Below are positions 1-64,000 of a stretch of DNA of 64,000 nucleotides, in pieces (positions within the stretch are counted from its first letter, which is position 1; every line of letters begins with the position of its first letter). A model generated the notes under the pieces. The model made no database searches, was not told the DNA's origin, and saw nothing but the letters and a program-made list of their open reading frames with translations. Made by a program: the position numbers and the translations under genes. The DNA is from Treponema sp. Its GTDB lineage: Bacteria > Spirochaetota > Spirochaetia > Treponematales > Treponemataceae. Where the stretch lies: NCBI GenBank assembly GCA_051883255.1, contig JBJETJ010000032.1, positions 15,562 through 79,561 on the forward strand, in the 5' to 3' direction.

Positions 1-2
1 TT

Positions 3-1559
3 ATTGAAGCAATTCAATATGGTGATCAACCCGAAGTAAAAGCTCGTCTTGAAAAAGATATAGATTTAAGTTTTGATCCAGAACATTTAAAAGAACTTAT
101 TGAACAGAATGCTTTGGCTAGTCAGGCTTTAACAAATACAGATATTTATAAAATAAAAGAAGAAATGGATAAGGCAGAAGCTCGTAAATTACAGCCTTAT
201 TATATCAGAGACTTCTTTGTAAATGCATTTAATTATTTGAATGGTTCTTATAGACAAGTTCATTCTGAACCAGGACGTTATGAAATTAAACATGTTCCGG
301 CTATTATAATTGAAACTTATCGTCAATTAAAAGAACAGAATAAAAGACATGTTGATTCAAACCCTGTTCAGCAGAAATATGAACGCGTTTGCTTTGAAAA
401 AAATGGAATCCGTATAAAGAATAATCCTGATGCTGCTGTTGCAGAGTTGCTCCATCCTGATCATCCGCTTATGTACAGTTTAACTCAAACAATTGAACAT
501 AAATTTGAAAATCTTTTAAAACAAGGAACTGTTTTCTTGACAAAGAATGAATATACAGAAACACCTTATGTTCTTTATATGTTTACTCATGAAATTAAGG
601 ACGGAACAGGTGCTGTAATTTCTAAAAGATTCCAGTTTGTACGAATGAATCCAGATGGAACAACGGCAGATGCCGGGTATGCTCCTCATTTGGATTTGTT
701 GCCATACCCAGAAGACAAACAGTATTTACTTAAGAATATACTTGCAGAAGACTGGCTTAAAAATAATTTTGGTGACAGAGCAATTCAGACAGCAGTAGAA
801 AAATCTGTTCCAGAACACTATGAAGAAGTTGCGAAACAAAAGAAAGAATACATTAAAAAAGTAAAAGCCCTTGTCCATGAACGCCTTACAACTGAAATTA
901 ATTATCAGAATAAGATGTATCAGGAACAATATAAAAAAGGTGACAAAGGAAATGCTGCACAAACAGAACGTCGTATAGAAGAACTTAACGCCCGCCTTGA
1001 AGGTCGTAAGAAGCTTTTAGATAAACAGGCTGATATTGTAAACCAACAGCCAGTTTTAATTGGAGCGGCATTAGTTGTTACACAACAACAGATAGATATT
1101 CTTGAGCATGGAATGAATGGTGCAAATGACGTACCAAAAGACTATGGCGTAGATGCAAAAACAAGAAAAGAAATTGAACTTATAGGAATGAAAGCCGTAA
1201 ACGATATTGAAATAAAATCCGGAAATATAGTTCATGATGTATCAAAAAATAACTGTGGTTGGGATATTACTTCAACTCCAGCATCGAATGGAAAAAATGT
1301 TCCAGACAATATGCTTATAGAAGTAAAAGCTCGAGTAAGTTCAAATGATGTAATTACAGTCACACACAATGAATATCTTGCAGGATTGAACAAAGGAAAA
1401 CAGTACACACTTGCAATGGTTCTTGTTAATGGAAATGACAAACATATAGAAGAAGTTTGGTATTGGAACAATCCATTTACAACTGAACTGCCAAGTGCAA
1501 TGGATCATGCTGAATTTAGTATAGAAGAAATAAAGAAATTAGGAATAAGGAAGATTTAA
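3..1559 (+). CDS. C-terminal part of SNF2-family helicase with C-terminal DUF3883-like nuclease domain (5' end lies outside the window)
   Basis: Frame is open from base 3 (IEAIQYGDQPEVKARL...) into the listed ORF at 114. RKLQPYYI..FF, PGRYEIKHVP and YERVCFEK are typical of helicases in DUF499/DUF1156 loci. The C-terminal GWDITS...IEVKAR...VTHNE fits a DUF3883/PD-(D/E)xK-like motif. Confidence 0.8.
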   Translation: MEAIQYGDQPEVKARLEKDIDLSFDPEHLKELIEQNALASQALTNTDIYKIKEEMDKAEARKLQPYYIRDFFVNAFNYLNGSYRQVHSEPGRYEIKHVPAIIIETYRQLKEQNKRHVDSNPVQQKYERVCFEKNGIRIKNNPDAAVAELLHPDHPLMYSLTQTIEHKFENLLKQGTVFLTKNEYTETPYVLYMFTHEIKDGTGAVISKRFQFVRMNPDGTTADAGYAPHLDLLPYPEDKQYLLKNILAEDWLKNNFGDRAIQTAVEKSVPEHYEEVAKQKKEYIKKVKALVHERLTTEINYQNKMYQEQYKKGDKGNAAQTERRIEELNARLEGRKKLLDKQADIVNQQPVLIGAALVVTQQQIDILEHGMNGANDVPKDYGVDAKTRKEIELIGMKAVNDIEIKSGNIVHDVSKNNCGWDITSTPASNGKNVPDNMLIEVKARVSSNDVITVTHNEYLAGLNKGKQYTLAMVLVNGNDKHIEEVWYWNNPFTTELPSAMDHAEFSIEEIKKLGIRKI

Positions 1560-1561
1560 AT

Positions 1562-2755
1562 ATGAATAATTCATTATTTGATGAAAATGAACTTTTATTT
1601 GATGGTATTAAATCAGGAGTTTCTGAAGAATATGAAGATACAACTGATATAGAACCATTTGATCCTAAGAAAATTTCTATAACAAAAAAGAATATCGCTC
1701 TTGATGTTGTTATTAGACGAATGAAACGCGGAACTATAAGACTTACACCAGATTTTCAAAGAAATGCTGTTTGGTCTGATAAACAAAAAAGTCTTTTAAT
1801 AGAATCTCTCATGTTAAATATTCCTATTCCTATGTTTTATGTTGCAGCAGATGAAGAAGGAAATTGGGATGTGGTTGATGGTCTTCAGCGACTAACATCA
1901 TTGAAAGAATATTTAATAGATAACTCACTTAAAATAAATAATCTTGAGTTCTGGAAAGAATATAAAGACAAAACCATAGATGATTTACCTCCTGTTATCT
2001 ATAACAGAATTTATGAAACAGAATTTACTTTTGTAATAATAGAGCCAAATACTCCAGAAAATGTAAAATATAATATTTTTAAACGCATTAACACAGGCGG
2101 AAAACCTTTAAGTCCTCAGGAAATTCGCAATGCACTTTATAATGGTAAAGGAACAAAACTATTACAAACTCTGGCTCATTCATATACCTTCCGCATTGCT
2201 ACGGATAACAGCATAAATGATTTGCGAATGACAGCTCAGGAATGTGTGTTACGATATTTATCTTATCTCTTAGTGGGTACTGATGGATATTTTGAAAAAG
2301 ATTTCGCAGATTCATTTTTAATTAGGAATCTTAGAATTCTGAATAATTTGGATAACATAAAGGATAAATCTAATTATGTTATGTTCAAAGATGGAAAAAA
2401 TCCAAAGATTCTTGTGAATTCTTACGATGAGCTTATAGATCTGTTTAATAAAGGTCTAAAGAGAAATAAAGACTTTTTTGAAAAAGATGCATTCCGCTTA
2501 ATGTCTATAAAAACAAAGAAAAGAACTCCAATTAACAGGGCTTTACTTGAAACATTAGGAACTTTATTTGCAAGATTGAGCGATGATGACTTTAAAAAAC
2601 TCTTAACGCTAAAAGAAGCCTTCTTGGAAAAATATGAGAAAGTAAGAATAACAAATGAATTCTATAGAGCTGTTTCAAGAGATCCTTGGACGAAAGAAAA
2701 TGTAGACTATAGATTCAAAGTATTTGAGAAAATAATTCAGGAGACAATACAATGA
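1562..2755 (+). CDS. DUF262 (ParB-like) protein, Menshen NsnA-like
   Basis: DUF262 motifs PDFQRNAVW, IESLMLNIPIP, VVDGLQRLT, FKRINTGGKPL; coupled to the next gene by an ATGA overlap. Confidence 0.8.
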   Translation: MNNSLFDENELLFDGIKSGVSEEYEDTTDIEPFDPKKISITKKNIALDVVIRRMKRGTIRLTPDFQRNAVWSDKQKSLLIESLMLNIPIPMFYVAADEEGNWDVVDGLQRLTSLKEYLIDNSLKINNLEFWKEYKDKTIDDLPPVIYNRIYETEFTFVIIEPNTPENVKYNIFKRINTGGKPLSPQEIRNALYNGKGTKLLQTLAHSYTFRIATDNSINDLRMTAQECVLRYLSYLLVGTDGYFEKDFADSFLIRNLRILNNLDNIKDKSNYVMFKDGKNPKILVNSYDELIDLFNKGLKRNKDFFEKDAFRLMSIKTKKRTPINRALLETLGTLFARLSDDDFKKLLTLKEAFLEKYEKVRITNEFYRAVSRDPWTKENVDYRFKVFEKIIQETIQ

Positions 2756-3789
2756 TAACCAAATTAACACTTAAGAACTTCAAATCTTTCTTAGAAAGAA
2801 CGATAGATTTTTCTCCTCTAACTGTCCTTACTGGTATGAATGGCGCTGGAAAAAGTTCTGTTATCCAAGCAATTCGAATGATTCAGAAAAGCTGTGGCGA
2901 TGGACAAGGAAATCCAATTCTTGATGATCATGTTATGCCTAATCAGTTAAAAACAAAACTTACAAAAGATGACTTTTACTTACTTTCATTTATTAAAGAT
3001 GGAAATACATATACAACAGAAGTAAATGAAATAGAATCTGATTCTTATGGTTTTGCAGCTGATGATGGTCACAGAAAAAATGAACTTACTTGTATTTCTT
3101 ATCTTTCTGCAGACAGATATGGTCCAAAAAATCAGCTTCCTGCTGGAAATACGAAAGAAATAAGTGATGTTGGAAATCTGGGTGAATTTGTAATTTCTTT
3201 TCTCGATAAATTCCAATATTCAAAGGTTCCTGAAAAATTACGTCTAAATTCAGATGATGAAAACCTTTTGGACAATACTAATTCATGGCTCAAGGTTATT
3301 TCGAAAGACTCTCTTTTAACTTACGAAAAAAATCAATCACAAAACGTTTACTATCCATTTTATAATGGAATTGTACCTAGTGAAACTGGCTATGGTTTAA
3401 GTTTTACGCTCCCTGTTATTGTTTCACTTTTGTTTACAGATGATAAAAATGTTGAACGCATTTTGTTGATTGAAAATCCAGAAGCACATCTTCATCCAGC
3501 AGCACAAACTGCTTTAGGAAAATTAATTGCTTTGGCCGCAGCAAATGGGAAACAAGTGATTATAGAAACTCATAGTAACCACATAATAGATGGAATTCGT
3601 ATTGCTGCTAAACAAGGAAATATAAAAGCTTCGGATGTAAAATTCCATTTCTTCCGTCGAGATAGTTTTGAAGAAGAATCTACTGTAGAAACACCAGAAT
3701 TGTATCAAGATGGAAAACTTTCTTTCTGGCCAGAAGGCTTTTTTGACCAGGGATTAAAAGACAAAGCTTTGCTTGCGAGGAAAATGTAA
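2752..3789 (+). CDS. ABC-like ATPase with C-terminal DUF3696, Menshen NsnB-like
   Basis: Walker A LTGMNGAGKSS, signature GYGLS, Walker B LLIENPEAHLHP, H-loop IETHS, C-terminal WPEGFFDQ. Confidence 0.85.
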   Translation: MITKLTLKNFKSFLERTIDFSPLTVLTGMNGAGKSSVIQAIRMIQKSCGDGQGNPILDDHVMPNQLKTKLTKDDFYLLSFIKDGNTYTTEVNEIESDSYGFAADDGHRKNELTCISYLSADRYGPKNQLPAGNTKEISDVGNLGEFVISFLDKFQYSKVPEKLRLNSDDENLLDNTNSWLKVISKDSLLTYEKNQSQNVYYPFYNGIVPSETGYGLSFTLPVIVSLLFTDDKNVERILLIENPEAHLHPAAQTALGKLIALAAANGKQVIIETHSNHIIDGIRIAAKQGNIKASDVKFHFFRRDSFEEESTVETPELYQDGKLSFWPEGFFDQGLKDKALLARKM

Positions 3790-4523
3790 TGACTGATTTT
3801 GTTTTTAATTCGGCATCCATACCTCTGACAGATAAAACTTTGGCTCAGAGTACAACTGACGACGTTTTTCTTGCACTAACAAATTATATTGGAGATAATG
3901 CCAAGCCTAAACTCTTTTTTGCTTCTGAACTAGATGATATTTTTCTTGCAGAAAACTTTTCATTTCAGAATTATAGTGATGATTTAATTACTCGAAACAG
4001 AGAACTAGCAGACTTTATATCAGAGTTTGGAGAATATTTTTCGACTTTTAAGACTAGTACAGTTTTTCAACAAAAAACAGTAAAAGTTGGCGATGATACT
4101 AGATTTTCCGATGATGACTCTTTGAAATATGCATGTTTGAACAACAATATTCTTGTAAGTGTTTCTGAAGAGCATATTTGGCAAAGAAACAGAATAAAGT
4201 TTTGTTTAATTGATAATGTCAAAATCGAGTATGAACTTTACAACTTGTTTTCCTCAGATTTTTCATATTTACCTATTGAGTTACCACCATTTTCACTTTC
4301 AGATAAAACTCGATTTAGAAAAACAAATTTTTTTCATGAAAAACAAGCGATTTATCAAGATCTGCAAACAGGATATTACTGGTATAACGACTATTTTCAC
4401 AAAGATAATAAGGCTCACTTTGAAGTCTTTGACAAAACAGGTAATCACATAGCAGAAGCAAGTATGTCTGGAACAATAGATTATTCCAAAGCCGACAGCA
4501 ACAAACATATTCAAGTAAATTAG
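3789..4523 (+). CDS. Putative effector, Menshen NsnC-like, with possible colicin-E3-type RNase C-terminus
   Basis: Third gene of the DUF262/DUF3696 triplet with stop/start overlap. C-terminal WYNDYFH...HFEVFDKTGNHIAE resembles the colicin E3 cytotoxic domain pattern (W-D-x-x-H...E...G-x-H). Assigned by eye. Confidence 0.5.
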   Translation: MTDFVFNSASIPLTDKTLAQSTTDDVFLALTNYIGDNAKPKLFFASELDDIFLAENFSFQNYSDDLITRNRELADFISEFGEYFSTFKTSTVFQQKTVKVGDDTRFSDDDSLKYACLNNNILVSVSEEHIWQRNRIKFCLIDNVKIEYELYNLFSSDFSYLPIELPPFSLSDKTRFRKTNFFHEKQAIYQDLQTGYYWYNDYFHKDNKAHFEVFDKTGNHIAEASMSGTIDYSKADSNKHIQVN

Positions 4524-4541
4524 ATTATAGGAGCCACAACA

Positions 4542-7442
4542 ATGCCAGAATATCAAATAAAATCACCAAAAAAACTTATAGAAGTTGCATTGCCTCTTGA
4601 TGATATAAATGAAGCAAGTGCTCGTGAGAAATCTATTCGACACGGACATCCAAGTACTTTGCACTTGTGGTGGGCACGTCGTCCTCTTGCAAGTGCGAGA
4701 GCTGTAATTTTTGCACAGATGGTAAATGACCCGCTATGGCGTTTTGAAATGGAAGGTAAAACACCTAGTCCGCAGGAAAAATCTGCTGCAACAAAAAAGC
4801 GTGAGAAGCTTTTTAAGATAATACGTGAACTTGTAAAATGGGAAAATACGACTAATGAAGATGTCCTAAATGAAGCTCGAGAAGAAATAAGAGCCAGTTG
4901 GAAAGAAACATGTGAATTAAACAAAGACCATCCAGAAGCAAAAACGCTTTTTAATCCTGATGTATTACCGGCTTTTCATGACCCGTTTGCTGGTGGCGGT
5001 GCTTTACCGCTTGAGGCTCAAAGACTTGGGCTTGAAAGTTATGCAAGCGATTTGAATCCTGTGCCTGTTATGATTAACAAGGCTATGATAGAAATACCAC
5101 CTCTATTTGCTAATCAAAGACCTGTTCATCCAATAGCAGAAGATACTGTCTGGTATGAAGAAAAAAGAGATTACAAAGGTGCACAAGGTTTAGCAGAAGA
5201 TGTTGCCTATTATGGAAAATGGATGCGTGATGAAGCAGAAAAGAAAATAGGACATCTTTATCCAAAAGTAAAAATAACACAAAAAATGGTTGATGAGAGA
5301 CCAGATTTAAGACAATACTTGAATAAAGAATTAACAGTAATTGCATATATCTGGGCTAGAACTGTCAAAAGTCCAAATCCTGCATTTAAGGAAGTAGATG
5401 TTCCTCTTTCTAGTTCATTTGTATTGAGTAAGAAAAAAGATAAAGAAGCTTGGATAGAGCCTGTCGTAAATGGCAAAAAGTACACATTTAAAGTTCATTC
5501 AGGAATGTATCCTAAAAAAGCAGAAAATGGAACAAAAGCAGGAGGTCGCGGAGCAGATTTTACATGTATTGTTTCGGGTACACCTATATCTGGAAATTAT
5601 ATAAAATCAGAAGGTTGTGCAGGAAAAATGGGAGCTGTATTATTAGCTGCCGTCTGTGAGGGTACGAATGGACGAGTGTATATTTCACCCGACAATGTTC
5701 CTTTACCAAGTTCAGCTGAATACAAAATTACATGGAAGCCTGAAGGAAAAATACCTGCAAGACTTACAGGCGGAACATGTGTCCCATATGGTTTAGATGA
5801 ATGGTATAAAATTTTTACAAATAGACAACTTACTACTCTCGATACATTCTCAGATTTAATTCCAATCTTGATTTCAAAAATAAAGAGTGATGCAGTTAAA
5901 CATGGACTTTTAGATGATAATAAAGGAATTGAACAATTAGGAAAAGGAGCAACAGCTTATGCACAAGCTTTGGCAGTTTATTTGAGTTTTGCTATTGATA
6001 AATTATCAGACTCTAATTCAGCTTTAGCAAGCTGGACTCCATTGCGTGATACAATGAGAAATACTTTTGGAAGACAAGCATTGCCAATGGTTTGGGATTT
6101 TGCAGAAGTAAATCCTTTTTCTGAATCAACAGGAAACTTTTCAAATTGTCTAGATTGGATTGAAAAGTGTTTTGCTTCATTTTATACCTCTTCATTAGGC
6201 TCTGTAAAACAAGCTCCGGCACAAACCCAAACAATTTCAACTAATAAAGTAATTTCGACAGATCCTCCGTATTATGATAATATAGAATATAGTTCTCTTT
6301 CTGATTTTTTCTATGTTTGGATGAGGCATAATTTAAGAAATATTTATCCTGCATTATTTTCAACAATTGCAACTCCAAAAAAAGAAGAACTCATAGCAGT
6401 TTCGTATCGTCATGATTCTAAAGAATCTGCAGAATTGTTTTTCTTAAATGGTATGACGGAAGTAATGGCAAATCTAGCAAATATTAGTAATTCAGCTTTT
6501 CCTGTAACTATATATTATGCATTCAAACAATCAGAAACTTCTGACAGTGGAGCAACATCAAGTACGGGTTGGGAAACATTTTTACAAGCCGTAATAAATG
6601 CAGGTTTTTCAGTAAACGGAACTTGGCCAATGAGAACAGAACGTGAAGGAAGAATGATTGGAGTTGGAACAAATGCTCTCGCATCCTCAATCGTCCTCGT
6701 ATGCCGTCGTCGTTCAGAAAATGCAATAGAAGTCAGTCGTCGTTACTTCCTTCGTGAACTCAAAAAAGTAATGGACGAAGCAAAAGAAGTAATGACACAA
6801 GGAGATGAAACAACATCTCCTGTTGCACCAGTAGACTTGAGTCAGGCAATTATAGGTCCAGGTATGGCCGTATTCAGCAAATATAAAGCCGTCCTCGAAG
6901 CAGATGGTTCTGCAATGAATGTAAAAGAAGCCTTAAAACTCATTAACCGTTATATGGAAGAAGACGACTTTGATGCTAATACGCTGTTCTGCAAAGATTG
7001 GTATGCACAATATGGCTGGAATGAAGGCTTATATGGCGAAGCGGATGTTCTTGCTCGAGCTAAAAATGCAAGCATTCAGATACTTCAGGCAAATGGAACA
7101 ATAATAAGTGGACAAGGAAAAGTTCAGCTTACATCTTGGAAAGACTACAAGAATACAAATGAAATACTTGTAAACTCAACACTTAGTACCTGGAATCTGC
7201 TTCATCAGTTTATTCACGAGCTTAATTTGCATGGCACTGAAGGTGCAGCTGAAGTTTACGTCCGTTATAATAACAGAACAGCAGATGTAAGAAGTCTTGC
7301 TTATACAATGTACACACTCTGCGAGCGCAGCGACCGTGCTGAAGATGCCCGAGTTTATAATGAACTTATTATTGCCTGGGATGATATTGAAGCGGCAAGT
7401 TCTAGCGTAGTTGTTAATAATCAGCCGACATTGTTTGATTAA
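4542..7442 (+). CDS. DUF1156 adenine-specific DNA methyltransferase
   Basis: N-terminal KKLIEVALPL...LHLWWARRPLA hallmark; SAM-binding DPFAGGG; catalytic TDPPYYDNI. Confidence 0.92.
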   Translation: MPEYQIKSPKKLIEVALPLDDINEASAREKSIRHGHPSTLHLWWARRPLASARAVIFAQMVNDPLWRFEMEGKTPSPQEKSAATKKREKLFKIIRELVKWENTTNEDVLNEAREEIRASWKETCELNKDHPEAKTLFNPDVLPAFHDPFAGGGALPLEAQRLGLESYASDLNPVPVMINKAMIEIPPLFANQRPVHPIAEDTVWYEEKRDYKGAQGLAEDVAYYGKWMRDEAEKKIGHLYPKVKITQKMVDERPDLRQYLNKELTVIAYIWARTVKSPNPAFKEVDVPLSSSFVLSKKKDKEAWIEPVVNGKKYTFKVHSGMYPKKAENGTKAGGRGADFTCIVSGTPISGNYIKSEGCAGKMGAVLLAAVCEGTNGRVYISPDNVPLPSSAEYKITWKPEGKIPARLTGGTCVPYGLDEWYKIFTNRQLTTLDTFSDLIPILISKIKSDAVKHGLLDDNKGIEQLGKGATAYAQALAVYLSFAIDKLSDSNSALASWTPLRDTMRNTFGRQALPMVWDFAEVNPFSESTGNFSNCLDWIEKCFASFYTSSLGSVKQAPAQTQTISTNKVISTDPPYYDNIEYSSLSDFFYVWMRHNLRNIYPALFSTIATPKKEELIAVSYRHDSKESAELFFLNGMTEVMANLANISNSAFPVTIYYAFKQSETSDSGATSSTGWETFLQAVINAGFSVNGTWPMRTEREGRMIGVGTNALASSIVLVCRRRSENAIEVSRRYFLRELKKVMDEAKEVMTQGDETTSPVAPVDLSQAIIGPGMAVFSKYKAVLEADGSAMNVKEALKLINRYMEEDDFDANTLFCKDWYAQYGWNEGLYGEADVLARAKNASIQILQANGTIISGQGKVQLTSWKDYKNTNEILVNSTLSTWNLLHQFIHELNLHGTEGAAEVYVRYNNRTADVRSLAYTMYTLCERSDRAEDARVYNELIIAWDDIEAASSSVVVNNQPTLFD

Positions 7443-7466
7443 ACTGTAAATAAGGAGAAAAAAAAT

Positions 7467-10106
7467 ATGTTACCTAGCTATATTGAAGAAGAAAGGAAAA
7501 ATTACAGAATGACTCCAAATGCTTTTCAAAAAAGCCACAAAATAATTCATTTTACAATTACAATAATGAAATACATTACGATTTATACGTATTTCAAACT
7601 TGTTGATGAAGATTCTCCTAAATTGAAAAATATTAAAAAACTTATTTGTGATATTTTTCTTAGACCAACTGAAGGACAATGGATTAATTTATTTGAACAG
7701 GTAATTCTTGCAGATAATGAAGTAAAGAAAAATATAAAAACGACTTTATCCAAAGATAATGATACTTTACTTAATAAGCTCTGTTATACTTTTATTTCTA
7801 AGGATATAAGACCAAATCAAAATAATATACAAGATTTTTTCCAAAGAATTATAAAAATAAAAAATGGATTTGTATCCCATGGAATACTAACTGAAGATAA
7901 TTCAGATTTCTTTGTAGAAAATATTGAACCTATATTAGATGAAGTATTAAGTAAAACAGAATGCTTATTAAATCCTGAATTATTTATGGTTAATTCATCT
8001 TCCAATGAAATCATACCATACAATGATATTGAAATTGATGAAAGTAAATATAATTTCGATGATGTTGAAGATGATGGCCTTTATCTATCTATTAAACATA
8101 GACTTTTATATGCAAGTCCTTTTTTAATTTGTCGTGATGGTGATATTCTCATATACGATAGTTTTGATAATAGAACGCACAAAGTTAATTATATTCGTGG
8201 TGCACAAAAAACTTATATTCATACTGATGTTGATACTTTACCTGAACTTTTTAGAATTGATTACAATTATTTAAATGCTAAACCTCTAGATATTCAAGTA
8301 AAATGTACAAATGGAGTTTCTCATAACTTACCAAATGCTGAATATGAAAAATTTGTTGGCCGTAGAAAAGAAATTGAAGAATTATCAACAGCATTAAAAC
8401 ATAGACGCCATTTTATTACAGCACTTGATGGGATTGGTGGTGTAGGAAAAACAGCTATTGCTGTACATTGTTGTGAAGAATTATTGGAACATAATCAGGA
8501 AGATCCTTTTGAATACATCGTATGGCTTTCTGCAAAAAATACCCGTTTACAAAATGGTAAAATTATTCAACTTGAGCAATCATTTGAGCATTTAGGGCAA
8601 TTGCTTGATACAATCTTAATTGTACTTGGATTCAATGAATATATTTCAATGGATAATTTGAGAGAAAAAATTAAGACTGTAAATGAATTACTAGAACAAA
8701 CCAAAATACTTTTAGTTTTGGATAACTTGGAAACAATTAAAACTGATAAACTGGAAGCAATATGGGACTTTATTAATAATATTCCTGATCCATCAAAAGT
8801 ATTGCTCACTAGCCGTGAGTTTCCACAGAGCGTTCCTCAGACAATACGAATTGAGAACCTATCTGAAGAAGATTCTTATCAGTTAATTGAACAATTTTCA
8901 TCAGAAATTAATATTAGCCCTTCTTATTTGCAAGGAATAAAAAAGGATGTTTACAAACTTTCTTCAGGATTACCAATTGTTATAAAAAGTATTCTAGGTC
9001 AAATTAAACTTGAGAAAAATATTGGCATTATTAAGAGAGAAATCGAAAATAATACAGAGAATATTTCAAAATTCTGTTTTGAACAGCAACTCCGTATGTT
9101 GGATAAAGATCAAAAAACTGTAATTATTGCACTTTGTTTATCAACAGAAATATTGAATCATGACGCACTTCAATTAGTTGTTGGTGATTTGATTACTAAT
9201 AATTTGGTTGATGTAGTTCAAAATCTTAGAAACTTCTCAATTATTAAAATTAGTAATACTTTGGAGCAAACTGAATATACAATCCTTTCTATTATTAAAA
9301 ACTATGCTTTAAATTTTTTTAAAGAGAGTGAACTTATTAATGAAGTTCAAAAGAGATTAACCGAATACTACGAACTTAAAGAAGTTGAAAACTATGCATT
9401 GTTACCCATTGAAGCTGAGCACATTTCTTGTGAGGCATTGATACCAAGAAAGATTGTCGATAAAGCTATGAACTATGCAAATTCTGGAGAACTTGAACAA
9501 GCTGATTTAATGTTTAAAAAAGCAACAAAAGAGTATTCTTTAGAACCATATACTTGGTATATGTATGCACAGTTTAATGCACAATACGAAGGTAAATATA
9601 AAGATGCAATCAATGCTCTTAAGAAAGCAAGTTCTCTTGAAAGTAATTATCTTTATTTAAAGAAAATGGGTGATTATTATTTAAAACTTGCAAATCAACT
9701 TGAATCGATAAAATGTTATGAAGAAGCTTATAACATTGCAAAAGAAGAAAGAAATAAATCCGAAATGCTATATCTTCTTTCTACAGCACAATTTAATTAT
9801 GTAAAAGTTTTACGTAAGCGTATGAAAAATCAGAGTTTTGATAATGAAGGAATTAAACAAGAACGTAATTCTTTGTATCAGCAGATTATTAATAATCTTG
9901 AAAAGTATATTTCAATACAACCACATATCTATGATGGTAAAAAGGAGAAAATCTATCGTATACTTGCAGAATCATATTTTGGTTTGAAAACATACGATGA
10001 TGCTTTAAGAAATATAGAAATGGCTATTGAAATCTCAAATAATAATCCTTATCAAATTAGATATAGAGATTTTATTAAAGAAACACTTATAAATGGTAAT
10101 TTCTAG
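7467..10106 (+). CDS. STAND/NB-ARC NTPase with C-terminal TPRs and an N-terminal HEPN-like domain (NLR-like)
   Basis: FVGR..E pre-P-loop motif, Walker A GIGGVGKT (8430-8453), Walker B LLVLDNLE, sensor LLTSRE, GLPIVI motif, helical TPR-like C-terminus; KNGFVSHG at 7860-7883. Confidence 0.8.
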   Translation: MLPSYIEEERKNYRMTPNAFQKSHKIIHFTITIMKYITIYTYFKLVDEDSPKLKNIKKLICDIFLRPTEGQWINLFEQVILADNEVKKNIKTTLSKDNDTLLNKLCYTFISKDIRPNQNNIQDFFQRIIKIKNGFVSHGILTEDNSDFFVENIEPILDEVLSKTECLLNPELFMVNSSSNEIIPYNDIEIDESKYNFDDVEDDGLYLSIKHRLLYASPFLICRDGDILIYDSFDNRTHKVNYIRGAQKTYIHTDVDTLPELFRIDYNYLNAKPLDIQVKCTNGVSHNLPNAEYEKFVGRRKEIEELSTALKHRRHFITALDGIGGVGKTAIAVHCCEELLEHNQEDPFEYIVWLSAKNTRLQNGKIIQLEQSFEHLGQLLDTILIVLGFNEYISMDNLREKIKTVNELLEQTKILLVLDNLETIKTDKLEAIWDFINNIPDPSKVLLTSREFPQSVPQTIRIENLSEEDSYQLIEQFSSEINISPSYLQGIKKDVYKLSSGLPIVIKSILGQIKLEKNIGIIKREIENNTENISKFCFEQQLRMLDKDQKTVIIALCLSTEILNHDALQLVVGDLITNNLVDVVQNLRNFSIIKISNTLEQTEYTILSIIKNYALNFFKESELINEVQKRLTEYYELKEVENYALLPIEAEHISCEALIPRKIVDKAMNYANSGELEQADLMFKKATKEYSLEPYTWYMYAQFNAQYEGKYKDAINALKKASSLESNYLYLKKMGDYYLKLANQLESIKCYEEAYNIAKEERNKSEMLYLLSTAQFNYVKVLRKRMKNQSFDNEGIKQERNSLYQQIINNLEKYISIQPHIYDGKKEKIYRILAESYFGLKTYDDALRNIEMAIEISNNNPYQIRYRDFIKETLINGNF

Positions 10107-10122
10107 ATAAGGTAAGGTTCAT

Positions 10123-11604
10123 ATGGAATCTATTGAGGCTAAAATCAAAGAACTTAATGCTTACCCGACTGAACGAGAATGGTTTGAGTTCAAGCAAAAC
10201 TGGTTTGACAAAGACCAGTTGGGACAATATATTTCAGCACTTTCAAATAGTGCTGCATTTGAAGGAAGAAGAGAGGCATATTTTGTTTGGGGAATACACA
10301 ACAAAAGTCATGATATCGTTGGAACAAATTTTGATCCAAATTGTGATATTGATAATGAGCCGCTAAAACATTACCTTTCACGGCAACTGGAACCTAAGAT
10401 TAATTTTTCTTTTGAAGAAGAAGTAATTGAAGGAAAGAAAGTTGTTCTTCTTACTATACCTGCTGCAAAGACTGTCCCTGTTGCCTTTGCAAATGAACGC
10501 TTTATAAGAATTGGAAGCAGTAAGGAGAACCTTAGAAAATATCCAGAAAAGGAATCATATTTGTTTGATGTTTTAAGGCATGGACTTCCGACTATAGAGA
10601 ACACACCATCACAGTATCAGGATTTAACCTTTGAAAAATTACTTATTTATTATGGTGCAAAAGGAATCAGACTGAACGAGGAAACATTTAAAAAGAATCT
10701 AGGTTTTTACACCTACGACGGAAAGTATAATATTCTTGCTCAACTGCTTTCTGATAACTCACATTTTGTGCAAAGAGTTGCTATTTTTGGTGGAAAAACA
10801 AAAACAGCGCCTTTGATTTCTGTCCGTGAATTTGGTTTACAATGTATTCTTTATACGCTTGATGAAGTGCTTCGTTATGGGGATGTGTTAAATATTATTC
10901 AGGCAGATGAGCGAAACAGGATTGTTGAACGAAAAGAAGTCGCGCTTTTTGAAAATGATGCATTCCGTGAAGCTGTGATAAACGCTTTTGTACATAACCG
11001 GTGGGTTGATGGAAATGAACCTATGATAAGTGTATTTTCTGACCGAATAGAAATTTTATCACATGGTCCCATTCCACCAGAGCAAACAATTGAAGGCTTT
11101 TTTGCCGGGGTCTCAATTCCTGTAAACAAAAAACTGTCAGAAATATTTTTACAATTGCATATAAGTGAAAAAACTGGTCGTGGTGTTCCAAAGATTGTAG
11201 AAAAATATAACAAGGGAGCATATTCTTTTACAGATAATTATATAGTCGTTACAATTCCTTTTAAATGGATTAATTCTGTGGGCTGGAATGTCGAACCAGT
11301 TGGCGGTGTTGTTTCAGGTGGAAATTATACACCAAAAATTAGGGAAACCCCAGATAAGTTCGATAAAAATACAGAAAGTTCGATGAAAAGTTCGATGAAA
11401 AGTTCGATGAAAATCATCGAACTTATGAGGTTAAATTCGATGATAACGGCTGTAGAACTTTCGTCAATATTAAAAATTTCTAAACGTGCAGTTGATAAGC
11501 AGATCCAAAATTTACGAGAATCAGGTAAACTTCGTCGTATCGGTCCAGATAAGGGCGGATATTGGGAAATAATAGATACAGATGAAATTTCGGAGGAAAA
11601 ATAA
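10123..11604 (+). CDS. Schlafen/AlbA_2 domain + HATPase-like + C-terminal HTH protein (RecG-like 'ATP-binding protein')
   Basis: EREWFEFKQN...ISALSNS (AlbA_2), FREAVINAFVH, EKTGRGVPKI, C-terminal wHTH ending LRRIGPDKGGYWEI. Confidence 0.85.
   Translation: MESIEAKIKELNAYPTEREWFEFKQNWFDKDQLGQYISALSNSAAFEGRREAYFVWGIHNKSHDIVGTNFDPNCDIDNEPLKHYLSRQLEPKINFSFEEEVIEGKKVVLLTIPAAKTVPVAFANERFIRIGSSKENLRKYPEKESYLFDVLRHGLPTIENTPSQYQDLTFEKLLIYYGAKGIRLNEETFKKNLGFYTYDGKYNILAQLLSDNSHFVQRVAIFGGKTKTAPLISVREFGLQCILYTLDEVLRYGDVLNIIQADERNRIVERKEVALFENDAFREAVINAFVHNRWVDGNEPMISVFSDRIEILSHGPIPPEQTIEGFFAGVSIPVNKKLSEIFLQLHISEKTGRGVPKIVEKYNKGAYSFTDNYIVVTIPFKWINSVGWNVEPVGGVVSGGNYTPKIRETPDKFDKNTESSMKSSMKSSMKIIELMRLNSMITAVELSSILKISKRAVDKQIQNLRESGKLRRIGPDKGGYWEIIDTDEISEEK
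11375..11410 (+). repeat. 12-bp in-frame tandem repeat (AAAGTTCGATGA)x3 encoding SSMK
   Basis: Three exact copies read directly from the sequence, in the linker before the HTH. Confidence 0.95.
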
Positions 11605-13500
11605 ATGAGCGCAAACAATAGTATTTGCTTAAAATCAGTCTATGACCTGCTTGATATGAATTTTTTTATTCCTGATTATCAACGAGGGTACCGCTGGTCT
11701 CAAAATCAGGTAACCGACTTATTAAATGATATTTATTCCTTCGCTTCCAAAAAAGGAAAATCAGATGAAGAGTTTTATTGTCTCCAGCCTATTGTTGTAA
11801 AAAAATGCAATCAAGAAACCATGGATAAATATAATTTAGTTGATGGATTTGGAGACAATACTTGGTACGAAGTTGTTGACGGGCAGCAACGATTAACTAC
11901 TATAAAAATCCTTTTTTTATATCTTCTGAAGTATCATTTAAAAACTGATTCATTAAAGCAAGATTATAGAAAAGAACTGTTTAAAATAAAGTATGCAACT
12001 AGACCAAATTCAGAAGAATTTTTAAATTCACTAATTAAATCTGACCATCAGAAAAATTCTGAATATATAGATTATGATTATATAGATAATGCATATTCAT
12101 ATATTGATAACTGGATAAATACAAATACAAAAGATTTACCAGGAAAAGTACGAGCTACACTTTTTGATCCTTTAGTAAACACTAAAGATAATCAAACAGA
12201 AAGAGGAACAATTCAAGTAATCTGGTACGAACTTGAAGAATCAGAAAACTCAATTGATACTTTTACTCGTCTTAATATTGGAAAAATTCCTCTTACAAAT
12301 GCTGAACTTATAAAAGCCTTATTTCTTCAAAAAAGTAATTTTACAGAAGCAGAAGTGGAACCACGACAGAGTGAAATTGCTTTGGAATGGGATAGAATTG
12401 AATACGCATTGCAAAATGATGAATTCTGGTATTTCTTGAATGAAGAAATAAATGATACACCAGCAAGAATTGAGTTCATTTTTGATGTAATGTATAAAAT
12501 TGCTTGTAAAAAAGCCCCTGGACTTCTTGATAAATTTGGAACCGATAACGATAGAACTTTCAGATATTTTGCTTACAGAATATTGGAAGAAAAAGGTAAA
12601 GTTACAGAAATTTGGGCAAAAGAAGTAAAAGCCTTTTTTAATACATTTGAAGAATGGTTTACTGATTCAGTTTGGTATCACTATATAGGGTTCTTAATTT
12701 ATTGTGGTGTTGATATTGTTACTATTTATGATTTTTATAAAGATAAACCAAAAGATGAATTTTTGGCAAAGATTAAGGAAAAGATAAGAGAAAATGTACC
12801 TGTTAAATATAAGATTTTGAAAACACCTGATAACACAAAAGAATATGATGTAAAACTTAGTTATGATAACAACAAAACTCTTTTAAGAAAAGTTTTATTA
12901 CTATTAAATATTGAATACATCGTAAAACAGGAAGAAAAGACTTATATAAGATTTCCTTTTGACCGTTTCAAAAAAGAATCTTGGGATATAGAACACATTG
13001 ACTCTTTTACAGAAAACGATATGAATGATAGAGCATAACAAAAAATGTGGCTAACAGATTCTGTTTCTGTATTAGAAGATGACGAAAAATGTAAGGATTT
13101 AGTAAAACAAATCAATGAGTTCCTTGAATCTTTTGATGAAGCAAAAAATGCAAAAGATAAATTCTTAGAATTCAGGACTTCTATATTACAAGCTGTAGGA
13201 GAACAAGTTTCTGAAAATTCTGAAGATGAAAAAAAATCTATTGGAAATCTAACTTTACTTGATGCAGGAACAAATAGAAGTTACGGAAATGCTTTGTTCC
13301 CTGTAAAACGAAAGACAATAATAGAAAAAGATTCTCACGGACAGTTTATTCCAATATGTACTAAGTATGTATTTTTAAAGTACTTTAACAAAGGTGGAGC
13401 TTCAATTTCCAGATGGAATAACACGGACATAAAATCATACAGAAACTTTGTTGTAGAGACTCTCGCTAACTTCTTTATTTTAGAAGGAGGAAATAACTAA
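11605..13500 (+). pseudogene. GmrSD-like DUF262-DUF1524(HNH) gene interrupted by a single in-frame TAA at 13036-13038
   Basis: PDYQRGYRW, VVDGQQRLTT, FTRLNIGKIPLT (DUF262). The HNH motif WDIEHID lies before the stop and SIGNLTLL...NRSYGN after it, in the same frame (AGA GCA TAA CAA AAA ATG TGG). Confidence 0.85.
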
Positions 13501-15848
13501 TGAATAAAAAATATAGCTTTTATGATTTGCTTACACAAACAATACTTATAGAAGAAAACAACACAGAAAAGGAAATTACAATAAACAAACTTGAAATTCC
13601 AAGGATTCAACGAGATTATGCCCAAGGAAGAAGAATTAATGATAAACTCCTATCTGGTACAAGTTTTTTAACAGCTATTTTTGATCATTTAGAAAACGAT
13701 ACAGAAATGGAAATGGACTTTATTTACGGAGCTGTACATCTTGGAAAATTTGAACCATTGGATGGACAGCAAAGACTTACAACTTTATTTTTGCTCCATT
13801 GGTATTTCGCAACAAGAGAATTTGAAAAGGAAGATTTTGAAATCTTTGCCAAAAAGCTTAAGAAATTTACTTATGAAACCCGAGCTTCTTCACGTATGTT
13901 CTGTGAAAATCTTTGTGAACAACAATTGAATATTCGAACTCAACTACCTGTTGATGTTATTACTAATGCTCACTGGTTTTATAAATCTTATCATAAAGAT
14001 CCAACAATTCAGGCAATGTTGAATATGATTGAGCAAATTGATGAATTGTATAAAAAGCTTGATGATAGTATTTCATATTTTCCACGATTAAATAAATTGC
14101 ATTTTTATATTTTACCCCTTAATAATTTTAATCTTACAGATGAGCTTTATGTGAAAATGAATGCTCGTGGTAAACCACTTACACATTTTGAAAATTTCAA
14201 AGCTGACCTAACAAAATGGATGAAAGCTGGAGATAACCCTTACTGTGCAGATTATTATGCAAAAGTTAAATACGGTGAAAGCAAAACAGAAATTGAACAT
14301 TTTTCAAAAATAAGTTTAGAGCTGGATAACAAATGGACAGATACAATTTGGAATCTTGTAAAAGATTCTGATAAAAAAGTTGATAAACGTTTTATGATGC
14401 TGTTCAAAAGATATTGCCTTGGGAAATATCTTGCTTATACAGACATAGAAGGAAAATCTTTGACATCCGACCCTGTATATAAATATTTCACTGGCAAAGA
14501 AGACACTTATTCTGTCTTTAATGAATTTAAATCTATCTTTGATAATTCTGAAGAGAATGTACTTTTTTCTTTTGAGCGTTTTTTCAACCAATACTCTGAG
14601 AATGTTGAAGTAATAACAAAGGATATACAACCAAACTGGCAATATTGGCAGGAAAAGAAAGGTGGAGAAAAGATGGAATATTCAATCTTTTCTCCAAAAT
14701 TCACTTCAAAAGATAGAATTGTATTTTTTGCAATGGCACGTTATCTGGAATTATTTGATTATAATCAAAAACAATTCAAAGAGTGGATGAGAATAGTTTG
14801 GAATATTACACTTAATACAGATATTAATGATGCGGCAGCTTTTGGTCGTGCAATTAAATTAATAAATGAATTATCTGTAAAAGGTGATAAAATTTATTCT
14901 TTCTTAGCAGATGAGAATTCTGTTATTGTTCTTCATTCATCTGAAAAAGCCATAAGAGAAGAAAGAATAAAAGCTTCATATATTTGCAAAGATAATACTT
15001 GGGAAAATATTTTCATTAATGCAGAAAAACATCCTTTCTTTGAAGGCTCAATTACTTTCCTGCTTACAGAAAATATGACACAAGAAGAGTTTAATCATAG
15101 ATTTGATATGGCTTCATTTATCTTTGATGATAACGGAATTTCATCAAATTACAGAAGGAATGGTCACATCCTTTTACGAGCTCTAATTAGTAATTATGAT
15201 TCTTTTGAAAAGTTTAAAAATGGAAATGGAAAAGGTAGAAGTTTTTACACAGATAAAGATGAAAAAGAGCATTATTTGAAAAAAATGCTTGTTAATGACC
15301 AGTATGTAATCGATGCTCTTATTCGATATTGCAATCAGCCTTCTCAAGATAAAATTCTTGAAATGTTAAAAGCTGATATACAACGACCTTCTTTGATTGC
15401 AAAAAAAGCAAAGGAAACTGGTTCTACTGAACTTGAAATAAGAAAAAAAGCCTTTGCACATGAAGCCTTATATAAGACAGAAACACTCCAGAATTGGATG
15501 CAAGAAGAATCAAGGCAGGCAACAAGATTCCAACATTCATATAACAGCTTAAATGTTTCAAGACCTATGGCACATTATGATTGGGTAATGTTAGATCCAA
15601 TACGCAGTGATGTTTGTAAATTTTTAATTGAAAATGGATATGAAACAACACAACGGTTAGATGATTCTGATTACTTCTGGGGATTCGATATTGAACTGGT
15701 CAATTCTAAAAAGAAATTGACAATTGAAGTAAAATGGGAAGGCACGTTTGAAGTTTATAAAGATAATAAAATTAATAATCTTTTAGACGGATTAAATTAC
15801 CTTAATAACGAAAAAATTATTGATGAATTAAAAGCTAAATTAGCATAA
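13500..15848 (+). CDS. Second DUF262 (GmrSD-like) protein
   Basis: IPRIQRDYAQGR, PLDGQQRLTTLFLLHWY, YVKMNARGKPLTHFENFKA; TAATG overlap with the upstream gene. Confidence 0.85.
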   Translation: MNKKYSFYDLLTQTILIEENNTEKEITINKLEIPRIQRDYAQGRRINDKLLSGTSFLTAIFDHLENDTEMEMDFIYGAVHLGKFEPLDGQQRLTTLFLLHWYFATREFEKEDFEIFAKKLKKFTYETRASSRMFCENLCEQQLNIRTQLPVDVITNAHWFYKSYHKDPTIQAMLNMIEQIDELYKKLDDSISYFPRLNKLHFYILPLNNFNLTDELYVKMNARGKPLTHFENFKADLTKWMKAGDNPYCADYYAKVKYGESKTEIEHFSKISLELDNKWTDTIWNLVKDSDKKVDKRFMMLFKRYCLGKYLAYTDIEGKSLTSDPVYKYFTGKEDTYSVFNEFKSIFDNSEENVLFSFERFFNQYSENVEVITKDIQPNWQYWQEKKGGEKMEYSIFSPKFTSKDRIVFFAMARYLELFDYNQKQFKEWMRIVWNITLNTDINDAAAFGRAIKLINELSVKGDKIYSFLADENSVIVLHSSEKAIREERIKASYICKDNTWENIFINAEKHPFFEGSITFLLTENMTQEEFNHRFDMASFIFDDNGISSNYRRNGHILLRALISNYDSFEKFKNGNGKGRSFYTDKDEKEHYLKKMLVNDQYVIDALIRYCNQPSQDKILEMLKADIQRPSLIAKKAKETGSTELEIRKKAFAHEALYKTETLQNWMQEESRQATRFQHSYNSLNVSRPMAHYDWVMLDPIRSDVCKFLIENGYETTQRLDDSDYFWGFDIELVNSKKKLTIEVKWEGTFEVYKDNKINNLLDGLNYLNNEKIIDELKAKLA

Positions 15849-15860
15849 AGAGGAAATATT

Positions 15861-18704
15861 ATGGCACTTAAAGCATGGCGAGAAATTGTAATTCCACACG
15901 ATGATGTTTTGAATGGTACTTCAACTCAGTCAGAATTTGCAGCTGATTTGAATTCTGTTGCTTCTGGAAAAGCAAGCGTAGAATATCAGGATGCAGAAAC
16001 CTTTTATAGCAGAACTTACATTACAGCAGGTATGTCTCTTTTGCTTAAGAATGTAATTATGCGTCTTAATGAAAAAGGTGGTGAGCCTGTTATCCAATTA
16101 AAAACTTCTTTTGGTGGTGGTAAAACACATTCTATGATTGCTGTATATCACTTGGCTAAAAGAATTTGTCCTCTAAATAATTTACAAGGAATTCCTGCGT
16201 TAATTGATACTTTGGAATTCAGTGATATACCACAGGCAAATGTTGCGGTAATTGACGGAAATAATTTAAGTCCAGGGCAACCTTGGATACGTGGAAAATA
16301 CCAGATTCAAACTTTGTGGGGTGAACTTGCCTGGCAGCTTGGTGGAGAAGAAGGATATAAACTTTTAGAGGAATCTGATAAGAACAAAACTTCTCCTGGA
16401 AAAGATTTGCTTGCATCTATTTTCACAAAATATGGGCCATGTGTTATTTTGGTGGATGAGTTATTGGCTTTTATTCGCCAGCTTATTGGTAATGATAATC
16501 TTCCAGCAGGAACTTTTAATAGTAATATTTCCTTTGTACAGGCATTAACTGAAGCTTGTAAGGTTGTTCCGAATTGTATTTTACTTGCTTCATTGCCGGA
16601 GTCTGAAGCAGAAGTTGGAAACGATGAAGCAAAAGAAGCATTAGTCGCACTTGAAAAATATTTCGGTCGTGTACAAGCCATTTGGAAACCTGTTGGCACT
16701 GAAGAATCTTTCGAAATTGTAAGAAGACGTTTATTTAAGGAAATAACTGACGAAAAAGCAAAAAAAGAAGTATGTAGAGCTTTCTTTGATATGTATCGTT
16801 CTGAAAATAAAATGCTACCTTCAGAAACTCAGGAATCGGCATATCTTGAAAGATTAGAACGTGCATATCCAATACATCCACAGTTGTTTGACTGTTTATA
16901 TGAAGAATGGGCAACTCTTGAAAAATTCCAGAAAACAAGAGGAACGCTTAAATTGCTTTCTACAGTCATTGCTTCTTTGTGGAAACAGAATAATACAGAT
17001 TTATTTATTCTCCCTTCAAGCATTCCTGTTTCAGACGGAAAAGTTGCTACAGAATTATGTGCTGTACTTAATGGTAATGGTTGGGAACAGGTTATTACAA
17101 AAGATATTGATGGCGATAATTCAGAAAGTTCAAAAATAGATATGGGAGATCCAAGAATTGGAAAATATCTTTGCGCTAAAAAAGTATCTCGTTCTATCTT
17201 TATGAAAACATCTCCAATTGCAAATGAAATTAGAACAAATTCTCATTCTGCACAAACAGCTAAGGGAGTTGCTTCTGATTATATTTTGCTTTGCTGTTTA
17301 CAGCCAGAACAGAATTCAGCTTTGTATATTGATGCCATCAAAAAGATAGCAGATAAATTACACTATTTGAATATTAGCGGAAGTGACGAAGGGGCTGATA
17401 AACGCTATTACCGTTTTGCAACCACTGCAAATATGCGTAAAGAACTGGAAGATAGATGTAATCGAATTAAAGATAACGACCCTAAACTTTTAGAATTATT
17501 AAAAGATATTTTACAAAAACTTTCTGATCAGAAAACATTGTTTGATTACATTCATCGTTTCCCAGACAGCTCTGAAATTCCTGATGATGAATCTTTGAGA
17601 TTAATTTACTTGAGTCCATCACAATTTTATAGTTCAACGGAAAACTTTGAATATGCTGAGAAAGCTGTAACTAATTTTGTTAAGAATTGTGGTTCAAATT
17701 TACGAATACATCAAAATAGACTTATATTTGTTGCACCTGAAAGTAAAACTTTAAACGCTGTTGAACAAGCAGCTAAAAAATACATAGCTTGGGAATCTAT
17801 CATAGATGATGCAAAAAGTGGTTGCATAAACCTTGATATGTATAATATGAAAAATGTTCAAAATGATTTTGATGCAGTGAAAAAAGCATTATCAAGTCAG
17901 GTACAGAATTGCTGGAAACATTTATTTGTACCATTTCAGTTACCAGGTGAAACGGATTTTACTATTGAGCATCTTTCTATCAACAATAATGATCTATTCA
18001 TTAAATCAATTGAAACAGCTTGTAAAGAAAATGAATATGTTATTCAAAAATGGGGACCAATACATTTAAATAACATATTAAAAACTGTTTATTGGAATAA
18101 CAGTAATGAACCTGTGGCTATTTCAAAATTCTGGGAAGATTCAACAAGATACATTTATTTTTCACGTTTACAAAAAAAACATGTTCTTTATGCAACTGTA
18201 ACACAAGCTTCTAGCGCTTCTGATTATTTTGGTCTTTCTGATGGTATTGGAAATAATGGAAAATTGACGGGATTGTCTGTTGGTAAACAAGTTGATTTTA
18301 TTACAGATGAAACATTGATTGTTCCATTAGATGTTGCTAAAGCAGTAATTGATGCTGAAAAAGCAGCACATCAAACTCCAACAGCTACAACTACAGGTGA
18401 TACTGTAAAACCTCCAACAATTGGTTCTGGAGTACAAACAGGAGGAACAGCACCAAGCCCAATATCAACTCCTAAAAAGAGTCATTTTTATTTTAATCAG
18501 AAAATCCAATTCGGTGAATTGGCAATTAAGGCTAACAAAATTTACGATGAAATTATTTCAGTTTTGAATCAATCTCCTGATGTAAATTTAGATGTTCATA
18601 TTTCTATTGATGCGCATTTTTCTGACGGAGCTGACGAAAAAATTGTACGAGATGTTTCTGAGAATTTAAGAACTCTCAATATGAATCCTGGAGAATGGAG
18701 TTAA
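15861..18704 (+). CDS. DUF499 AAA+ ATPase
   Basis: LKAWREIVIPHDDV...EFAADL N-terminus, Walker A FGGGKTHS, Walker B ILVDEL, YPIHP and FQKTRGTLKL motifs. Confidence 0.9.
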   Translation: MALKAWREIVIPHDDVLNGTSTQSEFAADLNSVASGKASVEYQDAETFYSRTYITAGMSLLLKNVIMRLNEKGGEPVIQLKTSFGGGKTHSMIAVYHLAKRICPLNNLQGIPALIDTLEFSDIPQANVAVIDGNNLSPGQPWIRGKYQIQTLWGELAWQLGGEEGYKLLEESDKNKTSPGKDLLASIFTKYGPCVILVDELLAFIRQLIGNDNLPAGTFNSNISFVQALTEACKVVPNCILLASLPESEAEVGNDEAKEALVALEKYFGRVQAIWKPVGTEESFEIVRRRLFKEITDEKAKKEVCRAFFDMYRSENKMLPSETQESAYLERLERAYPIHPQLFDCLYEEWATLEKFQKTRGTLKLLSTVIASLWKQNNTDLFILPSSIPVSDGKVATELCAVLNGNGWEQVITKDIDGDNSESSKIDMGDPRIGKYLCAKKVSRSIFMKTSPIANEIRTNSHSAQTAKGVASDYILLCCLQPEQNSALYIDAIKKIADKLHYLNISGSDEGADKRYYRFATTANMRKELEDRCNRIKDNDPKLLELLKDILQKLSDQKTLFDYIHRFPDSSEIPDDESLRLIYLSPSQFYSSTENFEYAEKAVTNFVKNCGSNLRIHQNRLIFVAPESKTLNAVEQAAKKYIAWESIIDDAKSGCINLDMYNMKNVQNDFDAVKKALSSQVQNCWKHLFVPFQLPGETDFTIEHLSINNNDLFIKSIETACKENEYVIQKWGPIHLNNILKTVYWNNSNEPVAISKFWEDSTRYIYFSRLQKKHVLYATVTQASSASDYFGLSDGIGNNGKLTGLSVGKQVDFITDETLIVPLDVAKAVIDAEKAAHQTPTATTTGDTVKPPTIGSGVQTGGTAPSPISTPKKSHFYFNQKIQFGELAIKANKIYDEIISVLNQSPDVNLDVHISIDAHFSDGADEKIVRDVSENLRTLNMNPGEWS

Positions 18705-18726
18705 AGCAATTTAAAAAATTGTTTTT

Positions 18727-19002
18727 GTGGAGACAGACATTATGACATTTGAACAAGTTGAATTGGAATTAAAGAAGATTTTTGATAAAGCTACTGCAGC
18801 TGGCAAAACTGAAATTATTCTTGTTTCTAAAGAATTCTTTGACCAGATGGAAATAAAACCGGAATACCGTGATTGCATTCCGATGTGTTGCCGCGTTATG
18901 AAAAATAATATAAAAGAAGGTATTGATGAAGTTCTTTATCATACTCCTTCATGGCAGAGTCATACTTTGAAAATTAAGTATAAGTTACCAAGGAAAACTT
19001 GA
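18727..19002 (+). CDS. Small hypothetical protein with IPMCC.VM motif
   Basis: GTG start 22 bp after the DUF499 stop, same strand; 91 aa, ends KIKYKLPRK. Confidence 0.6.
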   Translation: METDIMTFEQVELELKKIFDKATAAGKTEIILVSKEFFDQMEIKPEYRDCIPMCCRVMKNNIKEGIDEVLYHTPSWQSHTLKIKYKLPRKT

Positions 19003-19134
19003 TAATACCGGTAATTCTTGGTTTCTTTATTTTTTTTGATTTCACAATCCAGTTTTGACGGATATAATTATCACAAAAAAGAAACAAAGCAGGCTGAACA
19101 TGATAAAAAGAAAAATGAAATCTTCGATATAATT

Positions 19135-19380
19135 GGATTGACGCTTCTTCGTTTAAGTACAAACGGCTCTGGGAAAGAGAAAAAAATTAAAGAACAACTG
19201 GATAAGTATTTCCCTCTCTAGTCCCCATTAAAAGAACAAAAAGAAATTGTGGCTCGAGTGGAAAAACAATTACAAAAAATCTCTGAACTTGAAGCACAAA
19301 TCACCGACCAAGAAAAACTGGCAAATTTGCTTTTTCAGTGTATAATGAAAAATAATTTTAATGATAATGTGAGATGTTGA
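19135..19380 (+). pseudogene. hsdS: Remnant of a type I RM specificity subunit (HsdS C-terminal conserved helix)
   Basis: Reading through TAG at 19219-19221 gives YFPL*SPLKEQKEIVARVEKQLQKISELEAQITDQEKLANLLFQCIMKNNF, matching the HsdS PLPPLxEQxxIV...helix pattern. Confidence 0.7.
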
Positions 19381-19383
19381 TTT

Positions 19384-20415
19384 ATGGAAATTATTATGAC
19401 AAGTTTATTTAAAATTGATTTAGAATCGGAACAGTGTAATGAAGAGGATTTTTCAGATAAGCAAAATATTCAAAACTATCTTGATGAGTTGCTAGATACA
19501 ATAGTTTCTAGTTCGTGTGATAGAGAATATGAATTTGATGAAACTTTGATAACAACAAAAAGCAAAATACTTTCAATATTAAAAAATCTTAATGAACAGA
19601 CTAAACAAAATGAATGTATGTTTCTTGCACAGAAATTGTTGTCTATAGAATTAGATGTTCAAAAGAAAATTCAGAAATTAAATGTCGAGATTCAAAAAGG
19701 CATATTGGTAATTGCAGCCCTAAAGATAACTGATACAGATTATAAGTTCATCATTACAAAAGCAGATTATGCGGAATTTGTCGAAGAAATAACAGGAAAT
19801 ACAAAGAGCGGATTGCCATTAAAAAAGAAAATATTTAAATCTTTTATCGCCGATATTAAGTATATAAACAATGATTATACATTCCAAAGAGTAGTAACTT
19901 ATGATTCCAACATAAATCATTCTGTATATTGGTGGAAATCTTTTCTTGAGTTAAAAGAATTAAGAGATAATACAACAAATACAAGAAATGCTTTTGAATT
20001 AATAAATAACAATGTTTTGGCACCCTTACAGAAAGATTATAAATCTGATTATATAAAACTTTGGAATTCAACAGTTGCTTACTTTCGAATGAAAGGTGAA
20101 TTTGACATTAACTATTATGCAGAAAACGTAATAGGAAATTACACACCATATGATGTCTCATTAGAAATGGAGCAGCTTAAAAGTAAAATAAATGGTTTAA
20201 AAGAGAGAAATAAGTTTGATAATAAATTTGAGAAAGATCCTTCATCTATAACAAAAAAAATGAAAAAAGAATTGAAATTGACAAATGAAATTGATTTGAT
20301 TATAAAACAAGATATTCCAAATTTATCTTCAATAATCAAACCAAAAGAAGAAGATGGAAAAAAGTATATTATGGTATTAAGTACAGAGGGGTATGACTAT
20401 GCCAAAGGACTGTGA
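19384..20415 (+). CDS. Soluble hypothetical protein, possibly nucleoid-associated (NA37/YejK-like) fold
   Basis: 343-aa AT-rich ORF with YWWKSFLELKE motif; overlaps the next gene by 23 bp. Family call is recollection only. Confidence 0.5.
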   Translation: MEIIMTSLFKIDLESEQCNEEDFSDKQNIQNYLDELLDTIVSSSCDREYEFDETLITTKSKILSILKNLNEQTKQNECMFLAQKLLSIELDVQKKIQKLNVEIQKGILVIAALKITDTDYKFIITKADYAEFVEEITGNTKSGLPLKKKIFKSFIADIKYINNDYTFQRVVTYDSNINHSVYWWKSFLELKELRDNTTNTRNAFELINNNVLAPLQKDYKSDYIKLWNSTVAYFRMKGEFDINYYAENVIGNYTPYDVSLEMEQLKSKINGLKERNKFDNKFEKDPSSITKKMKKELKLTNEIDLIIKQDIPNLSSIIKPKEEDGKKYIMVLSTEGYDYAKGL

Positions 20416-21952
20416 AACCTATATACATCCTATTTGTGACTATTTTATCCATCTTTTTTCAGATACTTCCCATCCTATATCTATTGAAGAAGATTTTGAT
20501 TCTGTAAAATATAAATGGGATTTTATTAAGAGTGAAAAAATATTACCACAACAACTAACATGCCCCAAAATTGTCTCTAGAGATTCAATTTATTTAAGTT
20601 TAATTTATGATGATAATCTTATTACTTCATATAATTCTCAAAGTGAAGATGCAATTTGGGAAAATATAATTAATGCGTATGATTCTTATGATATTGGTAC
20701 TAATTTTAGTATTGAATTATCTATTTCAAAAAAACTTGAAAACAATCATATTTCTATATATCAGATAGATTCATTTATAAACTACTTAGCAAAATGTGCA
20801 TTATTGGATTTTCTTTCGATGTTTAGTAAAAAACTTAAGCCATATATTATTTTTGAATTGCAAAATATTGAACCGTTTTTTTTCTATTCACAAAGTATCT
20901 TCTTTCTATCACAAAATATAGATATTTCACAAGTAAAAATATTTGATAATAAAAAAAAAGAAAAAATTCTTAAGCAAGAGAAGGATTTGTGCTGTCATGA
21001 TTGCCCTAAATTTGAATTAATCCCTGATGATTTCTATTTTTTTAATTGTAATAATACTAAAATAAAACAGTTGTTTGATAAAATTTTGATATTTTTATGT
21101 TTTTTATCGATTTTTGATTATATAAAACTTGATAAAAAGTTATTCTCATTTCGATTAAATGGTTTTAAACTTTTAAAAAATGATTTTAATACAGACACAA
21201 TTGAAAATTTCTCTATAGATACTCAAAATAACCATGAATTATACGAAATATATAGATGGATTTATACAGATGGAAATGCTTCTGATAAACTTGATATCTC
21301 AAGAAATATTCTTTCAATAAATTTAAATCAAAATTTATTGAAACCAGAGCCGAATATATTTGAGGCAATAAAATCAAATTATAGAATTTTTCAAAAAGAA
21401 AATGCTGAAAGATATCTTTCCGTAAGAAAAGAGATATCTGAATTACTTATAACTTTGCAAGGAGAAATAAATTCTATTGTCAGTAATTTTATAGATGACT
21501 TTAAGAAAAATATTGTTACAGTTCTTTCTTTGTTTATATCTGTAATTGTAATAAATGTTATTTCAAATGGTAATTTTATAAAAGGTTTTAATAACGATAT
21601 TATTTTATTGATTTTTGCTTTTTTGTTAATTTCTCTAGGATATTTATTTTATTCAAGATGGGAGTTGACTCAAAAAACAAAGTTATATGAAAAACATTAT
21701 AATCAAATAAAACAAAGATATAGTAATATTCTGTCGGAAATAGAATTGCAGGGAATATTTGATGACTGCAATCCTGATAGCGATGGTACTCATGCATCTT
21801 TTAGTAATAAACAACGACAATTTTACAGTGTTTTATGGTTTCTATCCTTGCTTATATTATTTTTTACTACATTGGAAATATATAACTACAACAATGGATA
21901 TGGTTCATATATTTTAAATTTATTTAGATATAGATTTTCTAATCATTGTTAA
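20393..21952 (+). CDS. Hypothetical protein with large soluble N-terminus and three predicted C-terminal TM helices
   Basis: 519 aa; hydrophobic stretches IVTVLSLFISVIVINVI, IILLIFAFLLISLGYLFY, FYSVLWFLSLLILFFTTL. Confidence 0.65.
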   Translation: MTMPKDCETYIHPICDYFIHLFSDTSHPISIEEDFDSVKYKWDFIKSEKILPQQLTCPKIVSRDSIYLSLIYDDNLITSYNSQSEDAIWENIINAYDSYDIGTNFSIELSISKKLENNHISIYQIDSFINYLAKCALLDFLSMFSKKLKPYIIFELQNIEPFFFYSQSIFFLSQNIDISQVKIFDNKKKEKILKQEKDLCCHDCPKFELIPDDFYFFNCNNTKIKQLFDKILIFLCFLSIFDYIKLDKKLFSFRLNGFKLLKNDFNTDTIENFSIDTQNNHELYEIYRWIYTDGNASDKLDISRNILSINLNQNLLKPEPNIFEAIKSNYRIFQKENAERYLSVRKEISELLITLQGEINSIVSNFIDDFKKNIVTVLSLFISVIVINVISNGNFIKGFNNDIILLIFAFLLISLGYLFYSRWELTQKTKLYEKHYNQIKQRYSNILSEIELQGIFDDCNPDSDGTHASFSNKQRQFYSVLWFLSLLILFFTTLEIYNYNNGYGSYILNLFRYRFSNHC

Positions 21953-21957
21953 GGATT

Positions 21958-22050
21958 GTAGGGGCGCAAAGCGTTCCAAAACGAAGTGTAGGAATGGAGC
22001 GATAGCGAAACCCCGAAAAGCCCGACCCGAACGAAGTGAGGGGAACACCA
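21958..22050. other. GC-rich, purine-skewed non-coding segment at the right edge of the AT-rich island
   Basis: Abrupt composition change straight after the 21952 stop (gtaggggcgcaaagcgttcc...cccgacccgaacgaagtgaggggaacacc), with cgaagtg repeated twice. Confidence 0.4.
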
Positions 22051-22080
22051 AAAAAAATACAGATAAAAACACAAATCTCA

Positions 22081-22340
22081 ATCCGTAGTTCTGCTGCGGA
22101 GTACCTTACTTTTGTTGCGGCTACAGGAGATGACAAGAACTGTATTGAAGTTCGTTATGAGGACGAAAATATCTGGATTACGCAGAAGAGGCAACTATTC
22201 AAAATTTTCGAATAGTTCAAACCGAAGGAACAAGGCAAGTTTCCCGGGATGTGGAACATTATAATCTTCAGATGATTATCGCAGATGGCTTTACGGTGAA
22301 CTCGGAAGGCGCTGTCCAGTTCATCATCAGTATAGCCTGA
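22081..22340 (+). pseudogene. RhuM-family (virulence RhuM) gene remnant with internal deletion/frameshift
   Basis: IRSSAAEYLTFVAATGDDKNCIEVRYEDENIWITQK, then a frame change at ~22190 to ATIQNFRIVQTEGTRQVSRDVEHYNLQMIIA.GF.VNS..AVQF; both blocks are typical RhuM segments. Confidence 0.8.
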
Positions 22341-22359
22341 ACTCAAACTCCCCCCCCCC

Positions 22360-22959
22360 TCACACCCCCGTCAAATCCTCCTCCAGCAAACTCAAATCCG
22401 TAACCGCATTCCGCCTGAACCTCGTCACGTGCTCTTCAAGGTTCTTCATCACAGTTTCAGAATCTGCGCCTGTCGTATGGTACATAAAAAACGGCGCGTA
22501 CAAATCCATTGCGTAGACCTCAGGCGTTCCTGCTTTCATATAGCCGAGTGCAATCAGCTGTTCAAACATTGCCGACATCGACTGAACAGGGCCGTCAATA
22601 AAAATCTGCCTGTATATTTTTTTCATCTCCGGGTTTTTAAACTGTTCAATCAAAAGCAGCTGGCGGAATTTTGTAATCCATTCATCTGTAGTCTGATACA
22701 CAAACATTCCCATACAGATTTTTTCGACGTCTTTCCATCGGAGCGTTTCAAGCTTTACTTCCGACTGTTTGTCCTGCAACCGCGTCATGCACACATTTAC
22801 AATGCAGTCTAAAATTTCCTGCTTGCTTTTAAAATGCTTGTAAATCACCGCATCAGACGCGTTTATGCTTCTTGCAATCATTCGCGTAGACACGGCATCA
22901 AAACCGTTGACCGAAAAAAGTTTCAGCGATTCAAAAATAATATTTTCTTTCGTCGTCAT
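22360..22959 (-). CDS. TetR/AcrR family transcriptional regulator
   Basis: MTTKENIIFESLKLFSVNGFDAVSTRMIA...AVIYKHFKSKQEI HTH; start at 22959 overlaps the upstream stop (ATGA). Confidence 0.9.
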   Translation of the reverse strand: MTTKENIIFESLKLFSVNGFDAVSTRMIARSINASDAVIYKHFKSKQEILDCIVNVCMTRLQDKQSEVKLETLRWKDVEKICMGMFVYQTTDEWITKFRQLLLIEQFKNPEMKKIYRQIFIDGPVQSMSAMFEQLIALGYMKAGTPEVYAMDLYAPFFMYHTTGADSETVMKNLEEHVTRFRRNAVTDLSLLEEDLTGV

Positions 22960-24086
22960 ACCAATTCTTTTGAACCCATAATTATTTTTCTTGTGTCTTT
23001 GCCTGCCATACAGCCGTAAGTACACGCACCGCAGCCGATACATTCATTCACGTTGAGCGCTTTTGCCGCTTGCGCCGTCAGTTCATTTTTTTCTGCAAGC
23101 CCGACTACTTTACAAACTTCAACTTTTGCAGGACAGTTTCTGCTGCAAGCTCCGCATCCCCTGCACTTTGAAGCGCCCTCGTAATCTGGCGCGTTGCCGA
23201 GTGCAATGTAGCCTGTTTCTTCGGTGACAGTTTCGCCGTTTTCTGCCTTGTGACTAAAAAGTGCGCCCGAGCCTGTGTAAAGCGTTTTGCCTTTGCGCTG
23301 TTCAATGCTGAACAACTCAGACGCGATTTCTTCAACAGAGTCCCCCACTGTCACTCTGGTAACTTTTGCCTCCCCTTCCGTGATGTCTGCGACCGTAATG
23401 TATTTTTTGCGGCACGAGAACTCGTCGTCAAACGCTTCCCTTATTGCAAGCACTGTCTGAATATTCAAAACAAGAATTCCACATTCAGACGGAAGCTTTG
23501 ACTTTGGGATTTCTTTTCCTGTTACGGCTTTAATGAGGAAGTTTTCGTAGCCGACAGGAAAGCGGTCTGCAACTTTTATCTGGGTGACGTTCAGGGTTGT
23601 GTCGAGAGGTTCTTTTGTTGCAAGGATTACATGCTGAATTTTGAGCGCCTGTTTTACAAGTTCAATTCCTTCAATGACTGTATCAATGCGGTTTCTGTAA
23701 ATCCAGCCGTCGTGGACAAGACCCGGATCACATTCTGCGCCGTTTACGATAAGAAGCCCGTCCTCTGAATTAAAGCTTTCAAGTTTTTTGTACGTTAAAA
23801 ATCCGTTGCCGCTTTTTCCGGTGAGAGCCGTTTTTTTGCAAAGTTCAATTAACTGCCCGCGCGTAACTCCGCCAGGTGAACTTATCAAAGGCGCTTTGTC
23901 CTCTGTCCTAAACTCCTGAAACGCAATGTCGTCAAGACGTGCAATTTTTTTAATCCGCGCTTTCGGGCAATTCTTTGCGCGTTCAAACAATTTTGTCTGA
24001 AAATGCTTTCCTGCTTTTTTCTGTGCAAGCTTGAGTTTCTTATTTGAAGAAACCATTTTTTTGTTTATGAGGCTTATATTTTCCAT
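22956..24086 (-). CDS. RnfC-like iron-sulfur flavoprotein (Complex I 51K domain + SLBB + 2x 4Fe-4S)
   Basis: LTGKSGNGF, IVNGAECDPGLVHD, YP-like FPVGYE, C-terminal CRGCGACSRNCP and CIGCGACTYGC. Confidence 0.75.
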   Translation of the reverse strand: MENISLINKKMVSSNKKLKLAQKKAGKHFQTKLFERAKNCPKARIKKIARLDDIAFQEFRTEDKAPLISSPGGVTRGQLIELCKKTALTGKSGNGFLTYKKLESFNSEDGLLIVNGAECDPGLVHDGWIYRNRIDTVIEGIELVKQALKIQHVILATKEPLDTTLNVTQIKVADRFPVGYENFLIKAVTGKEIPKSKLPSECGILVLNIQTVLAIREAFDDEFSCRKKYITVADITEGEAKVTRVTVGDSVEEIASELFSIEQRKGKTLYTGSGALFSHKAENGETVTEETGYIALGNAPDYEGASKCRGCGACSRNCPAKVEVCKVVGLAEKNELTAQAAKALNVNECIGCGACTYGCMAGKDTRKIIMGSKELV

Positions 24087-24103
24087 AAAATCCCTTCCCT
24101 GTT

Positions 24104-24160
24104 GGTAATCAATCGCTTACCAACACAGACGATTATAGTAATCAACTGCTTACCTGTCAA
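24104..24160 (-). promoter_or_regulatory. Consensus sigma70 promoter (TTGACA-17-TATAAT) with two palindromic operators, probably bound by the TetR protein
   Basis: -35 at 24160-24155, -10 at 24137-24132; GGTAA-N8-TTACC at 24104-24121 and AGTAA-N8-TTACC at 24137-24154. Confidence 0.75.
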
Positions 24161-24201
24161 GAACCTTTTTATAAATTTGTTCATTTTGCAACAAAAATAA
24201 G

Positions 24202-24310
24202 TTGACCATAATAAATAAAATTGATATTATTAACTCACTGGCGGCAAAGAGGTCGCAGATAAGTTTTTATGCAATGTGCATAAAGAATTGTCTGCGGCTT
24301 CTTTTTTTTT
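24202..24310 (+). promoter_or_regulatory. Promoter plus ANTAR-type attenuator upstream of gltB
   Basis: TTGACC(24202)-17-TATTAT(24225); GGCAAAGAGGTC at 24243-24254 overlaps the 5' arm of a terminator hairpin ending in a U-run at ~24302-24310. Confidence 0.8.
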
Positions 24311-24448
24311 GCTCAAAAAATTTGCAGAACGTCCGCAAGAACAAAATTTCGGTATGTGCAGAAAAATTCCTGTGCCGTTACCGATGTATGTTTATCAGGA
24401 GGGTGTAATAAAAACTTTGCCTGAAATAGCGTCAAAGTTTTTATTCAC

Positions 24449-24550
24449 AAGTTTGCGTTGCAGACTTCCTTATCAACAACTGTTCCCCATTGCGTTGCGG
24501 AACAGCGTAAAAAGCCAGCCGATTGTTGAAACAATCTTTTTGACTTTTTA
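24449..24550 (+). repeat. Three-hairpin dispersed repeat, copy 1
   Basis: Aligns end to end with 40653-40755. Confidence 0.85.
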
Positions 24551-24568
24551 CGGGAGAATTCAAAAAAA

Positions 24569-27500
24569 ATGAAGACATTATACGAACCAAGTTTTGAACA
24601 TGATAACTGCGGAATTGGTGCTGTCGTAAGCATCGACGGAATAAAAAGTCATCGTGTCGTAGAAAATGCACTTTCGATTGTAGAAAAACTTGAACATCGT
24701 GCAGGAAAAGATGCCAGCGGAGAAACTGGTGATGGTGTTGGAATTTTACTTCAAATAAGCCACAACTTTTTTAAAGAACTCGAAAAACAAATCGTTCCGT
24801 CTGGCGGACAGCCCGGACAAGTTGAACTTGGTTATGAACGCGATTACGGAATAGGAATGTTTTTCTTTCCTGCTGACAATTTTGAATTTGAAAAAAAACG
24901 TTTTGAAGACTCTTGCAAAAAAGGCAGTCTTGAATTTTTAGGCTGGCGCAAAGTTCCTGTAAATGAAAACGTACTCGGAAAAAAAGCGCGCGACTGTATG
25001 CCTTCAATCTGGCAGGGATTTATCAAGCGCCCTGATAACTGCGAAAAAGGTCTTGAGTTTGACAAGCTTCTTTATAAAGTCCGCCTTGAATTTGAAAAAG
25101 CACAAAATCAGAATGACTCAAAAACTTACGTCTGTTCACTTTCTTCAAGAACTGTCGTTTACAAAGGAATGTTCCTTGTACAGCAGCTGCGCACTTTTTA
25201 CAGCGACTTGCAGTCCCCTGAATACGAATCTGCGCTTGCCATAGTTCACTCACGATTCAGTACAAACACAAACCCGAGCTGGCAGCGCGCCCACCCGAAC
25301 AGATTTATCGCACACAACGGAGAAATAAACACAATCCGCGGAAACGTCGACAGAATGATTGCACGTCTTGGCGAAGTCGACACGACAGGAAGCGACAGTG
25401 CAATGCTCGACAATACACTTGAATATTTTGTAATGAACGGAATGTCACTTCCGCTTGCCGTAATGGTCTGTATTCCTGAACCATGGAAGCACGACGAATC
25501 TTTGTCAGAAAGCAAAAAAGATTTTTATCATTACTGGGCAACAATGATGGAACCTTGGGACGGCCCTGCCGCAATTTTATACAGCGACGGCGATGTTGTC
25601 GGAGCAACGCTTGACCGCAACGGACTGCGCCCGAGCCGCTACTTTATCACAAAAGACAATATGCTCATTCTTTCAAGCGAAGTCGGCGTACTCGACATTC
25701 CAGAAAGCGAAATCGTTTCTAAATCACGATTACAGCCGGGAAAAATGCTCCTCGTAGATACAGTGCGCGCAAGATTAATCAGCGACAAGGAAATAAAAGA
25801 AACTTATTCATCAGAGCACCCTTACGGTGAATGGCTCAGCCAGAATCTGCTTCACCTTGCAGACTTGAAAATTCCGAATAAAAAAATTCCTGTTTCAACT
25901 CTGGAAGAACGCAACAGGCTTTACAGGGCGTTCGGCTGGAATTACGAGGACGTAAACGAAATGGTTTTGCCGATGGCGCGCAATGGAGTTGAACCGACAG
26001 GAGCAATGGGCGTAGATACGCCGCTTGCCTGTATGTCAGACAAGCATCCGTCACTGTTCAGTTATTTTAAGCAGCTGTTTGCACAGGTTACAAATCCGCC
26101 GATTGACAGCCTTCGCGAAAAAATCGTAACTGACACGACAGTCTTTGTCGGAAGCGACGGCGACTTGCTCAAGGCAGACAGAAACAACTGCCGCGTTCTT
26201 GAAATCAACAATCCGATTTTAACCGGCGTCGATTTGCTCAAGATTGCAAATTTAAATCAGCCGGGATTAAAAGCAAAAAAAGTTTCGCTTCTCATAAACC
26301 GCATTGAAGAACCTGCAACAGGCAAAGTTCTTGAAAAAGCGCTCGACAATCTTTTTGAACAAATCGACCTTGCTTACAACGACGGCTACAACATCATAAT
26401 TCTGTCTGACCGCGGAGTTGACAAAGACAACGCTGCAATTCCTTCTTTGCTTGCGGTAAGTTCAGTTGAACAGTATCTAATCCGGACAAAAAAGCGTACA
26501 AAGATTTCGATTATCCTCGAAAGTGCCGAAGTCCGCGACGTTCATCAGGCTGCAATGTGTCTTGGCTACGGAGCGCGCGCAATAAATCCGTACCTCGCTC
26601 ACGAAGCAATCACGGAATTAATTGACCAGAAACTTCTGGACAAAGACTATCACACTGCAATAAACGATTACAACAAAGGCGTAATAAACGGAATCGTAAA
26701 GATTGCCGCAAAGATGGGAATCAGTGCAATTCAGTCATATCAGTCTGCGCAGATTTTTGAAGCAGTCGGAATATCGTCAGAAGTAATCAACAAATATTTT
26801 ACAAATACAATCAGCCGTGTCGAAGGCATCGGTCTTAAAGAAATCGAAGAGGACATAATCTATCATCACAAGCAGGCATGGAATCCGCAGGGACTTACAG
26901 TGAACACTCATCTCGACAGTGTCGGCTCTCACAAGTTCCGCAGAGGCCCGAATGCAGAGGACCACCTTTACAATCCTGAAACAATAATCGCATTGCAGGA
27001 AGCAACACGCAACGGAGATTACGCGCGGTTCAAGGAATACACAAGCCTTGTTGACGACAATTCACGTCCGCACACTTTGCGCGCAATGCTCGATTTTAAT
27101 TTTGACGAACAGAAAGAAATTCCGATTGAACAGGTCGAAAGCGTAGATTCGATTGTCCAGCGTTTTAAAACAGGTGCAATGTCTTACGGTTCAATCAGCG
27201 AAGAAGCGCATAAATGTATGGCAGCCGCAATGAACCATCTTCACGGAAAATCAAATTCAGGCGAAGGCGGTGAAAAACCAGAAAGGCTCGGCACTGAATA
27301 CAATTCTGCAATCAAGCAGGTTGCATCAGGACGGTTTGGCGTTACGGAAGAATATCTTTTGAGCGCAAAAGAAATTCAGATTAAAATGGCGCAGGGAGCA
27401 AAACCGGGCGAAGGCGGTCACCTTCCGGGCAAAAAAGTTTACCCTTGGATTGCAACGACACGATATGCAACTCCGGGCGTTTCGCTCATTTCGCCTCCGC

Positions 27501-29086
27501 CGCATCACGACATTTATTCAATCGAGGACTTGGCGCAGTTAATCTATGACTTGAAAAACGCAAACCGCAGTGCGCGTATTTCCGTAAAGCTCGTTTCAGA
27601 AGCCGGTGTCGGAACAATCGCAGCAGGCGTTGCAAAAGCAGGCGCTCAGGTAATCCTGATTTCTGGTCACGACGGCGGAACAGGGGCTGCGCCGATTTCA
27701 AGTATTCATCACGCAGGACTTCCTTGGGAACTCGGACTTGCAGAAGCACATCAGACTTTAATTCAGAACGGACTTCGCGGTCGGGTAATCATAGAAACTG
27801 ACGGAAAGCTTATGAGCGGACGTGACGTTGCAATGGCGTGCCTTCTCGGTGCAGAAGAATTCGGATTTGCAACAGCGCCGCTTATTACAATGGGCTGTGC
27901 AATGATGCGCGTCTGCAACCTCGACACATGTCCGTTCGGCGTTGCAACTCAAAACGAAAAACTCCGCGCACGATTCCCGGGCAAACCAGAATATGTCGAA
28001 AACTTTATGAAGTTCATCGCACAGGAACTTCGCGAATATATGGCAAAACTCGGCGTTCGTTCTGTTGACGAAATGTGCGGCCGCGTTGATTTGTTAAAGC
28101 TCAAGGAAAAACAGGGCTTTACGCGCGCAGGACTTTTGGACTTGAGCCGCGTCATCGGACAAAGTTCTGGCGAAACGGAAAGCTGGAAAAAATCGCGCGA
28201 CGTATTCAACTTTGAACTTGAAAAAACCGTTGACGAAAAAACTCTCGTAAAAGAATTTGAAAGCGGTAAAAAAATAATTGACGGCATCGCAATCGAAAGT
28301 ACAAACAGAACGGCAGGAACAATTTTAGGAAGCGAAATCCAAAAGAAGTTCGGCAATTCGTTAAACGAAAGCGATTACGTCGTAAATATGACAGGCGGTG
28401 CAGGACAGAGCTTCGGCGCATTCATTCCGAAGGGGCTGACACTCAAGCTGACAGGCGAAGCAAACGACTACTTTGGAAAAGGCTTGAGCGGCGGAAAACT
28501 CGTTGTCGTAAAACCGTCTGACTTTGCAAGTGAAGCAGACGAAAACATAATAATCGGAAACGTCGCTTTGTTTGGTTCAACTTCAGGAAAAGCATTTATA
28601 AACGGTGTCGCAGGCGAGCGTTTCTGCGTTCGCAATTCAGGTGCAACTGCTGTCGTAGAAGGCTGCGGTGACCACGGACTTGAATATATGACAGGCGGAA
28701 CTGCCGTAATCATCGGCGAAACAGGTAAAAACCTCGCGGCAGGAATGAGCGGCGGTATTGCCTACGTTCTCGATGACAAGCACGATTTGTATAAACGGAT
28801 GAATCACGAACTTGTAAAAATGTACGACATCGATGATGAAGTTACGACACTCCGGGATATTTCTGATGCAGACAATCTCCGTTCATTAATTGAACAGCAC
28901 GTAAAAGAAACTGATTCAGAAAAAGGCAAAAAACTGCTTGCCGACTGGAATAAATCTGTCCGCAACTTTAAGAAAATCATTCCGAATGATTATTTGAAAA
29001 TGAAGACAGAAATTTATTCAGGCGAAAAGCAGGGCTTGAAACAGGAAGAAGCCGTAATGGCGGCTTTTGAAAAAATGACAAGATAG
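24569..29086 (+). CDS. gltB: Glutamate synthase large subunit
   Basis: EHDNCGIG N-terminal catalytic Cys, HSRFSTNT, AHNGEINT, KMAQGAKPGEGG, CAMMRVC..DTCP, GXGXG C-terminal domain. Confidence 0.98.
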   Translation: MKTLYEPSFEHDNCGIGAVVSIDGIKSHRVVENALSIVEKLEHRAGKDASGETGDGVGILLQISHNFFKELEKQIVPSGGQPGQVELGYERDYGIGMFFFPADNFEFEKKRFEDSCKKGSLEFLGWRKVPVNENVLGKKARDCMPSIWQGFIKRPDNCEKGLEFDKLLYKVRLEFEKAQNQNDSKTYVCSLSSRTVVYKGMFLVQQLRTFYSDLQSPEYESALAIVHSRFSTNTNPSWQRAHPNRFIAHNGEINTIRGNVDRMIARLGEVDTTGSDSAMLDNTLEYFVMNGMSLPLAVMVCIPEPWKHDESLSESKKDFYHYWATMMEPWDGPAAILYSDGDVVGATLDRNGLRPSRYFITKDNMLILSSEVGVLDIPESEIVSKSRLQPGKMLLVDTVRARLISDKEIKETYSSEHPYGEWLSQNLLHLADLKIPNKKIPVSTLEERNRLYRAFGWNYEDVNEMVLPMARNGVEPTGAMGVDTPLACMSDKHPSLFSYFKQLFAQVTNPPIDSLREKIVTDTTVFVGSDGDLLKADRNNCRVLEINNPILTGVDLLKIANLNQPGLKAKKVSLLINRIEEPATGKVLEKALDNLFEQIDLAYNDGYNIIILSDRGVDKDNAAIPSLLAVSSVEQYLIRTKKRTKISIILESAEVRDVHQAAMCLGYGARAINPYLAHEAITELIDQKLLDKDYHTAINDYNKGVINGIVKIAAKMGISAIQSYQSAQIFEAVGISSEVINKYFTNTISRVEGIGLKEIEEDIIYHHKQAWNPQGLTVNTHLDSVGSHKFRRGPNAEDHLYNPETIIALQEATRNGDYARFKEYTSLVDDNSRPHTLRAMLDFNFDEQKEIPIEQVESVDSIVQRFKTGAMSYGSISEEAHKCMAAAMNHLHGKSNSGEGGEKPERLGTEYNSAIKQVASGRFGVTEEYLLSAKEIQIKMAQGAKPGEGGHLPGKKVYPWIATTRYATPGVSLISPPPHHDIYSIEDLAQLIYDLKNANRSARISVKLVSEAGVGTIAAGVAKAGAQVILISGHDGGTGAAPISSIHHAGLPWELGLAEAHQTLIQNGLRGRVIIETDGKLMSGRDVAMACLLGAEEFGFATAPLITMGCAMMRVCNLDTCPFGVATQNEKLRARFPGKPEYVENFMKFIAQELREYMAKLGVRSVDEMCGRVDLLKLKEKQGFTRAGLLDLSRVIGQSSGETESWKKSRDVFNFELEKTVDEKTLVKEFESGKKIIDGIAIESTNRTAGTILGSEIQKKFGNSLNESDYVVNMTGGAGQSFGAFIPKGLTLKLTGEANDYFGKGLSGGKLVVVKPSDFASEADENIIIGNVALFGSTSGKAFINGVAGERFCVRNSGATAVVEGCGDHGLEYMTGGTAVIIGETGKNLAAGMSGGIAYVLDDKHDLYKRMNHELVKMYDIDDEVTTLRDISDADNLRSLIEQHVKETDSEKGKKLLADWNKSVRNFKKIIPNDYLKMKTEIYSGEKQGLKQEEAVMAAFEKMTR

Positions 29087-29108
29087 CCAGAGCAGATTTC
29101 AGGAGAAA

Positions 29109-30689
29109 ATGAAAATGGGAAAAACTACAGGATTTTTAGATTATACAAGAACAGAAAACGGAAATTTTCCGCCGCTGGAAAGAATAAAAAACTTCAAGGA
29201 ATTTCATCCGTTTCTTGATGACGTAAAGCGCCGTGAACAGGCCGCACGATGTATGAACTGCGGAGTGCCGATGTGTCAGTCTGCAATAAAACTTGCCGGT
29301 ATGGTAACGGGCTGTCCTCTGCACAATTATATCCCTGAGTGGAACGACGCGCTCTATCAGGGTCAGTACGATATGGCAGCCTGGCGTCTTTTAAAGACTT
29401 CAAGCTTTCCTGAGTTTACGGGCCGTGTCTGCCCTGCGTTATGCGAAAAAGCATGCAACTGCGGAAACCCTGTCTGCAATGACGAAGCCGTTACGATTCA
29501 CGACAACGAACTTTACATTATCGAAAAAGCTTTTTCTTCCGGCTATATGCAGCCAGAAATTCCTGATTCACGAAGCGGAAAAAAAGTTGCCGTAATCGGT
29601 TCAGGGCCTGCGGGACTTGCAGTTGCAGACTGGCTTAACAGGCGCGGACATTCCGTAACAGTTTACGAGCGCGAAGACAAAGCAGGCGGACTTTTGATGT
29701 ACGGAATTCCAAATATGAAGCTCGACAAAAAAATCGTTGACCGCCGAATTGAACTGATGAAAGCCGAAGGCGTTGAATTTATTTTTAATGCCGACGTCGG
29801 AAAAAATATTTCTGCAAGCCACATCATGCAAAGTTACGATGCAGTCGCTCTGTGCTGCGGTGCAAAAAAAGCAAGGGCACTTTCTGCAACCGGCATCGAA
29901 AAACTTAACGGCGGTAAAAACGGCGCAGAAGGCGGAATGATGTTTGCCGTAGATTTCTTGAAAGAAGTTACAAAGTGTGTAATTGCCACGACTTCTGCAC
30001 TTGAAAAAATCAAAATCAATCCTGCAAACGAACAAATCGGACAAATGCTTTTAAAAGAAGCCGGCATTGAACTCAAAGACAAAAACGTCATCATCGTCGG
30101 CGGTGGTGACACAGGCAACGACTGCACGGGAACTTCAATAAGGCTCGGTGCAAAAAGCATAACCCAGATTGAAATGATGCCGTGTCCTCCAGCCAGCCGT
30201 GCAGAAAACAATCCTTGGCCGCAGTGGCCGCGTGTTTTAAAAACAGACTACGGCGCAGAAGAATCAATCGCAGTATACGGTCACGATCCGCGCGTTTACG
30301 AAACTACGATAAAAGAAGTTTTCAGCAAGGACGGAAAAATCACGGGCGTAAAAACTGTCGAAGTAGAATTCCAGACAATCGACGGAAAACGCCAGCTTGT
30401 TGAACGCAAAGGAACAGAAAAAGAACTGCCTTGCGATTTGCTTTTAGTTGCAGCAGGATTTGTCGGAGCAGAAGAATATACAGCCGAAAGTTTCGGAACG
30501 GAACTCGGACCGCGCGGAACAGTGCTTTCAAAAAGCGGAAAAACTTTCAGTTCAGAAACAGGCTACCATTCATCAGTTGAAAAAGTCTTTACGGCAGGCG
30601 ATATGCACCGCGGACAGTCTTTAGTTGTCTGGGCAATCGCAGAAGGCCGTGAATGTGCTCAGGAAATTGATGAGTATTTGATGAAATAA
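29109..30689 (+). CDS. gltD: Glutamate synthase small subunit
   Basis: QAARCMNCGVPMC, FPEFTGRVCPALCE, VIGSGPAGL, VGGGDTGNDC, GDMHRGQSLVVWAIAEGR. Confidence 0.97.
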   Translation: MKMGKTTGFLDYTRTENGNFPPLERIKNFKEFHPFLDDVKRREQAARCMNCGVPMCQSAIKLAGMVTGCPLHNYIPEWNDALYQGQYDMAAWRLLKTSSFPEFTGRVCPALCEKACNCGNPVCNDEAVTIHDNELYIIEKAFSSGYMQPEIPDSRSGKKVAVIGSGPAGLAVADWLNRRGHSVTVYEREDKAGGLLMYGIPNMKLDKKIVDRRIELMKAEGVEFIFNADVGKNISASHIMQSYDAVALCCGAKKARALSATGIEKLNGGKNGAEGGMMFAVDFLKEVTKCVIATTSALEKIKINPANEQIGQMLLKEAGIELKDKNVIIVGGGDTGNDCTGTSIRLGAKSITQIEMMPCPPASRAENNPWPQWPRVLKTDYGAEESIAVYGHDPRVYETTIKEVFSKDGKITGVKTVEVEFQTIDGKRQLVERKGTEKELPCDLLLVAAGFVGAEEYTAESFGTELGPRGTVLSKSGKTFSSETGYHSSVEKVFTAGDMHRGQSLVVWAIAEGRECAQEIDEYLMK

Positions 30690-30702
30690 GGACTGGCAGA
30701 CA

Positions 30703-32133
30703 ATGGGTTTTCATGACGAATGTGGCGTTGTAGGAATTTTCAATGCAGAAAATTCCGCAGCGCTTACATATTTTGCAATTACCTCTTTACAGCACAGAGG
30801 ACAGGAAAGTGCAGGAATCGCAGTTTCTGACGGAACTGAAATTCACATTCATAAAGATATGGGACTTGTCAGCGACGTTTTTGAACAAGACCATTTTGAC
30901 TCATTAAAAGGAAACATCGCAGTAGGTCATGTCCGCTATGCAACGGCAGGCGGAAGAACAATCGAAAACGCACAGCCTTTCTTTAACACTTCAAAACTTG
31001 GCGGTATTGCACTTGCCCACAACGGACAGCTTGTAAACTACGAACCATTGCGCGAAATGCTCGAGGACTCAGGCAATACATTTTCTTCAACGAGCGACTC
31101 GGAAGTAATCATAAAACTGATTGCACGCAACTACAAAAAAGGACTTGAAAACGCAGTCGTCAACACGATTCAGCTTATAAAAGGTTCTTACGCACTCTGC
31201 CTTATGACAGAAGACACGCTCATCGGTGTCAGAGATCCAAACGGAATCCGCCCCTTGTGTCTTGGAAAAATAACTTCAAGTTCAACTGAACAGGATTTAT
31301 CAGGTTCATCAAGTTCTTCAAGTTCATCAAATTCGTCAAATCTAAACGAAGAAAAAACGACATACATTCTTGCATCAGAGTCCTGTGCAATCGATTCCGT
31401 AAACGGAGAATTTGTGCGCGACATTCAGCCCGGCGAAATCGTCATCATCACAAAAGACGGCGTAAAATCAATTCTCCTCGAAGAAAAAACACGAAAGCAG
31501 ACATGTATTTTTGAATACGTTTACTTTGCGCGCCCCGACTCCGTCATCGACCAGATTGCGGTTCAGGAAGCCAGATACAAAATGGGAAAAGTCCTCGCAA
31601 ACGAATCTCCCGTAGAAGCCGACGTCGTAATCGGAGTGCCCGACAGCGGAATCGGCGCGGCACAAGGCTACGCAAAAGAATCAGGAATTCCGTATGTCAC
31701 GGGAATAATAAAAAACAAATACATCGGACGAACATTTATTGCGCCGACACAAAAAGAGCGCGAAAATATGGTCTTTGTAAAATTGAACGCAATCAAGAGC
31801 GACCTCGAAGGAAAACGCGTAATCGTAATTGACGATTCAATCGTACGCGGAACTACGAGCAGACGGCTTGTCCAGATTTTAAGGCGCGCAGGTGCAAAAG
31901 AAGTTCACTTTCGGGTATCGTCGCCACCGGTAAAATTTCCGTGCTACCTTGGAATCGACACGCCGAGCAAAAATGAACTTATCTCAAGCACGCACGAACT
32001 TGAAGAAATACGAAAAGAAATCGGAGCAGATTCCCTTGCATTCATCAGTCTTGAAGGAATGATAAAATCATTCGGAGTTGATACATTCTGCAAAGGCTGT
32101 TTTTGCGGAGAATATCCTGTTGCAGGAAAATAG
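30703..32133 (+). CDS. purF: Amidophosphoribosyltransferase
   Basis: DECGVVG, LQHRGQESAG, AHNGQL, CIFEYVYFARPDS, VIDDSIVRGTTS, CYLGID, CKGCFCGEYP. Confidence 0.97.
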   Translation: MGFHDECGVVGIFNAENSAALTYFAITSLQHRGQESAGIAVSDGTEIHIHKDMGLVSDVFEQDHFDSLKGNIAVGHVRYATAGGRTIENAQPFFNTSKLGGIALAHNGQLVNYEPLREMLEDSGNTFSSTSDSEVIIKLIARNYKKGLENAVVNTIQLIKGSYALCLMTEDTLIGVRDPNGIRPLCLGKITSSSTEQDLSGSSSSSSSSNSSNLNEEKTTYILASESCAIDSVNGEFVRDIQPGEIVIITKDGVKSILLEEKTRKQTCIFEYVYFARPDSVIDQIAVQEARYKMGKVLANESPVEADVVIGVPDSGIGAAQGYAKESGIPYVTGIIKNKYIGRTFIAPTQKERENMVFVKLNAIKSDLEGKRVIVIDDSIVRGTTSRRLVQILRRAGAKEVHFRVSSPPVKFPCYLGIDTPSKNELISSTHELEEIRKEIGADSLAFISLEGMIKSFGVDTFCKGCFCGEYPVAGK

Positions 32134-32143
32134 TTAAAACGAT

Positions 32144-32710
32144 TTAAGCGTAAGTTTTGATGACCTGTTCTGCAACCGCGATTTTTTTTATGCAGCGGTC
32201 CATCGCTTCTTTTTCGATGTAGCGGTGGGCGTCCTGTTCAGTCATTTTGAGGTTCTGCATTAAAATCATTTTTGCGCGGTTAATCAGGCGGATTTCTTCC
32301 ATTTTGACTTTGAGCTTTGTCGTCTGACTTGAAAGAACCTGAACTTTATACTGAACTGCAAGCGCAATTTTTATCATATTATAAAAATAGAACTGGTCAA
32401 ACGTCGAAGTTATCGTAAGAATTCCGTACGTTTCAACTTTGTAACTTATCTGGTCAAAAAACTGAACGGGCGAAAGCAACAAAATCGTACTTGCAGAATC
32501 AGAAATATCGATTGCAAAATCAGTTCCTTCGCCGTCGGCAAAATCGACAATCACGATATTATAACTGCGCTCAGAACAAATCCGGCGCGCTTCGTTAAAG
32601 TCTTTTATAATGACAGTTTCAAAAGTCGGCGGAACAAGCATACTGTTAATCAGCGAGGAAATTTTATCATCTCTTGTTACAACTAAAACGCTGTGAGTTT
32701 CTTGAGTCAT
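32144..32710 (-). CDS. ANTAR-domain antiterminator with degenerate receiver domain (AmiR/NasT/NitR-like)
   Basis: C-terminal INRAKMILM...TEQDAHRYIEKEAMDRCIKKIAVA is an ANTAR motif; the N-terminal receiver-like fold lacks the conserved beta5 K-P. Confidence 0.9.
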   Translation of the reverse strand: MTQETHSVLVVTRDDKISSLINSMLVPPTFETVIIKDFNEARRICSERSYNIVIVDFADGEGTDFAIDISDSASTILLLSPVQFFDQISYKVETYGILTITSTFDQFYFYNMIKIALAVQYKVQVLSSQTTKLKVKMEEIRLINRAKMILMQNLKMTEQDAHRYIEKEAMDRCIKKIAVAEQVIKTYA

Positions 32711-32712
32711 AT

Positions 32713-33879
32713 CTAGTTATTGAAAATTCCCTTTATAAAGTCGCTCTCGTCTGCCAGCTTTTTTGCAGCTCCCAGAGTGTCAGGCAAAGTTTTTAAGTCG
32801 CCGACATTGCTGATGTCAAAAAGATTTTTCTCTACAGGTTCTGGCGGTAAAAGATTATTTTTTATTCCGTCCAATGCTGAATAAATCAAAACCGTAAATG
32901 CAATGTACGGATTACATTCAGAATCAGCAGAGCGAACTTCAAGGCGCGTTGAATTTTTACTTGCAGGAACTCTGATAAAAGCAGAGCGATTTTCTGAACC
33001 CCAGCAGATGTACTTTGGAGCTTTGTGTTCGCCAAGCCGGTTATATGATTCTTCTGAGGAATTTAGAAAATACGTAATCTCCTCTGCGTGTTTGATTATT
33101 CCTGCAAGAACATTCTGCATTTTTGAATTGTCAGAACATGAAATATTTATGTGCAGACCGCTTCCTGCTTCCCCGCTCAAAGGCTTTGGAGAAAAGTCTG
33201 CAAAAAGACCGTTGGTTGCAGCCTTTGTCCGTACAATCCATTTAAAAGTTTCTGCATTGTCAGCGGCAATAAGCGGATCTGAATAATGAAAATCAATTTC
33301 GTTCTGCCCCGGGCCTTCTTCGTGATGGCTTGATTCGGGCGTAATTCCCATCTGCTCAAGAGTAAGGCAAATCTCGCGGCGGATATTTTCGCCTTTGTCC
33401 TCCGGTGCAATATCCATATAGCCGGCATTGTCAAAAGGAATTTTTGTAGGTTCGTTTTTTTCGTTCAATTTGAAAAGGTAGAATTCGATTTCAGTTCCGA
33501 TTCCAAATTCAAGATTGAATTTGTCTTTTGCAAAGTTCACTGCATTTTGAAGCATAGTGCGGCAGTCTTTTTTGTAGAGAGTTCCGTCGGGATATTTTAT
33601 GTTGCAGAACATTCTTACGACTTTGCCTGTGTTCGGACGCCAGGGGAGAACGCAAATTGTCGTAGGGTCTGGGTGCAAAAACAAATCAGATTTTTCAGGA
33701 GTTTCAAAACCGCAGATTGCAGACGCATCAAAACTTATTCCCTCGCGAAAAGCGCGCTCCAGCTGCGTGGCAATAATCGAAATATTTTTTTGCCGTCCCT
33801 TTATGTCAAAAAAAGCAAGCCGAACAAATTTTACGTCTTCTTCTTTTATAAAATCAAGTATTTCGCTTTCTGTGTACAT
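32713..33879 (-). CDS. glnA: Glutamine synthetase type I-like protein (short, ~388 aa)
   Basis: FDASAICGF, GTEIEFYLF, HHEEGPGQNEID, PKPLSGEAGSGLHINIS, WGSENRSAFIRVP, RLEVRSAD..CNPY; ATG at 33879 follows GGGAG. Confidence 0.85.
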   Translation of the reverse strand: MYTESEILDFIKEEDVKFVRLAFFDIKGRQKNISIIATQLERAFREGISFDASAICGFETPEKSDLFLHPDPTTICVLPWRPNTGKVVRMFCNIKYPDGTLYKKDCRTMLQNAVNFAKDKFNLEFGIGTEIEFYLFKLNEKNEPTKIPFDNAGYMDIAPEDKGENIRREICLTLEQMGITPESSHHEEGPGQNEIDFHYSDPLIAADNAETFKWIVRTKAATNGLFADFSPKPLSGEAGSGLHINISCSDNSKMQNVLAGIIKHAEEITYFLNSSEESYNRLGEHKAPKYICWGSENRSAFIRVPASKNSTRLEVRSADSECNPYIAFTVLIYSALDGIKNNLLPPEPVEKNLFDISNVGDLKTLPDTLGAAKKLADESDFIKGIFNN

Positions 33880-33939
33880 CGTTTCTCCCATAAAAATCAA
33901 TTTAAAACCAATTTAAGGAAATTTAATTTCCGCAATAAT

Positions 33940-34038
33940 AAAAAATGGCCGGAGAAGCCGACTGAATTTTTCCAGTAAACTGTTCCCGACCTTTCTGCTT
34001 CGAGTTTAAATAATATTTTAAATTTTTACTTTTAGCAA
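33940..34038 (-). promoter_or_regulatory. Promoter plus divergent attenuator-like leader of the glnA-ANTAR operon
   Basis: TTGCTA(34038-34033)-17-TATTAT(34015-34010); AGCAGAAAGGTC(33999-33988) runs into GGTCGGGA...TCCGGCC-ATTTTTT. Confidence 0.6.
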
Positions 34039-34045
34039 TAGTGCG

Positions 34046-34372
34046 CTCGTAAATTTCAATTACCCCACAAACACTGGACTACCTCGCGCCACGAGTTTGC
34101 AAAGGGCAAACTCTGTATGGGGTGTGGGTCGGTGTAACTTTTGAATTTCAGTTGCTTCACAAGCACGGAGTTAGTTCGCGGTACGAGAATTGCATAGCGC
34201 AATTCTCTATGTGGGGTGTGGGTCGGTGTAACTTGTAAATTTCGGTTACCTTACAAGCACTGGACTACCTCGCGCCACGAGAATTGCACAGGGGCAAAAC
34301 TCTGTGTGGGGTGTGGGTCGGTGTAACTCGTAAATTTCGATTGCTCACAAACACGGAGTTAGTTCGCGGTAC
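34046..34372. repeat. Tandem array of ~93-95-bp mosaic units (REP/BIME-like), about 3.4 copies
   Basis: GGGGTGTGGGTCGGTGTAACT identical at 34119, 34213, 34308; alternating TGGACTACCTCGCGCCAC (34075, 34261) and GGAGTTAGTTCGCGGTAC (34167, 34355); each full unit carries a hairpin. Confidence 0.9.
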
Positions 34373-34395
34373 TAGGCTGGAATTTTGCAGGGTAT

Positions 34396-34424
34396 AAAAA
34401 AAGGCTGTCCGACGGACAGCCTTT
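34396..34424 (-). terminator. Intrinsic terminator of the outer-membrane protein gene
   Basis: AAAGGCTGTCC-GAC-GGACAGCCTTT with A-run at 34396-34402. Confidence 0.8.
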
Positions 34425-34443
34425 GTCAGTTTTTTATGACTTA

Positions 34444-35160
34444 TTACCAGTTAAAAGAAATTCCGACATAAATTTCATTGTTGAAGTAGTTTACAGAATC
34501 AGCGTCATATTGTTCTAAATTCTTTGAATATGATTTTGTAGGAATTACTGCAAAACGGTAACCGATAACAGGACTTACAGGACTGTTTGGAACAAACTTT
34601 GCCTGAACTTCTGCACCAAATCCAACTCCGCCAATAATGTACATATCTGTTGTTCTAGAATATCCATCACCACCTTCATCTAAATACTCTGACGAGAACA
34701 TTCCAAATCCATAAGCGAGACCTAATCCAATATCAAATTTTACGACATTTCCAAGATTAATTCCTACAGCAGGTCCGATGATACCGTTAAAATGAGCAGC
34801 TAAAAAAAGATCCTTCTCTTTCATTTGTCTAGAAACAGGGTTTCCTAAAGAATCAGGACCTTTCCAAGCCATTTTTGTAGTACCACCAACTCCGCCATTA
34901 AAACCAACTACAAAACCAAGACCGAATACATCATTAAAATTAAACAGATGCCATGTTGAAAGATCAAAATCAAATGTTACGGAAGATACATCAGTATTAG
35001 TCTTTTTAGTATAATCACTAAATGATTCTGATTTTTCCATTGCAGCAGAATCAAATCCTACACCAAGGTGCAGCTGGATATCTCCGTCATAAGCACCCCT
35101 TGCAAATGCACTGCCTGCCATAACGCACAGTACAGCAAAAATTCCTATAACTTTTTTCAT
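34444..35160 (-). CDS. Exported, probable outer-membrane beta-barrel protein
   Basis: Signal peptide MKKVIGIFAVLCVMAGSAFA; alternating Gly/aromatic beta-strands; C-terminal YVGISFNW. Confidence 0.75.
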   Translation of the reverse strand: MKKVIGIFAVLCVMAGSAFARGAYDGDIQLHLGVGFDSAAMEKSESFSDYTKKTNTDVSSVTFDFDLSTWHLFNFNDVFGLGFVVGFNGGVGGTTKMAWKGPDSLGNPVSRQMKEKDLFLAAHFNGIIGPAVGINLGNVVKFDIGLGLAYGFGMFSSEYLDEGGDGYSRTTDMYIIGGVGFGAEVQAKFVPNSPVSPVIGYRFAVIPTKSYSKNLEQYDADSVNYFNNEIYVGISFNW

Positions 35161-35201
35161 AAAAACCCCCTATAAAATTGTTTTGTAAAAAAAGTGCTTC
35201 T

Positions 35202-35228
35202 ATTATACCCCCCCCCACAAAAAGTCAA
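35202..35228 (-). promoter_or_regulatory. Promoter with G9 tract in the -35/-10 spacer (TTGACT-15-TATAAT)
   Basis: -35 at 35228-35223, -10 at 35207-35202, C9 on the + strand at 35208-35216. Confidence 0.75.
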
Positions 35229-35295
35229 GTATCTCTGGGGCACAAACACGGAGTTATGAGAGCAAACTTGGTGTCGTGGGGGAAACGGAGATTTT

Positions 35296-35700
35296 TTATG
35301 ACTTGGTGAGGTCGGAGAGGGTTACGCTGTCGAGGTAGTCTTCAACAAGTTTGTCGAGTTTTGTCCACATTGGAAGGGTGCGGCAGATTTTTTTACGGTC
35401 GCAGGGAGGAGCGTTTTTGTCAAGACAGGCAACGGGCGCAAGAGTTCCTTCGGTTAGACGGAGAATATCGCCGACACGATATTCCTGCGGTTTTTTGTTC
35501 AATTTGTAACCGCCGCCTTTTCCGTGAACTGCATCGACAAATTTATTTTTTGACAAAAGCGTCATAATTGATTCGATATATTTTTGCGAAATTCCCTGAC
35601 GTTCGGCAATTTCTTTTAAAGGGATTCTTTCCTGATTTGAATTTTCTGCTAAGTCAATCATCACACGCAGGGCGTATCGTCCTCTTGTTGAAACTATCAT
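35296..35700 (-). CDS. Rrf2-family transcriptional regulator (CymR/IscR-like)
   Basis: MIVSTRGRYALRVMIDLA, EIAERQGISQKYIE, GKGGGYKL, EGTLAPVAC. Confidence 0.92.
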   Translation of the reverse strand: MIVSTRGRYALRVMIDLAENSNQERIPLKEIAERQGISQKYIESIMTLLSKNKFVDAVHGKGGGYKLNKKPQEYRVGDILRLTEGTLAPVACLDKNAPPCDRKKICRTLPMWTKLDKLVEDYLDSVTLSDLTKS

Positions 35701-35865
35701 AAATTATCTACCTTCCTTATAGATAAATAGATTATAACAAATTTTTTGAGAACTGAAAAGATTTAACTCAGGCGGAAGTTTTAAAAAGTGATTTCTATTT
35801 TACGAAACAGACTGTATAATAAAACAGTTCAGCAGAAATTCATCTGCAACGCAAAAGGAAAAACT

Positions 35866-36321
35866 ATGGAATACAGAATTGCGACAAAAGACGACATAGA
35901 ACTTCTTATGCAAGTCCGGCTTGAAATGCTCCGGATTGTAAACGGACTTTCTGAGGATTTTATTTTTTCAGATGAACTTACAGAAAACAGCAGGCAATAT
36001 TTTTTGCAGGGAAACCAGAGCACAGCCATCGCCGTCGAAAACAAAAAAATCGCAGCCTGCGCAACAATTTCGTACATCGAAGTAATGCCGACATTTTCGC
36101 ACCCGACAGGAAAGCGCGCACACCTGATGAACGTTTACACAAACACCGCGTACAGACGACAGGGCATCGCCCGCTCCCTCGTCCAGATGCTGATATCCGA
36201 AGCAAAACAAAAAAACGTCACGGAAATCAGCCTCGATGCAACATCTTCCGGCAGACCGCTTTACAAAAGCCTCGGCTTTTCCGATTCCGATGAATGTATG
36301 ACACTGAATCTGGCGCGGTGA
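35866..36321 (+). CDS. GNAT-family acetyltransferase
   Basis: HLMNVYTNTAYRRQGIA, GRPLYKSLGF; likely start ATG at 35866. Confidence 0.9.
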   Translation: MEYRIATKDDIELLMQVRLEMLRIVNGLSEDFIFSDELTENSRQYFLQGNQSTAIAVENKKIAACATISYIEVMPTFSHPTGKRAHLMNVYTNTAYRRQGIARSLVQMLISEAKQKNVTEISLDATSSGRPLYKSLGFSDSDECMTLNLAR

Positions 36322-36325
36322 AGTT

Positions 36326-36376
36326 TTATTTTACCTTCCAACCGACCATTCTCCCTGCCTCGTAGTAATTTTCGCA
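36326..36376 (-). pseudogene. Collapsed remnant of a paralogue of the AAA-ATPase/PD-(D/E)xK gene
   Basis: 36326-36350 matches 37888-37912 (24/25) and 36359-36373 matches 38176-38190; the minus strand reads CENYYE-AGR-MVGWKVK*. Confidence 0.7.
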
Positions 36377-36494
36377 AGTCTGGAAACATCACTTTTTTTT
36401 AATATTTTTTATGTATTAAATAAAAACTCCCTGCGTTATAACAAGGAGTTTTTGGATATGCAAATATTTTTTAATCTGCGATTTTTAGTAAAAA

Positions 36495-37229
36495 TTACTT
36501 TTCTTTTTTTACAAGTTCACCAATTTTTTTTACTTTTCTTGAATCAACAGCATCAAACACTTCAATTTTTTCGATTATGCCTACAATCGGCAGATAATTG
36601 TTTGATAACGCTAAATCCTTAAAATCTTTATATTCTTTTGAATCAAAACCTGCAATTTTATAAGTAATCTGCAAAGTAATTTCTCTATTAACACTACCAT
36701 TACCGTATTTTCTTCCTTGCAGGAATGATTTTGCATTAGATTTAGGCATAGCAAAGAAATTATATTTTTCAAATGAATCTAATTTGAATGCAATCGCTTT
36801 TTTGAACAAAGAGTTGGCAGATGCTTTATAATCATAATAAAATTTGCCTAAAGGGAAAAAGGTTCCTTCACCAATAGAAACAGGGAACCCCTCATCAGTA
36901 AAATTATAATCACCAAATTCAACAGTAGTAACAATTACATATTCAGATTCCAAATCAGCATCCTGAATGCTTTTATTAAATTTTTCTTTAAGCAAAGCGA
37001 ACTGCTCTTCCCATTCAAATTCGTCATTGATATATTTGTCATACGTATCTTTTTCAACTACTTTTGCATAGTTAAGATACTCTTCATCTGTAATCTTAGT
37101 ATTTGTTCCCTTTAAATAAACATAATATGCATTATTTTTATCAAGCGATTTTGCTTGCGCAAACAATGCATTTGCCATCAGCAATAATGAAATTGCAACT
37201 CCAAGAGTTTTTTTCATAAAACACTCCAA
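36495..37229 (-). CDS. Exported hypothetical protein (DUF4852-like)
   Basis: Signal peptide ending ALFAQA; NDEFEW...FGDYNFTDEGFP pattern; AT-rich. Confidence 0.6.
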   Translation of the reverse strand: MECFMKKTLGVAISLLLMANALFAQAKSLDKNNAYYVYLKGTNTKITDEEYLNYAKVVEKDTYDKYINDEFEWEEQFALLKEKFNKSIQDADLESEYVIVTTVEFGDYNFTDEGFPVSIGEGTFFPLGKFYYDYKASANSLFKKAIAFKLDSFEKYNFFAMPKSNAKSFLQGRKYGNGSVNREITLQITYKIAGFDSKEYKDFKDLALSNNYLPIVGIIEKIEVFDAVDSRKVKKIGELVKKEK

Positions 37230-37546
37230 TAAAAGTCAACAGTAAAATTGCTTCAAGGTTAATTCTCAAGAATAACTTTACATAGTGACTTTAAAAACGT
37301 TTCTCAACGAAGACCATTTACATCGAAGATAGAAACAAAGTTGATAAGGAAGCCTGCAACGCAAACTTGTGAATAAAAATATTGAAAGACAAGATTTTTA
37401 TCACACACCCTTAGTATATTTTTAATACACTTAATCAGTATTTGTTAATTTTTAATCCACTTTTTGTATATTGTCAATATCTATTTTTATATTTTAGATA
37501 TTAAAAATCACCTAATTAATACACAGAATTCTTTAGACTGACTGTT

Positions 37547-37870
37547 ATGGAAAGCAAAGACATTCAAAAGCGGCTTGCCGAAAATCTACGAAAAATACGT
37601 AAAACTAAAAAACTGACACAATTCGAACTTGCAATCAAATGCGATTTGTCAGAAGCAATGATAAAAAACATAGAACTGAACCGCTCCTGGCCAAGTGAAA
37701 AAACACTCTCGCAAATAACAAAAGCACTTGAAATTGATGTGTACAAATTATTCCTTCCTTTAGCTGCAGATCTTGAGCAGAAAAAAGAAATAAAAATGAC
37801 AATAAAAGAAGAAATAATAAAAGAAATACGCCGGTACATCGACAGGCAGCTTGACTTAATTGAACTGTAA
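37547..37870 (+). CDS. XRE/Cro-family HTH regulator
   Basis: NLRKIRKTKKLTQFELA...IKNIELNRSWPS. Confidence 0.88.
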   Translation: MESKDIQKRLAENLRKIRKTKKLTQFELAIKCDLSEAMIKNIELNRSWPSEKTLSQITKALEIDVYKLFLPLAADLEQKKEIKMTIKEEIIKEIRRYIDRQLDLIEL

Positions 37871-37887
37871 AACGTAAGGCAAAGTAA

Positions 37888-39459
37888 TTATTTTACCTTC
37901 CAGCCGACCATTCCCTTTCCGTCGCTGGAAAAAACAACTCCCACTTTGAACATCTGCTTTCCGCTTACGGCAAATCGGTCAGCGTAGCCGTTAGCGTCAA
38001 TCTGGGCGAGCGCTTCGTCAGCGACTTCTTCAAACGGGCGGGCTTTGTCCATTTTAAGTTCAAAAATAAATACGCTGTCTTTGGTGGCAACTACAACATC
38101 GCTCCTGCCTGCAACTGACTGCAATTCCGAAACAACACGGCAGCCTGTCATGCGGAACATCAGATGCGTAACTGACTCGTAGTAATTTTCACACATATCT
38201 TTTTTTACGATTGTGGGCAAATCTGCAATAGCGGATTTTACAATAGAAAGAACTTTGTCGATGTTGCGGTTTTTCAAGGCGATTTTCATATTGCCGGCTT
38301 CAAGTCCCATATCATCGTAAGGAACTGTAACAAACTTTTGCAGCAGAACTTCCAGAAAGCCCTCTTCAACTTCGCGGTTGGGAAAATCAAGCGTGTAAAA
38401 CCGAGTTTCCTTTTCAAAATCTTTTATCGTAAGATAGCCGCTCTGGTAAACAACAGGCAGCATATTCTTACTGTCGGGGTCGTAATTTTTAAACTGATTT
38501 TCCGTTGCAAGCCTTCCGTTTACGAGGTTTTCAAGTTCCAGCGGCTGATACTGCAAAGTCTTTACGAGGAACGACGGAGTTCCGCTTTCAAACCAGTACG
38601 AACCGAAATCGCTGGAAAAAAAGCATTTTAAAAGGCAGAACGGATTGTAAACGCCTTCAACATCGTGACTAAAATGATAGCCGTCATACATCTGGGCAAG
38701 TTTTTCCTTTGTTTCGGCGACAGACATTTCCTGTTTTTCGGCAAGCGTTTTTATTTCAGGCTCAAAATACCGTTCAAGTTCGCTTTCTGAAATTCCGCAG
38801 ATGGAAGAATACTTGCTGTCAAGGCTGATGTCGTTCAATTGATTCAGTCCGCTGAAAATGTTTATGTGGCTGACTTTTGTAATTCCCGTGATGAACAGAA
38901 ACCTGATGTATTTGTCAGAGTCTTTTAAAGGGCTGTAAAAACTGCGCAACTCCTGCCGGTTTTGATCTTCGTATTCGGTATAAAGCGCATCAAGAATCGG
39001 CTTGTCGTATTCATCAATGAGGATGACGAGTTTTTTGCCGGTTTGTTCCGCTATTTTTCTTATAATATTTTTGAAACGTGGAGCGAAACGCTTGTCCTCA
39101 ACCTGAATGTCATAAAGTTTTTCATATTCAGAAAGCTGAAGATTCAAGGCAGATTTTAAACTTTCCAAATCAGGATAATTATCTGCACCAAAACTAATCT
39201 TCAAAACAGGATATTCAGTCCACTCTTTTTCAAGCGTTTCAATCGCAAGCCCTTTGAAAAGTTCCTTTTTGCCAAGAAAATAGGCTTCCAGCGTGGAAAG
39301 CAAAAGGCTTTTTCCGAAACGGCGCGGTCGGCTTAAAAAGTAAGGAGTACTTGTGCGTGTCAGCTGATAAATCAGCTGTGTTTTATCAACATAGAGATAA
39401 TTCCCTGTGCGAAGTTTTTCAAAATCCTGAATGCCGATTGGCAAAAATCTTTCTTCCAT
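37888..39459 (-). CDS. AAA-ATPase-like domain + PD-(D/E)xK nuclease protein
   Basis: LPIGIQDFEKLR, YVDKT, FLSRPRRFGKSL, ILIDEYDKP, GRSDVV...IFELK. Confidence 0.92.
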   Translation of the reverse strand: MEERFLPIGIQDFEKLRTGNYLYVDKTQLIYQLTRTSTPYFLSRPRRFGKSLLLSTLEAYFLGKKELFKGLAIETLEKEWTEYPVLKISFGADNYPDLESLKSALNLQLSEYEKLYDIQVEDKRFAPRFKNIIRKIAEQTGKKLVILIDEYDKPILDALYTEYEDQNRQELRSFYSPLKDSDKYIRFLFITGITKVSHINIFSGLNQLNDISLDSKYSSICGISESELERYFEPEIKTLAEKQEMSVAETKEKLAQMYDGYHFSHDVEGVYNPFCLLKCFFSSDFGSYWFESGTPSFLVKTLQYQPLELENLVNGRLATENQFKNYDPDSKNMLPVVYQSGYLTIKDFEKETRFYTLDFPNREVEEGFLEVLLQKFVTVPYDDMGLEAGNMKIALKNRNIDKVLSIVKSAIADLPTIVKKDMCENYYESVTHLMFRMTGCRVVSELQSVAGRSDVVVATKDSVFIFELKMDKARPFEEVADEALAQIDANGYADRFAVSGKQMFKVGVVFSSDGKGMVGWKVK

Positions 39460-39655
39460 AATTCTAATTATAGCACAGTTTGAGTAAGTGTTCTATCAGG
39501 TTTTATCAGGTTCAGTTTCGAGTTTAAACTGTGGTAGGATAGCAGAGGGCACAGAGATTCTAAATTTCCAGCGCAACAACATCGCCACCCCGCGCCCGAT
39601 TTTAACCGAAGCGCCGGAGCAAAAACGTAGATACCCCTACCCGCAATTCTTCACG

Positions 39656-40084
39656 CTAATAAGAATATGGCACGGCGCAAAGATTGCGGAAAAAAGCGGT
39701 CAGCAAAATTGAGCGCGACATTATTCCGCAGAGCAGGAACAGAACTGACGGGATAATCGAAAGCGAAAGCGCGCGGAAAAGCGTATTTTTCCAGAACCAG
39801 AAATACCAAATAATGCAATACGATGCCACCAAAAGCGCCCCGAAAATAACGCAGAACCAAAACGACGCGGAACTTTCAAACCCAAGCACAGTTCCCGGAA
39901 CGTTCACCACTATACAGATAAAACTCCCGAACCTCCCGACCTGTTCAAGCGCCTCAATAATTCTGTTCTTCCATTTTCCGTCAAACCCTTCAGGACATTT
40001 TGATGCGTAAATGCAGTTCGGAATCATAATTATAATCAGAAAAATCAGTCCGTGAATATTTAAGAAGTTAATTTTATCTATCAT
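39656..40084 (-). CDS. Small membrane protein
   Basis: ATG at 40084; several hydrophobic segments; IIEALEQVGRF pattern. Confidence 0.7.
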   Translation of the reverse strand: MIDKINFLNIHGLIFLIIIMIPNCIYASKCPEGFDGKWKNRIIEALEQVGRFGSFICIVVNVPGTVLGFESSASFWFCVIFGALLVASYCIIWYFWFWKNTLFRALSLSIIPSVLFLLCGIMSRSILLTAFFRNLCAVPYSY

Positions 40085-40454
40085 TGCGTTCTCCGTTTTC
40101 CTCTTTGTAAGCATAGCCGAAATCAATCGGAGGCGACGTAACGGAAATATATTCAAAAACAGCCTGACTGTCATTTTTAAGTCCGTGAATGTCTCCGTCC
40201 TCAAAACGAACGACATCACCCGAAGAAAAAGGCTTTTCGCCGTTTTCCAGAAGAAGAAGTCCGCTTCCGCTGAGTGCAATCCAGATTTGCTCGGACGCGT
40301 CGTGCTTATGGCGCGGCTGTTCAAACCCCGGCTGAACGGAAACCCTTGTAATCGTCACGCGCTCTGAAGTACTGTTTTTCGGGTTCAAAAGCTGAAGTGA
40401 CTCCACTCCGGGATTAGACAAAACGTTTATTTCATTCCTGCTAATAAATTCCAT
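40074..40454 (-). CDS. Cupin-domain protein
   Basis: QPRHKHDASEQIWIALSG...GDVVRFEDGDIHG cupin His/Glu motifs. Confidence 0.9.
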   Translation of the reverse strand: MEFISRNEINVLSNPGVESLQLLNPKNSTSERVTITRVSVQPGFEQPRHKHDASEQIWIALSGSGLLLLENGEKPFSSGDVVRFEDGDIHGLKNDSQAVFEYISVTSPPIDFGYAYKEENGERNDR

Positions 40455-40537
40455 AACGTCATTATGTTTTAATTTATGGACAAAATCAATAATTTTAAAA
40501 TGTTCGCACCGCCACAAAAAAAATGAAAATCTTTTTT

Positions 40538-40561
40538 AATATGACACACAGTTGTCATATT
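40538..40561. promoter_or_regulatory. Perfect inverted repeat, probable operator between divergent genes
   Basis: AATATGACA-CACAGT-TGTCATATT. Confidence 0.6.
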
Positions 40562-40652
40562 ACCTATGCAATACTGTTCCTGTAAAAATCAATCAAATTA
40601 TAGGAGAAGTGTAAGATAAAACCGCTGAAATTGCGCGGTTTTATCTTACCTA

Positions 40653-40755
40653 AAGTTTGCGTTGCAAACTTTTATTATCAACTGCTGTTCCTCATTGCAT
40701 TGCGGAACAGCGTAAAAAGTCAATCGATTGTTGAAACAATCTTCTTGACTTTTTA
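40653..40755 (+). repeat. Three-hairpin dispersed repeat, copy 2
   Basis: Aligns with 24449-24550; immediately precedes the GGAG RBS and ATG at 40768. Confidence 0.85.
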
Positions 40756-40767
40756 GAGGAGAAAAAA

Positions 40768-41214
40768 ATGGACTACGAAATCGTAACATTGGAAAAGAAA
40801 GTTGTGGCAGGAGTTTCTGCAAAGACAAGCAACAATTCGCCTGATATGCGCTCAACAATCGGCGGACTGTGGCAGAAGCTTTACGGCGGAATTGCGCAGT
40901 CGATGAAAAACCGCGCAAATCAAAAGGCAGTCGGACTGTACTGCGACTACGCCCCGGACGGCACATACACCGTGCTTGCAGGCTGTGAAATTACCGCAGA
41001 AAGCGCAGACGGAAACCTTGACGTAAAGACAATTCCTGCCGGCCGCTACGCAAAATTCACGGTAAAGGGCGACGTCGTAAAGGCAGTGGGCGACAGCTGG
41101 GGCGAAATCTGGAACACTCCGCTTGAGCGCACATTCACAGGCGACTTTGAAGAATATCAGGAAGACTGCGACGGAAAAAGCGGCACAATCTTCATTTACA
41201 TCGCAATAAAATAA
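40768..41214 (+). CDS. GyrI-like / AraC-E-bind small-molecule-binding protein
   Basis: IGGLWQK, VGLYCDY, IPAGRYAKF, WGEIW...RTFTGDFEEY. Confidence 0.85.
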   Translation: MDYEIVTLEKKVVAGVSAKTSNNSPDMRSTIGGLWQKLYGGIAQSMKNRANQKAVGLYCDYAPDGTYTVLAGCEITAESADGNLDVKTIPAGRYAKFTVKGDVVKAVGDSWGEIWNTPLERTFTGDFEEYQEDCDGKSGTIFIYIAIK

Positions 41215-41324
41215 CGCACCTGATACGCAGAAAAAGTGAAAGGTTTAAAGACGTAAAAATTTTCAAGCCTTTCACAAATCTGCATTAACAGAAATCCGGC
41301 AATCCGAAATTAACAGAGGTGTTT

Positions 41325-41957
41325 ATGACATTCGACTATAAAAAAGAATATAAAGAATTCTACCTTCCGCCCAAAAAGCCGCAAATCATCACAATTCCAA
41401 AAATGAATTTTATCGCAGTACGCGGAAAAGGAAATCCGAACGATGAGGACGGCGACTATAAAAAGGCAATCGCAGTTTTGTACGGCATTGCGTTTACAGT
41501 CAAGATGAGCAAAAAAGGAAACCGCAAAATTGACGGATATTTTGACTATGTAGTTCCGCCGCTTGAAGGTCTGTGGGAACAGGACGGCATACAGGAAATC
41601 GATTATTCGCGCAAAAATGAATTCAAATGGATTTCGATGATAAGGCTTCCTGATTTTGTTACGGAAGCAGATTTTCTCTGGGCAAAAGACGAAGCGCAGA
41701 AGAAAAAAGGCGGCGATTTCAGCACGGCAGAATTTTTTTCATACAACGAAGGTCTGTGCGTTCAATGTATGCACACAGGTACGTTTGATGACGAGCCTGC
41801 AACAGTTCAGTCAATGCACGATTTTCTTGCTGAACAAAACTATGCCCTTGACATCACAAGCGAGCGCCTTCATCACGAAATATACCTTTCAGACTTCCGT
41901 CGCACATCCCCCGAAAAACTGCGCACCGTAATCCGCCACCCGATACGCAGAAAATAA
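41325..41957 (+). CDS. GyrI-like domain protein
   Basis: FDYKKEYKEFY, GKGNPN, YVVPPLEGLW, CVQCMHTG.FD.E, HHEIYLSD.R. Confidence 0.88.
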   Translation: MTFDYKKEYKEFYLPPKKPQIITIPKMNFIAVRGKGNPNDEDGDYKKAIAVLYGIAFTVKMSKKGNRKIDGYFDYVVPPLEGLWEQDGIQEIDYSRKNEFKWISMIRLPDFVTEADFLWAKDEAQKKKGGDFSTAEFFSYNEGLCVQCMHTGTFDDEPATVQSMHDFLAEQNYALDITSERLHHEIYLSDFRRTSPEKLRTVIRHPIRRK

Positions 41958-41999
41958 AACGCACGCCTTGCGCATTGCAGGCATTACAGGCAGGCGGTG

Positions 42000-42908
42000 T
42001 TAATAAATTTTCTCTCCCAAAAGGCGCGACGCAAGGCTTACTGCAAGAATCGCAGTCTGGTTTCTTACGTCAAGGACAGGGTTTACTTCTACGATTTCGG
42101 CAGAACGGACAAGTTTCGTGTCTGCCATTTCTTCCATCAACAAAAGTGCTTCCCTGTTTGTAAGTCCGGCAGGGAGCGGAATTCCTGTGCCGGGCGCAAA
42201 CATCGGATCTAATACGTCCATATCAAAACTTACGTGAACCATATCTGCATGACTTTTAAAAAACACGATTATCTTTTTTACGATGGCAGGAAAACCGTAC
42301 CGTTCGACATCGCTCATCGAAAAAACAGTAACGCCTGCTTCTTTCATAAGTTCACGCTCGCCTTTGTCCAAATCGCGCGTTCCGACAAAACAAACATTCT
42401 TCGGATCAACCTTTACTCCGTCGTAATACAAATTTGTCAGCGCCTTCAAACCGTAGCCGCACGACGCTGCAAGACACTCGCCGTGAATGTTTCCGCTCGG
42501 CGAAGTTTCGTCCGTATTAAAATCGCCGTGCGCATCAACATACAGAACGCCAAGCCGCTTTTTTTCTTCCTTTGCAACGCGACCGATTCCTGCAAGCGAA
42601 CCGAGCGCAATGGAATGGTCACCGCCAAGAACAAGCGGAAAATCTCCTGACGATGCAGTCTTGTAAACTTCGTCTGCAAGTGTCAGGCATGCTTTTGTAA
42701 TCGGCTCAAGATATTTTGCACGCGGATTTCCGGCGCTTTCGTATTCCTGAGGATTTATCGTAATCGGGGTAAGATAATTATTTATCGTATGCCCGAGGCT
42801 TTCAATTTTTTCGCGAATTCCTGCAAGGCGGATTGCAGACGGTCCCATATCAGAACCATGCCGGCTTGCGCCAAAATCAAGCGGCATTTCAAAAATACTT
42901 ACATTCAT
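42000..42908 (-). CDS. rocF: Arginase
   Basis: GSDMGPSAIR, LGGDHSIA, VDAHGDFNT...SGNIHG, SFDMDVLDP..APGTG, EVNP. Confidence 0.95.
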   Translation of the reverse strand: MNVSIFEMPLDFGASRHGSDMGPSAIRLAGIREKIESLGHTINNYLTPITINPQEYESAGNPRAKYLEPITKACLTLADEVYKTASSGDFPLVLGGDHSIALGSLAGIGRVAKEEKKRLGVLYVDAHGDFNTDETSPSGNIHGECLAASCGYGLKALTNLYYDGVKVDPKNVCFVGTRDLDKGERELMKEAGVTVFSMSDVERYGFPAIVKKIIVFFKSHADMVHVSFDMDVLDPMFAPGTGIPLPAGLTNREALLLMEEMADTKLVRSAEIVEVNPVLDVRNQTAILAVSLASRLLGEKIY

Positions 42909-43055
42909 AGTTTTATCCTAAAACTGATTTTTATTACATTCAAGATTAAATTTCAAGAGTAAATTTTAAGAGAGAATTTTAAGTTTGAATTTCACGGCAA
43001 AATTTCAAAATGAAATTCCGCCTGCAAATCGTTCAGCGTAAGCGAAATTGAACTT

Positions 43056-43676
43056 CTAGAAAAAATGAAATCTCAGCGAAACACCGAGCTTGACTCCCGA
43101 ACCGATATAACTGTCGAGTTTCTTTTTTGACTCTTCATCTGCGTTTAAAAAAACTTTTTTATAACCGCAAAAAAAGTCAGCGCTCAGCCATTTAAAAATC
43201 CGAAGCTTGTAACCCAAAAACGGATAGACAGAAAGATATTCCTGCCGTGTGCCTTCGGGAACGTCGGGCACAAGCGAAAATGCAATAAAATCAAAACATC
43301 CGCCAAGCGCAATGTAAAATCCGTCAAGCCCTTCCCTAAAAGGATAGAACTCACCGAACAGCCCGAACGAAACTGACGGACAAAAATTATTTTCGATTAC
43401 AAATGTCGAATGTCCAAAATGAACCTGACCTGCAAAATGATTTCCAAAATACTGTTCGTAGCGAAGTCCAAGCCCCCAGCCGTTGTTTTTCAAACCGTTC
43501 AACAAATACGAAAAGTCAAACGAAAAAAGATTTTTCCTGATTTCATCTTTAGAAGCAAAATACGTCTTTTCTTTTTGAACGGAATTTTCAGGCGGAGTTT
43601 CTTCCTGAGTTTCCTGACAAAAAACTGAAGAAATTAAAAAGAGGATTACGACAAAAAACGAACATAATAATTTCAT
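43056..43676 (-). CDS. Exported hypothetical, probable beta-barrel protein
   Basis: Signal peptide ending SVFC/Q; amphipathic strands; C-terminal LGVSLRFHFF. Confidence 0.6.
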   Translation of the reverse strand: MKLLCSFFVVILFLISSVFCQETQEETPPENSVQKEKTYFASKDEIRKNLFSFDFSYLLNGLKNNGWGLGLRYEQYFGNHFAGQVHFGHSTFVIENNFCPSVSFGLFGEFYPFREGLDGFYIALGGCFDFIAFSLVPDVPEGTRQEYLSVYPFLGYKLRIFKWLSADFFCGYKKVFLNADEESKKKLDSYIGSGVKLGVSLRFHFF

Positions 43677-43731
43677 ATTTTCCGGACATTTAATTTTACA
43701 ATTTATGCGCGGCTTTGAGAACTACAAAAAA

Positions 43732-43783
43732 AAGAAAACCTGTCGGTTTAAAACATCGGTTTAAAACGCAGACAGGTTTTCTT
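43732..43783. terminator. Intrinsic terminator downstream of asnB
   Basis: AAGAAAACCTGTC...GACAGGTTTTCTT perfect 13-bp arms. Confidence 0.7.
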
Positions 43784-43822
43784 CAAGTTCAGCAAAAAAT
43801 GGCTTTATGAAATTTATCTGAA

Positions 43823-45577
43823 TTAATATGCCTTGTCGTGAACTCCAGCAATCGCACGTCCTGAAGGTTCGTCCATATTTTTCCAGGCGGCATCCCACTC
43901 AAGAGCCTTTGCAGTTGAGCAGGCAACTCCGGCTTCGTGCGGTACGACTTTTGCGGCGCTGTCACTCGGGAAAAGGCGGCTGTAAATTTCGCGGTAGTAA
44001 TATTCTTCTTTTGTTTTTGGCGGATTTACAGGAAATCTGTTTTCGCGGCGTGCAAATTCTGCATCGCTTACTTTTTCTTCCGTCATTTTTTTGAGAGTGT
44101 CAATCCAGTTGTAGCCTACGCCGTCAGAGAACTGTTCTTTCTGTCGCCAGCAGATTTCTTCGGGGAGCATATCTTCAAACGCCTTTCTGATAATCCATTT
44201 TTCCATTCGCTGTTTACCGTCTGCGAGGCGGATATTCATTTTGTCTGACGGATTGAGCGACATTGCAATATCGATGAATTCTTTATCAAGGAACGGAACG
44301 CGCCCTTCGACACCCCAAGCCATAAGCGATTTGTTTGCACGGAGGCAGTCGTAAAGATGGAGCTTGCTCATTTTGCGCACGAGTTCTTCGTGGAATTCTT
44401 TTGAATCCGGCGCTTTGTGAAAATACAGATAACCGCCAAAAAGTTCGTCACTTCCCTCACCGCTCAAAACCATTTTTATTCCCATCGATTTTATAACGCG
44501 GGCTAACAGGTACATCGGCGTTGAGGCGCGGACTGTCGTAATGTCGTAAGTTTCGATGTGATAGATTACGTCAGGCAAAGCATCGAGCGCCTCCTGAATC
44601 GTAAAGTGAACTTCGTGATGAACTGTTCCGATGTAGTCAGCCGCTTTCTGTGCCGCAATCAAGTCAGGGCTTCCTTCAAGTCCGACTGCAAAACTGTGGA
44701 GCTGAGGCCACCAGGCTGCTTCTTTTGAATCGCTTTCAATTCGTTTTTTAGAAAACTTCTGCGTAACTGCCGCGATGATTGAAGAGTCAAGTCCGCCGCT
44801 CAAAAGAACGCCGTACGGAACGTCACTCATCAGCTGCTGCTTTACTGCGTTTTCAAGACCGTTGCGCACTTTTTCGATTACGCCCGGATTAATAACTTCG
44901 CCCTTGTCGTCAGTTGCGCGCGGATTGTTTTTTACGGCATCAAAAGTTTCCCAGTCGCGTTTATACCAGCGCGAAGGCTTTTCGTCTTTTGAATAAAAAT
45001 AATGTCCGTTCGGGAATTCTTCGATTGTCTGACATTCGCCTTCAAGCGCCTTTAATTCTGATGCGACATAATAACGGCCGGCTTTGTCCCAGCCCTGATA
45101 AAGCGGAATTACACCGATTTCATCGCGCGAAATAAGATAAACGTCGTTCTCGCTGTCGTAAAGTGCAAACGCAAAAATACCGCTAAGCTTTTCTATCATC
45201 TGCGTAAAATCACCGCTCTGCTGGTATTCCTTGTAAAGCGGAATGATTACTTCACAGTCGCTCATCGTGCGGAAATTATATTTTCCTTCAAACTCTTTGC
45301 GGATTTCCTTGTGGTTGTAAATTTCGCCGTTTGCCGCAAGAATGATTTTTTCGTCGTCACTTACAAGCGGCTGTTTGCCCGAAAGCGGGTCAACAATCGA
45401 AAGCCTCTCGTGACTTAAAATTGCGTTTTCGCCCGTGTAAACACCGCTCCAGTCCGGGCCGCGATGCCGGATTTTTTTTGACATCTCCAGAACCTGATTT
45501 CTTAATTCCTCTTTTAATCCTGCATCAATAGGTTTTGAGCCGCTGCTCAAATCAAACGCACCTACAAATCCACACAT
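43823..45577 (-). CDS. asnB: Asparagine synthetase B (glutamine-hydrolysing)
   Basis: MCGFVG start after GGAGGA, IRHRGPDWSG, ANGEIYNH, LLSGGLDSS, SGEGSDELFGGY, WRQKEQFSDGVG. Confidence 0.97.
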   Translation of the reverse strand: MCGFVGAFDLSSGSKPIDAGLKEELRNQVLEMSKKIRHRGPDWSGVYTGENAILSHERLSIVDPLSGKQPLVSDDEKIILAANGEIYNHKEIRKEFEGKYNFRTMSDCEVIIPLYKEYQQSGDFTQMIEKLSGIFAFALYDSENDVYLISRDEIGVIPLYQGWDKAGRYYVASELKALEGECQTIEEFPNGHYFYSKDEKPSRWYKRDWETFDAVKNNPRATDDKGEVINPGVIEKVRNGLENAVKQQLMSDVPYGVLLSGGLDSSIIAAVTQKFSKKRIESDSKEAAWWPQLHSFAVGLEGSPDLIAAQKAADYIGTVHHEVHFTIQEALDALPDVIYHIETYDITTVRASTPMYLLARVIKSMGIKMVLSGEGSDELFGGYLYFHKAPDSKEFHEELVRKMSKLHLYDCLRANKSLMAWGVEGRVPFLDKEFIDIAMSLNPSDKMNIRLADGKQRMEKWIIRKAFEDMLPEEICWRQKEQFSDGVGYNWIDTLKKMTEEKVSDAEFARRENRFPVNPPKTKEEYYYREIYSRLFPSDSAAKVVPHEAGVACSTAKALEWDAAWKNMDEPSGRAIAGVHDKAY

Positions 45578-45651
45578 ATAAAATTCCTCCAAAAGTTCGC
45601 TTCGCAAGAAACTTGACTCCGGCGTTTTCAAGTTCTCTCAAACCATAAAAC

Positions 45652-45755
45652 AAAAAAAGAGGCCGTAGAAAAAATCTATGCCTTATGCACAAAATTTATC
45701 TACGACCTCTTTGCCGTTGTTCTTTTATAATAGCGATTTTATTCATTTATTTCAA
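45652..45755 (-). promoter_or_regulatory. Promoter plus ANTAR-type attenuator upstream of asnB
   Basis: TTGAAA(45755-45750)-17-TATTAT(45732-45727); GGCAAAGAGGTC(45715-45704) overlaps GAGGTCGTAGA...TCTACGGCCTC-TTTTTTT. Confidence 0.8.
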
Positions 45756-45870
45756 GCAAAAACATAAAAAATATATTTTCAGGATTTCCGCAGGGAACTT
45801 AGGCAACTTCGGGAGCTTTCAGTTTTATATGCCCTTTCCTTATAAACCTCTTTTTGCTATAATCGGACTT

Positions 45871-47292
45871 ATGGAAACACGTAACATTTTTGAAAACCTT
45901 TCATGTATCGACCACAGATATTCTTTATCAGAATCTGAGGCATTTTCAGGACTTTCTAAGTATATTTCAGAAGAAGCTTCTATCCGTTCATGCGCAAAAT
46001 GCGAAGCCGCACTTGTAAAAGCACACCTCAAACTTCGCGGAAAACTCACTGACGAAATTGCAAAGACTTTGGACAGCGTTGCAGAAAACATCGACCCGCA
46101 GGAAGTTTACACCGAAGAAGAAAAAACAAAGCACAATATCCGCGCTTTAGTAAACGTAATGAAAACTAAAGTCAATTCAGAAATCGGCCCGCTCATTCAC
46201 CTTGGCGCAACTTCCGTAGATATTCTTGACACGGCGCTTTCATGCCGTATGCGCGACGTTACGCAAAATGTCGTTCTCCCGGAACTTAAAAAACTCGAAA
46301 ACTATCTTTGCGATATTGCAGAACGCGAATGTAACACTCCTCAGGTAGGACGAACTCACGGACAGCACGCAGTTCCGATTACGTTCGGCTGGTCAATCGC
46401 AGAATTCGTAAGCCGTCTTGGAAAATCAATTTTAAAAATCGAATCGCTTTCAAACGACCTTGTCGGAAAACTCGCAGGCCCTGTAGGTTCATACAACGGT
46501 CCGTCGATGATTGTAAAAGACCCTGAAGAACTCGAAAAAACTTACGTCGAATTTTTAGGACTCAAACCTTCTGAATATTCAAACCAGCTTGTCGAACCGG
46601 AAAACGTCCTTCGCCTCCTGCTTGAAATGAACGTCGCATTCGGAATCATCGCAAACCTTGCAGATGACCTGCGCAATTTACAGCGTTCAGAAATCGGCGA
46701 AGTATTTGAATATTTTGCCGCAACTCAAGTCGGTTCTTCGACAATGCCACAAAAACGCAACCCGTGGAATTCTGAACACGTTAAATCATTGTGGAAAGCA
46801 ATGTGCCCTCGCGTCATTACTTTCTATATGGATCAGATTTCAGAACACCAGCGCGATTTGACAAATTCAGCAAGCCAGCGATTTATTGCAGATTACGTTT
46901 CGGGCTTTACGATGGCAGTTGCCAGAATGAACTCTGTCGTAAAAGGACTTCAAGCAGATAAAGAAGGAATGGCGCGCAACCTCGAAAACGCCGGCGGTAA
47001 AGTTAAAGGAGGAGTTCTTGCAGAACCTGCTTACATTCTTTTGGGAGAAGCCGGCTACAACGACGGCCACGAAGTAATCCGTAAAATCACGCTCGAAGCA
47101 GAACAGACAGGCAAAACTTTCTTTGAAGTTTTAAAAACGCACGAAAAAGAATATGCCGACATTACTGCCCAGCTCGAAAAACTCGGCGTAGAAAATCCTG
47201 CCAGCTTCTTTGAACATCCGTCAAATTACTGCGGTCTTGCTGCCGTAAAATCAAAACGCCTTGCATTAAAATACAGGGATTTGATGAAATAA
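45871..47292 (+). CDS. purB: Adenylosuccinate lyase
   Basis: HLGATSVD, GRTHGQHA, GSSTMPQKRNP signature; likely ATG at 45871. Confidence 0.93.
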   Translation: METRNIFENLSCIDHRYSLSESEAFSGLSKYISEEASIRSCAKCEAALVKAHLKLRGKLTDEIAKTLDSVAENIDPQEVYTEEEKTKHNIRALVNVMKTKVNSEIGPLIHLGATSVDILDTALSCRMRDVTQNVVLPELKKLENYLCDIAERECNTPQVGRTHGQHAVPITFGWSIAEFVSRLGKSILKIESLSNDLVGKLAGPVGSYNGPSMIVKDPEELEKTYVEFLGLKPSEYSNQLVEPENVLRLLLEMNVAFGIIANLADDLRNLQRSEIGEVFEYFAATQVGSSTMPQKRNPWNSEHVKSLWKAMCPRVITFYMDQISEHQRDLTNSASQRFIADYVSGFTMAVARMNSVVKGLQADKEGMARNLENAGGKVKGGVLAEPAYILLGEAGYNDGHEVIRKITLEAEQTGKTFFEVLKTHEKEYADITAQLEKLGVENPASFFEHPSNYCGLAAVKSKRLALKYRDLMK

Positions 47293-47301
47293 AATTTTTC
47301 T

Positions 47302-47964
47302 ATGGATTTTGAATTTATTAAACAGGTAATTCCAATGTATCAGGAGGCGGCGCTGCTTACGCTAAAACTTGCAGGCATTGGAATTCTCCTTTCGATTTTT
47401 GTCGGCCTCATCTGTTCACTTGTCAAATATTATAAAATTCCTGTGCTGCGTCAAATCGTCAGCATTTACATAGAATTTTCAAGGAACACGCCGCTTTTAA
47501 TTCAGCTTTTCTTTTTGTACTTTGCTTTTCCGCGAATGGGAATAAAATTAAGTTCGGTTCAATGTGCAGTCATCGGGCTTACTTTTTTGGGCGGAAGTTA
47601 TATGGAAGAAACGTTCCGCTCGGCACTGGAAAGCGTTTCAAAAATTCAGATTGAAAGCGCACAGTGTATCGGGCTGACTAAATTTCAGATTACAAAATAT
47701 GTAATTCTGCCTCAGGCAATTTCCGTTTCCATTCCGGGATTTTGCGCCAACATTATGTTCCTTATAAAAGAAACTTCTGTTTTCAGTGCAGTCGCGCTTG
47801 CAGACTTAATGTTTGTCGCAAAAGATTTAATCGGACTTTACTATAAGACGAGCGAGGCGCTGTTCTTGCTCTGCGTTTCTTATTTGATTTTGCTTCTTCC
47901 GATTTCTATAATCGCAAGTTTTGCTGAAAGGAGATTGCGCTATGCACAGTTCGGACACAATTAA
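47302..47964 (+). CDS. Polar amino-acid ABC transporter permease
   Basis: RNTPLLIQLFFLYF, EAA-like loop, FLIKETSV. Confidence 0.92.
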   Translation: MDFEFIKQVIPMYQEAALLTLKLAGIGILLSIFVGLICSLVKYYKIPVLRQIVSIYIEFSRNTPLLIQLFFLYFAFPRMGIKLSSVQCAVIGLTFLGGSYMEETFRSALESVSKIQIESAQCIGLTKFQITKYVILPQAISVSIPGFCANIMFLIKETSVFSAVALADLMFVAKDLIGLYYKTSEALFLLCVSYLILLLPISIIASFAERRLRYAQFGHN

Positions 47965-48643
47965 CGCAATCGCTCAGGCATTCAGCGTTTTAAAAATGGG
48001 AACAAATTTTCAAAGGCTTTTGGGCGGACTTTGGGTTACTGTCTGGATTGCACTTGTTTCCGTGGCGTTCTCTCTTGTGCTCGGATTTTTACTTGGAATT
48101 TTGATGACAAGCAAAAATAAAATAATCCGCGCCGCTTGCAGAGTTTATCTTGAAATTATGCGCATTATTCCGCAGCTTGTTTTGCTCTTTGTAGCGTACT
48201 ACGGTTTGACGAGAATGTTCAATATTTCACTAAGCGGTGAAGGCGCTTCAATACTTGTTTTTACGCTCTGGGGAAGTGCCGAGATGGGCGACCTTGTGCG
48301 CGGTTCTTTAGAGAGCGTTCCAAAACATCAGTACGAAAGCGGACGGGCAATCGGTCTTACAGAAAGGCAGATTTTCTTTTACATAATCATTCCGCAGACA
48401 TTAAGGTCGTTAATTCCATTGAGTATGAATTTGATTACGCGAATGATAAAGACGACTTCGCTTGTAGTTTTTGTCGGCGTAATTGAAGTAGTAAAAATCG
48501 GACAGCAGATTATCGAAGCAAACAGGCTTTCAAATCCGTACGCATCGATTGCAATTTACTTTGTAATTTTTATGATGTATTTTTTCGTATGCTGGATTTT
48601 AAGCCTCGCGGCAAGTTACATCGAAAAAAGGCAGAAACAATAA
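47942..48643 (+). CDS. Polar amino-acid ABC transporter permease
   Basis: RIIPQLVLLF, AEMGDLVRG, QYESGRAIGL, MIKTTSL. Confidence 0.92.
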   Translation: MHSSDTINAIAQAFSVLKMGTNFQRLLGGLWVTVWIALVSVAFSLVLGFLLGILMTSKNKIIRAACRVYLEIMRIIPQLVLLFVAYYGLTRMFNISLSGEGASILVFTLWGSAEMGDLVRGSLESVPKHQYESGRAIGLTERQIFFYIIIPQTLRSLIPLSMNLITRMIKTTSLVVFVGVIEVVKIGQQIIEANRLSNPYASIAIYFVIFMMYFFVCWILSLAASYIEKRQKQ

Positions 48644-48707
48644 TTGCCTGTAATGCGAGTTCACCTTGCGGATTTGCATTTACGTACTTTAAACTTTTGG
48701 AGAAGTT

Positions 48708-49460
48708 ATGGCATTACTTGAGATTAAAAATATAAAAAAATCTTTTGACAAAAACCTTATCCTTAACGACGTTTCGCTGAACGTTGAAAAAGGCGAAGTC
48801 ATCGTTATTCTCGGCCCTTCCGGCTGCGGAAAGTCAACTTTACTGCGCTGTATCAACGGACTTGAAACAATCGAAAACGGACAAATCCTGCTTGACGGCG
48901 AAGTAATTTCAAACAGAAAAAAAGATATGCACCTTATCCGCCAGAAAATCGGAATGGTATTTCAGAGCTACGATTTGTTCCCGCACCTTAACGTCATAAA
49001 AAATATTCTCCTCGGTCCTAAGCACGCGCACGAATTAAAACTCGACATCGCAGAATCAGAAAAAGAAGCCGACATGTGGCTGAACCGCGTCGGACTTGCA
49101 GACAAAAAATTCGCCTATCCGCGACAGCTTTCCGGCGGTCAGAAACAGCGCGTTGCAATCGTCCGTATGCTCTGCATGCACCCGGAAGTAATGCTCTTTG
49201 ACGAAGTTACCGCCGCGCTCGACCCCGAAATGGTACGCGAAGTTCTCGATGTAATGATGGCGCTTGCAGACGAAGGAAAGACGATGCTGATTGTCACGCA
49301 CCAGATGCAGTTTGCGCGCGCAATCGCCGACAAAATAATTTTTATGGACGGCGGTCAGATAATCGAAGTCAGCACGCCTGAAGAATTCTGGTCAAACCCT
49401 AAAACAGACCGCGCAAAAAAATTCCTTCACAATTTTGAATTTGAAAGGCGCAAATCTTAA
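48708..49460 (+). CDS. Polar amino-acid ABC transporter ATP-binding protein
   Basis: GPSGCGKST, LSGGQKQR, MLFDEVTAALDPE. Confidence 0.95.
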   Translation: MALLEIKNIKKSFDKNLILNDVSLNVEKGEVIVILGPSGCGKSTLLRCINGLETIENGQILLDGEVISNRKKDMHLIRQKIGMVFQSYDLFPHLNVIKNILLGPKHAHELKLDIAESEKEADMWLNRVGLADKKFAYPRQLSGGQKQRVAIVRMLCMHPEVMLFDEVTAALDPEMVREVLDVMMALADEGKTMLIVTHQMQFARAIADKIIFMDGGQIIEVSTPEEFWSNPKTDRAKKFLHNFEFERRKS

Positions 49461-49465
49461 CTAAA

Positions 49466-49499
49466 ACCTATTGACATAGTAGGTAATAAGTATTATAAC
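49466..49499 (+). promoter_or_regulatory. Internal promoter (TTGACA-17-TATAAC) overlapped by an Rrf2-type palindrome
   Basis: ACCTA-TTGACATAG-TAGGT at 49466-49484; -10 at 49494-49499. Confidence 0.65.
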
Positions 49500-49554
49500 A
49501 TTCATATCCTAAGAAATTCTCATTACTTAGTAAAGTTCATACAAAAAGGAGTGA

Positions 49555-50391
49555 ATGAAATTTATGAACAGATTATCTATTAAAAAACTGATTGCCGCTT
49601 TAATCGTCGGGCTGACTGCACTTTCAGCTTATGCAAAACCAAAATACCGCACAGTTGAACAAATCAAAAAAAGCGGTGTCATTCGCATTGCCGTTTTCAG
49701 CGACAAAAAACCATTCGGCTATGTTGACGAATACGGAAAATATCAGGGCTATGACGTTTACTTTGCAGAACGCCTTGCAAAAGACCTCGGCGTAAAAGTA
49801 AAATATGTTCCTGTAGAAGCCGCTGCCCGTGTTGAAGTTCTTGAAACAGGAAAAGTCGACATCGTTCTTGCAAACTTCACTGTAACGCCGGCGCGCGCAG
49901 AAAAAGTTGACTTTGCACTTCCGTATATGAAATGCGCGCTTGGAGTCGTTTCAAACCAGAAAGATTTAATCACAAGCCCTGAACAGCTTGAAGGCAAAAC
50001 TTTAATCGTCAGCAAGGGAACAACCGCAGAAACTTTCTTCACTGAAAATTACCCTAAAGTAAAGCTTTTAAAATTTGACCAGTACAGTGAAGCATACAAC
50101 GCACTTATTGACGGTCGCGGCGCAGGACTTTCTACAGACAATACGGAAGTTCTTGCCTGGGCTTTGGAAAATCCGGGCTTTGAAGTAGGAATCGAATCAC
50201 TCGGTTCTCTCGACACAATCGCACCGGCAGTTTCAAAAGGCAACACAACTCTCCTTGAGTTCATCAACACAGAAATTAAAAATCTTGCAAAAGAAAACTT
50301 TTTCCACAAAGACTACGAGGCAACGCTCCGTTCAGTTTACGGCGAAAAATCTGATGCTGATGCTTTAGTCGTTGAAGGCGGTCAGCTTTAA
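49555..50391 (+). CDS. Amino-acid ABC transporter substrate-binding protein, cysteine-type (CjaA-like)
   Basis: VFSDKKPFGYVD, GYDV, KVDIVLANFTVTPARAEKVDFALPYMK, C-terminal VVEGG. Confidence 0.85.
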   Translation: MKFMNRLSIKKLIAALIVGLTALSAYAKPKYRTVEQIKKSGVIRIAVFSDKKPFGYVDEYGKYQGYDVYFAERLAKDLGVKVKYVPVEAAARVEVLETGKVDIVLANFTVTPARAEKVDFALPYMKCALGVVSNQKDLITSPEQLEGKTLIVSKGTTAETFFTENYPKVKLLKFDQYSEAYNALIDGRGAGLSTDNTEVLAWALENPGFEVGIESLGSLDTIAPAVSKGNTTLLEFINTEIKNLAKENFFHKDYEATLRSVYGEKSDADALVVEGGQL

Positions 50392-50422
50392 GTTCTACCA
50401 AATTATAAAATGAAAATTCAGG

Positions 50423-50457
50423 AAACCGGTTGTGATTTTTTACAACCGGTTTTTTTT
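50423..50457. terminator. Bidirectional intrinsic terminator
   Basis: AAACCGGTTGT...ACAACCGGTTT followed by a T-run, between convergent genes. Confidence 0.8.
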
Positions 50458-50465
50458 ATGACTGT

Positions 50466-51359
50466 TTATGACTGGGAGATTTTTGAACTTTCTATTTCTT
50501 TTTGAAAATATGATTTTAAAAATTCAAAAAACTTTTTTGTGCGGGTGTCATCAAGTTTATTATTGCGGTAAGTAAGAAGAATGTCGCGGCTGCAAATTGG
50601 GTTTGAAATTTTCAAAAGCTTTACTTTGCTGCTGTTAATTCTTTCCCAAGTAAACTCAGGCCAGAAACCAATGCCTATATTTGCGGCAATCATATTTTTT
50701 ACGGCAGTCGGACTGTCACTTTCAAAAACTATATTCGGGGTAATTCCTACGCTCTTGCAGTATTTATCGCAAATTGCACGGAGCTGTCTTGCGCCCGACA
50801 GAGAAATGAAATTTTCATCTTTTACTTCTTCAAGAGAAATGCTTTTTCTGTTCTGATATTTTTTAATGTTAGGAACGGCAAGATAAATATTTTCTGTGTA
50901 GACCGCCGTTGACTCATGTTCTTCTTCTGACTTCTGGTAAAAAAGTTTTGTCGTTATGCAGATGTCGTTCAATTCATTCTGTTGTTTCTGATTTACCTGA
51001 AAGCGGATTTTCTCATCGAGTTTCTGATATTCAATTATTGCATGCGTTATAAGATTTGACGCGGCAAGAACGTTTAAGTGAATCGTTGAATTTTCTTTTA
51101 AGGCAAGCGAGTGAAGCTGCTCAGGCAAATCGTAAATTTCAGAAAGAAGCGGTTTTAGTTTTTTGTAAAAATATTGTCCGTATTCCGTTAAAAAAATGTT
51201 GCGCCCTTTGTTTACGAAAAGAGGAATTTCAAGTTCATTTTCAAGTCTATGAATTGTCTGTGTCAGTGCAGGCTGTGCAATGTGCAGTTCTTCAGAAGCG
51301 CGCGTTATATGTTCGAGTTCTGCAACTTTCAAAAAATAGCGTAATTGCGTAAGTTCCAT
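50466..51359 (-). CDS. LysR-family transcriptional regulator
   Basis: MELTQLRYF..VAELEHITRASEELHIAQPALTQTI..LE.EL...LF. Confidence 0.95.
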   Translation of the reverse strand: MELTQLRYFLKVAELEHITRASEELHIAQPALTQTIHRLENELEIPLFVNKGRNIFLTEYGQYFYKKLKPLLSEIYDLPEQLHSLALKENSTIHLNVLAASNLITHAIIEYQKLDEKIRFQVNQKQQNELNDICITTKLFYQKSEEEHESTAVYTENIYLAVPNIKKYQNRKSISLEEVKDENFISLSGARQLRAICDKYCKSVGITPNIVFESDSPTAVKNMIAANIGIGFWPEFTWERINSSKVKLLKISNPICSRDILLTYRNNKLDDTRTKKFFEFLKSYFQKEIESSKISQS

Positions 51360-51533
51360 AGAATTTCTCCGTTTTCTAATTCATAACATAAACATTATGA
51401 TTTTAATATTAATAATATATTATACATTATTATTTTTATCTCGTATAGTTGCGTAACAAGACAGCATTACGCAGGCAAAAAAACTTGCGTGAACTAAAAA
51501 TAAAGAGCTTTCAAACAAGCTCGGGAGAAAAAA

Positions 51534-51854
51534 ATGTCTGAATTACTTGAATCGATTATGATGGTTTGTTTCGGTCTTTCCTGGCCGATTTCTCTGGCGA
51601 AAAACATCAAGGCTCATTCGGCAAAAAATATGAGTTTGCGTTTTACGCTTCTAATTATACTTGGCTATGTCGCAGGCATTATGGGGAAAATTTTGAACGG
51701 AGTTTTTAATTATGTTTTGATAGTTTATCTTATCAATCTGGTTATCGTTTCTGCAAATCTTGTTGTCTACTTTGTTAACAAAAGATATGACAGAATTGCA
51801 GCGCAAAAACCACCAGAATTAATCCGAAAGTTTGAACAAGAAAAAGCCATCTGA
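51534..51854 (+). CDS. Small PQ-loop-like membrane protein
   Basis: MVCFGLSWP...KNMS..F..LIILGYVAGI; three hydrophobic helices. Confidence 0.7.
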   Translation: MSELLESIMMVCFGLSWPISLAKNIKAHSAKNMSLRFTLLIILGYVAGIMGKILNGVFNYVLIVYLINLVIVSANLVVYFVNKRYDRIAAQKPPELIRKFEQEKAI

Positions 51855-51906
51855 CACTGGTTTATTCAGAAAGTGGCGTTATTGATTTCTTTATCAGGAG
51901 GAATAT

Positions 51907-52428
51907 ATGAAAAACTTTAGCGTTATGAACAAAATTGCAAAAAAACATCAGGCAGTTTTTTTCGGTTCGACTCAACTTTCTCAAATGGATTTAAACGAAA
52001 TACTGGAAGATTCGTCTTCCTTAAAAGTCTACAACAGAAGCATTGAAAAACTTGATATTGAAAATGTTTCGATTTATGTAATGCCGTGCGTAATTGAACT
52101 TGCGCCTGCAAAACTTTTCATCAACATCGGTGAAGAGGACATAAAATCGCCTTCGTTCAATCAGGATTCTTTCATTTCAAAATACGAATGGCTTTTGTAT
52201 CAGCTTCATAAAAACTGTTCAGGCTGTACGCTTTATATCGTTCCTGTTGTCAGCGCTGAGAAAAAAGTCGCCGAATTAAATTCGGCGCTCGAAAAACTTT
52301 CTTTTGAAAGCGGTTGTATTTTTGTAAAACTGAACGGAATGACAGTCTTTCATCTTTTGACAGCGTTAAAACAGCATCTCCGGGATTTCCCGATTACTTT
52401 TGCAGATGCAATGCAGTATATCGGGTGA
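51907..52428 (+). CDS. SGNH/GDSL hydrolase-like protein (degenerate)
   Basis: AVFFGST block I, VYNRSI, KLFINIGEED block III; no clear C-terminal DxxH. Confidence 0.6.
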   Translation: MKNFSVMNKIAKKHQAVFFGSTQLSQMDLNEILEDSSSLKVYNRSIEKLDIENVSIYVMPCVIELAPAKLFINIGEEDIKSPSFNQDSFISKYEWLLYQLHKNCSGCTLYIVPVVSAEKKVAELNSALEKLSFESGCIFVKLNGMTVFHLLTALKQHLRDFPITFADAMQYIG

Positions 52429-52604
52429 AAAAGCTATAAAGAGTACGGGATTTTGGAGTTTGCTGATGTTGTATGGCGGTATGGTCTGTAATTATAGATT
52501 TGCAGACTGCAAAACAGAAAAAGAGTTTGCGTTGCAAACTTTTATATAAATTTATTTCCAAAGTTTTTGGAAAATCGGAGAGAGAAATTTAACGGAGGTG
52601 TAAA

Positions 52605-53468
52605 ATGATAAAATCGTTTTACAAAATAGCAGTATTAATCAGTATTGTTTCCTTTGCAGTATTTACAAGCTGTGAAAACCCTGCAAATAATGGAGGAAAT
52701 GGCGGCGGTAATAGCGGTGGAAACGGAGGTAATGGTGGAAGTGGAGGAGGCGGTGGTGAGAAAAAAGAAATTTCTTACATCGGAAAAAAGGCACCAAAAG
52801 AACAAAAATATGCAGGTGACATCGTTTTTTGTGATGGAAGTGCAACTCCATATAACATTAATCTTTCTTTGACAAGGGAGCAGAAGGCTAAAGTAATAGC
52901 AGTAATTTTTTATGCAGGAACAGAGTGTAGTGATAATGGTAAAATCAGAGCGCTTGGTATAGGCTTACACCAATGTGGAACGGCATGTTGGTGTGATGCT
53001 AATGCCAATGGATATAAAACTAACATCGAAAATATTCATTGTTCAGATGAGCTGCAAGGTATAAAGGATGGTTCAGGAAATTTTTCAAATATTAAACGTT
53101 TTTTTAACCAAAAGGGAATCCCTGATGATACAGCGATAGAAAGTTACTATCCTGCATTCTATGCTGCAAAAAATTATGGAGATAATTTGCATGCAAGTAC
53201 TGACATTGAATATATAGAAAACTGGTATTTACCGTCAGCAGCTGAAGGGTGGAAAATAATTGAAAATCTGCAGCTTATAAAAAATGTATGCTCTATTTGT
53301 GGAGTAAACGATTTTGACGAACTTAAAGCATTCTGGACTTCCTCACAGAATCCTGATGGTGAACACGAAGCTCAAGTGGCATCTACTCAAAACTTTAAAG
53401 AAAAACACTATATAGGAAAATTTATTAAATGGGGTCCTGGTAATATAGTTGCAATTAGAGAGTTCTAA
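52605..53468 (+). CDS. Lipoprotein with Gly/Asn-rich linker
   Basis: Lipobox FAVFTSC, GGNGGGNSGGNGGNGGSGGGGG linker, GDIVF.DG and WYLPSAAE motifs. Confidence 0.8.
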   Translation: MIKSFYKIAVLISIVSFAVFTSCENPANNGGNGGGNSGGNGGNGGSGGGGGEKKEISYIGKKAPKEQKYAGDIVFCDGSATPYNINLSLTREQKAKVIAVIFYAGTECSDNGKIRALGIGLHQCGTACWCDANANGYKTNIENIHCSDELQGIKDGSGNFSNIKRFFNQKGIPDDTAIESYYPAFYAAKNYGDNLHASTDIEYIENWYLPSAAEGWKIIENLQLIKNVCSICGVNDFDELKAFWTSSQNPDGEHEAQVASTQNFKEKHYIGKFIKWGPGNIVAIREF

Positions 53469-53501
53469 CAAAAAAATATATCGGAGATGATTAAATAGAT
53501 T

Positions 53502-53627
53502 AAGAGAGGAGCTGCTAATAAGTATGACATGTCATTCTGATCTAGCCATAAGATTTCATACATCATATTTAATATGACGTTTGAAATTGATTCAGCATGA
53601 CAAAACTTATTAGACAGCTCCTCTCTT
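53502..53627. repeat. 126-bp long imperfect inverted repeat (MITE-like or structured RNA)
   Basis: AAGAGAGGAGCTG/CAGCTCCTCTCTT, CTAATAAGT/ACTTATTAG, TGTCAT/ATGACA and CTGA/TCAG nested pairings. Confidence 0.75.
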
Positions 53628-53643
53628 TTATAGTTTTGAAAAA

Positions 53644-55320
53644 CTAGTACTGAAGGGCATCGTAGCCTTCTTCACCTGTCCTTACTTTTACAACATTCTG
53701 AACATCGTAAACAAAAATCTTTCCGTCACCAATATGACCTGTGTAAAGAACTTCTTTTGCAGCAGTTATTACCAAATCAACAGGAACTTCAGAAACTACG
53801 ATGTCAACCTTAATCTTTGGAAGCAAAGTCATATCAACTTCTGCACCACGATAAAGCTGAGTTTTTCCATGCTGAACACCGCAACCCAGAACATTTGTAA
53901 CAGTCATACCTGTTACGTTGATGTCGTTCATCGCAGTCTTCAATTCTTCAAACTTGCTCTGACGTGTAATAATAGTTACCATGTGGAACTTAGCATCAGG
54001 CTTGCTCGGTGCTTTTGCAACAGGAACTGCTTTTTCTACAGGAACAGGAGATTCCCTTGCATCGCCCGGAGCACCTTCTGTCATAACCTGAGGAGCCATA
54101 ATAAATCCAGCGTAAGAAGAATCAATACCGTGTTCAAGTTTATCAAGACCAACAACTTCTTCTTCTCTGCTTGCCCTCAATCCGTGTACTTTCTTAATCA
54201 GGCTGAACGTAATGAGCATGCAGACTGTTGTCCAGAGTAAAATTGCTCCGATTCCGAGAGCCTGAACTCCAAGCTGTCTGAATCCGTGTCCATAGAAAAG
54301 ACCTGTATCTACGCTGAACAAACCGCATGCGAGAGTTCCCCATACGCCGTTTGCAAGGTGAACTGCAACTGCACCAACCGGGTCATCAATATGAAGTTTA
54401 AGGTCAAGAAGTTCTACAACAAAAACTACAAGAAGCCCTGCAACAATACCGATAATTGCGGCACCCAAAGCATCACAAGTAGCACAAGGAGCCGTAATTG
54501 CAACAAGACCTGCAAGTGAAGCATTCAACGTCATAGAAACATCAGGCTTGCCGTTCTTTATCCAGGTAAAAATCATTGTAGTTACACATGCAAGAGCCGG
54601 AGCGATTGTCGTTGTAGTAAATACAGCCGCAAGTCCTCCGATACCGCCCATCTGTGTACAAGCCGCACCGTTAAATCCATACCAGCCAAACCAGAGAATG
54701 AATGTACCAAGTGCACCGAGTGTCAATGAGTGTCCCGGAATAGCGTGAACTTTTGTAACCGTTCCATTCTTGTCGCGGTCATATTTTCCAATTCGGGGTC
54801 CGAGGAAAATCGCACCGATTAAAGCTGCTGTTCCGCCTACAGAGTGAATTGCAGCAGAACCGGCAAAATCAATAAAGCCAAGCTGTGCAAGCCAGCCCTG
54901 AGAATTCCATACCCAGCCGGCTTCAATAGGATAAACTATTGCAGAAATTACTGCAGAATAAATACAATATGCACTGAACTTAGTTCTTTCTGCCATTGAA
55001 CCAGAAACAATAGTTGCAGCTGTAGCACAGAACACTAAGTTGAATACAAAACTTGACCAGTCGATTTCAGCAAAGTTTGTAAAAAGCTGCAAATTCGGTT
55101 TACCGATAAAACCAAAGAAATAGTTTTCGCTCATCATCAAGCCAAAACCTAAAAGCATGAACATTGGCGTACCGATACAAAAATCCATCAGGTTTTTCAT
55201 GATGATGTTGCCGGCATTTTTTGCACGGGTAAAACCTGTTTCAACCATTGCAAATCCGCACTGCATAAAGAATACAAGTGCCGCACCAATAAGGAACCAA
55301 ACTCCCCAAACTTCAGACAT
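53644..55320 (-). CDS. amtB: Ammonium transporter fused to C-terminal PII (GlnK/GlnB) domain
   Basis: FMQCGFAMVETG, DFAGSAAIH, ILWFGWYGFN, DDPVGAVAVH; PII motifs GMTVTNVLGCG and TGHIGDGKIFV. Confidence 0.95.
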   Translation of the reverse strand: MSEVWGVWFLIGAALVFFMQCGFAMVETGFTRAKNAGNIIMKNLMDFCIGTPMFMLLGFGLMMSENYFFGFIGKPNLQLFTNFAEIDWSSFVFNLVFCATAATIVSGSMAERTKFSAYCIYSAVISAIVYPIEAGWVWNSQGWLAQLGFIDFAGSAAIHSVGGTAALIGAIFLGPRIGKYDRDKNGTVTKVHAIPGHSLTLGALGTFILWFGWYGFNGAACTQMGGIGGLAAVFTTTTIAPALACVTTMIFTWIKNGKPDVSMTLNASLAGLVAITAPCATCDALGAAIIGIVAGLLVVFVVELLDLKLHIDDPVGAVAVHLANGVWGTLACGLFSVDTGLFYGHGFRQLGVQALGIGAILLWTTVCMLITFSLIKKVHGLRASREEEVVGLDKLEHGIDSSYAGFIMAPQVMTEGAPGDARESPVPVEKAVPVAKAPSKPDAKFHMVTIITRQSKFEELKTAMNDINVTGMTVTNVLGCGVQHGKTQLYRGAEVDMTLLPKIKVDIVVSEVPVDLVITAAKEVLYTGHIGDGKIFVYDVQNVVKVRTGEEGYDALQY

Positions 55321-55333
55321 ACAATCCTCCTCT

Positions 55334-55377
55334 AAAAAGCCGATTAGAAAACATCAGTTTTCAGACCGGCTTTTTTT
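55334..55377. terminator. Hairpin terminator between glnA (type III) and amt-glnK
   Basis: AAAAAGCCG...CGGCTTTTTTT with A- and T-runs on both sides. Confidence 0.7.
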
Positions 55378-55417
55378 GATAAACAAGTTCGCAACGCAAA
55401 CTTGAAACGCGCTCCTT

Positions 55418-57511
55418 TTATTTTACGCTGAACAGCATTTCGCCGTAACTTGGAACAGGCCATTTTTCTGACGGAACAAAACCTTCAAGTTCGTCAACAT
55501 TGGCACGAAGTTCATTCATTGCAGCAAATACTGTGTTTTTGTAGAACATAGCAATTTCGGAAGCACCTTCAATACTCTTTACATCAACAACTGCCTTTTC
55601 AAGAGTCTGAACCTTACCGTAAATTGAACTTGTAAGCTGGCTTATTTTCTTAAGCAACTCAGCTTCGTAAGTATCTTCTACTGATGAAACCGCAGTTTTC
55701 TTTGCGATAATCGTATCAGCAAGTTCTTTTGAATAACCGCTTGCAGCAGGAAGATACATCTTTTTAACCATATCAATCATTGTCAAAGCTTCGATATTGA
55801 TGATTTTTGAATAATTATCATTCTGAATTTCAAAGCGTGAATTGATTTCTGTATCACTGAATACTCCATGTTTCTTGAACAAATCACGGTTCTTCTGGTC
55901 AGTAAAATGTTTCAAAGCTTCCGGTGTTGATTTAAGATTGAGAAGTCCGCGTTTTTCAGCTTCTTTTACCCAGGCATCATCATATCCGTTGCCGTTGAAA
56001 ATAATCCGCTTGTGTTCTTTGATTGTCTTAAGAATCAAAGCGTGCAAATCTTTCTGGAAATCTTTGCTGCTTTCAAGCTGGTCTGCAAACTGGCTCAATT
56101 CTTCTGCAACTGCCGTATTAAGCATAATGTTTGCGCAGGCGATTGAATCGCTTGAACCAAGTGAACGGAACTCAAATTTATTTCCTGTAAATGCAAACGG
56201 AGAAGTACGGTTACGGTCAGTCGTATCCTTGTTAAAATCAGGAAGAACTGTTACGCCAATCTGCATTTTTTCTTTCTGGTGTGAACCGTAAGGTTTGCCT
56301 TCTTCAAGTGCATCAAGGATTGCGCTAAGTTCATCTCCAAGGAACATAGAAATAATTGCAGGAGGAGCTTCGTTAGCACCAAGACGATGGTCGTTGCCGG
56401 CAGTTCCTACAGAAATGCGCAGCAGATCCTGATATTCGTCAACAGCTTTAATTACAGCGCACAGGAACAAAAGGAACTGTGCATTGCTTTCTGGAGTTGC
56501 ACCCGGGTCAAGAAGGTTTTTACCAGTGTTTGTAGAAATTGACCAGTTGTTATGTTTACCGCTTCCGTTTACGCCGGCAAATGGTTTTTCATGAAGCAGA
56601 CAAACCATTCCGTGTTTAGAAGCAACTTTGCGCATAACTTCCATTGTAAGCTGGTTGTGGTCGCAGGCAAGATTTGTCGTGCTGAAAATCGGTGCAAGTT
56701 CGTGCTGAGCAGGCGCTACTTCGTTGTGTTCAGTTTTTGCAAGAATTCCGAGCTTCCACAGTTCTTTGTTCAAATCTTTCATAAAGTCCTGAACGCGCGG
56801 TTTTATCATACCGAAGTAGTGGTCTTCAAGTTCCTGTCCTTTCGGAGATTTTGCGCCGAACAGAGTTCTGCCTGTAAAAATTAAGTCCTCGCGTTTTTCG
56901 TAAACAGACTTGTCGATTAAGAAATATTCCTGTTCCGGGCCGACTGTTGTCTTTACTGAAGTTACGTCCTGATTTCCGAACAGTTTTAAAACACGCACTG
57001 CCTGTTTGCTGATTGCCTGCATAGAACGGAGCAATGGTGTTTTTTTATCAAGTGCTTCGCCTGTATAAGAACAGAAGCAAGTAGGAATACAAAGCGTTCC
57101 GTCTTTTATGAATGCGTAAGAAGTAGGATCCCATGCTGTATAACCGCGGGCTTCAAAAGTTGCACGCAAACCGCCAGAAGGGAAAGAAGATGCGTCAGGT
57201 TCACCCTGTACAAGTTCCTTACCGCTGAATTCCATAATGATTTTTCCGTCGCTTGCCGGCTGAATAAAACTGTCGTGTTTTTCAGCAGTTACGCCTGTAA
57301 GCGGCTGAAACCAGTGCGTAAAGTGAGTTGCACCTTTTTCGATGGCCCAGTCTTTCATTGCGTTTGCAACGATATTTGCCACAGTCGGATCAAGTTTTTC
57401 TCCGCCCTCGATTGTTTTCATAAGTTGCTTAAAAGTTTCTTTTGGCAACCTCGCTTTCATCACTGTTTCGTTAAAAACATTTTCACCGAAAATTGATGTT
57501 ACAGATTCCAT
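55418..57511 (-). CDS. glnA: Glutamine synthetase type III
   Basis: [83 protein letters not shown]; ATG at 57511 after GGAGGA. Confidence 0.96.
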
Positions 57512-57545
57512 AAATCCTCCAAATATTTTTTTGCAATCCATAAAA

Positions 57546-57717
57546 CAAAAAGCGCCGTAAAATTTAAAGATGATGACACACCTTCAAAATTACGACGCCT
57601 TTGCCGATAAAGTACAAATTGTATAAAATTGTATAAAAAAAGGTCGCAGAATAATCACTTCTGCGACCTCATTGCCGTTGTTAAATTGATAATACAGTTT
57701 CTAAAAAAAACTGTCAA
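57546..57717 (-). promoter_or_regulatory. Promoter plus two tandem ANTAR-type attenuators upstream of type III glnA
   Basis: TTGACA(57717-57712)-17-TATTAT(57694-57689); GGCAATGAGGTC(57676-57665)+terminator; GGCAAAGGCGTC(57605-57594)+terminator. Confidence 0.82.
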
Positions 57718-57747
57718 TATATTTAATAATTTTTTTTACATTTTGAA

Positions 57748-58974
57748 CTATTTTTTCCAAGGATTTTTGCGGACAAATGTTTCATTTCGTTCATAACCGA
57801 CAGAAATAATCGTTACAGGTGTTTCGCAGAAATCTTCGATATATTTTACGTAAGCCTTTGCCTGTTCAGGAAGTTCCTCAAAAGAACGGCAGTTTTTCAG
57901 TTCTTTTTTCCAGCCGGCAAATTTTTCAAGAACAGGTTTTGCGTTTTCAAGTTCACTTACATTTGCAGGGAAATCAGTAACTGTCTTTCCGTTTATTTCA
58001 TAAGCAACGCAGGCTTCGATTTGTTCCATTGCATCGTAAATGTCAAGGTGAGTCAAAACAAGTCCGTCAAGCGAATTTACGCGGCAGGCATAACGAAGCG
58101 CAACCAGATCAAGATAACCGCAGCGGCGTGCACGTCCTGTCGTAACTCCGTATTCACGGCCAGTGTCGCGGACATACTGACAAAGTTCGCCTTCGCTTTC
58201 ATTATTGAACTCAGACGGCATAGGCCCGTTTCCGACACGTGTTTCATAGGCTTTAAATACGCCGATAATCTGGTCAAGGTCATGAGGCCCGATTCCACAG
58301 CCGGAAGCAGCGCCTGCCGCACATGAAGCACCCGAACTTACATACGGATAAGTTCCGCTGTCAAGGTCAAGCATTGCACCCTGAGCGCCTTCAAACAAAA
58401 TGTTTTCACCTTTTACTTTGTGCATTTCTGCTGCCATATTGACGCGCATACTCAAAAGCCGGCTTCTGTATTTATCAAGGTATTCTTTGTCCTCGCCGTC
58501 AAATTCTGACATCTTTTCCTGCCAGTCCAGATCTGCAAGGCGAACTCCGTCGCGATGAGCTTTTTCTGCATACGCAATTCCCATTCCGCGGCCTGTCGTT
58601 CCGATAGGGCGTTTGCGTGAAGCATCGCGTTCTTTATCCATTTTGCGATAACGAGGCAAAATCAAATGTGCTCTGTCAGAAATGAATACACGTCCTTCCC
58701 AGTCAATTCCATTGTCTTTTAACATCTGCAATTCATCAAAAAATGCTTCGGCATCGATTACCATACCTGAACCAAGAAAAACTTTTTTATCTGAATAAAG
58801 GATTCCAGACGGAACTTGATGAAGCGCATACTGTTTTCCGTCAACTACAATCGTATGTCCTGCATTAGGACCTCCTGCATAGCGGACAACATATTTTGCA
58901 TCTTCGGCAAGGTAATCGACGATTTTACCCTTACCTTCATCACCCCACTGAGCACCAATTACAACTACGTTCAT
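57748..58974 (-). CDS. purA: Adenylosuccinate synthetase
   Basis: GAQWGDEGKGKIVD, GGPNAGHT, EGAQG.MLDLD.GTYPYVSS, EYGVTTGRARRCG. Confidence 0.98.
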   Translation of the reverse strand: MNVVVIGAQWGDEGKGKIVDYLAEDAKYVVRYAGGPNAGHTIVVDGKQYALHQVPSGILYSDKKVFLGSGMVIDAEAFFDELQMLKDNGIDWEGRVFISDRAHLILPRYRKMDKERDASRKRPIGTTGRGMGIAYAEKAHRDGVRLADLDWQEKMSEFDGEDKEYLDKYRSRLLSMRVNMAAEMHKVKGENILFEGAQGAMLDLDSGTYPYVSSGASCAAGAASGCGIGPHDLDQIIGVFKAYETRVGNGPMPSEFNNESEGELCQYVRDTGREYGVTTGRARRCGYLDLVALRYACRVNSLDGLVLTHLDIYDAMEQIEACVAYEINGKTVTDFPANVSELENAKPVLEKFAGWKKELKNCRSFEELPEQAKAYVKYIEDFCETPVTIISVGYERNETFVRKNPWKK

Positions 58975-59090
58975 TATTTTACCTCCGCGACATATTTAAT
59001 CGCTCGCGAAAAACATTATATATCAAGAGTATAGGTAAATTCAACACGTAACAAGTTTATACCAAGTTGCGGTTATCACGTTTGAAGCGG

Positions 59091-60833
59091 TTATTTTGAA
59101 TTCAACACACAAAAATCATAATAACTAAACAGCCCCTTCTCTTGTATATAAAAATCATCAAAATTTAAATCACCATTTGTATGCAGCTCGCGTTCAGAAA
59201 TAAATATACACGGAATTTCATCTGAATGTTTTTCTTGAATTTCTGAAATATCAGATATTAAAAAGATACGGTTATCATCATTCAGATATGGGATTATTTC
59301 ACCGTATTTCCATCTTGCCTTTCCTTCTATAAATATCGGGAGTTCTGTATTTACGACTTTTTTTATTCTGTCAAAACCTGCATCATCGATATGCTCGACA
59401 ACTGATGGTTTTCCATTTAAATTGATTAAAGACACACACAAGAAAAATGATGCCAGTACAGAAAATGTATAGTTCAAAAATTCTCTTTTGAAAAATCCGA
59501 CAAATGCAAGTGAAAAAATTGGAAATATCGGAGCAATATATCTAAGAGTTTTCCCAGGTGCACACCATAGAATTAAAAATAAAGAAACAAATGCTACAGA
59601 CAGAATAATACTCAATAAAAAATTCTTTACATTTCGTTTTGAAGATAACAGAAATAAAACCAAAAACAAAACAATAAGAATAAAATACAAAGCAAAAAAG
59701 ATATTCTTTGAAAGAATCATCCCGTAAAAACCATTAATAACAGAAAAAAAGTTTGCACTGAGATTTGCCAATCCAAAATTACTGAAAGCTTCTTGTCCAC
59801 GATAACCAGATATACCATCTCCAAAACTTAAATACAACAGTTTTGCAACGATTAAAGAACAAAAAAGCATATATATGAAAAATTTTAATAAATTATAATC
59901 TTTTTTTCGCAGACAGATGATTACAAGTATCAGACCATAAAAACCTATTATAATCATATTAAAATAGGCAGAAAGCATAGTCAGTGCCAGCACAAATATT
60001 CCGATTATAAAATTCTTTTTTGATTCAACTTTTTGATTATTATAGACAGCCTGTAAACAGCAGGTTACATAATATGTAATAATTATTACAAAAAGCTGCT
60101 GAAGTTCGTATGGTCGCATAAAAATCGTAAGAGAAAGACTTGCAGGATTTATAAATGCAATTATGAGGCAAGTAAAAACCAAAAAAGAATTCTTTGTAAA
60201 TATTCTTATCAAAAATATCATGAAGAAAAATGAAACCGCAAAAATCAGAATGTTTAAAGAACAGCCTCTCCAAAATATATAATTTAAATCATTTGTTTTT
60301 ACGCCTGTAAACCATAATCTATAAATTGAATAATATAAATTTGTATGTGGAGAATCTTTGTTATCTATATATAAATTCCAGACATCGTCTAAAGAATCTT
60401 TTACTGACGGATCATTCCAAAGAGATAAATCTTTCAACTCTTTTCCTGAATATTCTTTATCGCCATCAAGTTCAGCCAGTTTTCCCCAAAAGCCATATTC
60501 ATTTCTGTTGGAAATTCCTATACTCAACGCTTCATCAATATGCATGCTTTTCTTGGCATTGATATAAAAACACCTTACACCTATCAGAACGACAAATAAA
60601 AGCAGAAGTTCTATGCCATGTGTTTTGGAATTTAAAATATTTTTAATATCATCTCGTATCTTAAATATGCCAGTGTGAAGTGTAAAAAAATCCAGGAATT
60701 GAAAAAAATACCCTGCAAGAAAAAGGACAGTACAAATACAAATAAAGATAAAGAATTTTATTTCTTTTTGAACGATTATTTCATGCCATACAGAATGTGT
60801 AAGAGGTCTTCCAACATATCGTTCACCAATCAA
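59091..60833 (-). CDS. Polytopic membrane protein, GT-C-fold glycosyltransferase-like
   Basis: About a dozen hydrophobic segments; first loop with HIDE, DSPHTNLYY and MRPYEL motifs typical of ArnT/PMT-like enzymes; AT-rich; TTG start uncertain. Confidence 0.6.
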   Translation of the reverse strand: MIGERYVGRPLTHSVWHEIIVQKEIKFFIFICICTVLFLAGYFFQFLDFFTLHTGIFKIRDDIKNILNSKTHGIELLLLFVVLIGVRCFYINAKKSMHIDEALSIGISNRNEYGFWGKLAELDGDKEYSGKELKDLSLWNDPSVKDSLDDVWNLYIDNKDSPHTNLYYSIYRLWFTGVKTNDLNYIFWRGCSLNILIFAVSFFFMIFLIRIFTKNSFLVFTCLIIAFINPASLSLTIFMRPYELQQLFVIIITYYVTCCLQAVYNNQKVESKKNFIIGIFVLALTMLSAYFNMIIIGFYGLILVIICLRKKDYNLLKFFIYMLFCSLIVAKLLYLSFGDGISGYRGQEAFSNFGLANLSANFFSVINGFYGMILSKNIFFALYFILIVLFLVLFLLSSKRNVKNFLLSIILSVAFVSLFLILWCAPGKTLRYIAPIFPIFSLAFVGFFKREFLNYTFSVLASFFLCVSLINLNGKPSVVEHIDDAGFDRIKKVVNTELPIFIEGKARWKYGEIIPYLNDDNRIFLISDISEIQEKHSDEIPCIFISERELHTNGDLNFDDFYIQEKGLFSYYDFCVLNSK

Positions 60834-61132
60834 AATTATAAGATTTCTGATTTGCGGAATAAATAAAAGGAGAGAAGCCCCCCCCCATTACTATACATAG
60901 AATTGCCAGATATTTAAAAATTTTACTTATTTTGCTTCGGTTTAAATTCACTTTGAGTGCCTCATAAAAAGAAAATATAAAAATATTCTATAAGAAATCA
61001 ACTAAAAAAACAATAAAACCGCCTGACAAATTCACAGAAAATATATCGCAAAAGCAAAATACGGTAAAAATCTGCAAAAATTGCAAAAAAACTTGACAAA
61101 TTAAAAAACACAGGTGAAAATATAACCATATT

Positions 61133-61148
61133 GCGCAATCGGTTGCGC
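61133..61148. promoter_or_regulatory. LacI-family operator
   Basis: GCGCAATCGGTTGCGC has the central CG and AA/TT spacing of LacI-type sites; TTGACA at 61093-61098 upstream. Confidence 0.65.
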
Positions 61149-61199
61149 CAAAAAGAGAGAATTTTCTTTTTGCGCAAACAACTTTTATCAGGAGGAAAA

Positions 61200-61718
61200 A
61201 TGAAAAAAACTACTTTTGCAAAATGGGCTTTTATTGCCACGCTTGCACTTATTACATCATTTGTTTATGCACAGACAAAACAAAACTTCGTTACAGATTC
61301 ATCTTTTGAAAGCGGTAAGCTTGGAGAATGGGTACTTGACGGAGAAAATGCTTCCTGCTTTGTTGAAGAAAACAAAGACAACGCACATTCAGGAAAATTC
61401 ACTTACAAATACTGGAAGGACAAAGCCTTTAAGTCAACGCTCAAACGAAAAATCAAAGGTCTGCAGAACGGAACTTATATTCTTTCTATCTGGGCGATGG
61501 GCGGAGGCGGAGAAAACGAAATCCGCTTTTTTGCAGAAAACTTTGACGCTTCCGGCAAGCAGGTTTCTGTTCAGGTAAAAAACACCGGCTGGCAGAAATG
61601 GAAAAAATATTCGATTGAAGTTCCTGTTCAGAACGGAGAAGTTACAATCGGAATTTTCCTTAACGCAAACGCAGGAAACTGGGGCAACTTTGACGACGTT
61701 ACTCTGGAAAAAAAATAA
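61200..61718 (+). CDS. Exported stand-alone carbohydrate-binding-module-like protein (CBM61/CBM4_9-like)
   Basis: Signal peptide after GGAGG; SFESG.LGEW, AHSG, GWQKW, NAGNWGNFDDV.L typical of galactanase-associated CBMs. Confidence 0.75.
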   Translation: MKKTTFAKWAFIATLALITSFVYAQTKQNFVTDSSFESGKLGEWVLDGENASCFVEENKDNAHSGKFTYKYWKDKAFKSTLKRKIKGLQNGTYILSIWAMGGGGENEIRFFAENFDASGKQVSVQVKNTGWQKWKKYSIEVPVQNGEVTIGIFLNANAGNWGNFDDVTLEKK

Positions 61719-61780
61719 ACGTCACTAACTTAATCTTTTAAAACAGCATTTATGCTGAATAACTTAATGAGGTAATTTTT

Positions 61781-62231
61781 ATGAAGAAATTTTTTGCACT
61801 TTTAACATCGATGATGGTTACATTTTTTGTAATTGGCTGCAGCAACCCGAGCAGTTCAAGCGGTGGAAGTCTGGGTATGGGGGGCAGAGGATAATGGAAC
61901 GAAAATTTACAATAATTCCGTAACTCTTAAAGAAACTCTAGAACAAATTGTTAAAGCAGACGACTTAAAAGATTTAGAAATCAAAGAATTAATTATAACT
62001 GCCTATAATTTTTCTGCTTATAATACAACAGATAGTTGGGTAACATTTACAGCAGATACAAACTGGTCTACAAAATTGGGAAAATCTTCATCCAGTTCTT
62101 ATTCAGATGAAAAATCTGGTTGGTCTTGGAGTGTTACAGATTCTGAAACAATAGCAAAATTTAAAGAAGGTGGAATTTATGTTGCCGGAACAGCAGACTC
62201 AACTGCAACAGTAACAGTTTCATACAAATAA
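61781..62231 (+). pseudogene. Lipoprotein gene frameshifted at a G6 tract (61879-61884)
   Basis: MKKFFALLTSMMVTFFVIGC lipobox from 61781 stops at 61892-61894; the +1 frame continues GAEDNGTK...TVSYK to 62231; deleting one G fuses them. Confidence 0.75.
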
Positions 62232-62310
62232 CCTTCCAACTAATCACCCAATCAATCAGGACTGCGGATTTTCTTCAATAAAATCTTGCGTCCTGTTTAC
62301 AGGAGATTCC

Positions 62311-63876
62311 ATGAAAAAAACTTTTTCCCTTCTTCTGCTGTCATTAATCCTAATTACATTTTTTTTTACCAGTTGCAGTAACCCAAGTACATCAGGTTCC
62401 TCTGCCGGCAATTCCAATCAGACAAATACTTCTGCAAACAACAAAAAAACTTTTACAGGTTCGCTTGAACTCTTAGTTTCTGCAGACGACTTGCAGAACG
62501 CATCAAAAGTTACAATCTCTTTCTCAAACATCTCTGACCCTGACTGCTGGATAACAATTGCAGCAGACACAAAAAGGAGCATACAGGACACATTAAAAAG
62601 CGAAGACTGGTCAACAACTGAGTTTAAATCGGTAATCACAGATTTAGACAATGCCAGTGAATATCTTTCAAACGGAATATACATCGCAGGAACTTCCGGC
62701 GTAACTGCAACCATAACTGTAACCATAATTCCACAGGCAGACAGCCTCGATTCATTTTGTCGTGGCGTAGATGCCTCAATGGTAAAATATCTTGAAGACA
62801 ACGGAGCAGTATACAAAACAAGTGACGGAACGACAGGCGACTTTTTTGCAATCATAAAAAGTTACGGCGTAAACTGGGTTCGCTTCAGGCTTTGGGTTGA
62901 CCCGAAAACTTACGCTTCCCAAGTCGGAACATCTGATTCAACTTATCCGCAGGGCTTGTGCGATTTAGACACAGTAAAAGAACTTGCCGCACGCGCACAG
63001 AATGCAGGATTACGATGGCTTTTGGATTTTCACTACAGCGACACATGGACACATCCGGGGCAGCAGATAATTCCTCTGTCGTGGTCAAGCGTTTCTGCAG
63101 GAAGTGAAATGGCAGAAAAAATAAGTGAATACACAACAGAAGTTCTTACGGAACTGAAAAATTCAGACCTGATTCCTGACATGGTTCAAGTCGGAAACGA
63201 AGTTACAAGCGGAATGTGCGTAGGAAAAACGTCTGATACATCAAACTTACAATCATACCTTGAAGCAGGATGTAAAGCCGTAAAAGAATTTGACAGTAAC
63301 ATTCTTGTCATGATACATGTTGACAAAGGCGGAAGTTCAGCAATTTCATCTTTCTTTAATAATTTTGGCAATGATTATTACGATGTAATAGGACTTTCCT
63401 GGTATCCGATGTATGATTCTCACGGCAGCATTCAAAACCTTGGAAGCAACATCAGCACTTTTGCCAAAACAGGAAAAAAAGTCATCGTCGTAGAAACAAG
63501 CTGGGCATGGGGTAACGGCTATAACGACTGGACAAACAATGTCTGCGGAAAAAGTGACACTGCCACAGCAGGTGACTACCAATATACTGCCGCTTCACTT
63601 TTAGATTACACAGGCATTACAATTTCGACAGACAGTGACAGTGAGAAATACGTCGAGGCAACAGAAGAAAATCAGTACAATGTTCTGAACGCTGTTTTTA
63701 AAGTCGCAAAAGCAAACAATGGAAACGGAGTTTTTTATTGGGGCGGAGAATGGATTGCCTACGGAACTCAAACAGAATCTCCGTATGGTTCAACATGGGA
63801 AAATCAGGCACTGTTTAATTTCAGCGGAATTCCGCTTAAAGCCCTTGAGGTATTCTCAAACTCCGATTATAAATAA
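62311..63876 (+). CDS. GH53 endo-beta-1,4-galactanase lipoprotein
   Basis: Lipobox FFTSC; RGVDAS, NWVRFRLWVDP, LLDFHYSDTW.HPGQQ, VQVGNE (acid/base), IGLSWYP, VVETS (nucleophile), WENQALF. Confidence 0.93.
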   Translation: MKKTFSLLLLSLILITFFFTSCSNPSTSGSSAGNSNQTNTSANNKKTFTGSLELLVSADDLQNASKVTISFSNISDPDCWITIAADTKRSIQDTLKSEDWSTTEFKSVITDLDNASEYLSNGIYIAGTSGVTATITVTIIPQADSLDSFCRGVDASMVKYLEDNGAVYKTSDGTTGDFFAIIKSYGVNWVRFRLWVDPKTYASQVGTSDSTYPQGLCDLDTVKELAARAQNAGLRWLLDFHYSDTWTHPGQQIIPLSWSSVSAGSEMAEKISEYTTEVLTELKNSDLIPDMVQVGNEVTSGMCVGKTSDTSNLQSYLEAGCKAVKEFDSNILVMIHVDKGGSSAISSFFNNFGNDYYDVIGLSWYPMYDSHGSIQNLGSNISTFAKTGKKVIVVETSWAWGNGYNDWTNNVCGKSDTATAGDYQYTAASLLDYTGITISTDSDSEKYVEATEENQYNVLNAVFKVAKANNGNGVFYWGGEWIAYGTQTESPYGSTWENQALFNFSGIPLKALEVFSNSDYK

Positions 63877-63903
63877 AATTAAAGACTGAGTGATGGAGAT
63901 TAT

Positions 63904-64000
63904 ATGAAGAAAAAATTTATAACTCTGGCATCGTGCGTTTTTATTTCACTTGCATTTTGCAAGCCGGCACATTCCTCGCCGCAGCAAAACGCAATCCAGT
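63904..64000 (+). CDS. N-terminus of an exported protein, truncated by the window end
   Basis: GGAG RBS then MKKKFITLASCVFISLAFC signal-peptide-like sequence. Confidence 0.6.
   Translation, partial: MKKKFITLASCVFISLAFCKPAHSSPQQNAIQ

What the first reader, a model, noticed from the sequence alone, without database searches (positions are those of the whole stretch)
7467..10106. Bacterial NLR-like protein with an atypical HEPN-like N-terminal effector
Seen: tripartite layout of a ~280-aa N-terminal domain, an NB-ARC ATPase and TPRs. The N-domain contains RIIKIKNGFVSHG (7860-7883). Known: HEPN RNases use R-x4-6-H (typically RN..xHG), and Avs/bNACHT proteins are sensor-ATPase-effector immune receptors. 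Inference: an unclassified STAND receptor whose HEPN has R->K, so it is either a variant-active RNase or an inactive scaffold. It may guard the neighbouring restriction-like complex.
Basis: partly seen in the sequence, partly recalled or inferred. Interest (0 to 1): 0.72.

Follow-up and report, generated by a model that had tools for sequence, protein, structure and literature searches.

The report
Rare bacterial NLR with HEPN-like head
This is an intact, rare, horizontally moving single-gene bacterial NLR-type (Avs-like) immune sensor whose unannotated front end is most likely a divergent HEPN RNA-cutting domain with a rewired catalytic motif (lysine for arginine), dropped as cargo into a restriction-like Hma operon rather than guarding it.

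Summary
ORF 7467-10106 (+) encodes an 879-aa protein: an unannotated N-terminal ~290 aa, an NB-ARC STAND ATPase (Pfam E 1.5e-16), and weak TPR-like repeats.

The motif K132-N-G-F-V-S-H138-G lies at 7860-7883. K, N, S, H and G are invariant in all 18 clade members found, down to ~28% identity. Every relative outside the clade has R-N-x3-[GSA]-H, including a sister clade with the same NB-ARC/TPR layout. R-type relatives also carry the second HEPN signature, E-x3-K. The K clade lost that E and gained one in an invariant P-T-E-G-x-W loop.

HEPN membership is moderately supported. The R-type profile matches HEPN_Swt1 at 75% probability (P 2.5e-5; shuffles P >= 0.16). Against this, confident AlphaFold models (pLDDT 87-91) have no Foldseek neighbour in PDB or BFVD, and no Pfam, NCBIfam or PADLOC model covers the domain.

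"Guards the neighbouring complex" is not supported. Similarity to the closest homologue (88% nt, inside a BREX operon) stops at the gene borders, and other homologues sit in unrelated contexts.

Verdict: an Avs-like single-gene defence cassette. It is a new variant of the HEPN-STAND-TPR architecture catalogued in 2013. Interest is moderate.

The parts
7453..7457 (+). Shine-Dalgarno AGGAG, 9 nt upstream of the ATG. It lies inside the 7445-10088 stretch that is conserved with the BREX-embedded homologue.
7467..10106 (+). Whole gene: 879-aa HEPN-like / NB-ARC / TPR-like STAND NTPase (P0001)
7467..7961 (+). N-terminal all-helical subdomain (residues 1-165; eight helices), the HEPN-like module
   Evidence: AF2 models with pLDDT 87 and 91. 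hhalign to HEPN_Swt1. No Foldseek neighbour.
7557..7571 (+). I31-x3-K35 in the first long helix. This is the position of the E-x3-K signature in R-type relatives; the E is lost here and K35 is invariant.
   Evidence: alignments; motif definition from PMC3710099
7662..7682 (+). Invariant R66-P-T-E69-G-x-W72 loop. Relatives have P-[ST]-L-G-x-W; the acidic residue is specific to the K clade.
7860..7883 (+). K132-N-G-F-V-S-H138-G139: the HEPN-type catalytic motif with K for R (K-x5-H)
7974..8336 (+). Beta-rich subdomain and linker (residues 170-290) with invariant P218 and C222-R-D-G225. It always follows the helical module in this superfamily.
8370..9143 (+). NB-ARC (AP-ATPase-type STAND) NTPase, residues 302-559. 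RNBS-B-like T448-S-R450, GLP(I) 501-504 and an MHD-like N564-H-D566 are read from the sequence.
   Evidence: Pfam PF00931, E 1.5e-16; invariant columns
8430..8453 (+). Walker A G322-I-G-G-V-G-K328-T329
8706..8726 (+). Walker B L414-L-V-L-D419-N420, invariant D-N rather than D-D
9444..10061 (+). C-terminal TPR-like helical repeats (residues ~660-865), the presumed ligand sensor
   Evidence: TPR_2, TPR_14, TPR_12, all sub-threshold; precomputed TPR families in homologues
4542..7442 (+). Context only: HmaB (DUF1156 adenine methylase) immediately upstream
   Evidence: PADLOC HmaB, 1513 bits
15861..18704 (+). Context only: HmaC (DUF499 ATPase). The STAND gene is one of four cargo genes between HmaB and HmaC.
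   Evidence: PADLOC HmaC, 1097 bits

Best explanation
The gene is a self-contained, horizontally mobile, single-protein antiviral STAND (Avs-like, bacterial NLR-type) sensor. The proposed mechanism follows. The C-terminal TPR-like repeats bind a phage-derived ligand, most likely a conserved phage protein. This relieves autoinhibition of the NB-ARC switch (shown: intact P-loop, Walker B, GLP and MHD-like motifs). The protein then oligomerises in an NTP-bound state. That brings the N-terminal modules together so that pairs of HEPN-like domains form composite active sites. These cut RNA (tRNA, rRNA or mRNA) without a metal ion and arrest or kill the infected cell. The N-terminal module is a divergent, unannotated branch of the Abi2/Swt1-like HEPN assemblage followed by a small beta-domain. 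In this clade the catalytic signature has been remodelled rather than lost. The helix-1 E of E-x3-K is replaced by a hydrophobic residue. An E appears in the invariant P-T-E-G-x-W loop. The motif arginine is a lysine. N133, H138 and G139 stay invariant. Shown here: architecture, motif conservation, the R/K split, profile similarity to HEPN_Swt1, cassette-like mobility and defence-island context. Inferred only: RNase activity, oligomerisation, the trigger, and abortive infection.
For: Architecture: NB-ARC E 1.5e-16 plus TPR-like repeats. The first 290 aa are conserved with the rest of the protein in all homologues. Motif: K132, N133, S137, H138, G139 and E143 are invariant at 34-89% identity. 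All 18 clade members carry [ILV]-K-N-x3-S-H plus P-[TS]-[ED]-G-x-W. All relatives outside the clade carry R-N-x3-[GSA]-H plus P-[ST]-L-G-x-W. Eleven of 13 R-type relatives also carry E-x3-K in the first long helix, the second HEPN signature described in PMC3710099. Tree: the K-type is one group (98/93 support), sister to an R-type clade with the same NB-ARC/TPR architecture. HEPN link: the R-type helical profile against HEPN_Swt1 gives Prob 75%, P 2.5e-5, with catalytic motifs in register. Sixty column shuffles and a reversed control give P >= 0.16. With the same small alignments, accepted HEPN families score as follows: Swt1 against Abi_2, 82% and P 1.1e-5; RiboL-PSP against Swt1, 89% and P 2.2e-6; RiboL-PSP against Abi_2, only 0.6%. 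Weak single-sequence Pfam hits fall on HEPN_RiboL-PSP (0.019) and HEPN_AbiU2 (0.061). Fusion partners of the R-type module fit an effector or toxin-like domain: NB-ARC and NACHT STANDs, TIR-like, Zn ribbons, kinase, a tandem duplicate. Swt1-like HEPN + STAND + TPR and + Zn-ribbon fusions are listed in PMC3710099. Defence context and mobility: the gene is inside Hma here, inside BREX next to DarTG, beside type III R-M plus GmrSD, and near BrxC. Nucleotide homology to the BREX copy spans 7445-10088 only. The gene is absent from 200 other species genomes of the same family. The mechanistic template is Avs proteins: a TPR-like sensor binds one phage protein, relieves autoinhibition and drives oligomerisation that scaffolds the effector (PMC13581612).
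Against: Fold-level support is missing. Confident AF2 models of the whole N-domain (pLDDT 87) and the helical part (pLDDT 91) have no Foldseek hit better than E 0.27 and 0.78 in PDB and 0.12 in BFVD. No HEPN protein is among the top 50 in any of these searches. Profile similarity is parameter-dependent and local. With the K-clade-containing alignments the session's hhalign tool gives only 8.5-9% probability, P 0.0035-0.0039. Against RiboL-PSP and Abi_2 only the motif aligns, P 0.005-0.06. The window protein itself lacks two of the three HEPN signature residues (the R and the helix-1 E). In studied HEPN RNases the R is needed for activity (PMC3710099). No PADLOC, Pfam or NCBIfam model and no experiment bears on the family. 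TPR calls are individually sub-threshold. One homologue sits among housekeeping genes.
Confidence: 0.6

Rival explanations
1. The N-terminal module is a real effector enzyme but not a HEPN. It would be a structurally new two-part fold (helical plus beta) whose conserved K/R-N...H-G, P-T-x-G-x-W and C-R-D-G residues build a different active site, for example another nuclease or a nucleotide-modifying activity. The resemblance to HEPN would be convergence on a short motif.
For: There is no structural neighbour in PDB or BFVD despite pLDDT 87-91. The helical part has eight helices rather than a minimal four-helix bundle. An obligatory conserved beta-subdomain is not part of any HEPN family model. 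hhalign similarity is confined to about 40-60 columns around the motif.
Against: Two HEPN signatures (E-x3-K, then R-N-x3-H followed by a helix) occur in the right order in relatives. Profile probability to HEPN_Swt1 is 75% with clean controls. All three HEPN family comparisons put the motif on the catalytic motif. The fusion repertoire matches that catalogued for Swt1-like HEPNs. Foldseek is known to be weak on small all-alpha domains (own knowledge). By sequence, the only PDB chain that approaches the Swt1-like profile is HepS at E 0.06.
Confidence: 0.17
2. The K-for-R, E-lost N-domain is catalytically dead. It would serve as a scaffold, RNA-binding or oligomerisation module, so that the protein acts non-enzymatically or signals to another protein.
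For: The canonical R and the helix-1 E are both missing in the whole clade. R is required in tested HEPN RNases, and inactive HEPNs such as Swt1 and MtlR exist (PMC3710099).
Against: K, N, S, H, G, E69 and E143 are invariant down to ~28-35% identity, which is the pattern of a selected site and not of decay. No conserved partner gene exists that could serve as the effector. Apart from the N-terminal module the protein carries only the NTPase and the repeat region.
Confidence: 0.13
3. One reading: the STAND protein functionally guards or cooperates with the surrounding Hma restriction-like complex, or with the adjacent Schlafen/AlbA_2 gene.
For: The operon packing is tight, with 24-nt and 16-nt gaps. 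A Schlafen/AlbA_2-HATPase_c_4-HTH gene follows the STAND gene both here and in the BREX-embedded homologue, and one lies nearby in L002.
Against: Homologues occur in BREX, type III R-M, other and non-defence contexts without Hma. Nucleotide homology to the nearest copy ends at the gene borders. The two adjacent Schlafen-like proteins are only 24.5% identical, so they were not co-inherited.
Confidence: 0.05
4. The gene is not an immune gene at all. It would be an NB-ARC/TPR signalling or regulatory ATPase of the AfsR/MalT kind with an unknown N-terminal output domain.
For: Weak NCBIfam similarity of the NTPase to FxSxx_TPR and AfsR-type proteins. One homologue sits among housekeeping genes.
Against: There is no DNA-binding domain. 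Five of six contexts examined are defence islands. The distribution is extremely patchy: 1 of 201 genomes in the family. The gene behaves as a cassette.
Confidence: 0.05

Closest known systems
Swt1-like HEPN + STAND-ATPase + TPR (+S1/cold-shock) proteins catalogued in silico by Anantharaman, Makarova, Burroughs, Koonin & Aravind 2013 (PMC3710099; examples Npun_F6454, MED222_16016, Desac_1927)
   Same: N-terminal HEPN-type module, central STAND NTPase, C-terminal TPR-type repeats. Defence-island and R-M-operon association. Relatives also occur as Zn-ribbon fusions, as listed there. Best profile match is to HEPN_Swt1.
   Different: Not recognised by the Pfam HEPN_Swt1 model or any other HEPN model. 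No S1/cold-shock tail. An obligatory beta-subdomain follows the helical part. This clade has K for R, has lost the E of E-x3-K and has gained an E in the P-T-E-G-x-W loop. I could not fetch the named 2013 examples to test direct homology.
Avs / AVAST antiviral STAND NTPases (Avs1-5; Avs7, Avs8, Avs10-21 and further families in PMC13581612)
   Same: Single-gene layout of N-terminal effector, STAND NTPase and TPR-like sensor. Defence-island location and horizontal mobility. The presumed mode of action is ligand binding, then oligomerisation, then effector assembly.
   Different: No PADLOC Avs model hits it, although the library's Avs1b model hits the relative P0031. The NTPase is NB-ARC/AP-ATPase type. 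The effector domain is unannotated. Membership in one of the 589 clades of the 2026 survey could not be checked because no supplement is held. No experiment exists.
Stand-alone HEPN abortive-infection RNases (AbiD/AbiF Abi_2, RiboL-PSP-HEPN, ApeA, HepS, Tha)
   Same: R/K-N-x3-H motif followed by a helix. Defence context.
   Different: Only motif-level alignment to Abi_2 and RiboL-PSP, P 0.005-0.06. Here the domain is under STAND control rather than free-standing.
Hma system (HmaA SNF2/DUF3883 helicase, HmaB DUF1156 methylase, HmaC DUF499 ATPase; PADLOC)
   Same: The gene lies inside this operon.
   Different: It is not a component. It is absent from the PADLOC Hma models and is found in other operons elsewhere.

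Membership tests
STAND NTPase, NB-ARC / AP-ATPase type | Significant match to the NB-ARC profile over the NTPase-helical-winged-helix unit | tested here: met
   PF00931 E 1.5e-16, 60.9 bits against a 23.5 cut-off, profile positions 4-245 of 248. NACHT scores only E 0.01, below its cut-off.
STAND NTPase, NB-ARC / AP-ATPase type | Walker A GxxxxGK[ST], Walker B hhhhD, sensor-I R, GLPL-like and MHD-like motifs | tested here: met
   G322IGGVGKT, LLVLD419N, T448SR450, G501LPI and N564HD566, all or mostly invariant among homologues. Motif names come from own knowledge of NB-ARC proteins.
TPR-repeat sensor | Repeated 34-residue helix-turn-helix units recognised by TPR profiles | tested here: inconclusive
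   Several TPR models hit residues 667-860, but each is below its gathering score. Homologues carry precomputed TPR family hits. The C-terminal structure was not modelled.
HEPN superfamily | R-x4-6-H motif with a polar residue (N/D/H) after the R | tested here: not met
   The window protein has K132-N-x4-H138. Spacing, N and H are met; R is not, throughout its clade. The feature is met in all relatives outside the clade.
HEPN superfamily | Second conserved acidic residue, typically E-x3-[KR], in an upstream helix | tested here: not met
   I31-x3-K35 here; the position is hydrophobic in 10 of 10 K-type sequences aligned. E-x3-K is present in 11 of 13 R-type relatives. The definition comes from PMC3710099.
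HEPN superfamily | Profile-profile similarity to an accepted HEPN family (the 2013 survey used HHpred 75-98%) | tested here: inconclusive
   R-type relatives against HEPN_Swt1: 75%, P 2.5e-5, with controls at P >= 0.16. Mixed alignment: 54%, P 1.3e-4. The session tool with default settings: 8.5-9%, P 0.0035-0.0039. No Pfam HEPN model passes threshold.
HEPN superfamily | All-alpha up-down helical bundle fold matching solved HEPN structures | tested here: inconclusive
HEPN superfamily | Metal-independent RNase activity | not testable with these tools
   Needs biochemistry.
Avs1-5 / bNACHT as modelled in PADLOC-DB v2 | Match to a family HMM | tested here: not met
   No PADLOC families hit P0001 at E <= 1 and none hit P0007 at E <= 0.01; P0022 has only a weak PDC-S27 match. 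As a positive control, Avs1b hits P0031 at 3.8e-13.
Avs families of Lee et al. 2026 (PMC13581612) | Placement in one of the named clades or sensor clusters | not testable with these tools
   No supplementary tables are held. The homologue accessions appear in no paper.
Hma system component | Match to HmaA, HmaB or HmaC, and conserved co-occurrence with them | tested here: not met
   No PADLOC hit. Homologues lie outside Hma operons.

The most novel reading that the evidence does not exclude
The N-terminal unit would define a previously unrecognised effector superfamily with no solved or annotated structural relative. The unit is a helical module with E-x3-K ... P-[ST]-L-G-x-W ... R-N-x3-G-H-G, plus an obligatory beta-subdomain. 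It is wired to NB-ARC and NACHT STANDs, TIR-like domains, receiver domains, kinases, methyltransferases and Zn ribbons. The K clade in this window would be a natural active-site rewiring (E relocated, R to K) that changes chemistry or substrate, rather than a simple conservative substitution. That would make it a new catalytic solution within, or convergent on, HEPN RNases.
Probability: 0.22. Interest if true: 0.65.

Novelty: new variant of a known kind. Interest (0 to 1): 0.45.

Why it matters
Single-protein STAND sensors are the bacterial counterparts of animal and plant NLRs. Only a handful of the many families have a known trigger or a tested effector.

This one offers a compact (879 aa), clearly self-contained cassette. 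Its effector is invisible to current domain libraries and to Foldseek.

It also offers a natural experiment on the HEPN catalytic motif. A whole clade has kept N, H and G, swapped R for K, and moved its acidic residue. A sister clade with the same architecture keeps the canonical R.

Testing the pair side by side would show whether lysine can do the arginine's job in a HEPN-type site.

The gene also illustrates how defence operons (Hma here, BREX elsewhere) serve as landing pads for gene-sized immune cassettes.

Tried and rejected
1. Direct family look-ups of the N-domain gave nothing usable. This covered Pfam, NCBIfam and PADLOC, alone and per member at E <= 10. It also covered PDB sequence searches with the single protein, the 9-sequence profile and the 22-sequence profile.
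2. Foldseek of the two-subdomain model against PDB, of the helical-only model against PDB, and of the full N-domain against BFVD gave no hit below E 0.1. Top hits were myoglobins, designed bundles and Cas1 at TM ~0.1-0.25, which I treat as noise.
3. The search for homologous proteins with the wide alignment A3 returned only one protein, because of the length window.
4. hhalign against RiboL-PSP-HEPN and Abi_2 aligned only the motif, P 0.005-0.06. This is not evidence on its own. The same is true of RiboL-PSP against Abi_2, which are both accepted HEPNs.
5. Idea rejected: STAND plus Schlafen/AlbA_2 as a two-gene cassette. The neighbours are only 24.5% identical and DNA homology stops at the STAND gene.
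6. Idea rejected: the hydrophobic stretch at residues 24-46 as a membrane helix. It is modelled as a buried helix at pLDDT ~95 and carries conserved K25 and K35.
7. Idea rejected: the window's HmaC supplies a HEPN. It matches the 941-position HmaC model end to end and has no R-N-x-H head.
8. No phage record holds a relative. Literature searches for the homologue accessions and for 'Kx4H'-type motif names found nothing.
9. I could not obtain model coordinates, so the E69-K132-H138 distances and any HEPN superposition remain untested.
Full report
WHAT IS THERE. Window 7467-10106 (+) is a single open frame of 879 codons. An AGGAG lies 9 nt upstream of the ATG. The gene is packed 24 nt after the stop of the preceding gene and 16 nt before the next.

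Pfam places an NB-ARC domain at residues 302-559 (E 1.5e-16, 60.9 bits against a 23.5 cut-off). Several TPR models hit residues 667-860, each slightly under its own threshold.

NCBIfam only sees the NTPase, and PADLOC sees nothing. Residues 1-290 match no model in any library and no PDB sequence.

The NTPase motifs are intact and invariant among homologues: Walker A G322IGGVGKT, Walker B LLVLD419N, T448SR, G501LPI and an MHD-like NHD at 564-566. 7860-7883 is exactly K132-N-G-F-V-S-H138-G139.

HOW RARE, AND WHAT THE RELATIVES SHOW. A word-indexed search of 5.8 billion proteins with residues 1-295 found eight homologues (34-89% identity in this domain). All are ~860-890 aa with the same architecture.

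An exhaustive HMM scan of 1.84 billion cluster representatives with the N-domain profile found only 29 proteins at E <= 1e-3.

Sources name them 'hypothetical' or 'NB-ARC domain-containing' proteins. They come from Treponema, Spirochaetales and Helicobacteraceae metagenome-assembled genomes.

Within the host's own taxonomic family the gene occurs in 1 of 201 species genomes, namely this one. The flanking HmaB occurs in 1 of 61 genomes of the genus.

In the nine-sequence alignment, these N-domain residues are invariant:
- H24, K25 and K35
- R66-P-T-E-G70-x-W72
- K132, N133, S137, H138, G139 and E143
- P218 and C222-R-D-G225

THE K/R QUESTION. Every member of the protein's own clade has [ILV]-K-N-x3-S-H together with P-[TS]-[ED]-G-x-W. 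That covers 17 database proteins plus one further Spirochaetota genome hit.

Every relative outside the clade has R-N-x3-[GSA]-H together with P-[ST]-L-G-x-W. The outside group includes:
- a sister clade of seven proteins with the same NB-ARC/TPR layout (P0022, P0038-P0043)
- an 877-aa protein on Ralstonia megaplasmids
- a Runella plasmid protein

[quoted passage not shown] They are sister to the R-type NB-ARC/TPR clade, and both are separated (100/99) from the other R-type lineages. One R-to-K change suffices, and K is the derived state.

Two further changes travel with it:
- R-type relatives carry E-x3-K in the first long helix (11 of 13). K-type sequences have a hydrophobic residue at the E position (10 of 10) and keep the K.
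- The L of P-[ST]-L-G-x-W is E (once D) only in the K clade.

Because all three changes map to one branch, they are a single historical event and not statistical covariation. The resulting residues are then held invariant down to about 28-35% identity. That is the signature of a selected site and not of decay.

IS IT A HEPN? For:
- The survey of the superfamily (PMC3710099) defines it by R-x4-6-H with a polar residue after R, often with an upstream E-x3-[KR]. The R-type relatives have both, in that order, followed by a helix.
- I built family alignments from genome hits to HEPN_Swt1, HEPN_RiboL-PSP and Abi_2. The R-type helical alignment (17 sequences) matches HEPN_Swt1 at 75% probability, P 2.5e-5, score 35.3, with the catalytic motifs in register.
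- In controls, sixty column-shuffled templates reach at most score 13.4 (P >= 0.16), and a reversed template gives P 0.22.
- With the same small alignments, accepted HEPN families relate as follows: Swt1 against Abi_2, 82% and P 1.1e-5; RiboL-PSP against Swt1, 89% and P 2.2e-6; RiboL-PSP against Abi_2, only 0.6% and P 0.096. The new family's link to Swt1 is therefore of the same order as links between accepted families.
- Two of eleven weak single-sequence Pfam hits fall on HEPN families.
- The fusion partners of the R-type module mirror those tabulated for Swt1-like HEPNs. They are NB-ARC and NACHT STANDs, Zn ribbons, a TIR-like domain, a receiver domain, a kinase, a methyltransferase, a prenyltransferase-like toroid and a tandem duplicate.

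Against:
- With alignments dominated by the K clade, the session's hhalign gives only 8.5-9% probability, P ~0.004. My run with a looser alignment setting gives 54%, P 1.3e-4.
- Against RiboL-PSP and Abi_2 only the motif aligns.
- Two confident AlphaFold2 models were made: the N-domain (pLDDT 87, pTM 0.86) and the helical part alone (pLDDT 91). They show eight helices followed by a beta-rich subdomain.
- These models have no Foldseek neighbour. The best PDB hits are E 0.27 and 0.78, the best BFVD hit is E 0.12, and no HEPN protein is in the top 50.
- The Swt1-like branch is barely represented in the PDB by sequence (best is HepS, E 0.06). Foldseek is also weak on small helical domains (own knowledge).

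I put about 65% on true HEPN-superfamily membership of the module.

CONTEXT. PADLOC identifies the surrounding operon as an Hma system: HmaA (5'-truncated by the window, 483 bits), HmaB (4542-7442, 1513 bits) and HmaC (15861-18704, 1097 bits). Other defence genes are inserted into it:
- NsnABC (Menshen) lies between HmaA and HmaB.
- The STAND gene lies between HmaB and HmaC.
- A Schlafen/AlbA_2-HATPase_c_4-HTH gene, a GmrSD split in two, and a DUF262 protein also lie between HmaB and HmaC.

Homologues of the STAND gene sit elsewhere:
- inside a BREX operon between DarTG and a Schlafen-like gene
- next to a type III R-M system and GmrSD
- near BrxC
- near a GmrSD_N gene
- among housekeeping genes

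Nucleotide similarity between the window and the BREX-embedded copy (88%) runs from 7445 to 10088. That is the ribosome-binding site and the gene, and nothing else. The two neighbouring Schlafen-like proteins are only 24.5% identical.

The gene is thus a one-gene cassette with no fixed partner. The idea that it guards the Hma complex is not supported.

MECHANISM. By analogy with Avs proteins, I infer the following sequence. In Avs proteins a TPR-like sensor binds one copy of a phage protein, autoinhibition is relieved and oligomerisation scaffolds the effector (PMC13581612).
1. The TPR-like arm binds a phage ligand.
2. The NB-ARC switch oligomerises.
3. This juxtaposes the N-terminal HEPN-like modules into composite RNase sites.
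4. The cell is arrested or killed.

The invariant D419-N420 Walker B may indicate NTP binding with slow hydrolysis (own knowledge, not tested). The tandem duplicate of the module in one relative (P0028) fits the need of HEPN sites for two domains. All catalytic and triggering steps are inference.

COMPARISON AND NOVELTY. The architecture HEPN + STAND + TPR was catalogued in 2013, and earlier notes of this scan report several such genes.

What is different here:
- The module escapes all current HEPN models and Foldseek.
- It has an obligatory beta-subdomain.
- In this clade it carries a three-position remodelling of the catalytic signature.

It is not a member of PADLOC's Avs or bNACHT families. 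Placement among the 2026 Avs families could not be tested. I class it as a new variant of a known kind, of moderate interest.

Noticed in passing
window 3-18704: An Hma operon (HmaA, HmaB, HmaC by PADLOC) carries two blocks of unrelated defence cargo. NsnABC (Menshen) at 1562-4523 lies between HmaA and HmaB. Four genes at 7467-15848 lie between HmaB and HmaC. All are co-oriented with gaps of at most ~25 nt. HmaB is absent from 60 other genomes of the genus, so the whole island is accessory.
   Followed up: partly
window 11605-13038 and 13045-13500: GmrSD appears split. A 477-aa GmrSD_N (DUF262) ORF ends at TAA (13036-13038). A 151-aa GmrSD_C ORF starts 6 nt later at ATG 13045. Homologous loci carry a single ~687-aa GmrSD. 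This is either a nonsense-interrupted gene or a naturally two-part version.
   Followed up: partly
window 10123-11604; L039 12665-14251; L002 2800-4428: A Schlafen/AlbA_2 + HATPase_c_4 + HTH gene lies next to or near the STAND gene in three of six contexts. However, the copies are only 24.5% identical (41% over the AlbA_2 part in L002). This is a recurrent neighbourhood of independently acquired genes and not a cassette.
   Followed up: partly
L039 1-19531: The closest homologue (88% nt) is cargo inside a BREX operon. The operon also carries an AAA_15 ATPase pair and a DarT-DarG (Macro) toxin-antitoxin between PglX and PglZ. BREX and Hma seem to accept the same gene-sized cassettes downstream of their methylase genes.
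   Followed up: no
L022, L023, L024, L032 (other Spirochaetota genomes): Open frames of ~1085-1131 aa carry an N-terminal HEPN_Swt1 domain (up to 134 bits). From their length these are probably the 'Ava_2192' HEPN + DUF499 ATPase type of PMC3710099, but no DUF499 scan was run on them. The window's HmaC (947 aa) lacks that head.
   Followed up: no
window 13500-15848: A 782-aa protein has only a GmrSD_N/DUF262 domain (E 9.5e-20), a long unannotated C-terminal region and no PADLOC hit.
   Followed up: no
window 18727-21952 and ~22000: Three ORFs (91, 343 and 519 aa) in very AT-rich DNA (GC 0.24-0.28) have no PADLOC hit. The last has hydrophobic C-terminal segments. GC jumps to 0.43-0.47 after ~22 kb, where oppositely oriented housekeeping-like genes begin, so this is probably the island boundary. 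No tRNA lies in 1-30000.
   Followed up: partly
P0027, P0028, P0032, P0036, L044, L046: The R-type version of the N-terminal module occurs in other wirings: after a receiver domain, as a tandem pair before a P-loop NTPase, before a TIR-like domain, after a prenyltransferase-like toroid, before a Ser/Thr kinase, and after a methyltransferase-like region.
   Followed up: partly
L080 2614-5247 (Ralstonia solanacearum megaplasmid NZ_CP051295.1): An intact 877-aa R-type HEPN-like/NB-ARC/TPR ORF lies where the PLSDB gene table lists no feature. The same match is seen in at least seven R. solanacearum megaplasmid records.
   Followed up: no

What the first reader, a model, noticed from the sequence alone, without database searches (positions are those of the whole stretch)
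19384..21952. Unassigned two-gene module (soluble protein + 3-TM protein) at the distal end of the defence island - candidate new anti-phage system
Seen: two overlapping, very AT-rich ORFs (343 and 519 aa) with no motif I can tie to a named system. The second has a large soluble region (WIYTDGNASDKLDISRNILS motif), a coiled segment and three terminal TM helices. Known: Kiwa pairs a TM protein with a soluble DNA-interacting protein, and many defence systems use TM effectors. Inference: a sensor (possibly NA37/YejK-like, DNA-binding) plus a membrane effector. This is the best candidate in the island for an undescribed system.
Basis: inference. Interest (0 to 1): 0.75.

Follow-up and report, generated by a model that had tools for sequence, protein, structure and literature searches.

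The report
Diverged YejK-like sensor plus membrane effector
Two overlapping genes at the end of a Treponema defence island encode a very diverged relative of the chromosome-coating protein YejK and a three-helix membrane protein; the pair always travels together and looks like an untested variant of the "PANGU type II / DS-1" anti-phage suicide systems described in 2025-2026, so it is not a new kind of system.

Summary
Gene A (19384-20415, 343 aa) and gene B (20393-21952, 519 aa) are real, overlap by 23 nt, have 23-27% GC and are under purifying selection.

- **Gene A.** It is a cryptic NA37/YejK-like protein. The Pfam NA37 model misses all 33 relatives tested, but profile-profile comparison with true NA37 proteins gives 96% probability over the full length.
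- **Gene B.** It has an acidic ~320-aa cytoplasmic domain, a long stalk helix and three TM helices. No family model matches it.
- **Linkage.** A sits directly upstream of B in 50 of 50 informative loci, across Bacteroidota, Bacillota, Spirochaetota and viral contigs. Their divergences are tightly correlated (Mantel r=0.94).
- **Context.** Neighbours are rich in restriction-modification (RM) genes, recombinases and other defence genes. Only 1 of 151 genomes of the host's family carries B.
- **Known relatives.** The architecture matches type II PANGU (Pag2A nucleoid protein plus Pag2B transmembrane effector) and DS-1, both shown experimentally to be anti-phage. B shows no detectable homology to DS-1B.

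Verdict: a probable abortive-infection module, a new variant of a known kind.

The parts
19222..19377 (+). Remnant of the 3' end of a type I restriction specificity gene (hsdS), directly upstream of gene A
   Evidence: tblastn with T. ruminis HsdS residues 385-429 of 431 matches window 19225-19359 (53% identity, E=9e-7). In T. ruminis an intact hsdS sits 9 nt upstream of the orthologue of A. Coordinates.
19318..19346 (+). Promoter-like site (CTGGCA-17-TATAAT) about 38 nt upstream of the start of A; weak evidence only
   Evidence: 10 of 12 consensus matches. The number of such sites in this AT-rich stretch equals the shuffle expectation (23 found, 23.2 expected), so function is not shown.
19384..20415 (+). 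Gene A: 343-aa soluble, very diverged NA37/YejK-like nucleoid-associated protein; the proposed DNA-bound sensor
   Evidence: ORF. No TM segment. AF2 pLDDT 85. Pfam NA37 misses 33 of 33 family members. BLASTP to the PF04245 protein L003:11520-12560 gives E=5e-11. hhalign of the A family against six NA37 proteins gives probability 96%, E=4.9e-9, residues 25-331. dN/dS 0.11.
20393..21952 (+). Gene B: 519-aa membrane protein; the proposed effector
   Evidence: ORF. 1390 clusters at 50% identity match the family profile. AF2 pLDDT 83. dN/dS 0.19.
20393..21352 (+). B residues 1-320: acidic mixed alpha/beta cytoplasmic domain; the candidate docking or DNA-mimic domain for A
   Evidence: Net charge is -12 here and -4 to -24 in 28 of 28 family members, with pI 4.4-5.8. 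Secondary structure. No PDB fold match.
21257..21316 (+). Conserved motif WIYTDGNASDKLDISRNILS, the family signature in B's N-domain
   Evidence: Invariant W289, D298 and K299; nearly invariant R304, N305 and S308. Coordinates.
21356..21508 (+). B residues 322-372: long stalk helix leading into TM1
   Evidence: AF2 shows one continuous helix over 322-392.
21509..21568 (+). TM helix 1 of B (residues about 373-392)
   Evidence: Kyte-Doolittle segment 369-423; AF2 helices.
21593..21655 (+). TM helix 2 of B (residues about 401-421), followed by cytoplasmic helices at about 423-466
21818..21886 (+). TM helix 3 of B (residues about 476-498)
   Evidence: Kyte-Doolittle segment 476-498; AF2 helix 467-500.
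21947..22057 (+). About 110-bp intergenic repeat element immediately after B's stop codon
   Evidence: blastn finds 83% identity to L001 14217-14327 and 80% to L001 504-577, both in T. ruminis. There is a single copy in the window.
22141..22337 (+). Frameshifted, truncated remnant of a rhuM gene downstream of B; it marks the decayed distal edge of the island
   Evidence: The joined translation hits Pfam Virulence_RhuM at E=6.5e-11 with 42.4 bits, above the 33.7-bit cut-off. An intact rhuM lies downstream of B in T. ruminis. Coordinates.

Best explanation
A and B form a self-contained, horizontally mobile two-gene abortive-infection module of the 'nucleoid-associated-protein sensor plus membrane effector' kind, like PANGU type II and DS-1.

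Shown here:
- A is a remote homologue of NA37/YejK.
- B is a membrane protein with an acidic cytoplasmic N-domain, a stalk helix and three TM helices.
- The genes overlap, are always adjacent in the order A then B, and co-diverge.
- Both are under purifying selection.
- They are sporadically distributed and ride in restriction-modification (RM) loci, mobile elements and viral contigs.

Inferred by analogy with PANGU:
1. In uninfected cells A coats chromosomal DNA and is kept away from B.
2. When a phage degrades or remodels the host chromosome, A is released.
3. Free A binds the acidic N-domain of B in place of DNA.
4. This activates the three-helix membrane module, by oligomerisation or opening.
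5. The membrane depolarises or becomes permeable, and the infected cell stops supporting phage growth.
For: - **Homology of A to NA37.** BLASTP gives E=5e-11 against a protein that scores 1.6e-38 on PF04245. hhalign gives probability 96%, E=4.9e-9, over 278 collinear columns. The A-family HMM hits canonical NA37 genes at 1e-9 to 1e-12. NCBI and UniRef already name some relatives 'nucleoid-associated protein'.
- **Architecture of B.** AF2 model with pLDDT 83. Three TM segments, and an acidic N-domain in 28 of 28 relatives.
- **Obligate pairing.** A lies directly upstream of B on the same strand in 39 of 39 genome loci and 11 of 11 viral contigs that have upstream DNA. Gaps run from -17 to +42 nt in the loci where both genes are intact.
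- **Co-divergence.** Mantel r=0.937, with 0 of 2000 permutations reaching it.
- **Selection.** dN/dS is 0.11 for A and 0.19 for B.
- **Context.** The pair sits inside a type I RM locus in T. ruminis, after an MmeI-like RM gene on a relaxase-bearing element next to Cas9, and at the end of an Hma/Nsn island here. Among 140 flanking proteins the commonest families are serine recombinases, NA37, N6_Mtase, ResIII, Eco57I, type IV restriction enzymes, mad2, PbeA and TnpV.
- **Sporadic distribution.** 1 of 151 genomes of the host's family carries B. The pair has low GC.
- **Precedent.** In type II PANGU both genes are required, plaque counts fall by 3-4 logs, the phenotype is abortive infection, the Pag2B N-domain binds Pag2A at 19 nM, and Pag2A leaves the nucleoid on T4 infection. 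DS-1 is a validated pair of an NA37 protein and a 404-aa protein with C-terminal TM helices.
Against: - There is no experimental evidence for this family.
- A is so diverged that the Pfam NA37 model misses it: 0 of 33 relatives and 0 hits in the window's own genome at E<=10. DNA binding is therefore assumed, not shown.
- B has no detectable similarity to DS-1B: hhalign probability 0.5% full length, 3.5% for the C-terminal halves and 0.6% for the N-terminal halves.
- An acidic N-domain is weak evidence for DNA mimicry.
- No solved structure matches either model, so the NA37 fold of A was not confirmed structurally.
- Seven Bacteroidales loci carry an additional canonical NA37 gene after B. That raises the possibility that A is an adaptor and not the DNA sensor.
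Confidence: 0.6

Rival explanations
1. The pair is a mobile-element module with a function other than anti-phage defence. Examples are tethering element or chromosomal DNA to the membrane, an addiction (post-segregational killing) device, or exclusion of competing plasmids and conjugative elements.
For: Serine recombinases, TnpV, a relaxase and viral contigs are frequent neighbours. NA37 proteins bind DNA, and a membrane partner could in principle anchor DNA. Nobody has tested this family.
Against: The most frequent functional neighbours are RM and other defence genes. The pair is nested inside a type I RM operon in T. ruminis. Both experimentally tested pairs of an NA37 protein and a TM protein were anti-phage and non-toxic in the absence of phage.
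Confidence: 0.2
2. A and B are accessory subunits of the neighbouring restriction-like system (Hma here, type I RM in T. ruminis) and have no function alone.
For: They are co-oriented with the 19-kb Hma/Nsn gene string. In T. ruminis they sit between hsdS and hsdM. An hsdS remnant directly precedes A here.
Against: The flanking system differs from locus to locus: type I RM, MmeI-like RM, no RM in Paludibacter, and phage contigs. A and B stay constant throughout. Hma models are not among the 25 most frequent PADLOC families in 140 neighbours. Here the flanking hsdS and rhuM have decayed while A and B remain intact under purifying selection. A 380-nt gap separates the last upstream ORF from A.
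Confidence: 0.08
3. It is a Kiwa-like system, with a membrane sensor of phage attachment and a soluble DNA-binding effector. The roles would then be reversed: B senses and A acts.
For: Like Kiwa, it pairs a membrane protein with a soluble, probably DNA-binding protein. The PANGU authors themselves leave open how Pag2A engages Pag2B.
Against: No PADLOC model of any kind, Kiwa models included, matches A or B at E<=1. No Pfam DUF4868 hit. The gene order and the TM position (C-terminal anchor after a large soluble domain) match Pag2B and DS-1B.
Confidence: 0.04
4. The pair here is a non-functional relic carried along with a decayed type I RM / rhuM locus.
For: Both flanks are gene remnants, and the pair sits at the very edge of the low-GC island.
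Against: Both ORFs are full length, align end to end with relatives, and show dN/dS of 0.11 and 0.19.
Confidence: 0.03

Closest known systems
Type II PANGU (Pag2A + Pag2B; e.g. PANGU-Ecu from a uropathogenic E. coli), Li et al., bioRxiv 10.64898/2026.04.06.716658 (April 2026)
   Same: It is a bicistronic operon. The first gene encodes a YejK/NA37-like nucleoid-associated protein. The second encodes a protein with an acidic N-terminal cytoplasmic domain and a C-terminal transmembrane region. It is linked to RM and other defence genes and is spread across phyla.
   Different: A is far more diverged than the NAPs that study could have collected. Its census used an HMM built from IPR007358 proteins at E<1e-10, and the Pfam NA37 model misses 33 of 33 A relatives here. 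Homology of B to Pag2B could not be tested because no sequence is held. This family has no experimental data. Seven Bacteroidales loci add a canonical NA37 gene after B. That layout resembles the untested 'Cluster4' of the paper (two hypothetical proteins upstream of the core NAP); this last point is my inference.
DS-1 (DefensePredictor; DeWeirdt et al., Science 2026, PMC13092281): WP_000355468.1 (NA37, 391 aa) + WP_000150292.1 (404 aa)
   Same: An NA37-domain protein gene is followed 2 nt later by a gene for a protein with a soluble, mildly acidic N-domain, a helical stalk, a TM hairpin, about 60 aa of cytoplasmic helices and a last hydrophobic helix. The system was validated as anti-phage in E. 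coli.
   Different: B and DS-1B show no detectable sequence similarity in profile-profile comparison (probability 0.5-3.5%). DS-1A scores 1.2e-23 on the Pfam NA37 model and carries an N-terminal zinc ribbon; A does neither. The DS-1B family is gammaproteobacterial. The B-family loci recovered here lie in Bacteroidota, Bacillota and Spirochaetota.
NA37 / YejK / NdpA family (Pfam PF04245)
   Same: A shows full-length collinear remote homology, including the conserved Y-W-x-x-x-F-L block (A residues 182-190).
   Different: A does not reach the curated Pfam threshold. It is mobile and sporadic, not a core chromosomal gene. The host genome has no canonical NA37 at all.
Kiwa (KwaA + KwaB)
   Same: It is a two-gene defence system that pairs a membrane protein with a soluble DNA-interacting protein.
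   Different: There is no sequence relationship. Kiwa's membrane protein is a small multi-TM sensor, not a large soluble domain on a C-terminal anchor.

Membership tests
PANGU type II (Pag2A/Pag2B) | The first gene encodes a YejK/NA37-like nucleoid-associated protein | tested here: met
   The homology is remote but significant: BLASTP E=5e-11 to a PF04245 protein, and hhalign probability 96%, E=4.9e-9, over 278 columns. Caveat: the Pfam NA37 model itself misses all 33 relatives.
PANGU type II (Pag2A/Pag2B) | Bicistronic operon of a NAP gene followed by an effector gene | tested here: met
   The genes overlap by 23 nt here. A precedes B in 50 of 50 informative loci, with gaps of -17 to +42 nt where both genes are intact.
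PANGU type II (Pag2A/Pag2B) | The effector has a C-terminal transmembrane region | tested here: met
   Three hydrophobic helices at about 373-392, 401-421 and 476-498.
PANGU type II (Pag2A/Pag2B) | The effector's N-terminal domain is an acidic DNA mimic (DMK) that binds the NAP | tested here: inconclusive
   The N-domain is acidic in 28 of 28 relatives, with net charge -4 to -24.
PANGU type II (Pag2A/Pag2B) | Sequence homology of the effector to Pag2B of PANGU-Ecu | not testable with these tools
   The preprint text gives no sequences or accessions and no supplements are held.
PANGU type II (Pag2A/Pag2B) | Anti-phage abortive infection that needs both genes, with the NAP leaving the nucleoid on infection | not testable with these tools
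   These are experimental criteria.
PANGU type II (Pag2A/Pag2B) | Genetic linkage to known defence systems | tested here: met
   An Hma/Nsn/GmrSD/STAND island lies upstream here. RM loci and Cas9 flank the pair elsewhere. RM and defence families lead the tallies among 140 neighbours.
DS-1 (DefensePredictor) | Homology of the membrane partner to DS-1B (WP_000150292.1) | tested here: not met
   hhalign of the B family (28 sequences) against the DS-1B family (30 sequences) gives probability 0.5%. The C-terminal halves give 3.5% and the N-terminal halves 0.6%.
DS-1 (DefensePredictor) | The partner gene encodes an NA37-domain protein | tested here: inconclusive
   DS-1A hits PF04245 at 1.2e-23. The A profile against the single DS-1A sequence shows nothing. 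A does match an NA37 alignment that includes DS-1A.
Pfam NA37 (PF04245) | Score above the curated gathering threshold of the family model | tested here: not met
   0 of 33 A-family members reach E<=0.01. There are no hits in the own genome at E<=10. Only superfamily-level homology is supported.
Kiwa | Homology to KwaA or KwaB (DUF4868) | tested here: not met
   No PADLOC hit at E<=1. No Pfam hit.
SLATT 2-TM effector domain | Match to a SLATT model over the TM region of B | tested here: not met
   Only SLATT_4 appears, at E=0.18 with 11.7 bits against a 55-bit cut-off, in 2 of 28 relatives. This is noise level.
Hma system (HmaA/B/C) | Constant association with Hma genes | tested here: not met
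   Three homologous loci inspected gene by gene carry no Hma gene. No Hma model is among the 25 most frequent PADLOC families in 140 neighbours.

The most novel reading that the evidence does not exclude
The A-B family would be a third, independent lineage of membrane effectors triggered by a nucleoid protein. Its sensor has diverged so far from NA37 that HMM-based censuses, including the PANGU one, cannot see it. Such systems would then be considerably more common in Bacteroidota, Bacillota and Spirochaetota than reported. The Bacteroidales three-gene form (A, B, then a canonical NA37) would point to a two-NAP mechanism. In that mechanism the cryptic NA37 (A) is a dedicated adaptor or gate for the effector, and the canonical NA37 reads out chromosome integrity.
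Probability: 0.35. Interest if true: 0.6.

Novelty: new variant of a known kind. Interest (0 to 1): 0.45.

Why it matters
If the pair works as proposed, sensing of chromosome damage by nucleoid proteins extends well beyond the NA37 proteins that family models can recognise. It would reach gut and rumen anaerobes and their phages. It would also add an effector family of about 1400 clusters at 50% identity with no annotated domain. The cryptic NA37 gives a concrete warning that HMM-threshold censuses under-count this class. The three-gene Bacteroidales form offers a natural experiment on what the NAP does. None of this changes the concept established by PANGU and DS-1.

Tried and rejected
- **Foldseek, both AF2 models against the PDB.** No hit at E<=0.001. 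No NA37 or Pag structure turned up in the copy searched.
- **Foldseek, A against BFVD.** One unnamed hit with TM 0.27-0.32, uninformative.
- **Sequence profiles of A and B against PDB chains.** Nothing.
- **tblastn of B against GenBank phages and PLSDB plasmids.** No match.
- **The search for related loci with the full 28-sequence alignment.** It failed for lack of a conserved stretch. It worked with a narrower alignment.
- **SLATT relationship of B's TM module.** Rejected.
- **Weak Pfam DUF2207_C hit.** E=0.0017 with 18.6 bits against a 33-bit cut-off, in 3 of 28 relatives, over the coil and TM region. Treated as compositional.
- **Rfam scan of 18600-22500.** Nothing credible.
- **Promoter and terminator scan.** No more sites than in shuffles.
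- **Homology of B to DS-1B.** Tested three ways and rejected.
- **Search for PANGU-Ecu sequences or accessions in the preprint.** None are held.
- **Accessory gene of Hma or of type I RM.** Considered and rejected because the flanking system varies between loci.
Full report
**1. Observation**

Gene A is 19384-20415 (+, 343 aa) and gene B is 20393-21952 (+, 519 aa). They overlap by 23 nt, or by 17 nt if B starts at the ATG at 20399 that the public gene call uses (P0001). A GAGGGG run lies just upstream of B's start.

GC is 0.267 for A and 0.233 for B, against 0.41 for the rest of the window. This is the AT-richest tip of a low-GC island that covers about 1-22000.

Upstream, PADLOC models identify the following genes:
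- HmaA
- NsnA, NsnB and NsnC
- HmaB
- an NB-ARC/TPR STAND protein
- a Schlafen-AlbA_2/HATPase_c_4 protein
- a split GmrSD gene
- a second GmrSD_N protein
- HmaC

The quoted motif is at B residues 289-308 and is the most conserved block of the family.

**2. What the proteins are**

Neither protein hits Pfam, NCBIfam or PADLOC above noise. Each matches one PHROG of unknown function over its full length.

Gene A has 61 close relatives in the word-indexed search, and a few are named 'nucleoid-associated protein' by NCBI or UniRef. The Pfam NA37 model nevertheless misses all 33 aligned relatives and finds nothing in the whole host genome at E<=10.

The link to NA37 comes from a third gene downstream of B in the Bacteroidales loci. 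That gene is a bona fide NA37 (PF04245, E=1.6e-38).
- Window A matches it by BLASTP at E=5e-11.
- The A-family HMM hits four such genes at 1e-9 to 1e-12.
- hhalign of the A alignment against six NA37 proteins gives probability 96%, E=4.9e-9, over 278 collinear columns. These cover A residues 25-331 and NA37 residues 35-340.

A is therefore a cryptic, full-length NA37/YejK homologue. It has no TM segment, and its AF2 model is confident (pLDDT 85).

The AF2 model of B (pLDDT 83) shows four parts:
- a mixed alpha/beta domain over residues 1 to about 320
- one continuous helix over 322-392, which is stalk plus TM1
- TM2, followed by cytoplasmic helices
- a last TM helix

Hydropathy agrees with this layout. 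The N-domain is acidic in all 28 aligned relatives, with net charge -4 to -24. A profile search of 1.84 billion representative proteins finds 1390 clusters at E<=1e-3 and 816 at E<=1e-30, nearly all about 500 aa long. No solved structure resembles either model.

**3. Linkage and context**

I recovered 41 genome loci from Bacteroidota, Bacillota and Spirochaetota and 11 viral contigs.
- **Adjacency.** A lies immediately upstream of B on the same strand in every locus with upstream sequence: 39 of 39 genome loci plus 11 of 11 viral contigs. Gaps run from -17 to +42 nt where both genes are intact.
- **Co-divergence.** Pairwise divergences of A and B across 37 intact pairs correlate at r=0.937, and 0 of 2000 permutations reach that value.
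- **Selection.** Against the T. ruminis orthologues (83.6% DNA identity), dN/dS is 0.11 for A and 0.19 for B.
- **Distribution.** Only 1 of 151 genomes of the host's own family has B, and that one is the window's genome.

Contexts vary while the pair stays constant:
- In T. ruminis the pair is nested between hsdS and hsdM of a type I RM locus that also carries Fic, DUF4427 and RhuM genes.
- On a relaxase-bearing element beside Cas9, it follows an MmeI-like RM gene.
- In Paludibacter it lies among housekeeping genes, followed by the third NA37 gene.

Among 140 proteins taken as the two genes on each side of 37 loci, the commonest families are these:
- Pfam: Resolvase and Recombinase (7 each), NA37 (6), N6_Mtase, ResIII and Eco57I (5 each), DUF3427, TnpV, AAA_21 and AAA_15
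- PADLOC: mad2, type IV restriction enzymes, type I and II methyltransferases, PbeA

This is the signature of mobile, defence-associated cargo. I could not compute a formal enrichment against a background set.

**4. Local history**

Homology to T. ruminis starts at A's first codon and ends at B's stop.
- Immediately upstream, at 19222-19377, lies a remnant of the last about 45 codons of an hsdS gene (E=9e-7).
- Downstream, at 22141-22337, lies a frameshifted rhuM remnant (Pfam E=6.5e-11).

This matches the T. ruminis order hsdS, A, B, rhuM. The pair therefore arrived as part of a type I RM-nested locus whose flanks have decayed. A and B stayed intact. That argues against their being dependent accessories or relics.

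**5. Mechanism**

Two studies establish the kind of system.

*PANGU* (bioRxiv 10.64898/2026.04.06.716658):
- YejK-like NAPs bind the chromosome without sequence specificity.
- They are released when phage nucleases degrade host DNA.
- They then bind a DNA-mimicking (DMK) domain on the effector.
- Type II pairs the NAP Pag2A with Pag2B, which has an N-terminal acidic DMK domain and a C-terminal TM region.
- Both genes are needed, the phenotype is abortive infection, and the Pag2B DMK domain binds Pag2A at 19 nM.

*DefensePredictor* (PMC13092281):
- It validated DS-1, an NA37 protein followed by a 404-aa protein with C-terminal TM helices.

By analogy, I propose this sequence for the window's pair. 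A coats DNA and is freed when the chromosome is damaged. Free A docks on B's acidic domain. Docking triggers B's three-helix membrane module to collapse membrane integrity. The homology, architecture and linkage are shown here. DNA binding, A-B binding, the trigger and the membrane damage are inferred.

**6. Membership**

The architecture meets the PANGU type II definition. The DNA-mimic feature is only weakly supported, by acidity alone. Homology to Pag2B cannot be tested because no sequence is held.

Homology to DS-1B was tested and not found:
- profile against the single DS-1B sequence
- profile against profile, probability 0.5%
- the two halves separately, 3.5% and 0.6%

The two effectors still share the same layout: soluble domain, stalk, TM hairpin, cytoplasmic helices and a last hydrophobic helix. 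Kiwa, SLATT and an Hma accessory role were each tested and not met.

The PANGU census required NAP HMM hits at E<1e-10. Because of that threshold, A-B pairs without the third gene were probably invisible to it. The three-gene Bacteroidales form resembles that paper's untested 'Cluster4', described as two hypothetical proteins upstream of the core NAP. Both statements are my inference.

**7. Verdict**

This is a real, conserved, mobile two-gene module and most likely an abortive-infection system of the NAP-sensor plus membrane-effector kind. The concept is known. These protein families are uncatalogued and untested, so I class it as a new variant of a known kind, of moderate interest.

Noticed in passing
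window 19222-19377: A remnant of the last about 45 codons of a type I RM specificity gene (hsdS) lies directly upstream of gene A. It matches the arrangement in Treponema ruminis, where an intact hsdS precedes the orthologous pair.
   Followed up: yes
window 22141-22337: A frameshifted, truncated rhuM (Virulence_RhuM, Pfam E=6.5e-11) remnant lies downstream of B. An intact rhuM follows B in T. ruminis. The island's distal edge is therefore a decayed type I RM / rhuM locus.
   Followed up: yes
window 21947-22057; L001 14217-14327 and 504-577: A repeat element of about 110 bp lies right after B's stop codon. Two copies with 80-83% identity sit in intergenic regions of T. ruminis. It may be a Treponema REP- or MITE-like element at the recombination boundary.
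   Followed up: partly
L003 11520-12560; L009 7478-8572; L010 7197-8258; L011 1800-2837; L012 4719-5759; L014 2644-2916; L025 5796-6827: In Bacteroidales, Paludibacter and Prevotella loci the A-B pair is followed, often with overlap, by a third gene. That gene is a canonical NA37 (PF04245, E about 1e-33 to 1e-38 where scanned). These loci therefore encode two NA37-type proteins flanking the membrane protein.
   Followed up: partly
whole genome G000: The host genome has no match to the Pfam NA37 model at E<=10. The diverged gene A is its only NA37-like gene.
   Followed up: yes
window 114-18704: The Hma genes (HmaA, HmaB, HmaC) are interrupted by other defence modules in one co-oriented string: NsnABC between HmaA and HmaB, then an NB-ARC/TPR STAND protein, a Schlafen-AlbA_2/HATPase_c_4/HTH protein, a GmrSD split into N and C ORFs, and a second GmrSD_N protein before HmaC.
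   Followed up: partly
window 22350-22359: A C10 homopolymer tract lies between the rhuM remnant and the 3' end of the convergent TetR-like gene (22360-23043, minus strand).
   Followed up: no
window 18727-19002 and 19018-19221: Two small ORFs (91 aa and 67 aa) lie between HmaC and the hsdS remnant. Neither has a family match. It is unclear whether either is a gene.
   Followed up: partly

Follow-up and report, generated by a model that had tools for sequence, protein, structure and literature searches.

A hexaloop with A at position 1 and G at position 4 (A1/G4) was described as the signature of ANTAR target RNAs by Ramesh 2012 (PMC3369931). ANTAR regulons for glutamine synthetase (GS), GOGAT, AsnB and AmtB were predicted in Firmicutes in Table S2 of that work, and nitrogen regulons were predicted there for Desulfotomaculum, Carboxydothermus, Alkaliphilus and Mahella; its tables hold no entry for Treponema or Spirochaeta. 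Only EutV has been dissected mechanistically. Its dimer contacts a single hexaloop, the minimal ANTAR motif was redefined as one hexaloop, and genomes were predicted to hold, possibly, sites with only one; antitermination by EutV nevertheless still needed both hairpins and a short linker (Walshe 2022, PMC8934654). For the glnA-nitR-gltAB cluster of Clostridium saccharobutylicum (Stutz et al. 2007, cited in PMC6316151 and PMC4676874), antitermination of GS/GOGAT was proposed under nitrogen limitation; the passages of PMC6316151 and PMC4676874 that concern this cluster give no description of NitR RNA sites.

The stretch of DNA analyzed here (the window, 64,000 nt) comes from a gut/rumen Treponema, in agreement with an earlier note on the same DNA that had assigned it to the spirochaetes. 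The locus is likely to encode an attenuation regulon for ammonium and glutamine assimilation with the REC-like/ANTAR protein of 32144-32710 as its regulator, and the best reading of the sequences is a putative NitR-like ANTAR antitermination regulon that uses single 5'-terminal hexaloops. The leaders resemble the dual-hexaloop ANTAR RNAs (EutV/eut of Enterococcus faecalis, NasR/nasF and AmiR/amiE) in several ways: an A1/G4 hexaloop tops a short stem whose closing pair is conserved, the hairpin 3' half serves as the terminator 5' arm, and a genome has more than one attenuator, some of them arranged in tandem. Unlike those RNAs, they have neither the second hairpin (P1) nor the linker; directly behind the promoter, a single hairpin occupies the predicted transcript 5' end, an apical insert of 30-45 nt is present in most terminators, and the host is a spirochaete. 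The predicted control of GS, GOGAT, AsnB, AmtB-PII and the regulator's own operon is held in common with the systems of Ramesh 2012. The earlier note knew of no description of such a regulon in spirochaetes. Because ANTAR nitrogen regulons were already predicted in Firmicutes (PMC3369931), its content is not new, and novelty is confined to the host clade and the architecture. The regulon was probably acquired from Firmicutes.

Predicted attenuator leaders in the window

The motif GGCAANGNNGTC was matched four times in the window (0.26 matches expected; none of 100 shuffles reached 4), at 24243-24254(+), 45704-45715(-), 57665-57676(-) and 57594-57605(-). The promoter-linked copies lie 9-13 nt downstream of a near-consensus sigma-70 promoter, and the targets are gltBD-purF, asnB and GSIII(-amtB/PII), the identities of the window genes being backed by Pfam. 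All four share sequence with the 5' arm of an intrinsic terminator, and these terminators are strong (z -5.1 to -7.5; dG -19.8 to -34.7 kcal/mol). The positions of the 12-nt hairpins and their overlap with the terminator arms had been reported in the earlier note and were reproduced by matching and folding, as was the occurrence of a TATTAT -10 at 17 bp from a TTG-type -35 in the promoters of gltB, asnB, GSIII and GS-ANTAR. The 3-bp stem proposed there was too short, 4-5 bp (ACGGC/GUCGU) being the usual length.

In the gltBD-purF leader, the sigma-70-type promoter (24202..24230, +; TTGACC-17-TATTAT, TG-extended) has a geometry that is kept in 50 leaders. It is followed by the 5'-terminal hexaloop hairpin, a putative ANTAR site (24241..24256, +; GCGGC-AAAGAG-GUCGC, dG -5.8), in which the motif occupies 24243-24254. 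The intrinsic terminator (24246..24312, +; dG -34.7, z -6.7, U9 tract) takes nucleotides 2-6 of the hairpin loop plus the 3' stem as its 5' arm, and its long apical insert contains a mini-hairpin of its own. The operon downstream (24569..32133, +) consists of gltB (24569-29086), a gltD-like gene (29109-30689) and purF (30703-32133), all identified with Pfam.

The asnB leader (45650..45755, -) has the promoter TTGAAA-17-TATTAT at 45755-45727, the hexaloop hairpin at 45717-45702 with the motif at 45715-45704, and the terminator at 45712-45650 (dG -31, z -7.5). The gene itself (43823..45577, -; Pfam) encodes a glutamine-hydrolysing asparagine synthetase whose true start, MCGFVG, is at 45577. Two units precede the type III glutamine synthetase gene, GSIII (55418-57511, -; Pfam; true start 57511). 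The first (57633..57717, -) comprises the promoter TTGACA-17-TATTAT (57717-57689), the motif GGCAATGAGGTC (57676-57665) in its hexaloop hairpin and a terminator with a short loop (57670-57640), after which a U tract follows. The second, tandem attenuator (57544..57607, -; dG -27.8, z -7.0) contains the motif GGCAAAGGCGTC (57605-57594) and its own terminator. Such second copies lack a promoter but overlap a terminator of their own; the tandem layout before GSIII is kept in relatives. A gene for an AmtB-PII fusion (53644-55320, -; Pfam) lies on the same strand as GSIII across a 97-nt gap. No Rfam covariance model, for the glutamine riboswitch or any other family, matched the window at its gathering score; the Rfam matches in the GSIII leader were at chance level (E up to 1).

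Conserved structure and the absent P1 hairpin

The hexaloop consensus in relatives is AA(A/U/C)G(A/G)N, and A1 and G4 are present in 50/50 leaders, although loop positions A1, A2 and G4 are partly fixed by how the matches were gathered. The stem (consensus ACGGC/GUCGU, usually 4-5 bp) is 81% paired, as opposed to 66.9% in shuffles. Its covariation score was 0.48 versus 0.23, with none of 500 shuffles as high, and four of its five pairs show changes on both sides; ACGGC/GTCGT, TGAGC/GTTCA, TGAAC/GTTCA and AGGGC/GCTCA all occur, and the closing C-G pair is conserved. The terminator helix is 99.3% paired, with compensatory changes in 7 of 11 pairs. Both the hexaloop hairpin and the terminator helix are supported by covariation. 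The terminators are 11-17 bp long with a U tract and are far more stable than the hairpins (dG -21 to -35 vs -1 to -6 kcal/mol). The element is strand-specific and not palindromic. Of the features of an ANTAR target RNA, the leaders show an A1/G4 hexaloop, a stem of at least 3 bp, and a hairpin 3' half that forms the terminator 5' arm, but not the tandem pair of hexaloop hairpins.

P1, which the earlier note could not confidently place in each leader, is absent in its canonical form, because the promoter abuts the hairpin. The -10 element ends 9-14 nt before the motif in 44/50 leaders and within 7-16 nt in 47/50, and these promoters (TTGACA-17-TAtaAT-like) have on average 9.8/12 consensus matches. 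In the 50 leaders, no conservation was found further upstream of the promoters, and upstream hexaloop hairpins were at chance level (15; shuffles, 9.8 +/- 3.1) and stood at variable positions. Downstream, the only hexaloops were those of the tandem attenuators, which are separate units at a distance of 56-83 nt. The dual-hairpin mechanism in its canonical form does not hold here. The requirement for P1 and a short linker in antitermination by EutV, set beside the absence of P1, counts against the preferred reading.

Under single-hexaloop antitermination, controlled transcripts would start 2-7 nt before the small hairpin, as the conserved promoter geometry suggests, and would fold it into the stem of 4-5 bp and the consensus hexaloop that covariation shows. 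By default, the 3' part of the loop, the 3' stem strand and the next 4-6 nt would pair with the downstream arm to form the terminator, and transcription would therefore stop. The ANTAR protein, presumably activated by nitrogen or glutamine limitation, would bind the single hexaloop as a dimer through A1 and G4, by homology with the EutV-RNA structure. The bound dimer is expected to hold the hairpin, so that the terminator could not form and RNA polymerase would read on; the genes read through would be gltBD-purF, asnB, GSIII(-amtB/PII), dapL and a gene for an MCP/Cache-like protein. Unlike in EutV (PMC8934654), the single hexaloop is thus predicted from sequence to be the antiterminator itself. 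More speculatively, the long apical inserts or the second, tandem attenuator may supply the time window that P1 provides in EutV.

The regulator and its own leader

The regulator (32144..32710, -; 188 aa) matched PF03861 at 5.5e-16 (58.5 bits; cut-off 27.3). Residues 9-184 align with residues 7-188 of EutV (6WSH), and it aligns over its full length with Rv1626 (1S8N) too. It has the REC-ANTAR architecture, with an N-terminal receiver fold, a coiled-coil helix and the C-terminal ANTAR domain (PF03861). Among the best 120 homologues listed, all are from Treponema. Asp14 and Asp56 of the receiver do not vary among 120 orthologues, but the beta5 Lys has given way to another residue (ITS(P/T)F) and the Thr/Ser position is variable. 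Neither a complete phospho-acceptor site nor an adjacent histidine kinase gene was found for the regulator, which is flanked by GS-I and purF, the gltBD-purF operon ending 10 nt from the ANTAR gene. With the conserved Lys missing from the receiver and no kinase gene next to the regulator, its signal input is probably something other than classical phosphotransfer.

Upstream in the same orientation, with its stop 2 nt from the ANTAR start, lies a short GS-I-alpha gene (32713..33879, -; 388 aa), whose product has the catalytic motifs and is missing about 55 aa at the C-terminus. Its best solved relative is B. subtilis GS (4LNF, 1e-96), compared with about 1e-58 for enterobacterial GS. The most evident candidate for a partner of the regulator is this short, co-transcribed GS-I-alpha, although this assignment is speculative. 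In AmiC-AmiR and NasS-NasT, a pseudo-receiver ANTAR regulator is under the control of a partner protein. The Treponema regulator shares with these pairs an incomplete receiver phosphorylation site, the lack of an adjacent kinase and a co-transcribed partner protein; it differs in that the hypothetical partner is a glutamine synthetase and not a sensor resembling periplasmic binding proteins. As far as the glnA-nitR-gltAB cluster is portrayed in the citing articles, a small REC-like ANTAR gene there likewise follows directly on a GS-I-alpha gene of the Firmicute type, with GOGAT adjacent; the Treponema GS differs from its counterpart there in being C-terminally short, and a separate GSIII is the main predicted target.

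The GS-ANTAR leader (33936..34038, -) has the promoter TTGCTA-17-TATTAT (34038-34010), the degenerate motif AGCAGAAAGGTC (33999-33988) and a weak terminator-like hairpin (33996-33941, z -2.7). The earlier note had listed this divergent copy among the sites. Its loop is AGAAAG and therefore has no G at position 4, and no stable hairpin was obtained on folding (dG 0). The copy is degenerate, and the operon has no canonical site in this genome, which counts against the preferred reading. In relatives, a canonical element precedes the GS-ANTAR operon directly in 27/73 loci, and in others via pyrG.

Distribution and rival explanations

A covariance model, as proposed in the earlier note, located the element in all 24 genomes that have an orthologue of the ANTAR gene (2-10 matches each). 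Genomes without the orthologue had 0-1 matches, with the exception of one 69%-complete MAG (G064), which had 2. Across 200 genomes from 104 Spirochaetota genera, matches were restricted to this genus and one sister genus, which also has the ANTAR orthologue. The genomes are not phylogenetically independent cases of this co-occurrence, since the species that have the orthologue may belong to a single clade. Two observations were counted against the preferred reading: two MAGs with no detectable ANTAR gene (G013 and G022) have one copy each, and several genomes with only a 30-38% ANTAR paralogue have a single copy. In the Treponema studied here, two further copies lie outside the window, at C32:81885 (before dapL) and C3:22748 (before the MCP/Cache-like gene). 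Among relatives, the element is further found before purF, gltD, amtB, pyrG, dapF and the GS-ANTAR operon, with separate leaders for gltD and purF and, in some relatives, for amtB. The earlier proposal that the ANTAR protein coordinates GS, GOGAT and AsnB is thus favored by the co-occurrence, by the element before the GS-ANTAR operon of relatives and by the loop signature; the canonical dual-hairpin mechanism attached to it had to be given up.

It is unlikely that the attenuators are real and respond to another trans-acting factor (an RNA-binding protein or GS), the ANTAR gene merely residing on the same transferred nitrogen island. The A1/G4 hexaloop, the closing C-G pair and the terminator overlap are the exact features of ANTAR targets, and the element is linked to no further gene that is a candidate for encoding an RNA-binding protein. 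Such a factor would fit the clade-structured co-occurrence, the missing P1 that EutV needs and the single copies where ANTAR is a distant paralogue or undetectable; the paralogues, however, are ANTAR proteins too and could therefore read the same loop. A canonical dual-hairpin target after all, with a start further upstream or a P1 of irregular loop, is very unlikely. All ANTAR attenuators validated so far have two hairpins, and the starts assumed here follow from promoter geometry, but a near-consensus promoter abuts the motif in 47/50 leaders with nothing conserved upstream of it, upstream hexaloops do not exceed chance, and the downstream ones belong to tandem attenuators.

In nearly all leaders the element keeps a fixed distance from the promoter, and its sequence is very strongly conserved. 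Both would be expected if a transcription factor bound the conserved 16-20 bp (+3 to +20) as DNA and repressed as a roadblock, the terminators being incidental. Such a DNA operator is the least probable of the alternatives, given the promoterless tandem copies that each overlap a terminator, the strand-specific, non-palindromic character of the element and the compensatory changes that preserve pairing in hairpin and terminator. A shared promoter-leader cassette that causes constitutive partial termination, with no signal-dependent control, is highly improbable. The leaders are indeed very alike, which fits the spread of a single cassette, and signal-dependent control is extrapolated here from homologous systems. 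The element, however, is kept with covariation before orthologous nitrogen genes across the genus and is restricted almost entirely to regulator-bearing genomes, and terminators of this strength would leave essential assimilation genes almost unexpressed if no antiterminator acted on them.

Putative attenuators in the window and the genes behind them

The motif GGCAANGNNGTC was located at 24243(+), 45715(-), 57676(-) and 57605(-), i.e. four copies compared to 0.26 expected, and none of 100 shuffles reached four matches. The leaders were read and folded, and every copy was found to form the 5' arm of a strong intrinsic terminator (-19.8 to -34.7 kcal/mol; z of -5.1 to -7.5). A promoter scan returned TTGNNN-17-TATTAT at 24202-24230, 45755-45727, 57717-57689 and 34038-34010. 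Copies, terminator overlap and promoters had been described in the earlier note, and that observation is correct, with details corrected. The stem, given there as 3 bp, is usually 4-5 bp long, and the presumed divergent copy before the GS-ANTAR operon (a GS-I-alpha gene followed by the regulator gene), AGCAGAAAGGTC at 33999-33988, lacks the G of loop position 4 and does not fold into a stable hairpin. The free hairpin (-1.2 to -5.8 kcal/mol) was far weaker than the terminator (-21 to -35 kcal/mol), and the folding energies suggest that termination would be the default state.

Genes were assigned using Pfam. The attenuator at 24243 precedes gltB, a gltD-like gene and purF (24569-32133, +). The 188-aa ANTAR protein is encoded at 32144-32710 (-), preceded by the GS-I gene. 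For asnB (-), the mechanical ORF (43823-45631) was too long; the true start is at 45577 (MCGFVG, with the RBS GGAGG). The same held for the type III glutamine synthetase, GSIII (-; mechanical ORF 55418-57541, true start 57511, RBS GGAGG). GSIII is followed by an AmtB-PII fusion contained in one 558-aa ORF (53644-55320, -), which has its own attenuator in some relatives.

Between the gltB attenuator and the start codon lie about 250 nt (24313-24568). Additional hairpins occur in this stretch, among them AAAACTTTG...CAAAGTTTTT, and the minus strand has a terminator-like site (24338-24322). In relatives, gltB starts 20-60 nt past the terminator, so the stretch looks like an insertion. Repeat units of ~95 nt, all with an invariant core plus a hairpin, form an array at 34040-34400 that adjoins the -35 element of the GS-ANTAR promoter; units like these are also present at other places in the genome, e.g. 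on contig C9 near position 2900.

Occurrence and gene content in Treponema

The window spans C32:15562-79561 of a 2.70-Mb assembly, and genome scans yielded two more element copies with terminators. One, at C32:81885 on the same contig, precedes a gene for LL-diaminopimelate aminotransferase (TIGR03542, 3e-174). The other, at C3:22748(-), precedes that of a 332-aa protein in which a short segment of the MCP signalling type accompanies a sensor portion resembling Cache/KinD; one would not expect such a protein in a nitrogen regulon.

A pattern search found many near-identical motif-plus-terminator units in the genus, and 27 of these were assembled into alignment A1, on which the covariance model R1 was built. 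The terminator helix was 99.3% paired in this alignment, with compensatory changes in 7 of 11 pairs. With an orthologue of the regulator defined by >50% identity, R1 gave 2-10 matches in all 19 genus genomes encoding one and 0-1 weak matches in 18 genus genomes lacking one, although the orthologue-bearing species may be a single clade, in which case these counts are not independent observations. Another five genomes with the orthologue, including one from a sister genus, had 2-8 matches; two complete genus genomes without any ANTAR gene had none. Among 200 Spirochaetota genomes from 104 genera, matches were confined to these two genera. According to the named records (T. bryantii, T. berlinense, Treponema sp. 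JC4), the clade consists of gut and rumen Treponema. Single copies were also present in genomes with just a 30-38% identical ANTAR paralogue and in two MAGs with no detectable ANTAR gene. A second family of ANTAR proteins (29-38% identity) is found in Treponema species that lack the orthologue, with 0-1 element copies each; in one genome (G010:C23:21931-22616), the paralogue gene is immediately followed by the element.

To identify downstream genes, the 480 nt that follow the leader were taken for 37 leaders from relatives and compared with the present genome (tblastn); leaders read in a second alignment (A2) were added. The element preceded gltB (~12 leaders), asnB (~11), GSIII (6), purF (3), the GS-I/ANTAR operon (3), gltD, amtB-PII, pyrG and the gene for a Cys-cluster protein (2 each), and dapF (1). 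It stood directly before the GS-I gene in 27 of 73 named loci around the regulator. In many others of the 73, pyrG lay immediately upstream of GS-I, and pyrG itself has a leader in some relatives. In T. bryantii and many relatives (loci L163, L173 and others), pyrG ends ~25 nt before GS-I, constituting a pyrG-GS-ANTAR operon; in the present genome, pyrG is located at C32:87314, where it follows a carB-like gene and has no leader.

Judged from gene order, the putative regulon would comprise both glutamine synthetases, GOGAT, ammonium uptake, DapL and DapF, the regulator itself and four glutamine amidotransferases (GltB, PurF, AsnB and PyrG). DapL and DapF are enzymes of the lysine/DAP pathway, and the amino donor of DapL is glutamate. 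The same gene classes are listed behind dual-hairpin ANTAR RNAs in Firmicutes (Ramesh et al. 2012, PMC3369931).

A single hexaloop hairpin next to the promoter

The target hairpin of ANTAR proteins is defined by A at loop position 1, G at position 4 and a stem of 3 bp or more (Ramesh et al. 2012, PMC3369931). The loop was AA(A/T/C)G(A/G)N in 50 of 50 leaders. For analysis of the stem, elements were collected that had the loop core CAANG, a closing G and an overlapping terminator (129 elements with 79 distinct 16-mers). Pairing at the outer stem positions was seen in 114 and 122 of the 129, compared to shuffle means of 74 and 103, respectively. In alignment A4, the five-pair stem was 81% paired (66.9% in shuffles), and its covariation score was 0.48 vs. 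0.23; none of 500 shuffles scored as high, and all slid registers remained at or below 0.14. Fully compensatory versions included ACGGC/GTCGT, TGAGC/GTTCA, TGAAC/GTTCA and AGGGC/GCTCA. Support for covariation came from the outer pairs and from variant leaders of the GS-ANTAR operon; at stem position 2 (G.U, A-U, G-C, A.C), the two sides varied without dependence.

The first hairpin of canonical dual-hairpin ANTAR RNA (P1), which the earlier note could not confidently identify, was indeed missing in the 50 leaders. The promoter was near consensus (mean of 9.8/12 matches to TTGACA-17-TATAAT), and the distance from its end to the first G of the motif was 9-14 nt in 44 leaders and 7-16 nt in 47. 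Because the promoter abuts the hairpin, the RNA, judged from promoter position, should start 2-7 nt before it. In the 70 nt upstream, A..G.. hexaloops were at chance level (15 vs. 9.8 +/- 3.1), AT-rich and without fixed position. Downstream hexaloops were in modest excess (23 vs. 13.9 +/- 3.7), and this excess is explained by some nine full second attenuators located at +56 to +83, all of them with terminators of their own; with these separate tandem attenuators set aside, a second downstream hexaloop was at chance level. The tandem layout was kept before GSIII.

The element therefore is not a canonical member of the published ANTAR RNA family, which is defined by two hairpins, but it most probably works like the canonical RNAs. 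The EutV dimer touches one hexaloop only, and the minimal binding motif was redefined accordingly, yet antitermination in EutV assays still required both hairpins and a short linker (Walshe et al. 2022, PMC8934654). Why two hexaloops should be needed for antitermination if the dimer binds one is an open question raised in that study, and conserved natural single-hexaloop attenuators in cultivable species offer a place to address it. Searches with dual-hairpin models would miss this class, and ANTAR regulons may therefore be under-counted.

Other kinds of control were also considered for these leaders. In Rfam, no family reached its gathering score and only chance matches at E values up to 1 were returned, so that a riboswitch for glutamine or another leader of known type was rejected; Rfam contains no family of this element. 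A DNA operator was rejected, since tandem copies without promoters each overlap their own terminator.

The regulator and its possible mode of action

The regulator aligned over its full length with EutV (6WSH) and Rv1626 (1S8N). Among 120 orthologues, Asp56 and Asp14 were invariant, the beta5 Lys was replaced and the Thr/Ser position was variable. No kinase gene adjoins the regulator gene. The GS co-transcribed with the regulator is 388 aa long and belongs to the Firmicute GS-I-alpha type (1e-96 to B. subtilis GS vs. ~1e-58 to enterobacterial GS); its catalytic motifs are intact, and the final ~55 residues are missing.

Taken together, the evidence, all of it comparative, indicates that the leaders probably belong to a nitrogen-assimilation regulon with NitR-like ANTAR antitermination, built of single 5'-terminal hexaloop attenuators. 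The logic of such a regulon is already known, as nitrogen genes of Firmicutes and Proteobacteria are known, or predicted, to be under ANTAR control. Among spirochaetes it would be the first ANTAR regulon to be described, and its hosts form the abundant Treponema clade of gut and rumen (T. bryantii, T. berlinense); nothing on ANTAR in Treponema was found in the searchable literature. Classical Ntr or TnrA circuits are missing at these genes in these organisms, and the regulon may explain how GS, GOGAT, the four amidotransferases and AmtB are coordinated.

A wider proposal, which we put forward tentatively and regard as rather unlikely in its entirety, joins more than 100 P1-less single-hexaloop attenuators in gut and rumen Treponema to a kinase-less regulator set by GS and to a Firmicute-derived module. 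The missing step in recruitment would be made up for by closeness to the promoter, combined with either tandem units or terminators that have long loops. The regulator would be a pseudo-receiver ANTAR protein under the control of the GS-I-alpha that is co-transcribed with it and shortened at the C-terminus; that GS sets its activity is offered as a hypothesis only. Enzyme and regulator would form a glutamine-sensing pair analogous to GS-TnrA/GlnR, acting on RNA. Were this proposal true, the dual-hairpin motif would not be intrinsically needed for ANTAR antitermination.

As to origin, the proposal would have the whole module acquired from Firmicutes. Reviews (PMC6316151, PMC4676874) describe the same GS/regulator/GOGAT layout for the glnA-nitR-gltAB cluster of Clostridium saccharobutylicum, and this match suggests transfer from Firmicutes. 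The best 120 regulator homologues listed were all Treponema proteins. Four loci (L106, L109, L112 and L156) in MAGs labelled Anaerovoracaceae, Lachnospiraceae or Parabacteroides carry the Treponema locus, with 68-75% identity between the proteins. In the three genomes searched, those of L106, L109 and L156, R1 matches were found on several contigs, and the MAGs labelled Lachnospiraceae or Anaerovoracaceae resembled Treponema bins in this behaviour; all four bins are probably mislabelled or contaminated.
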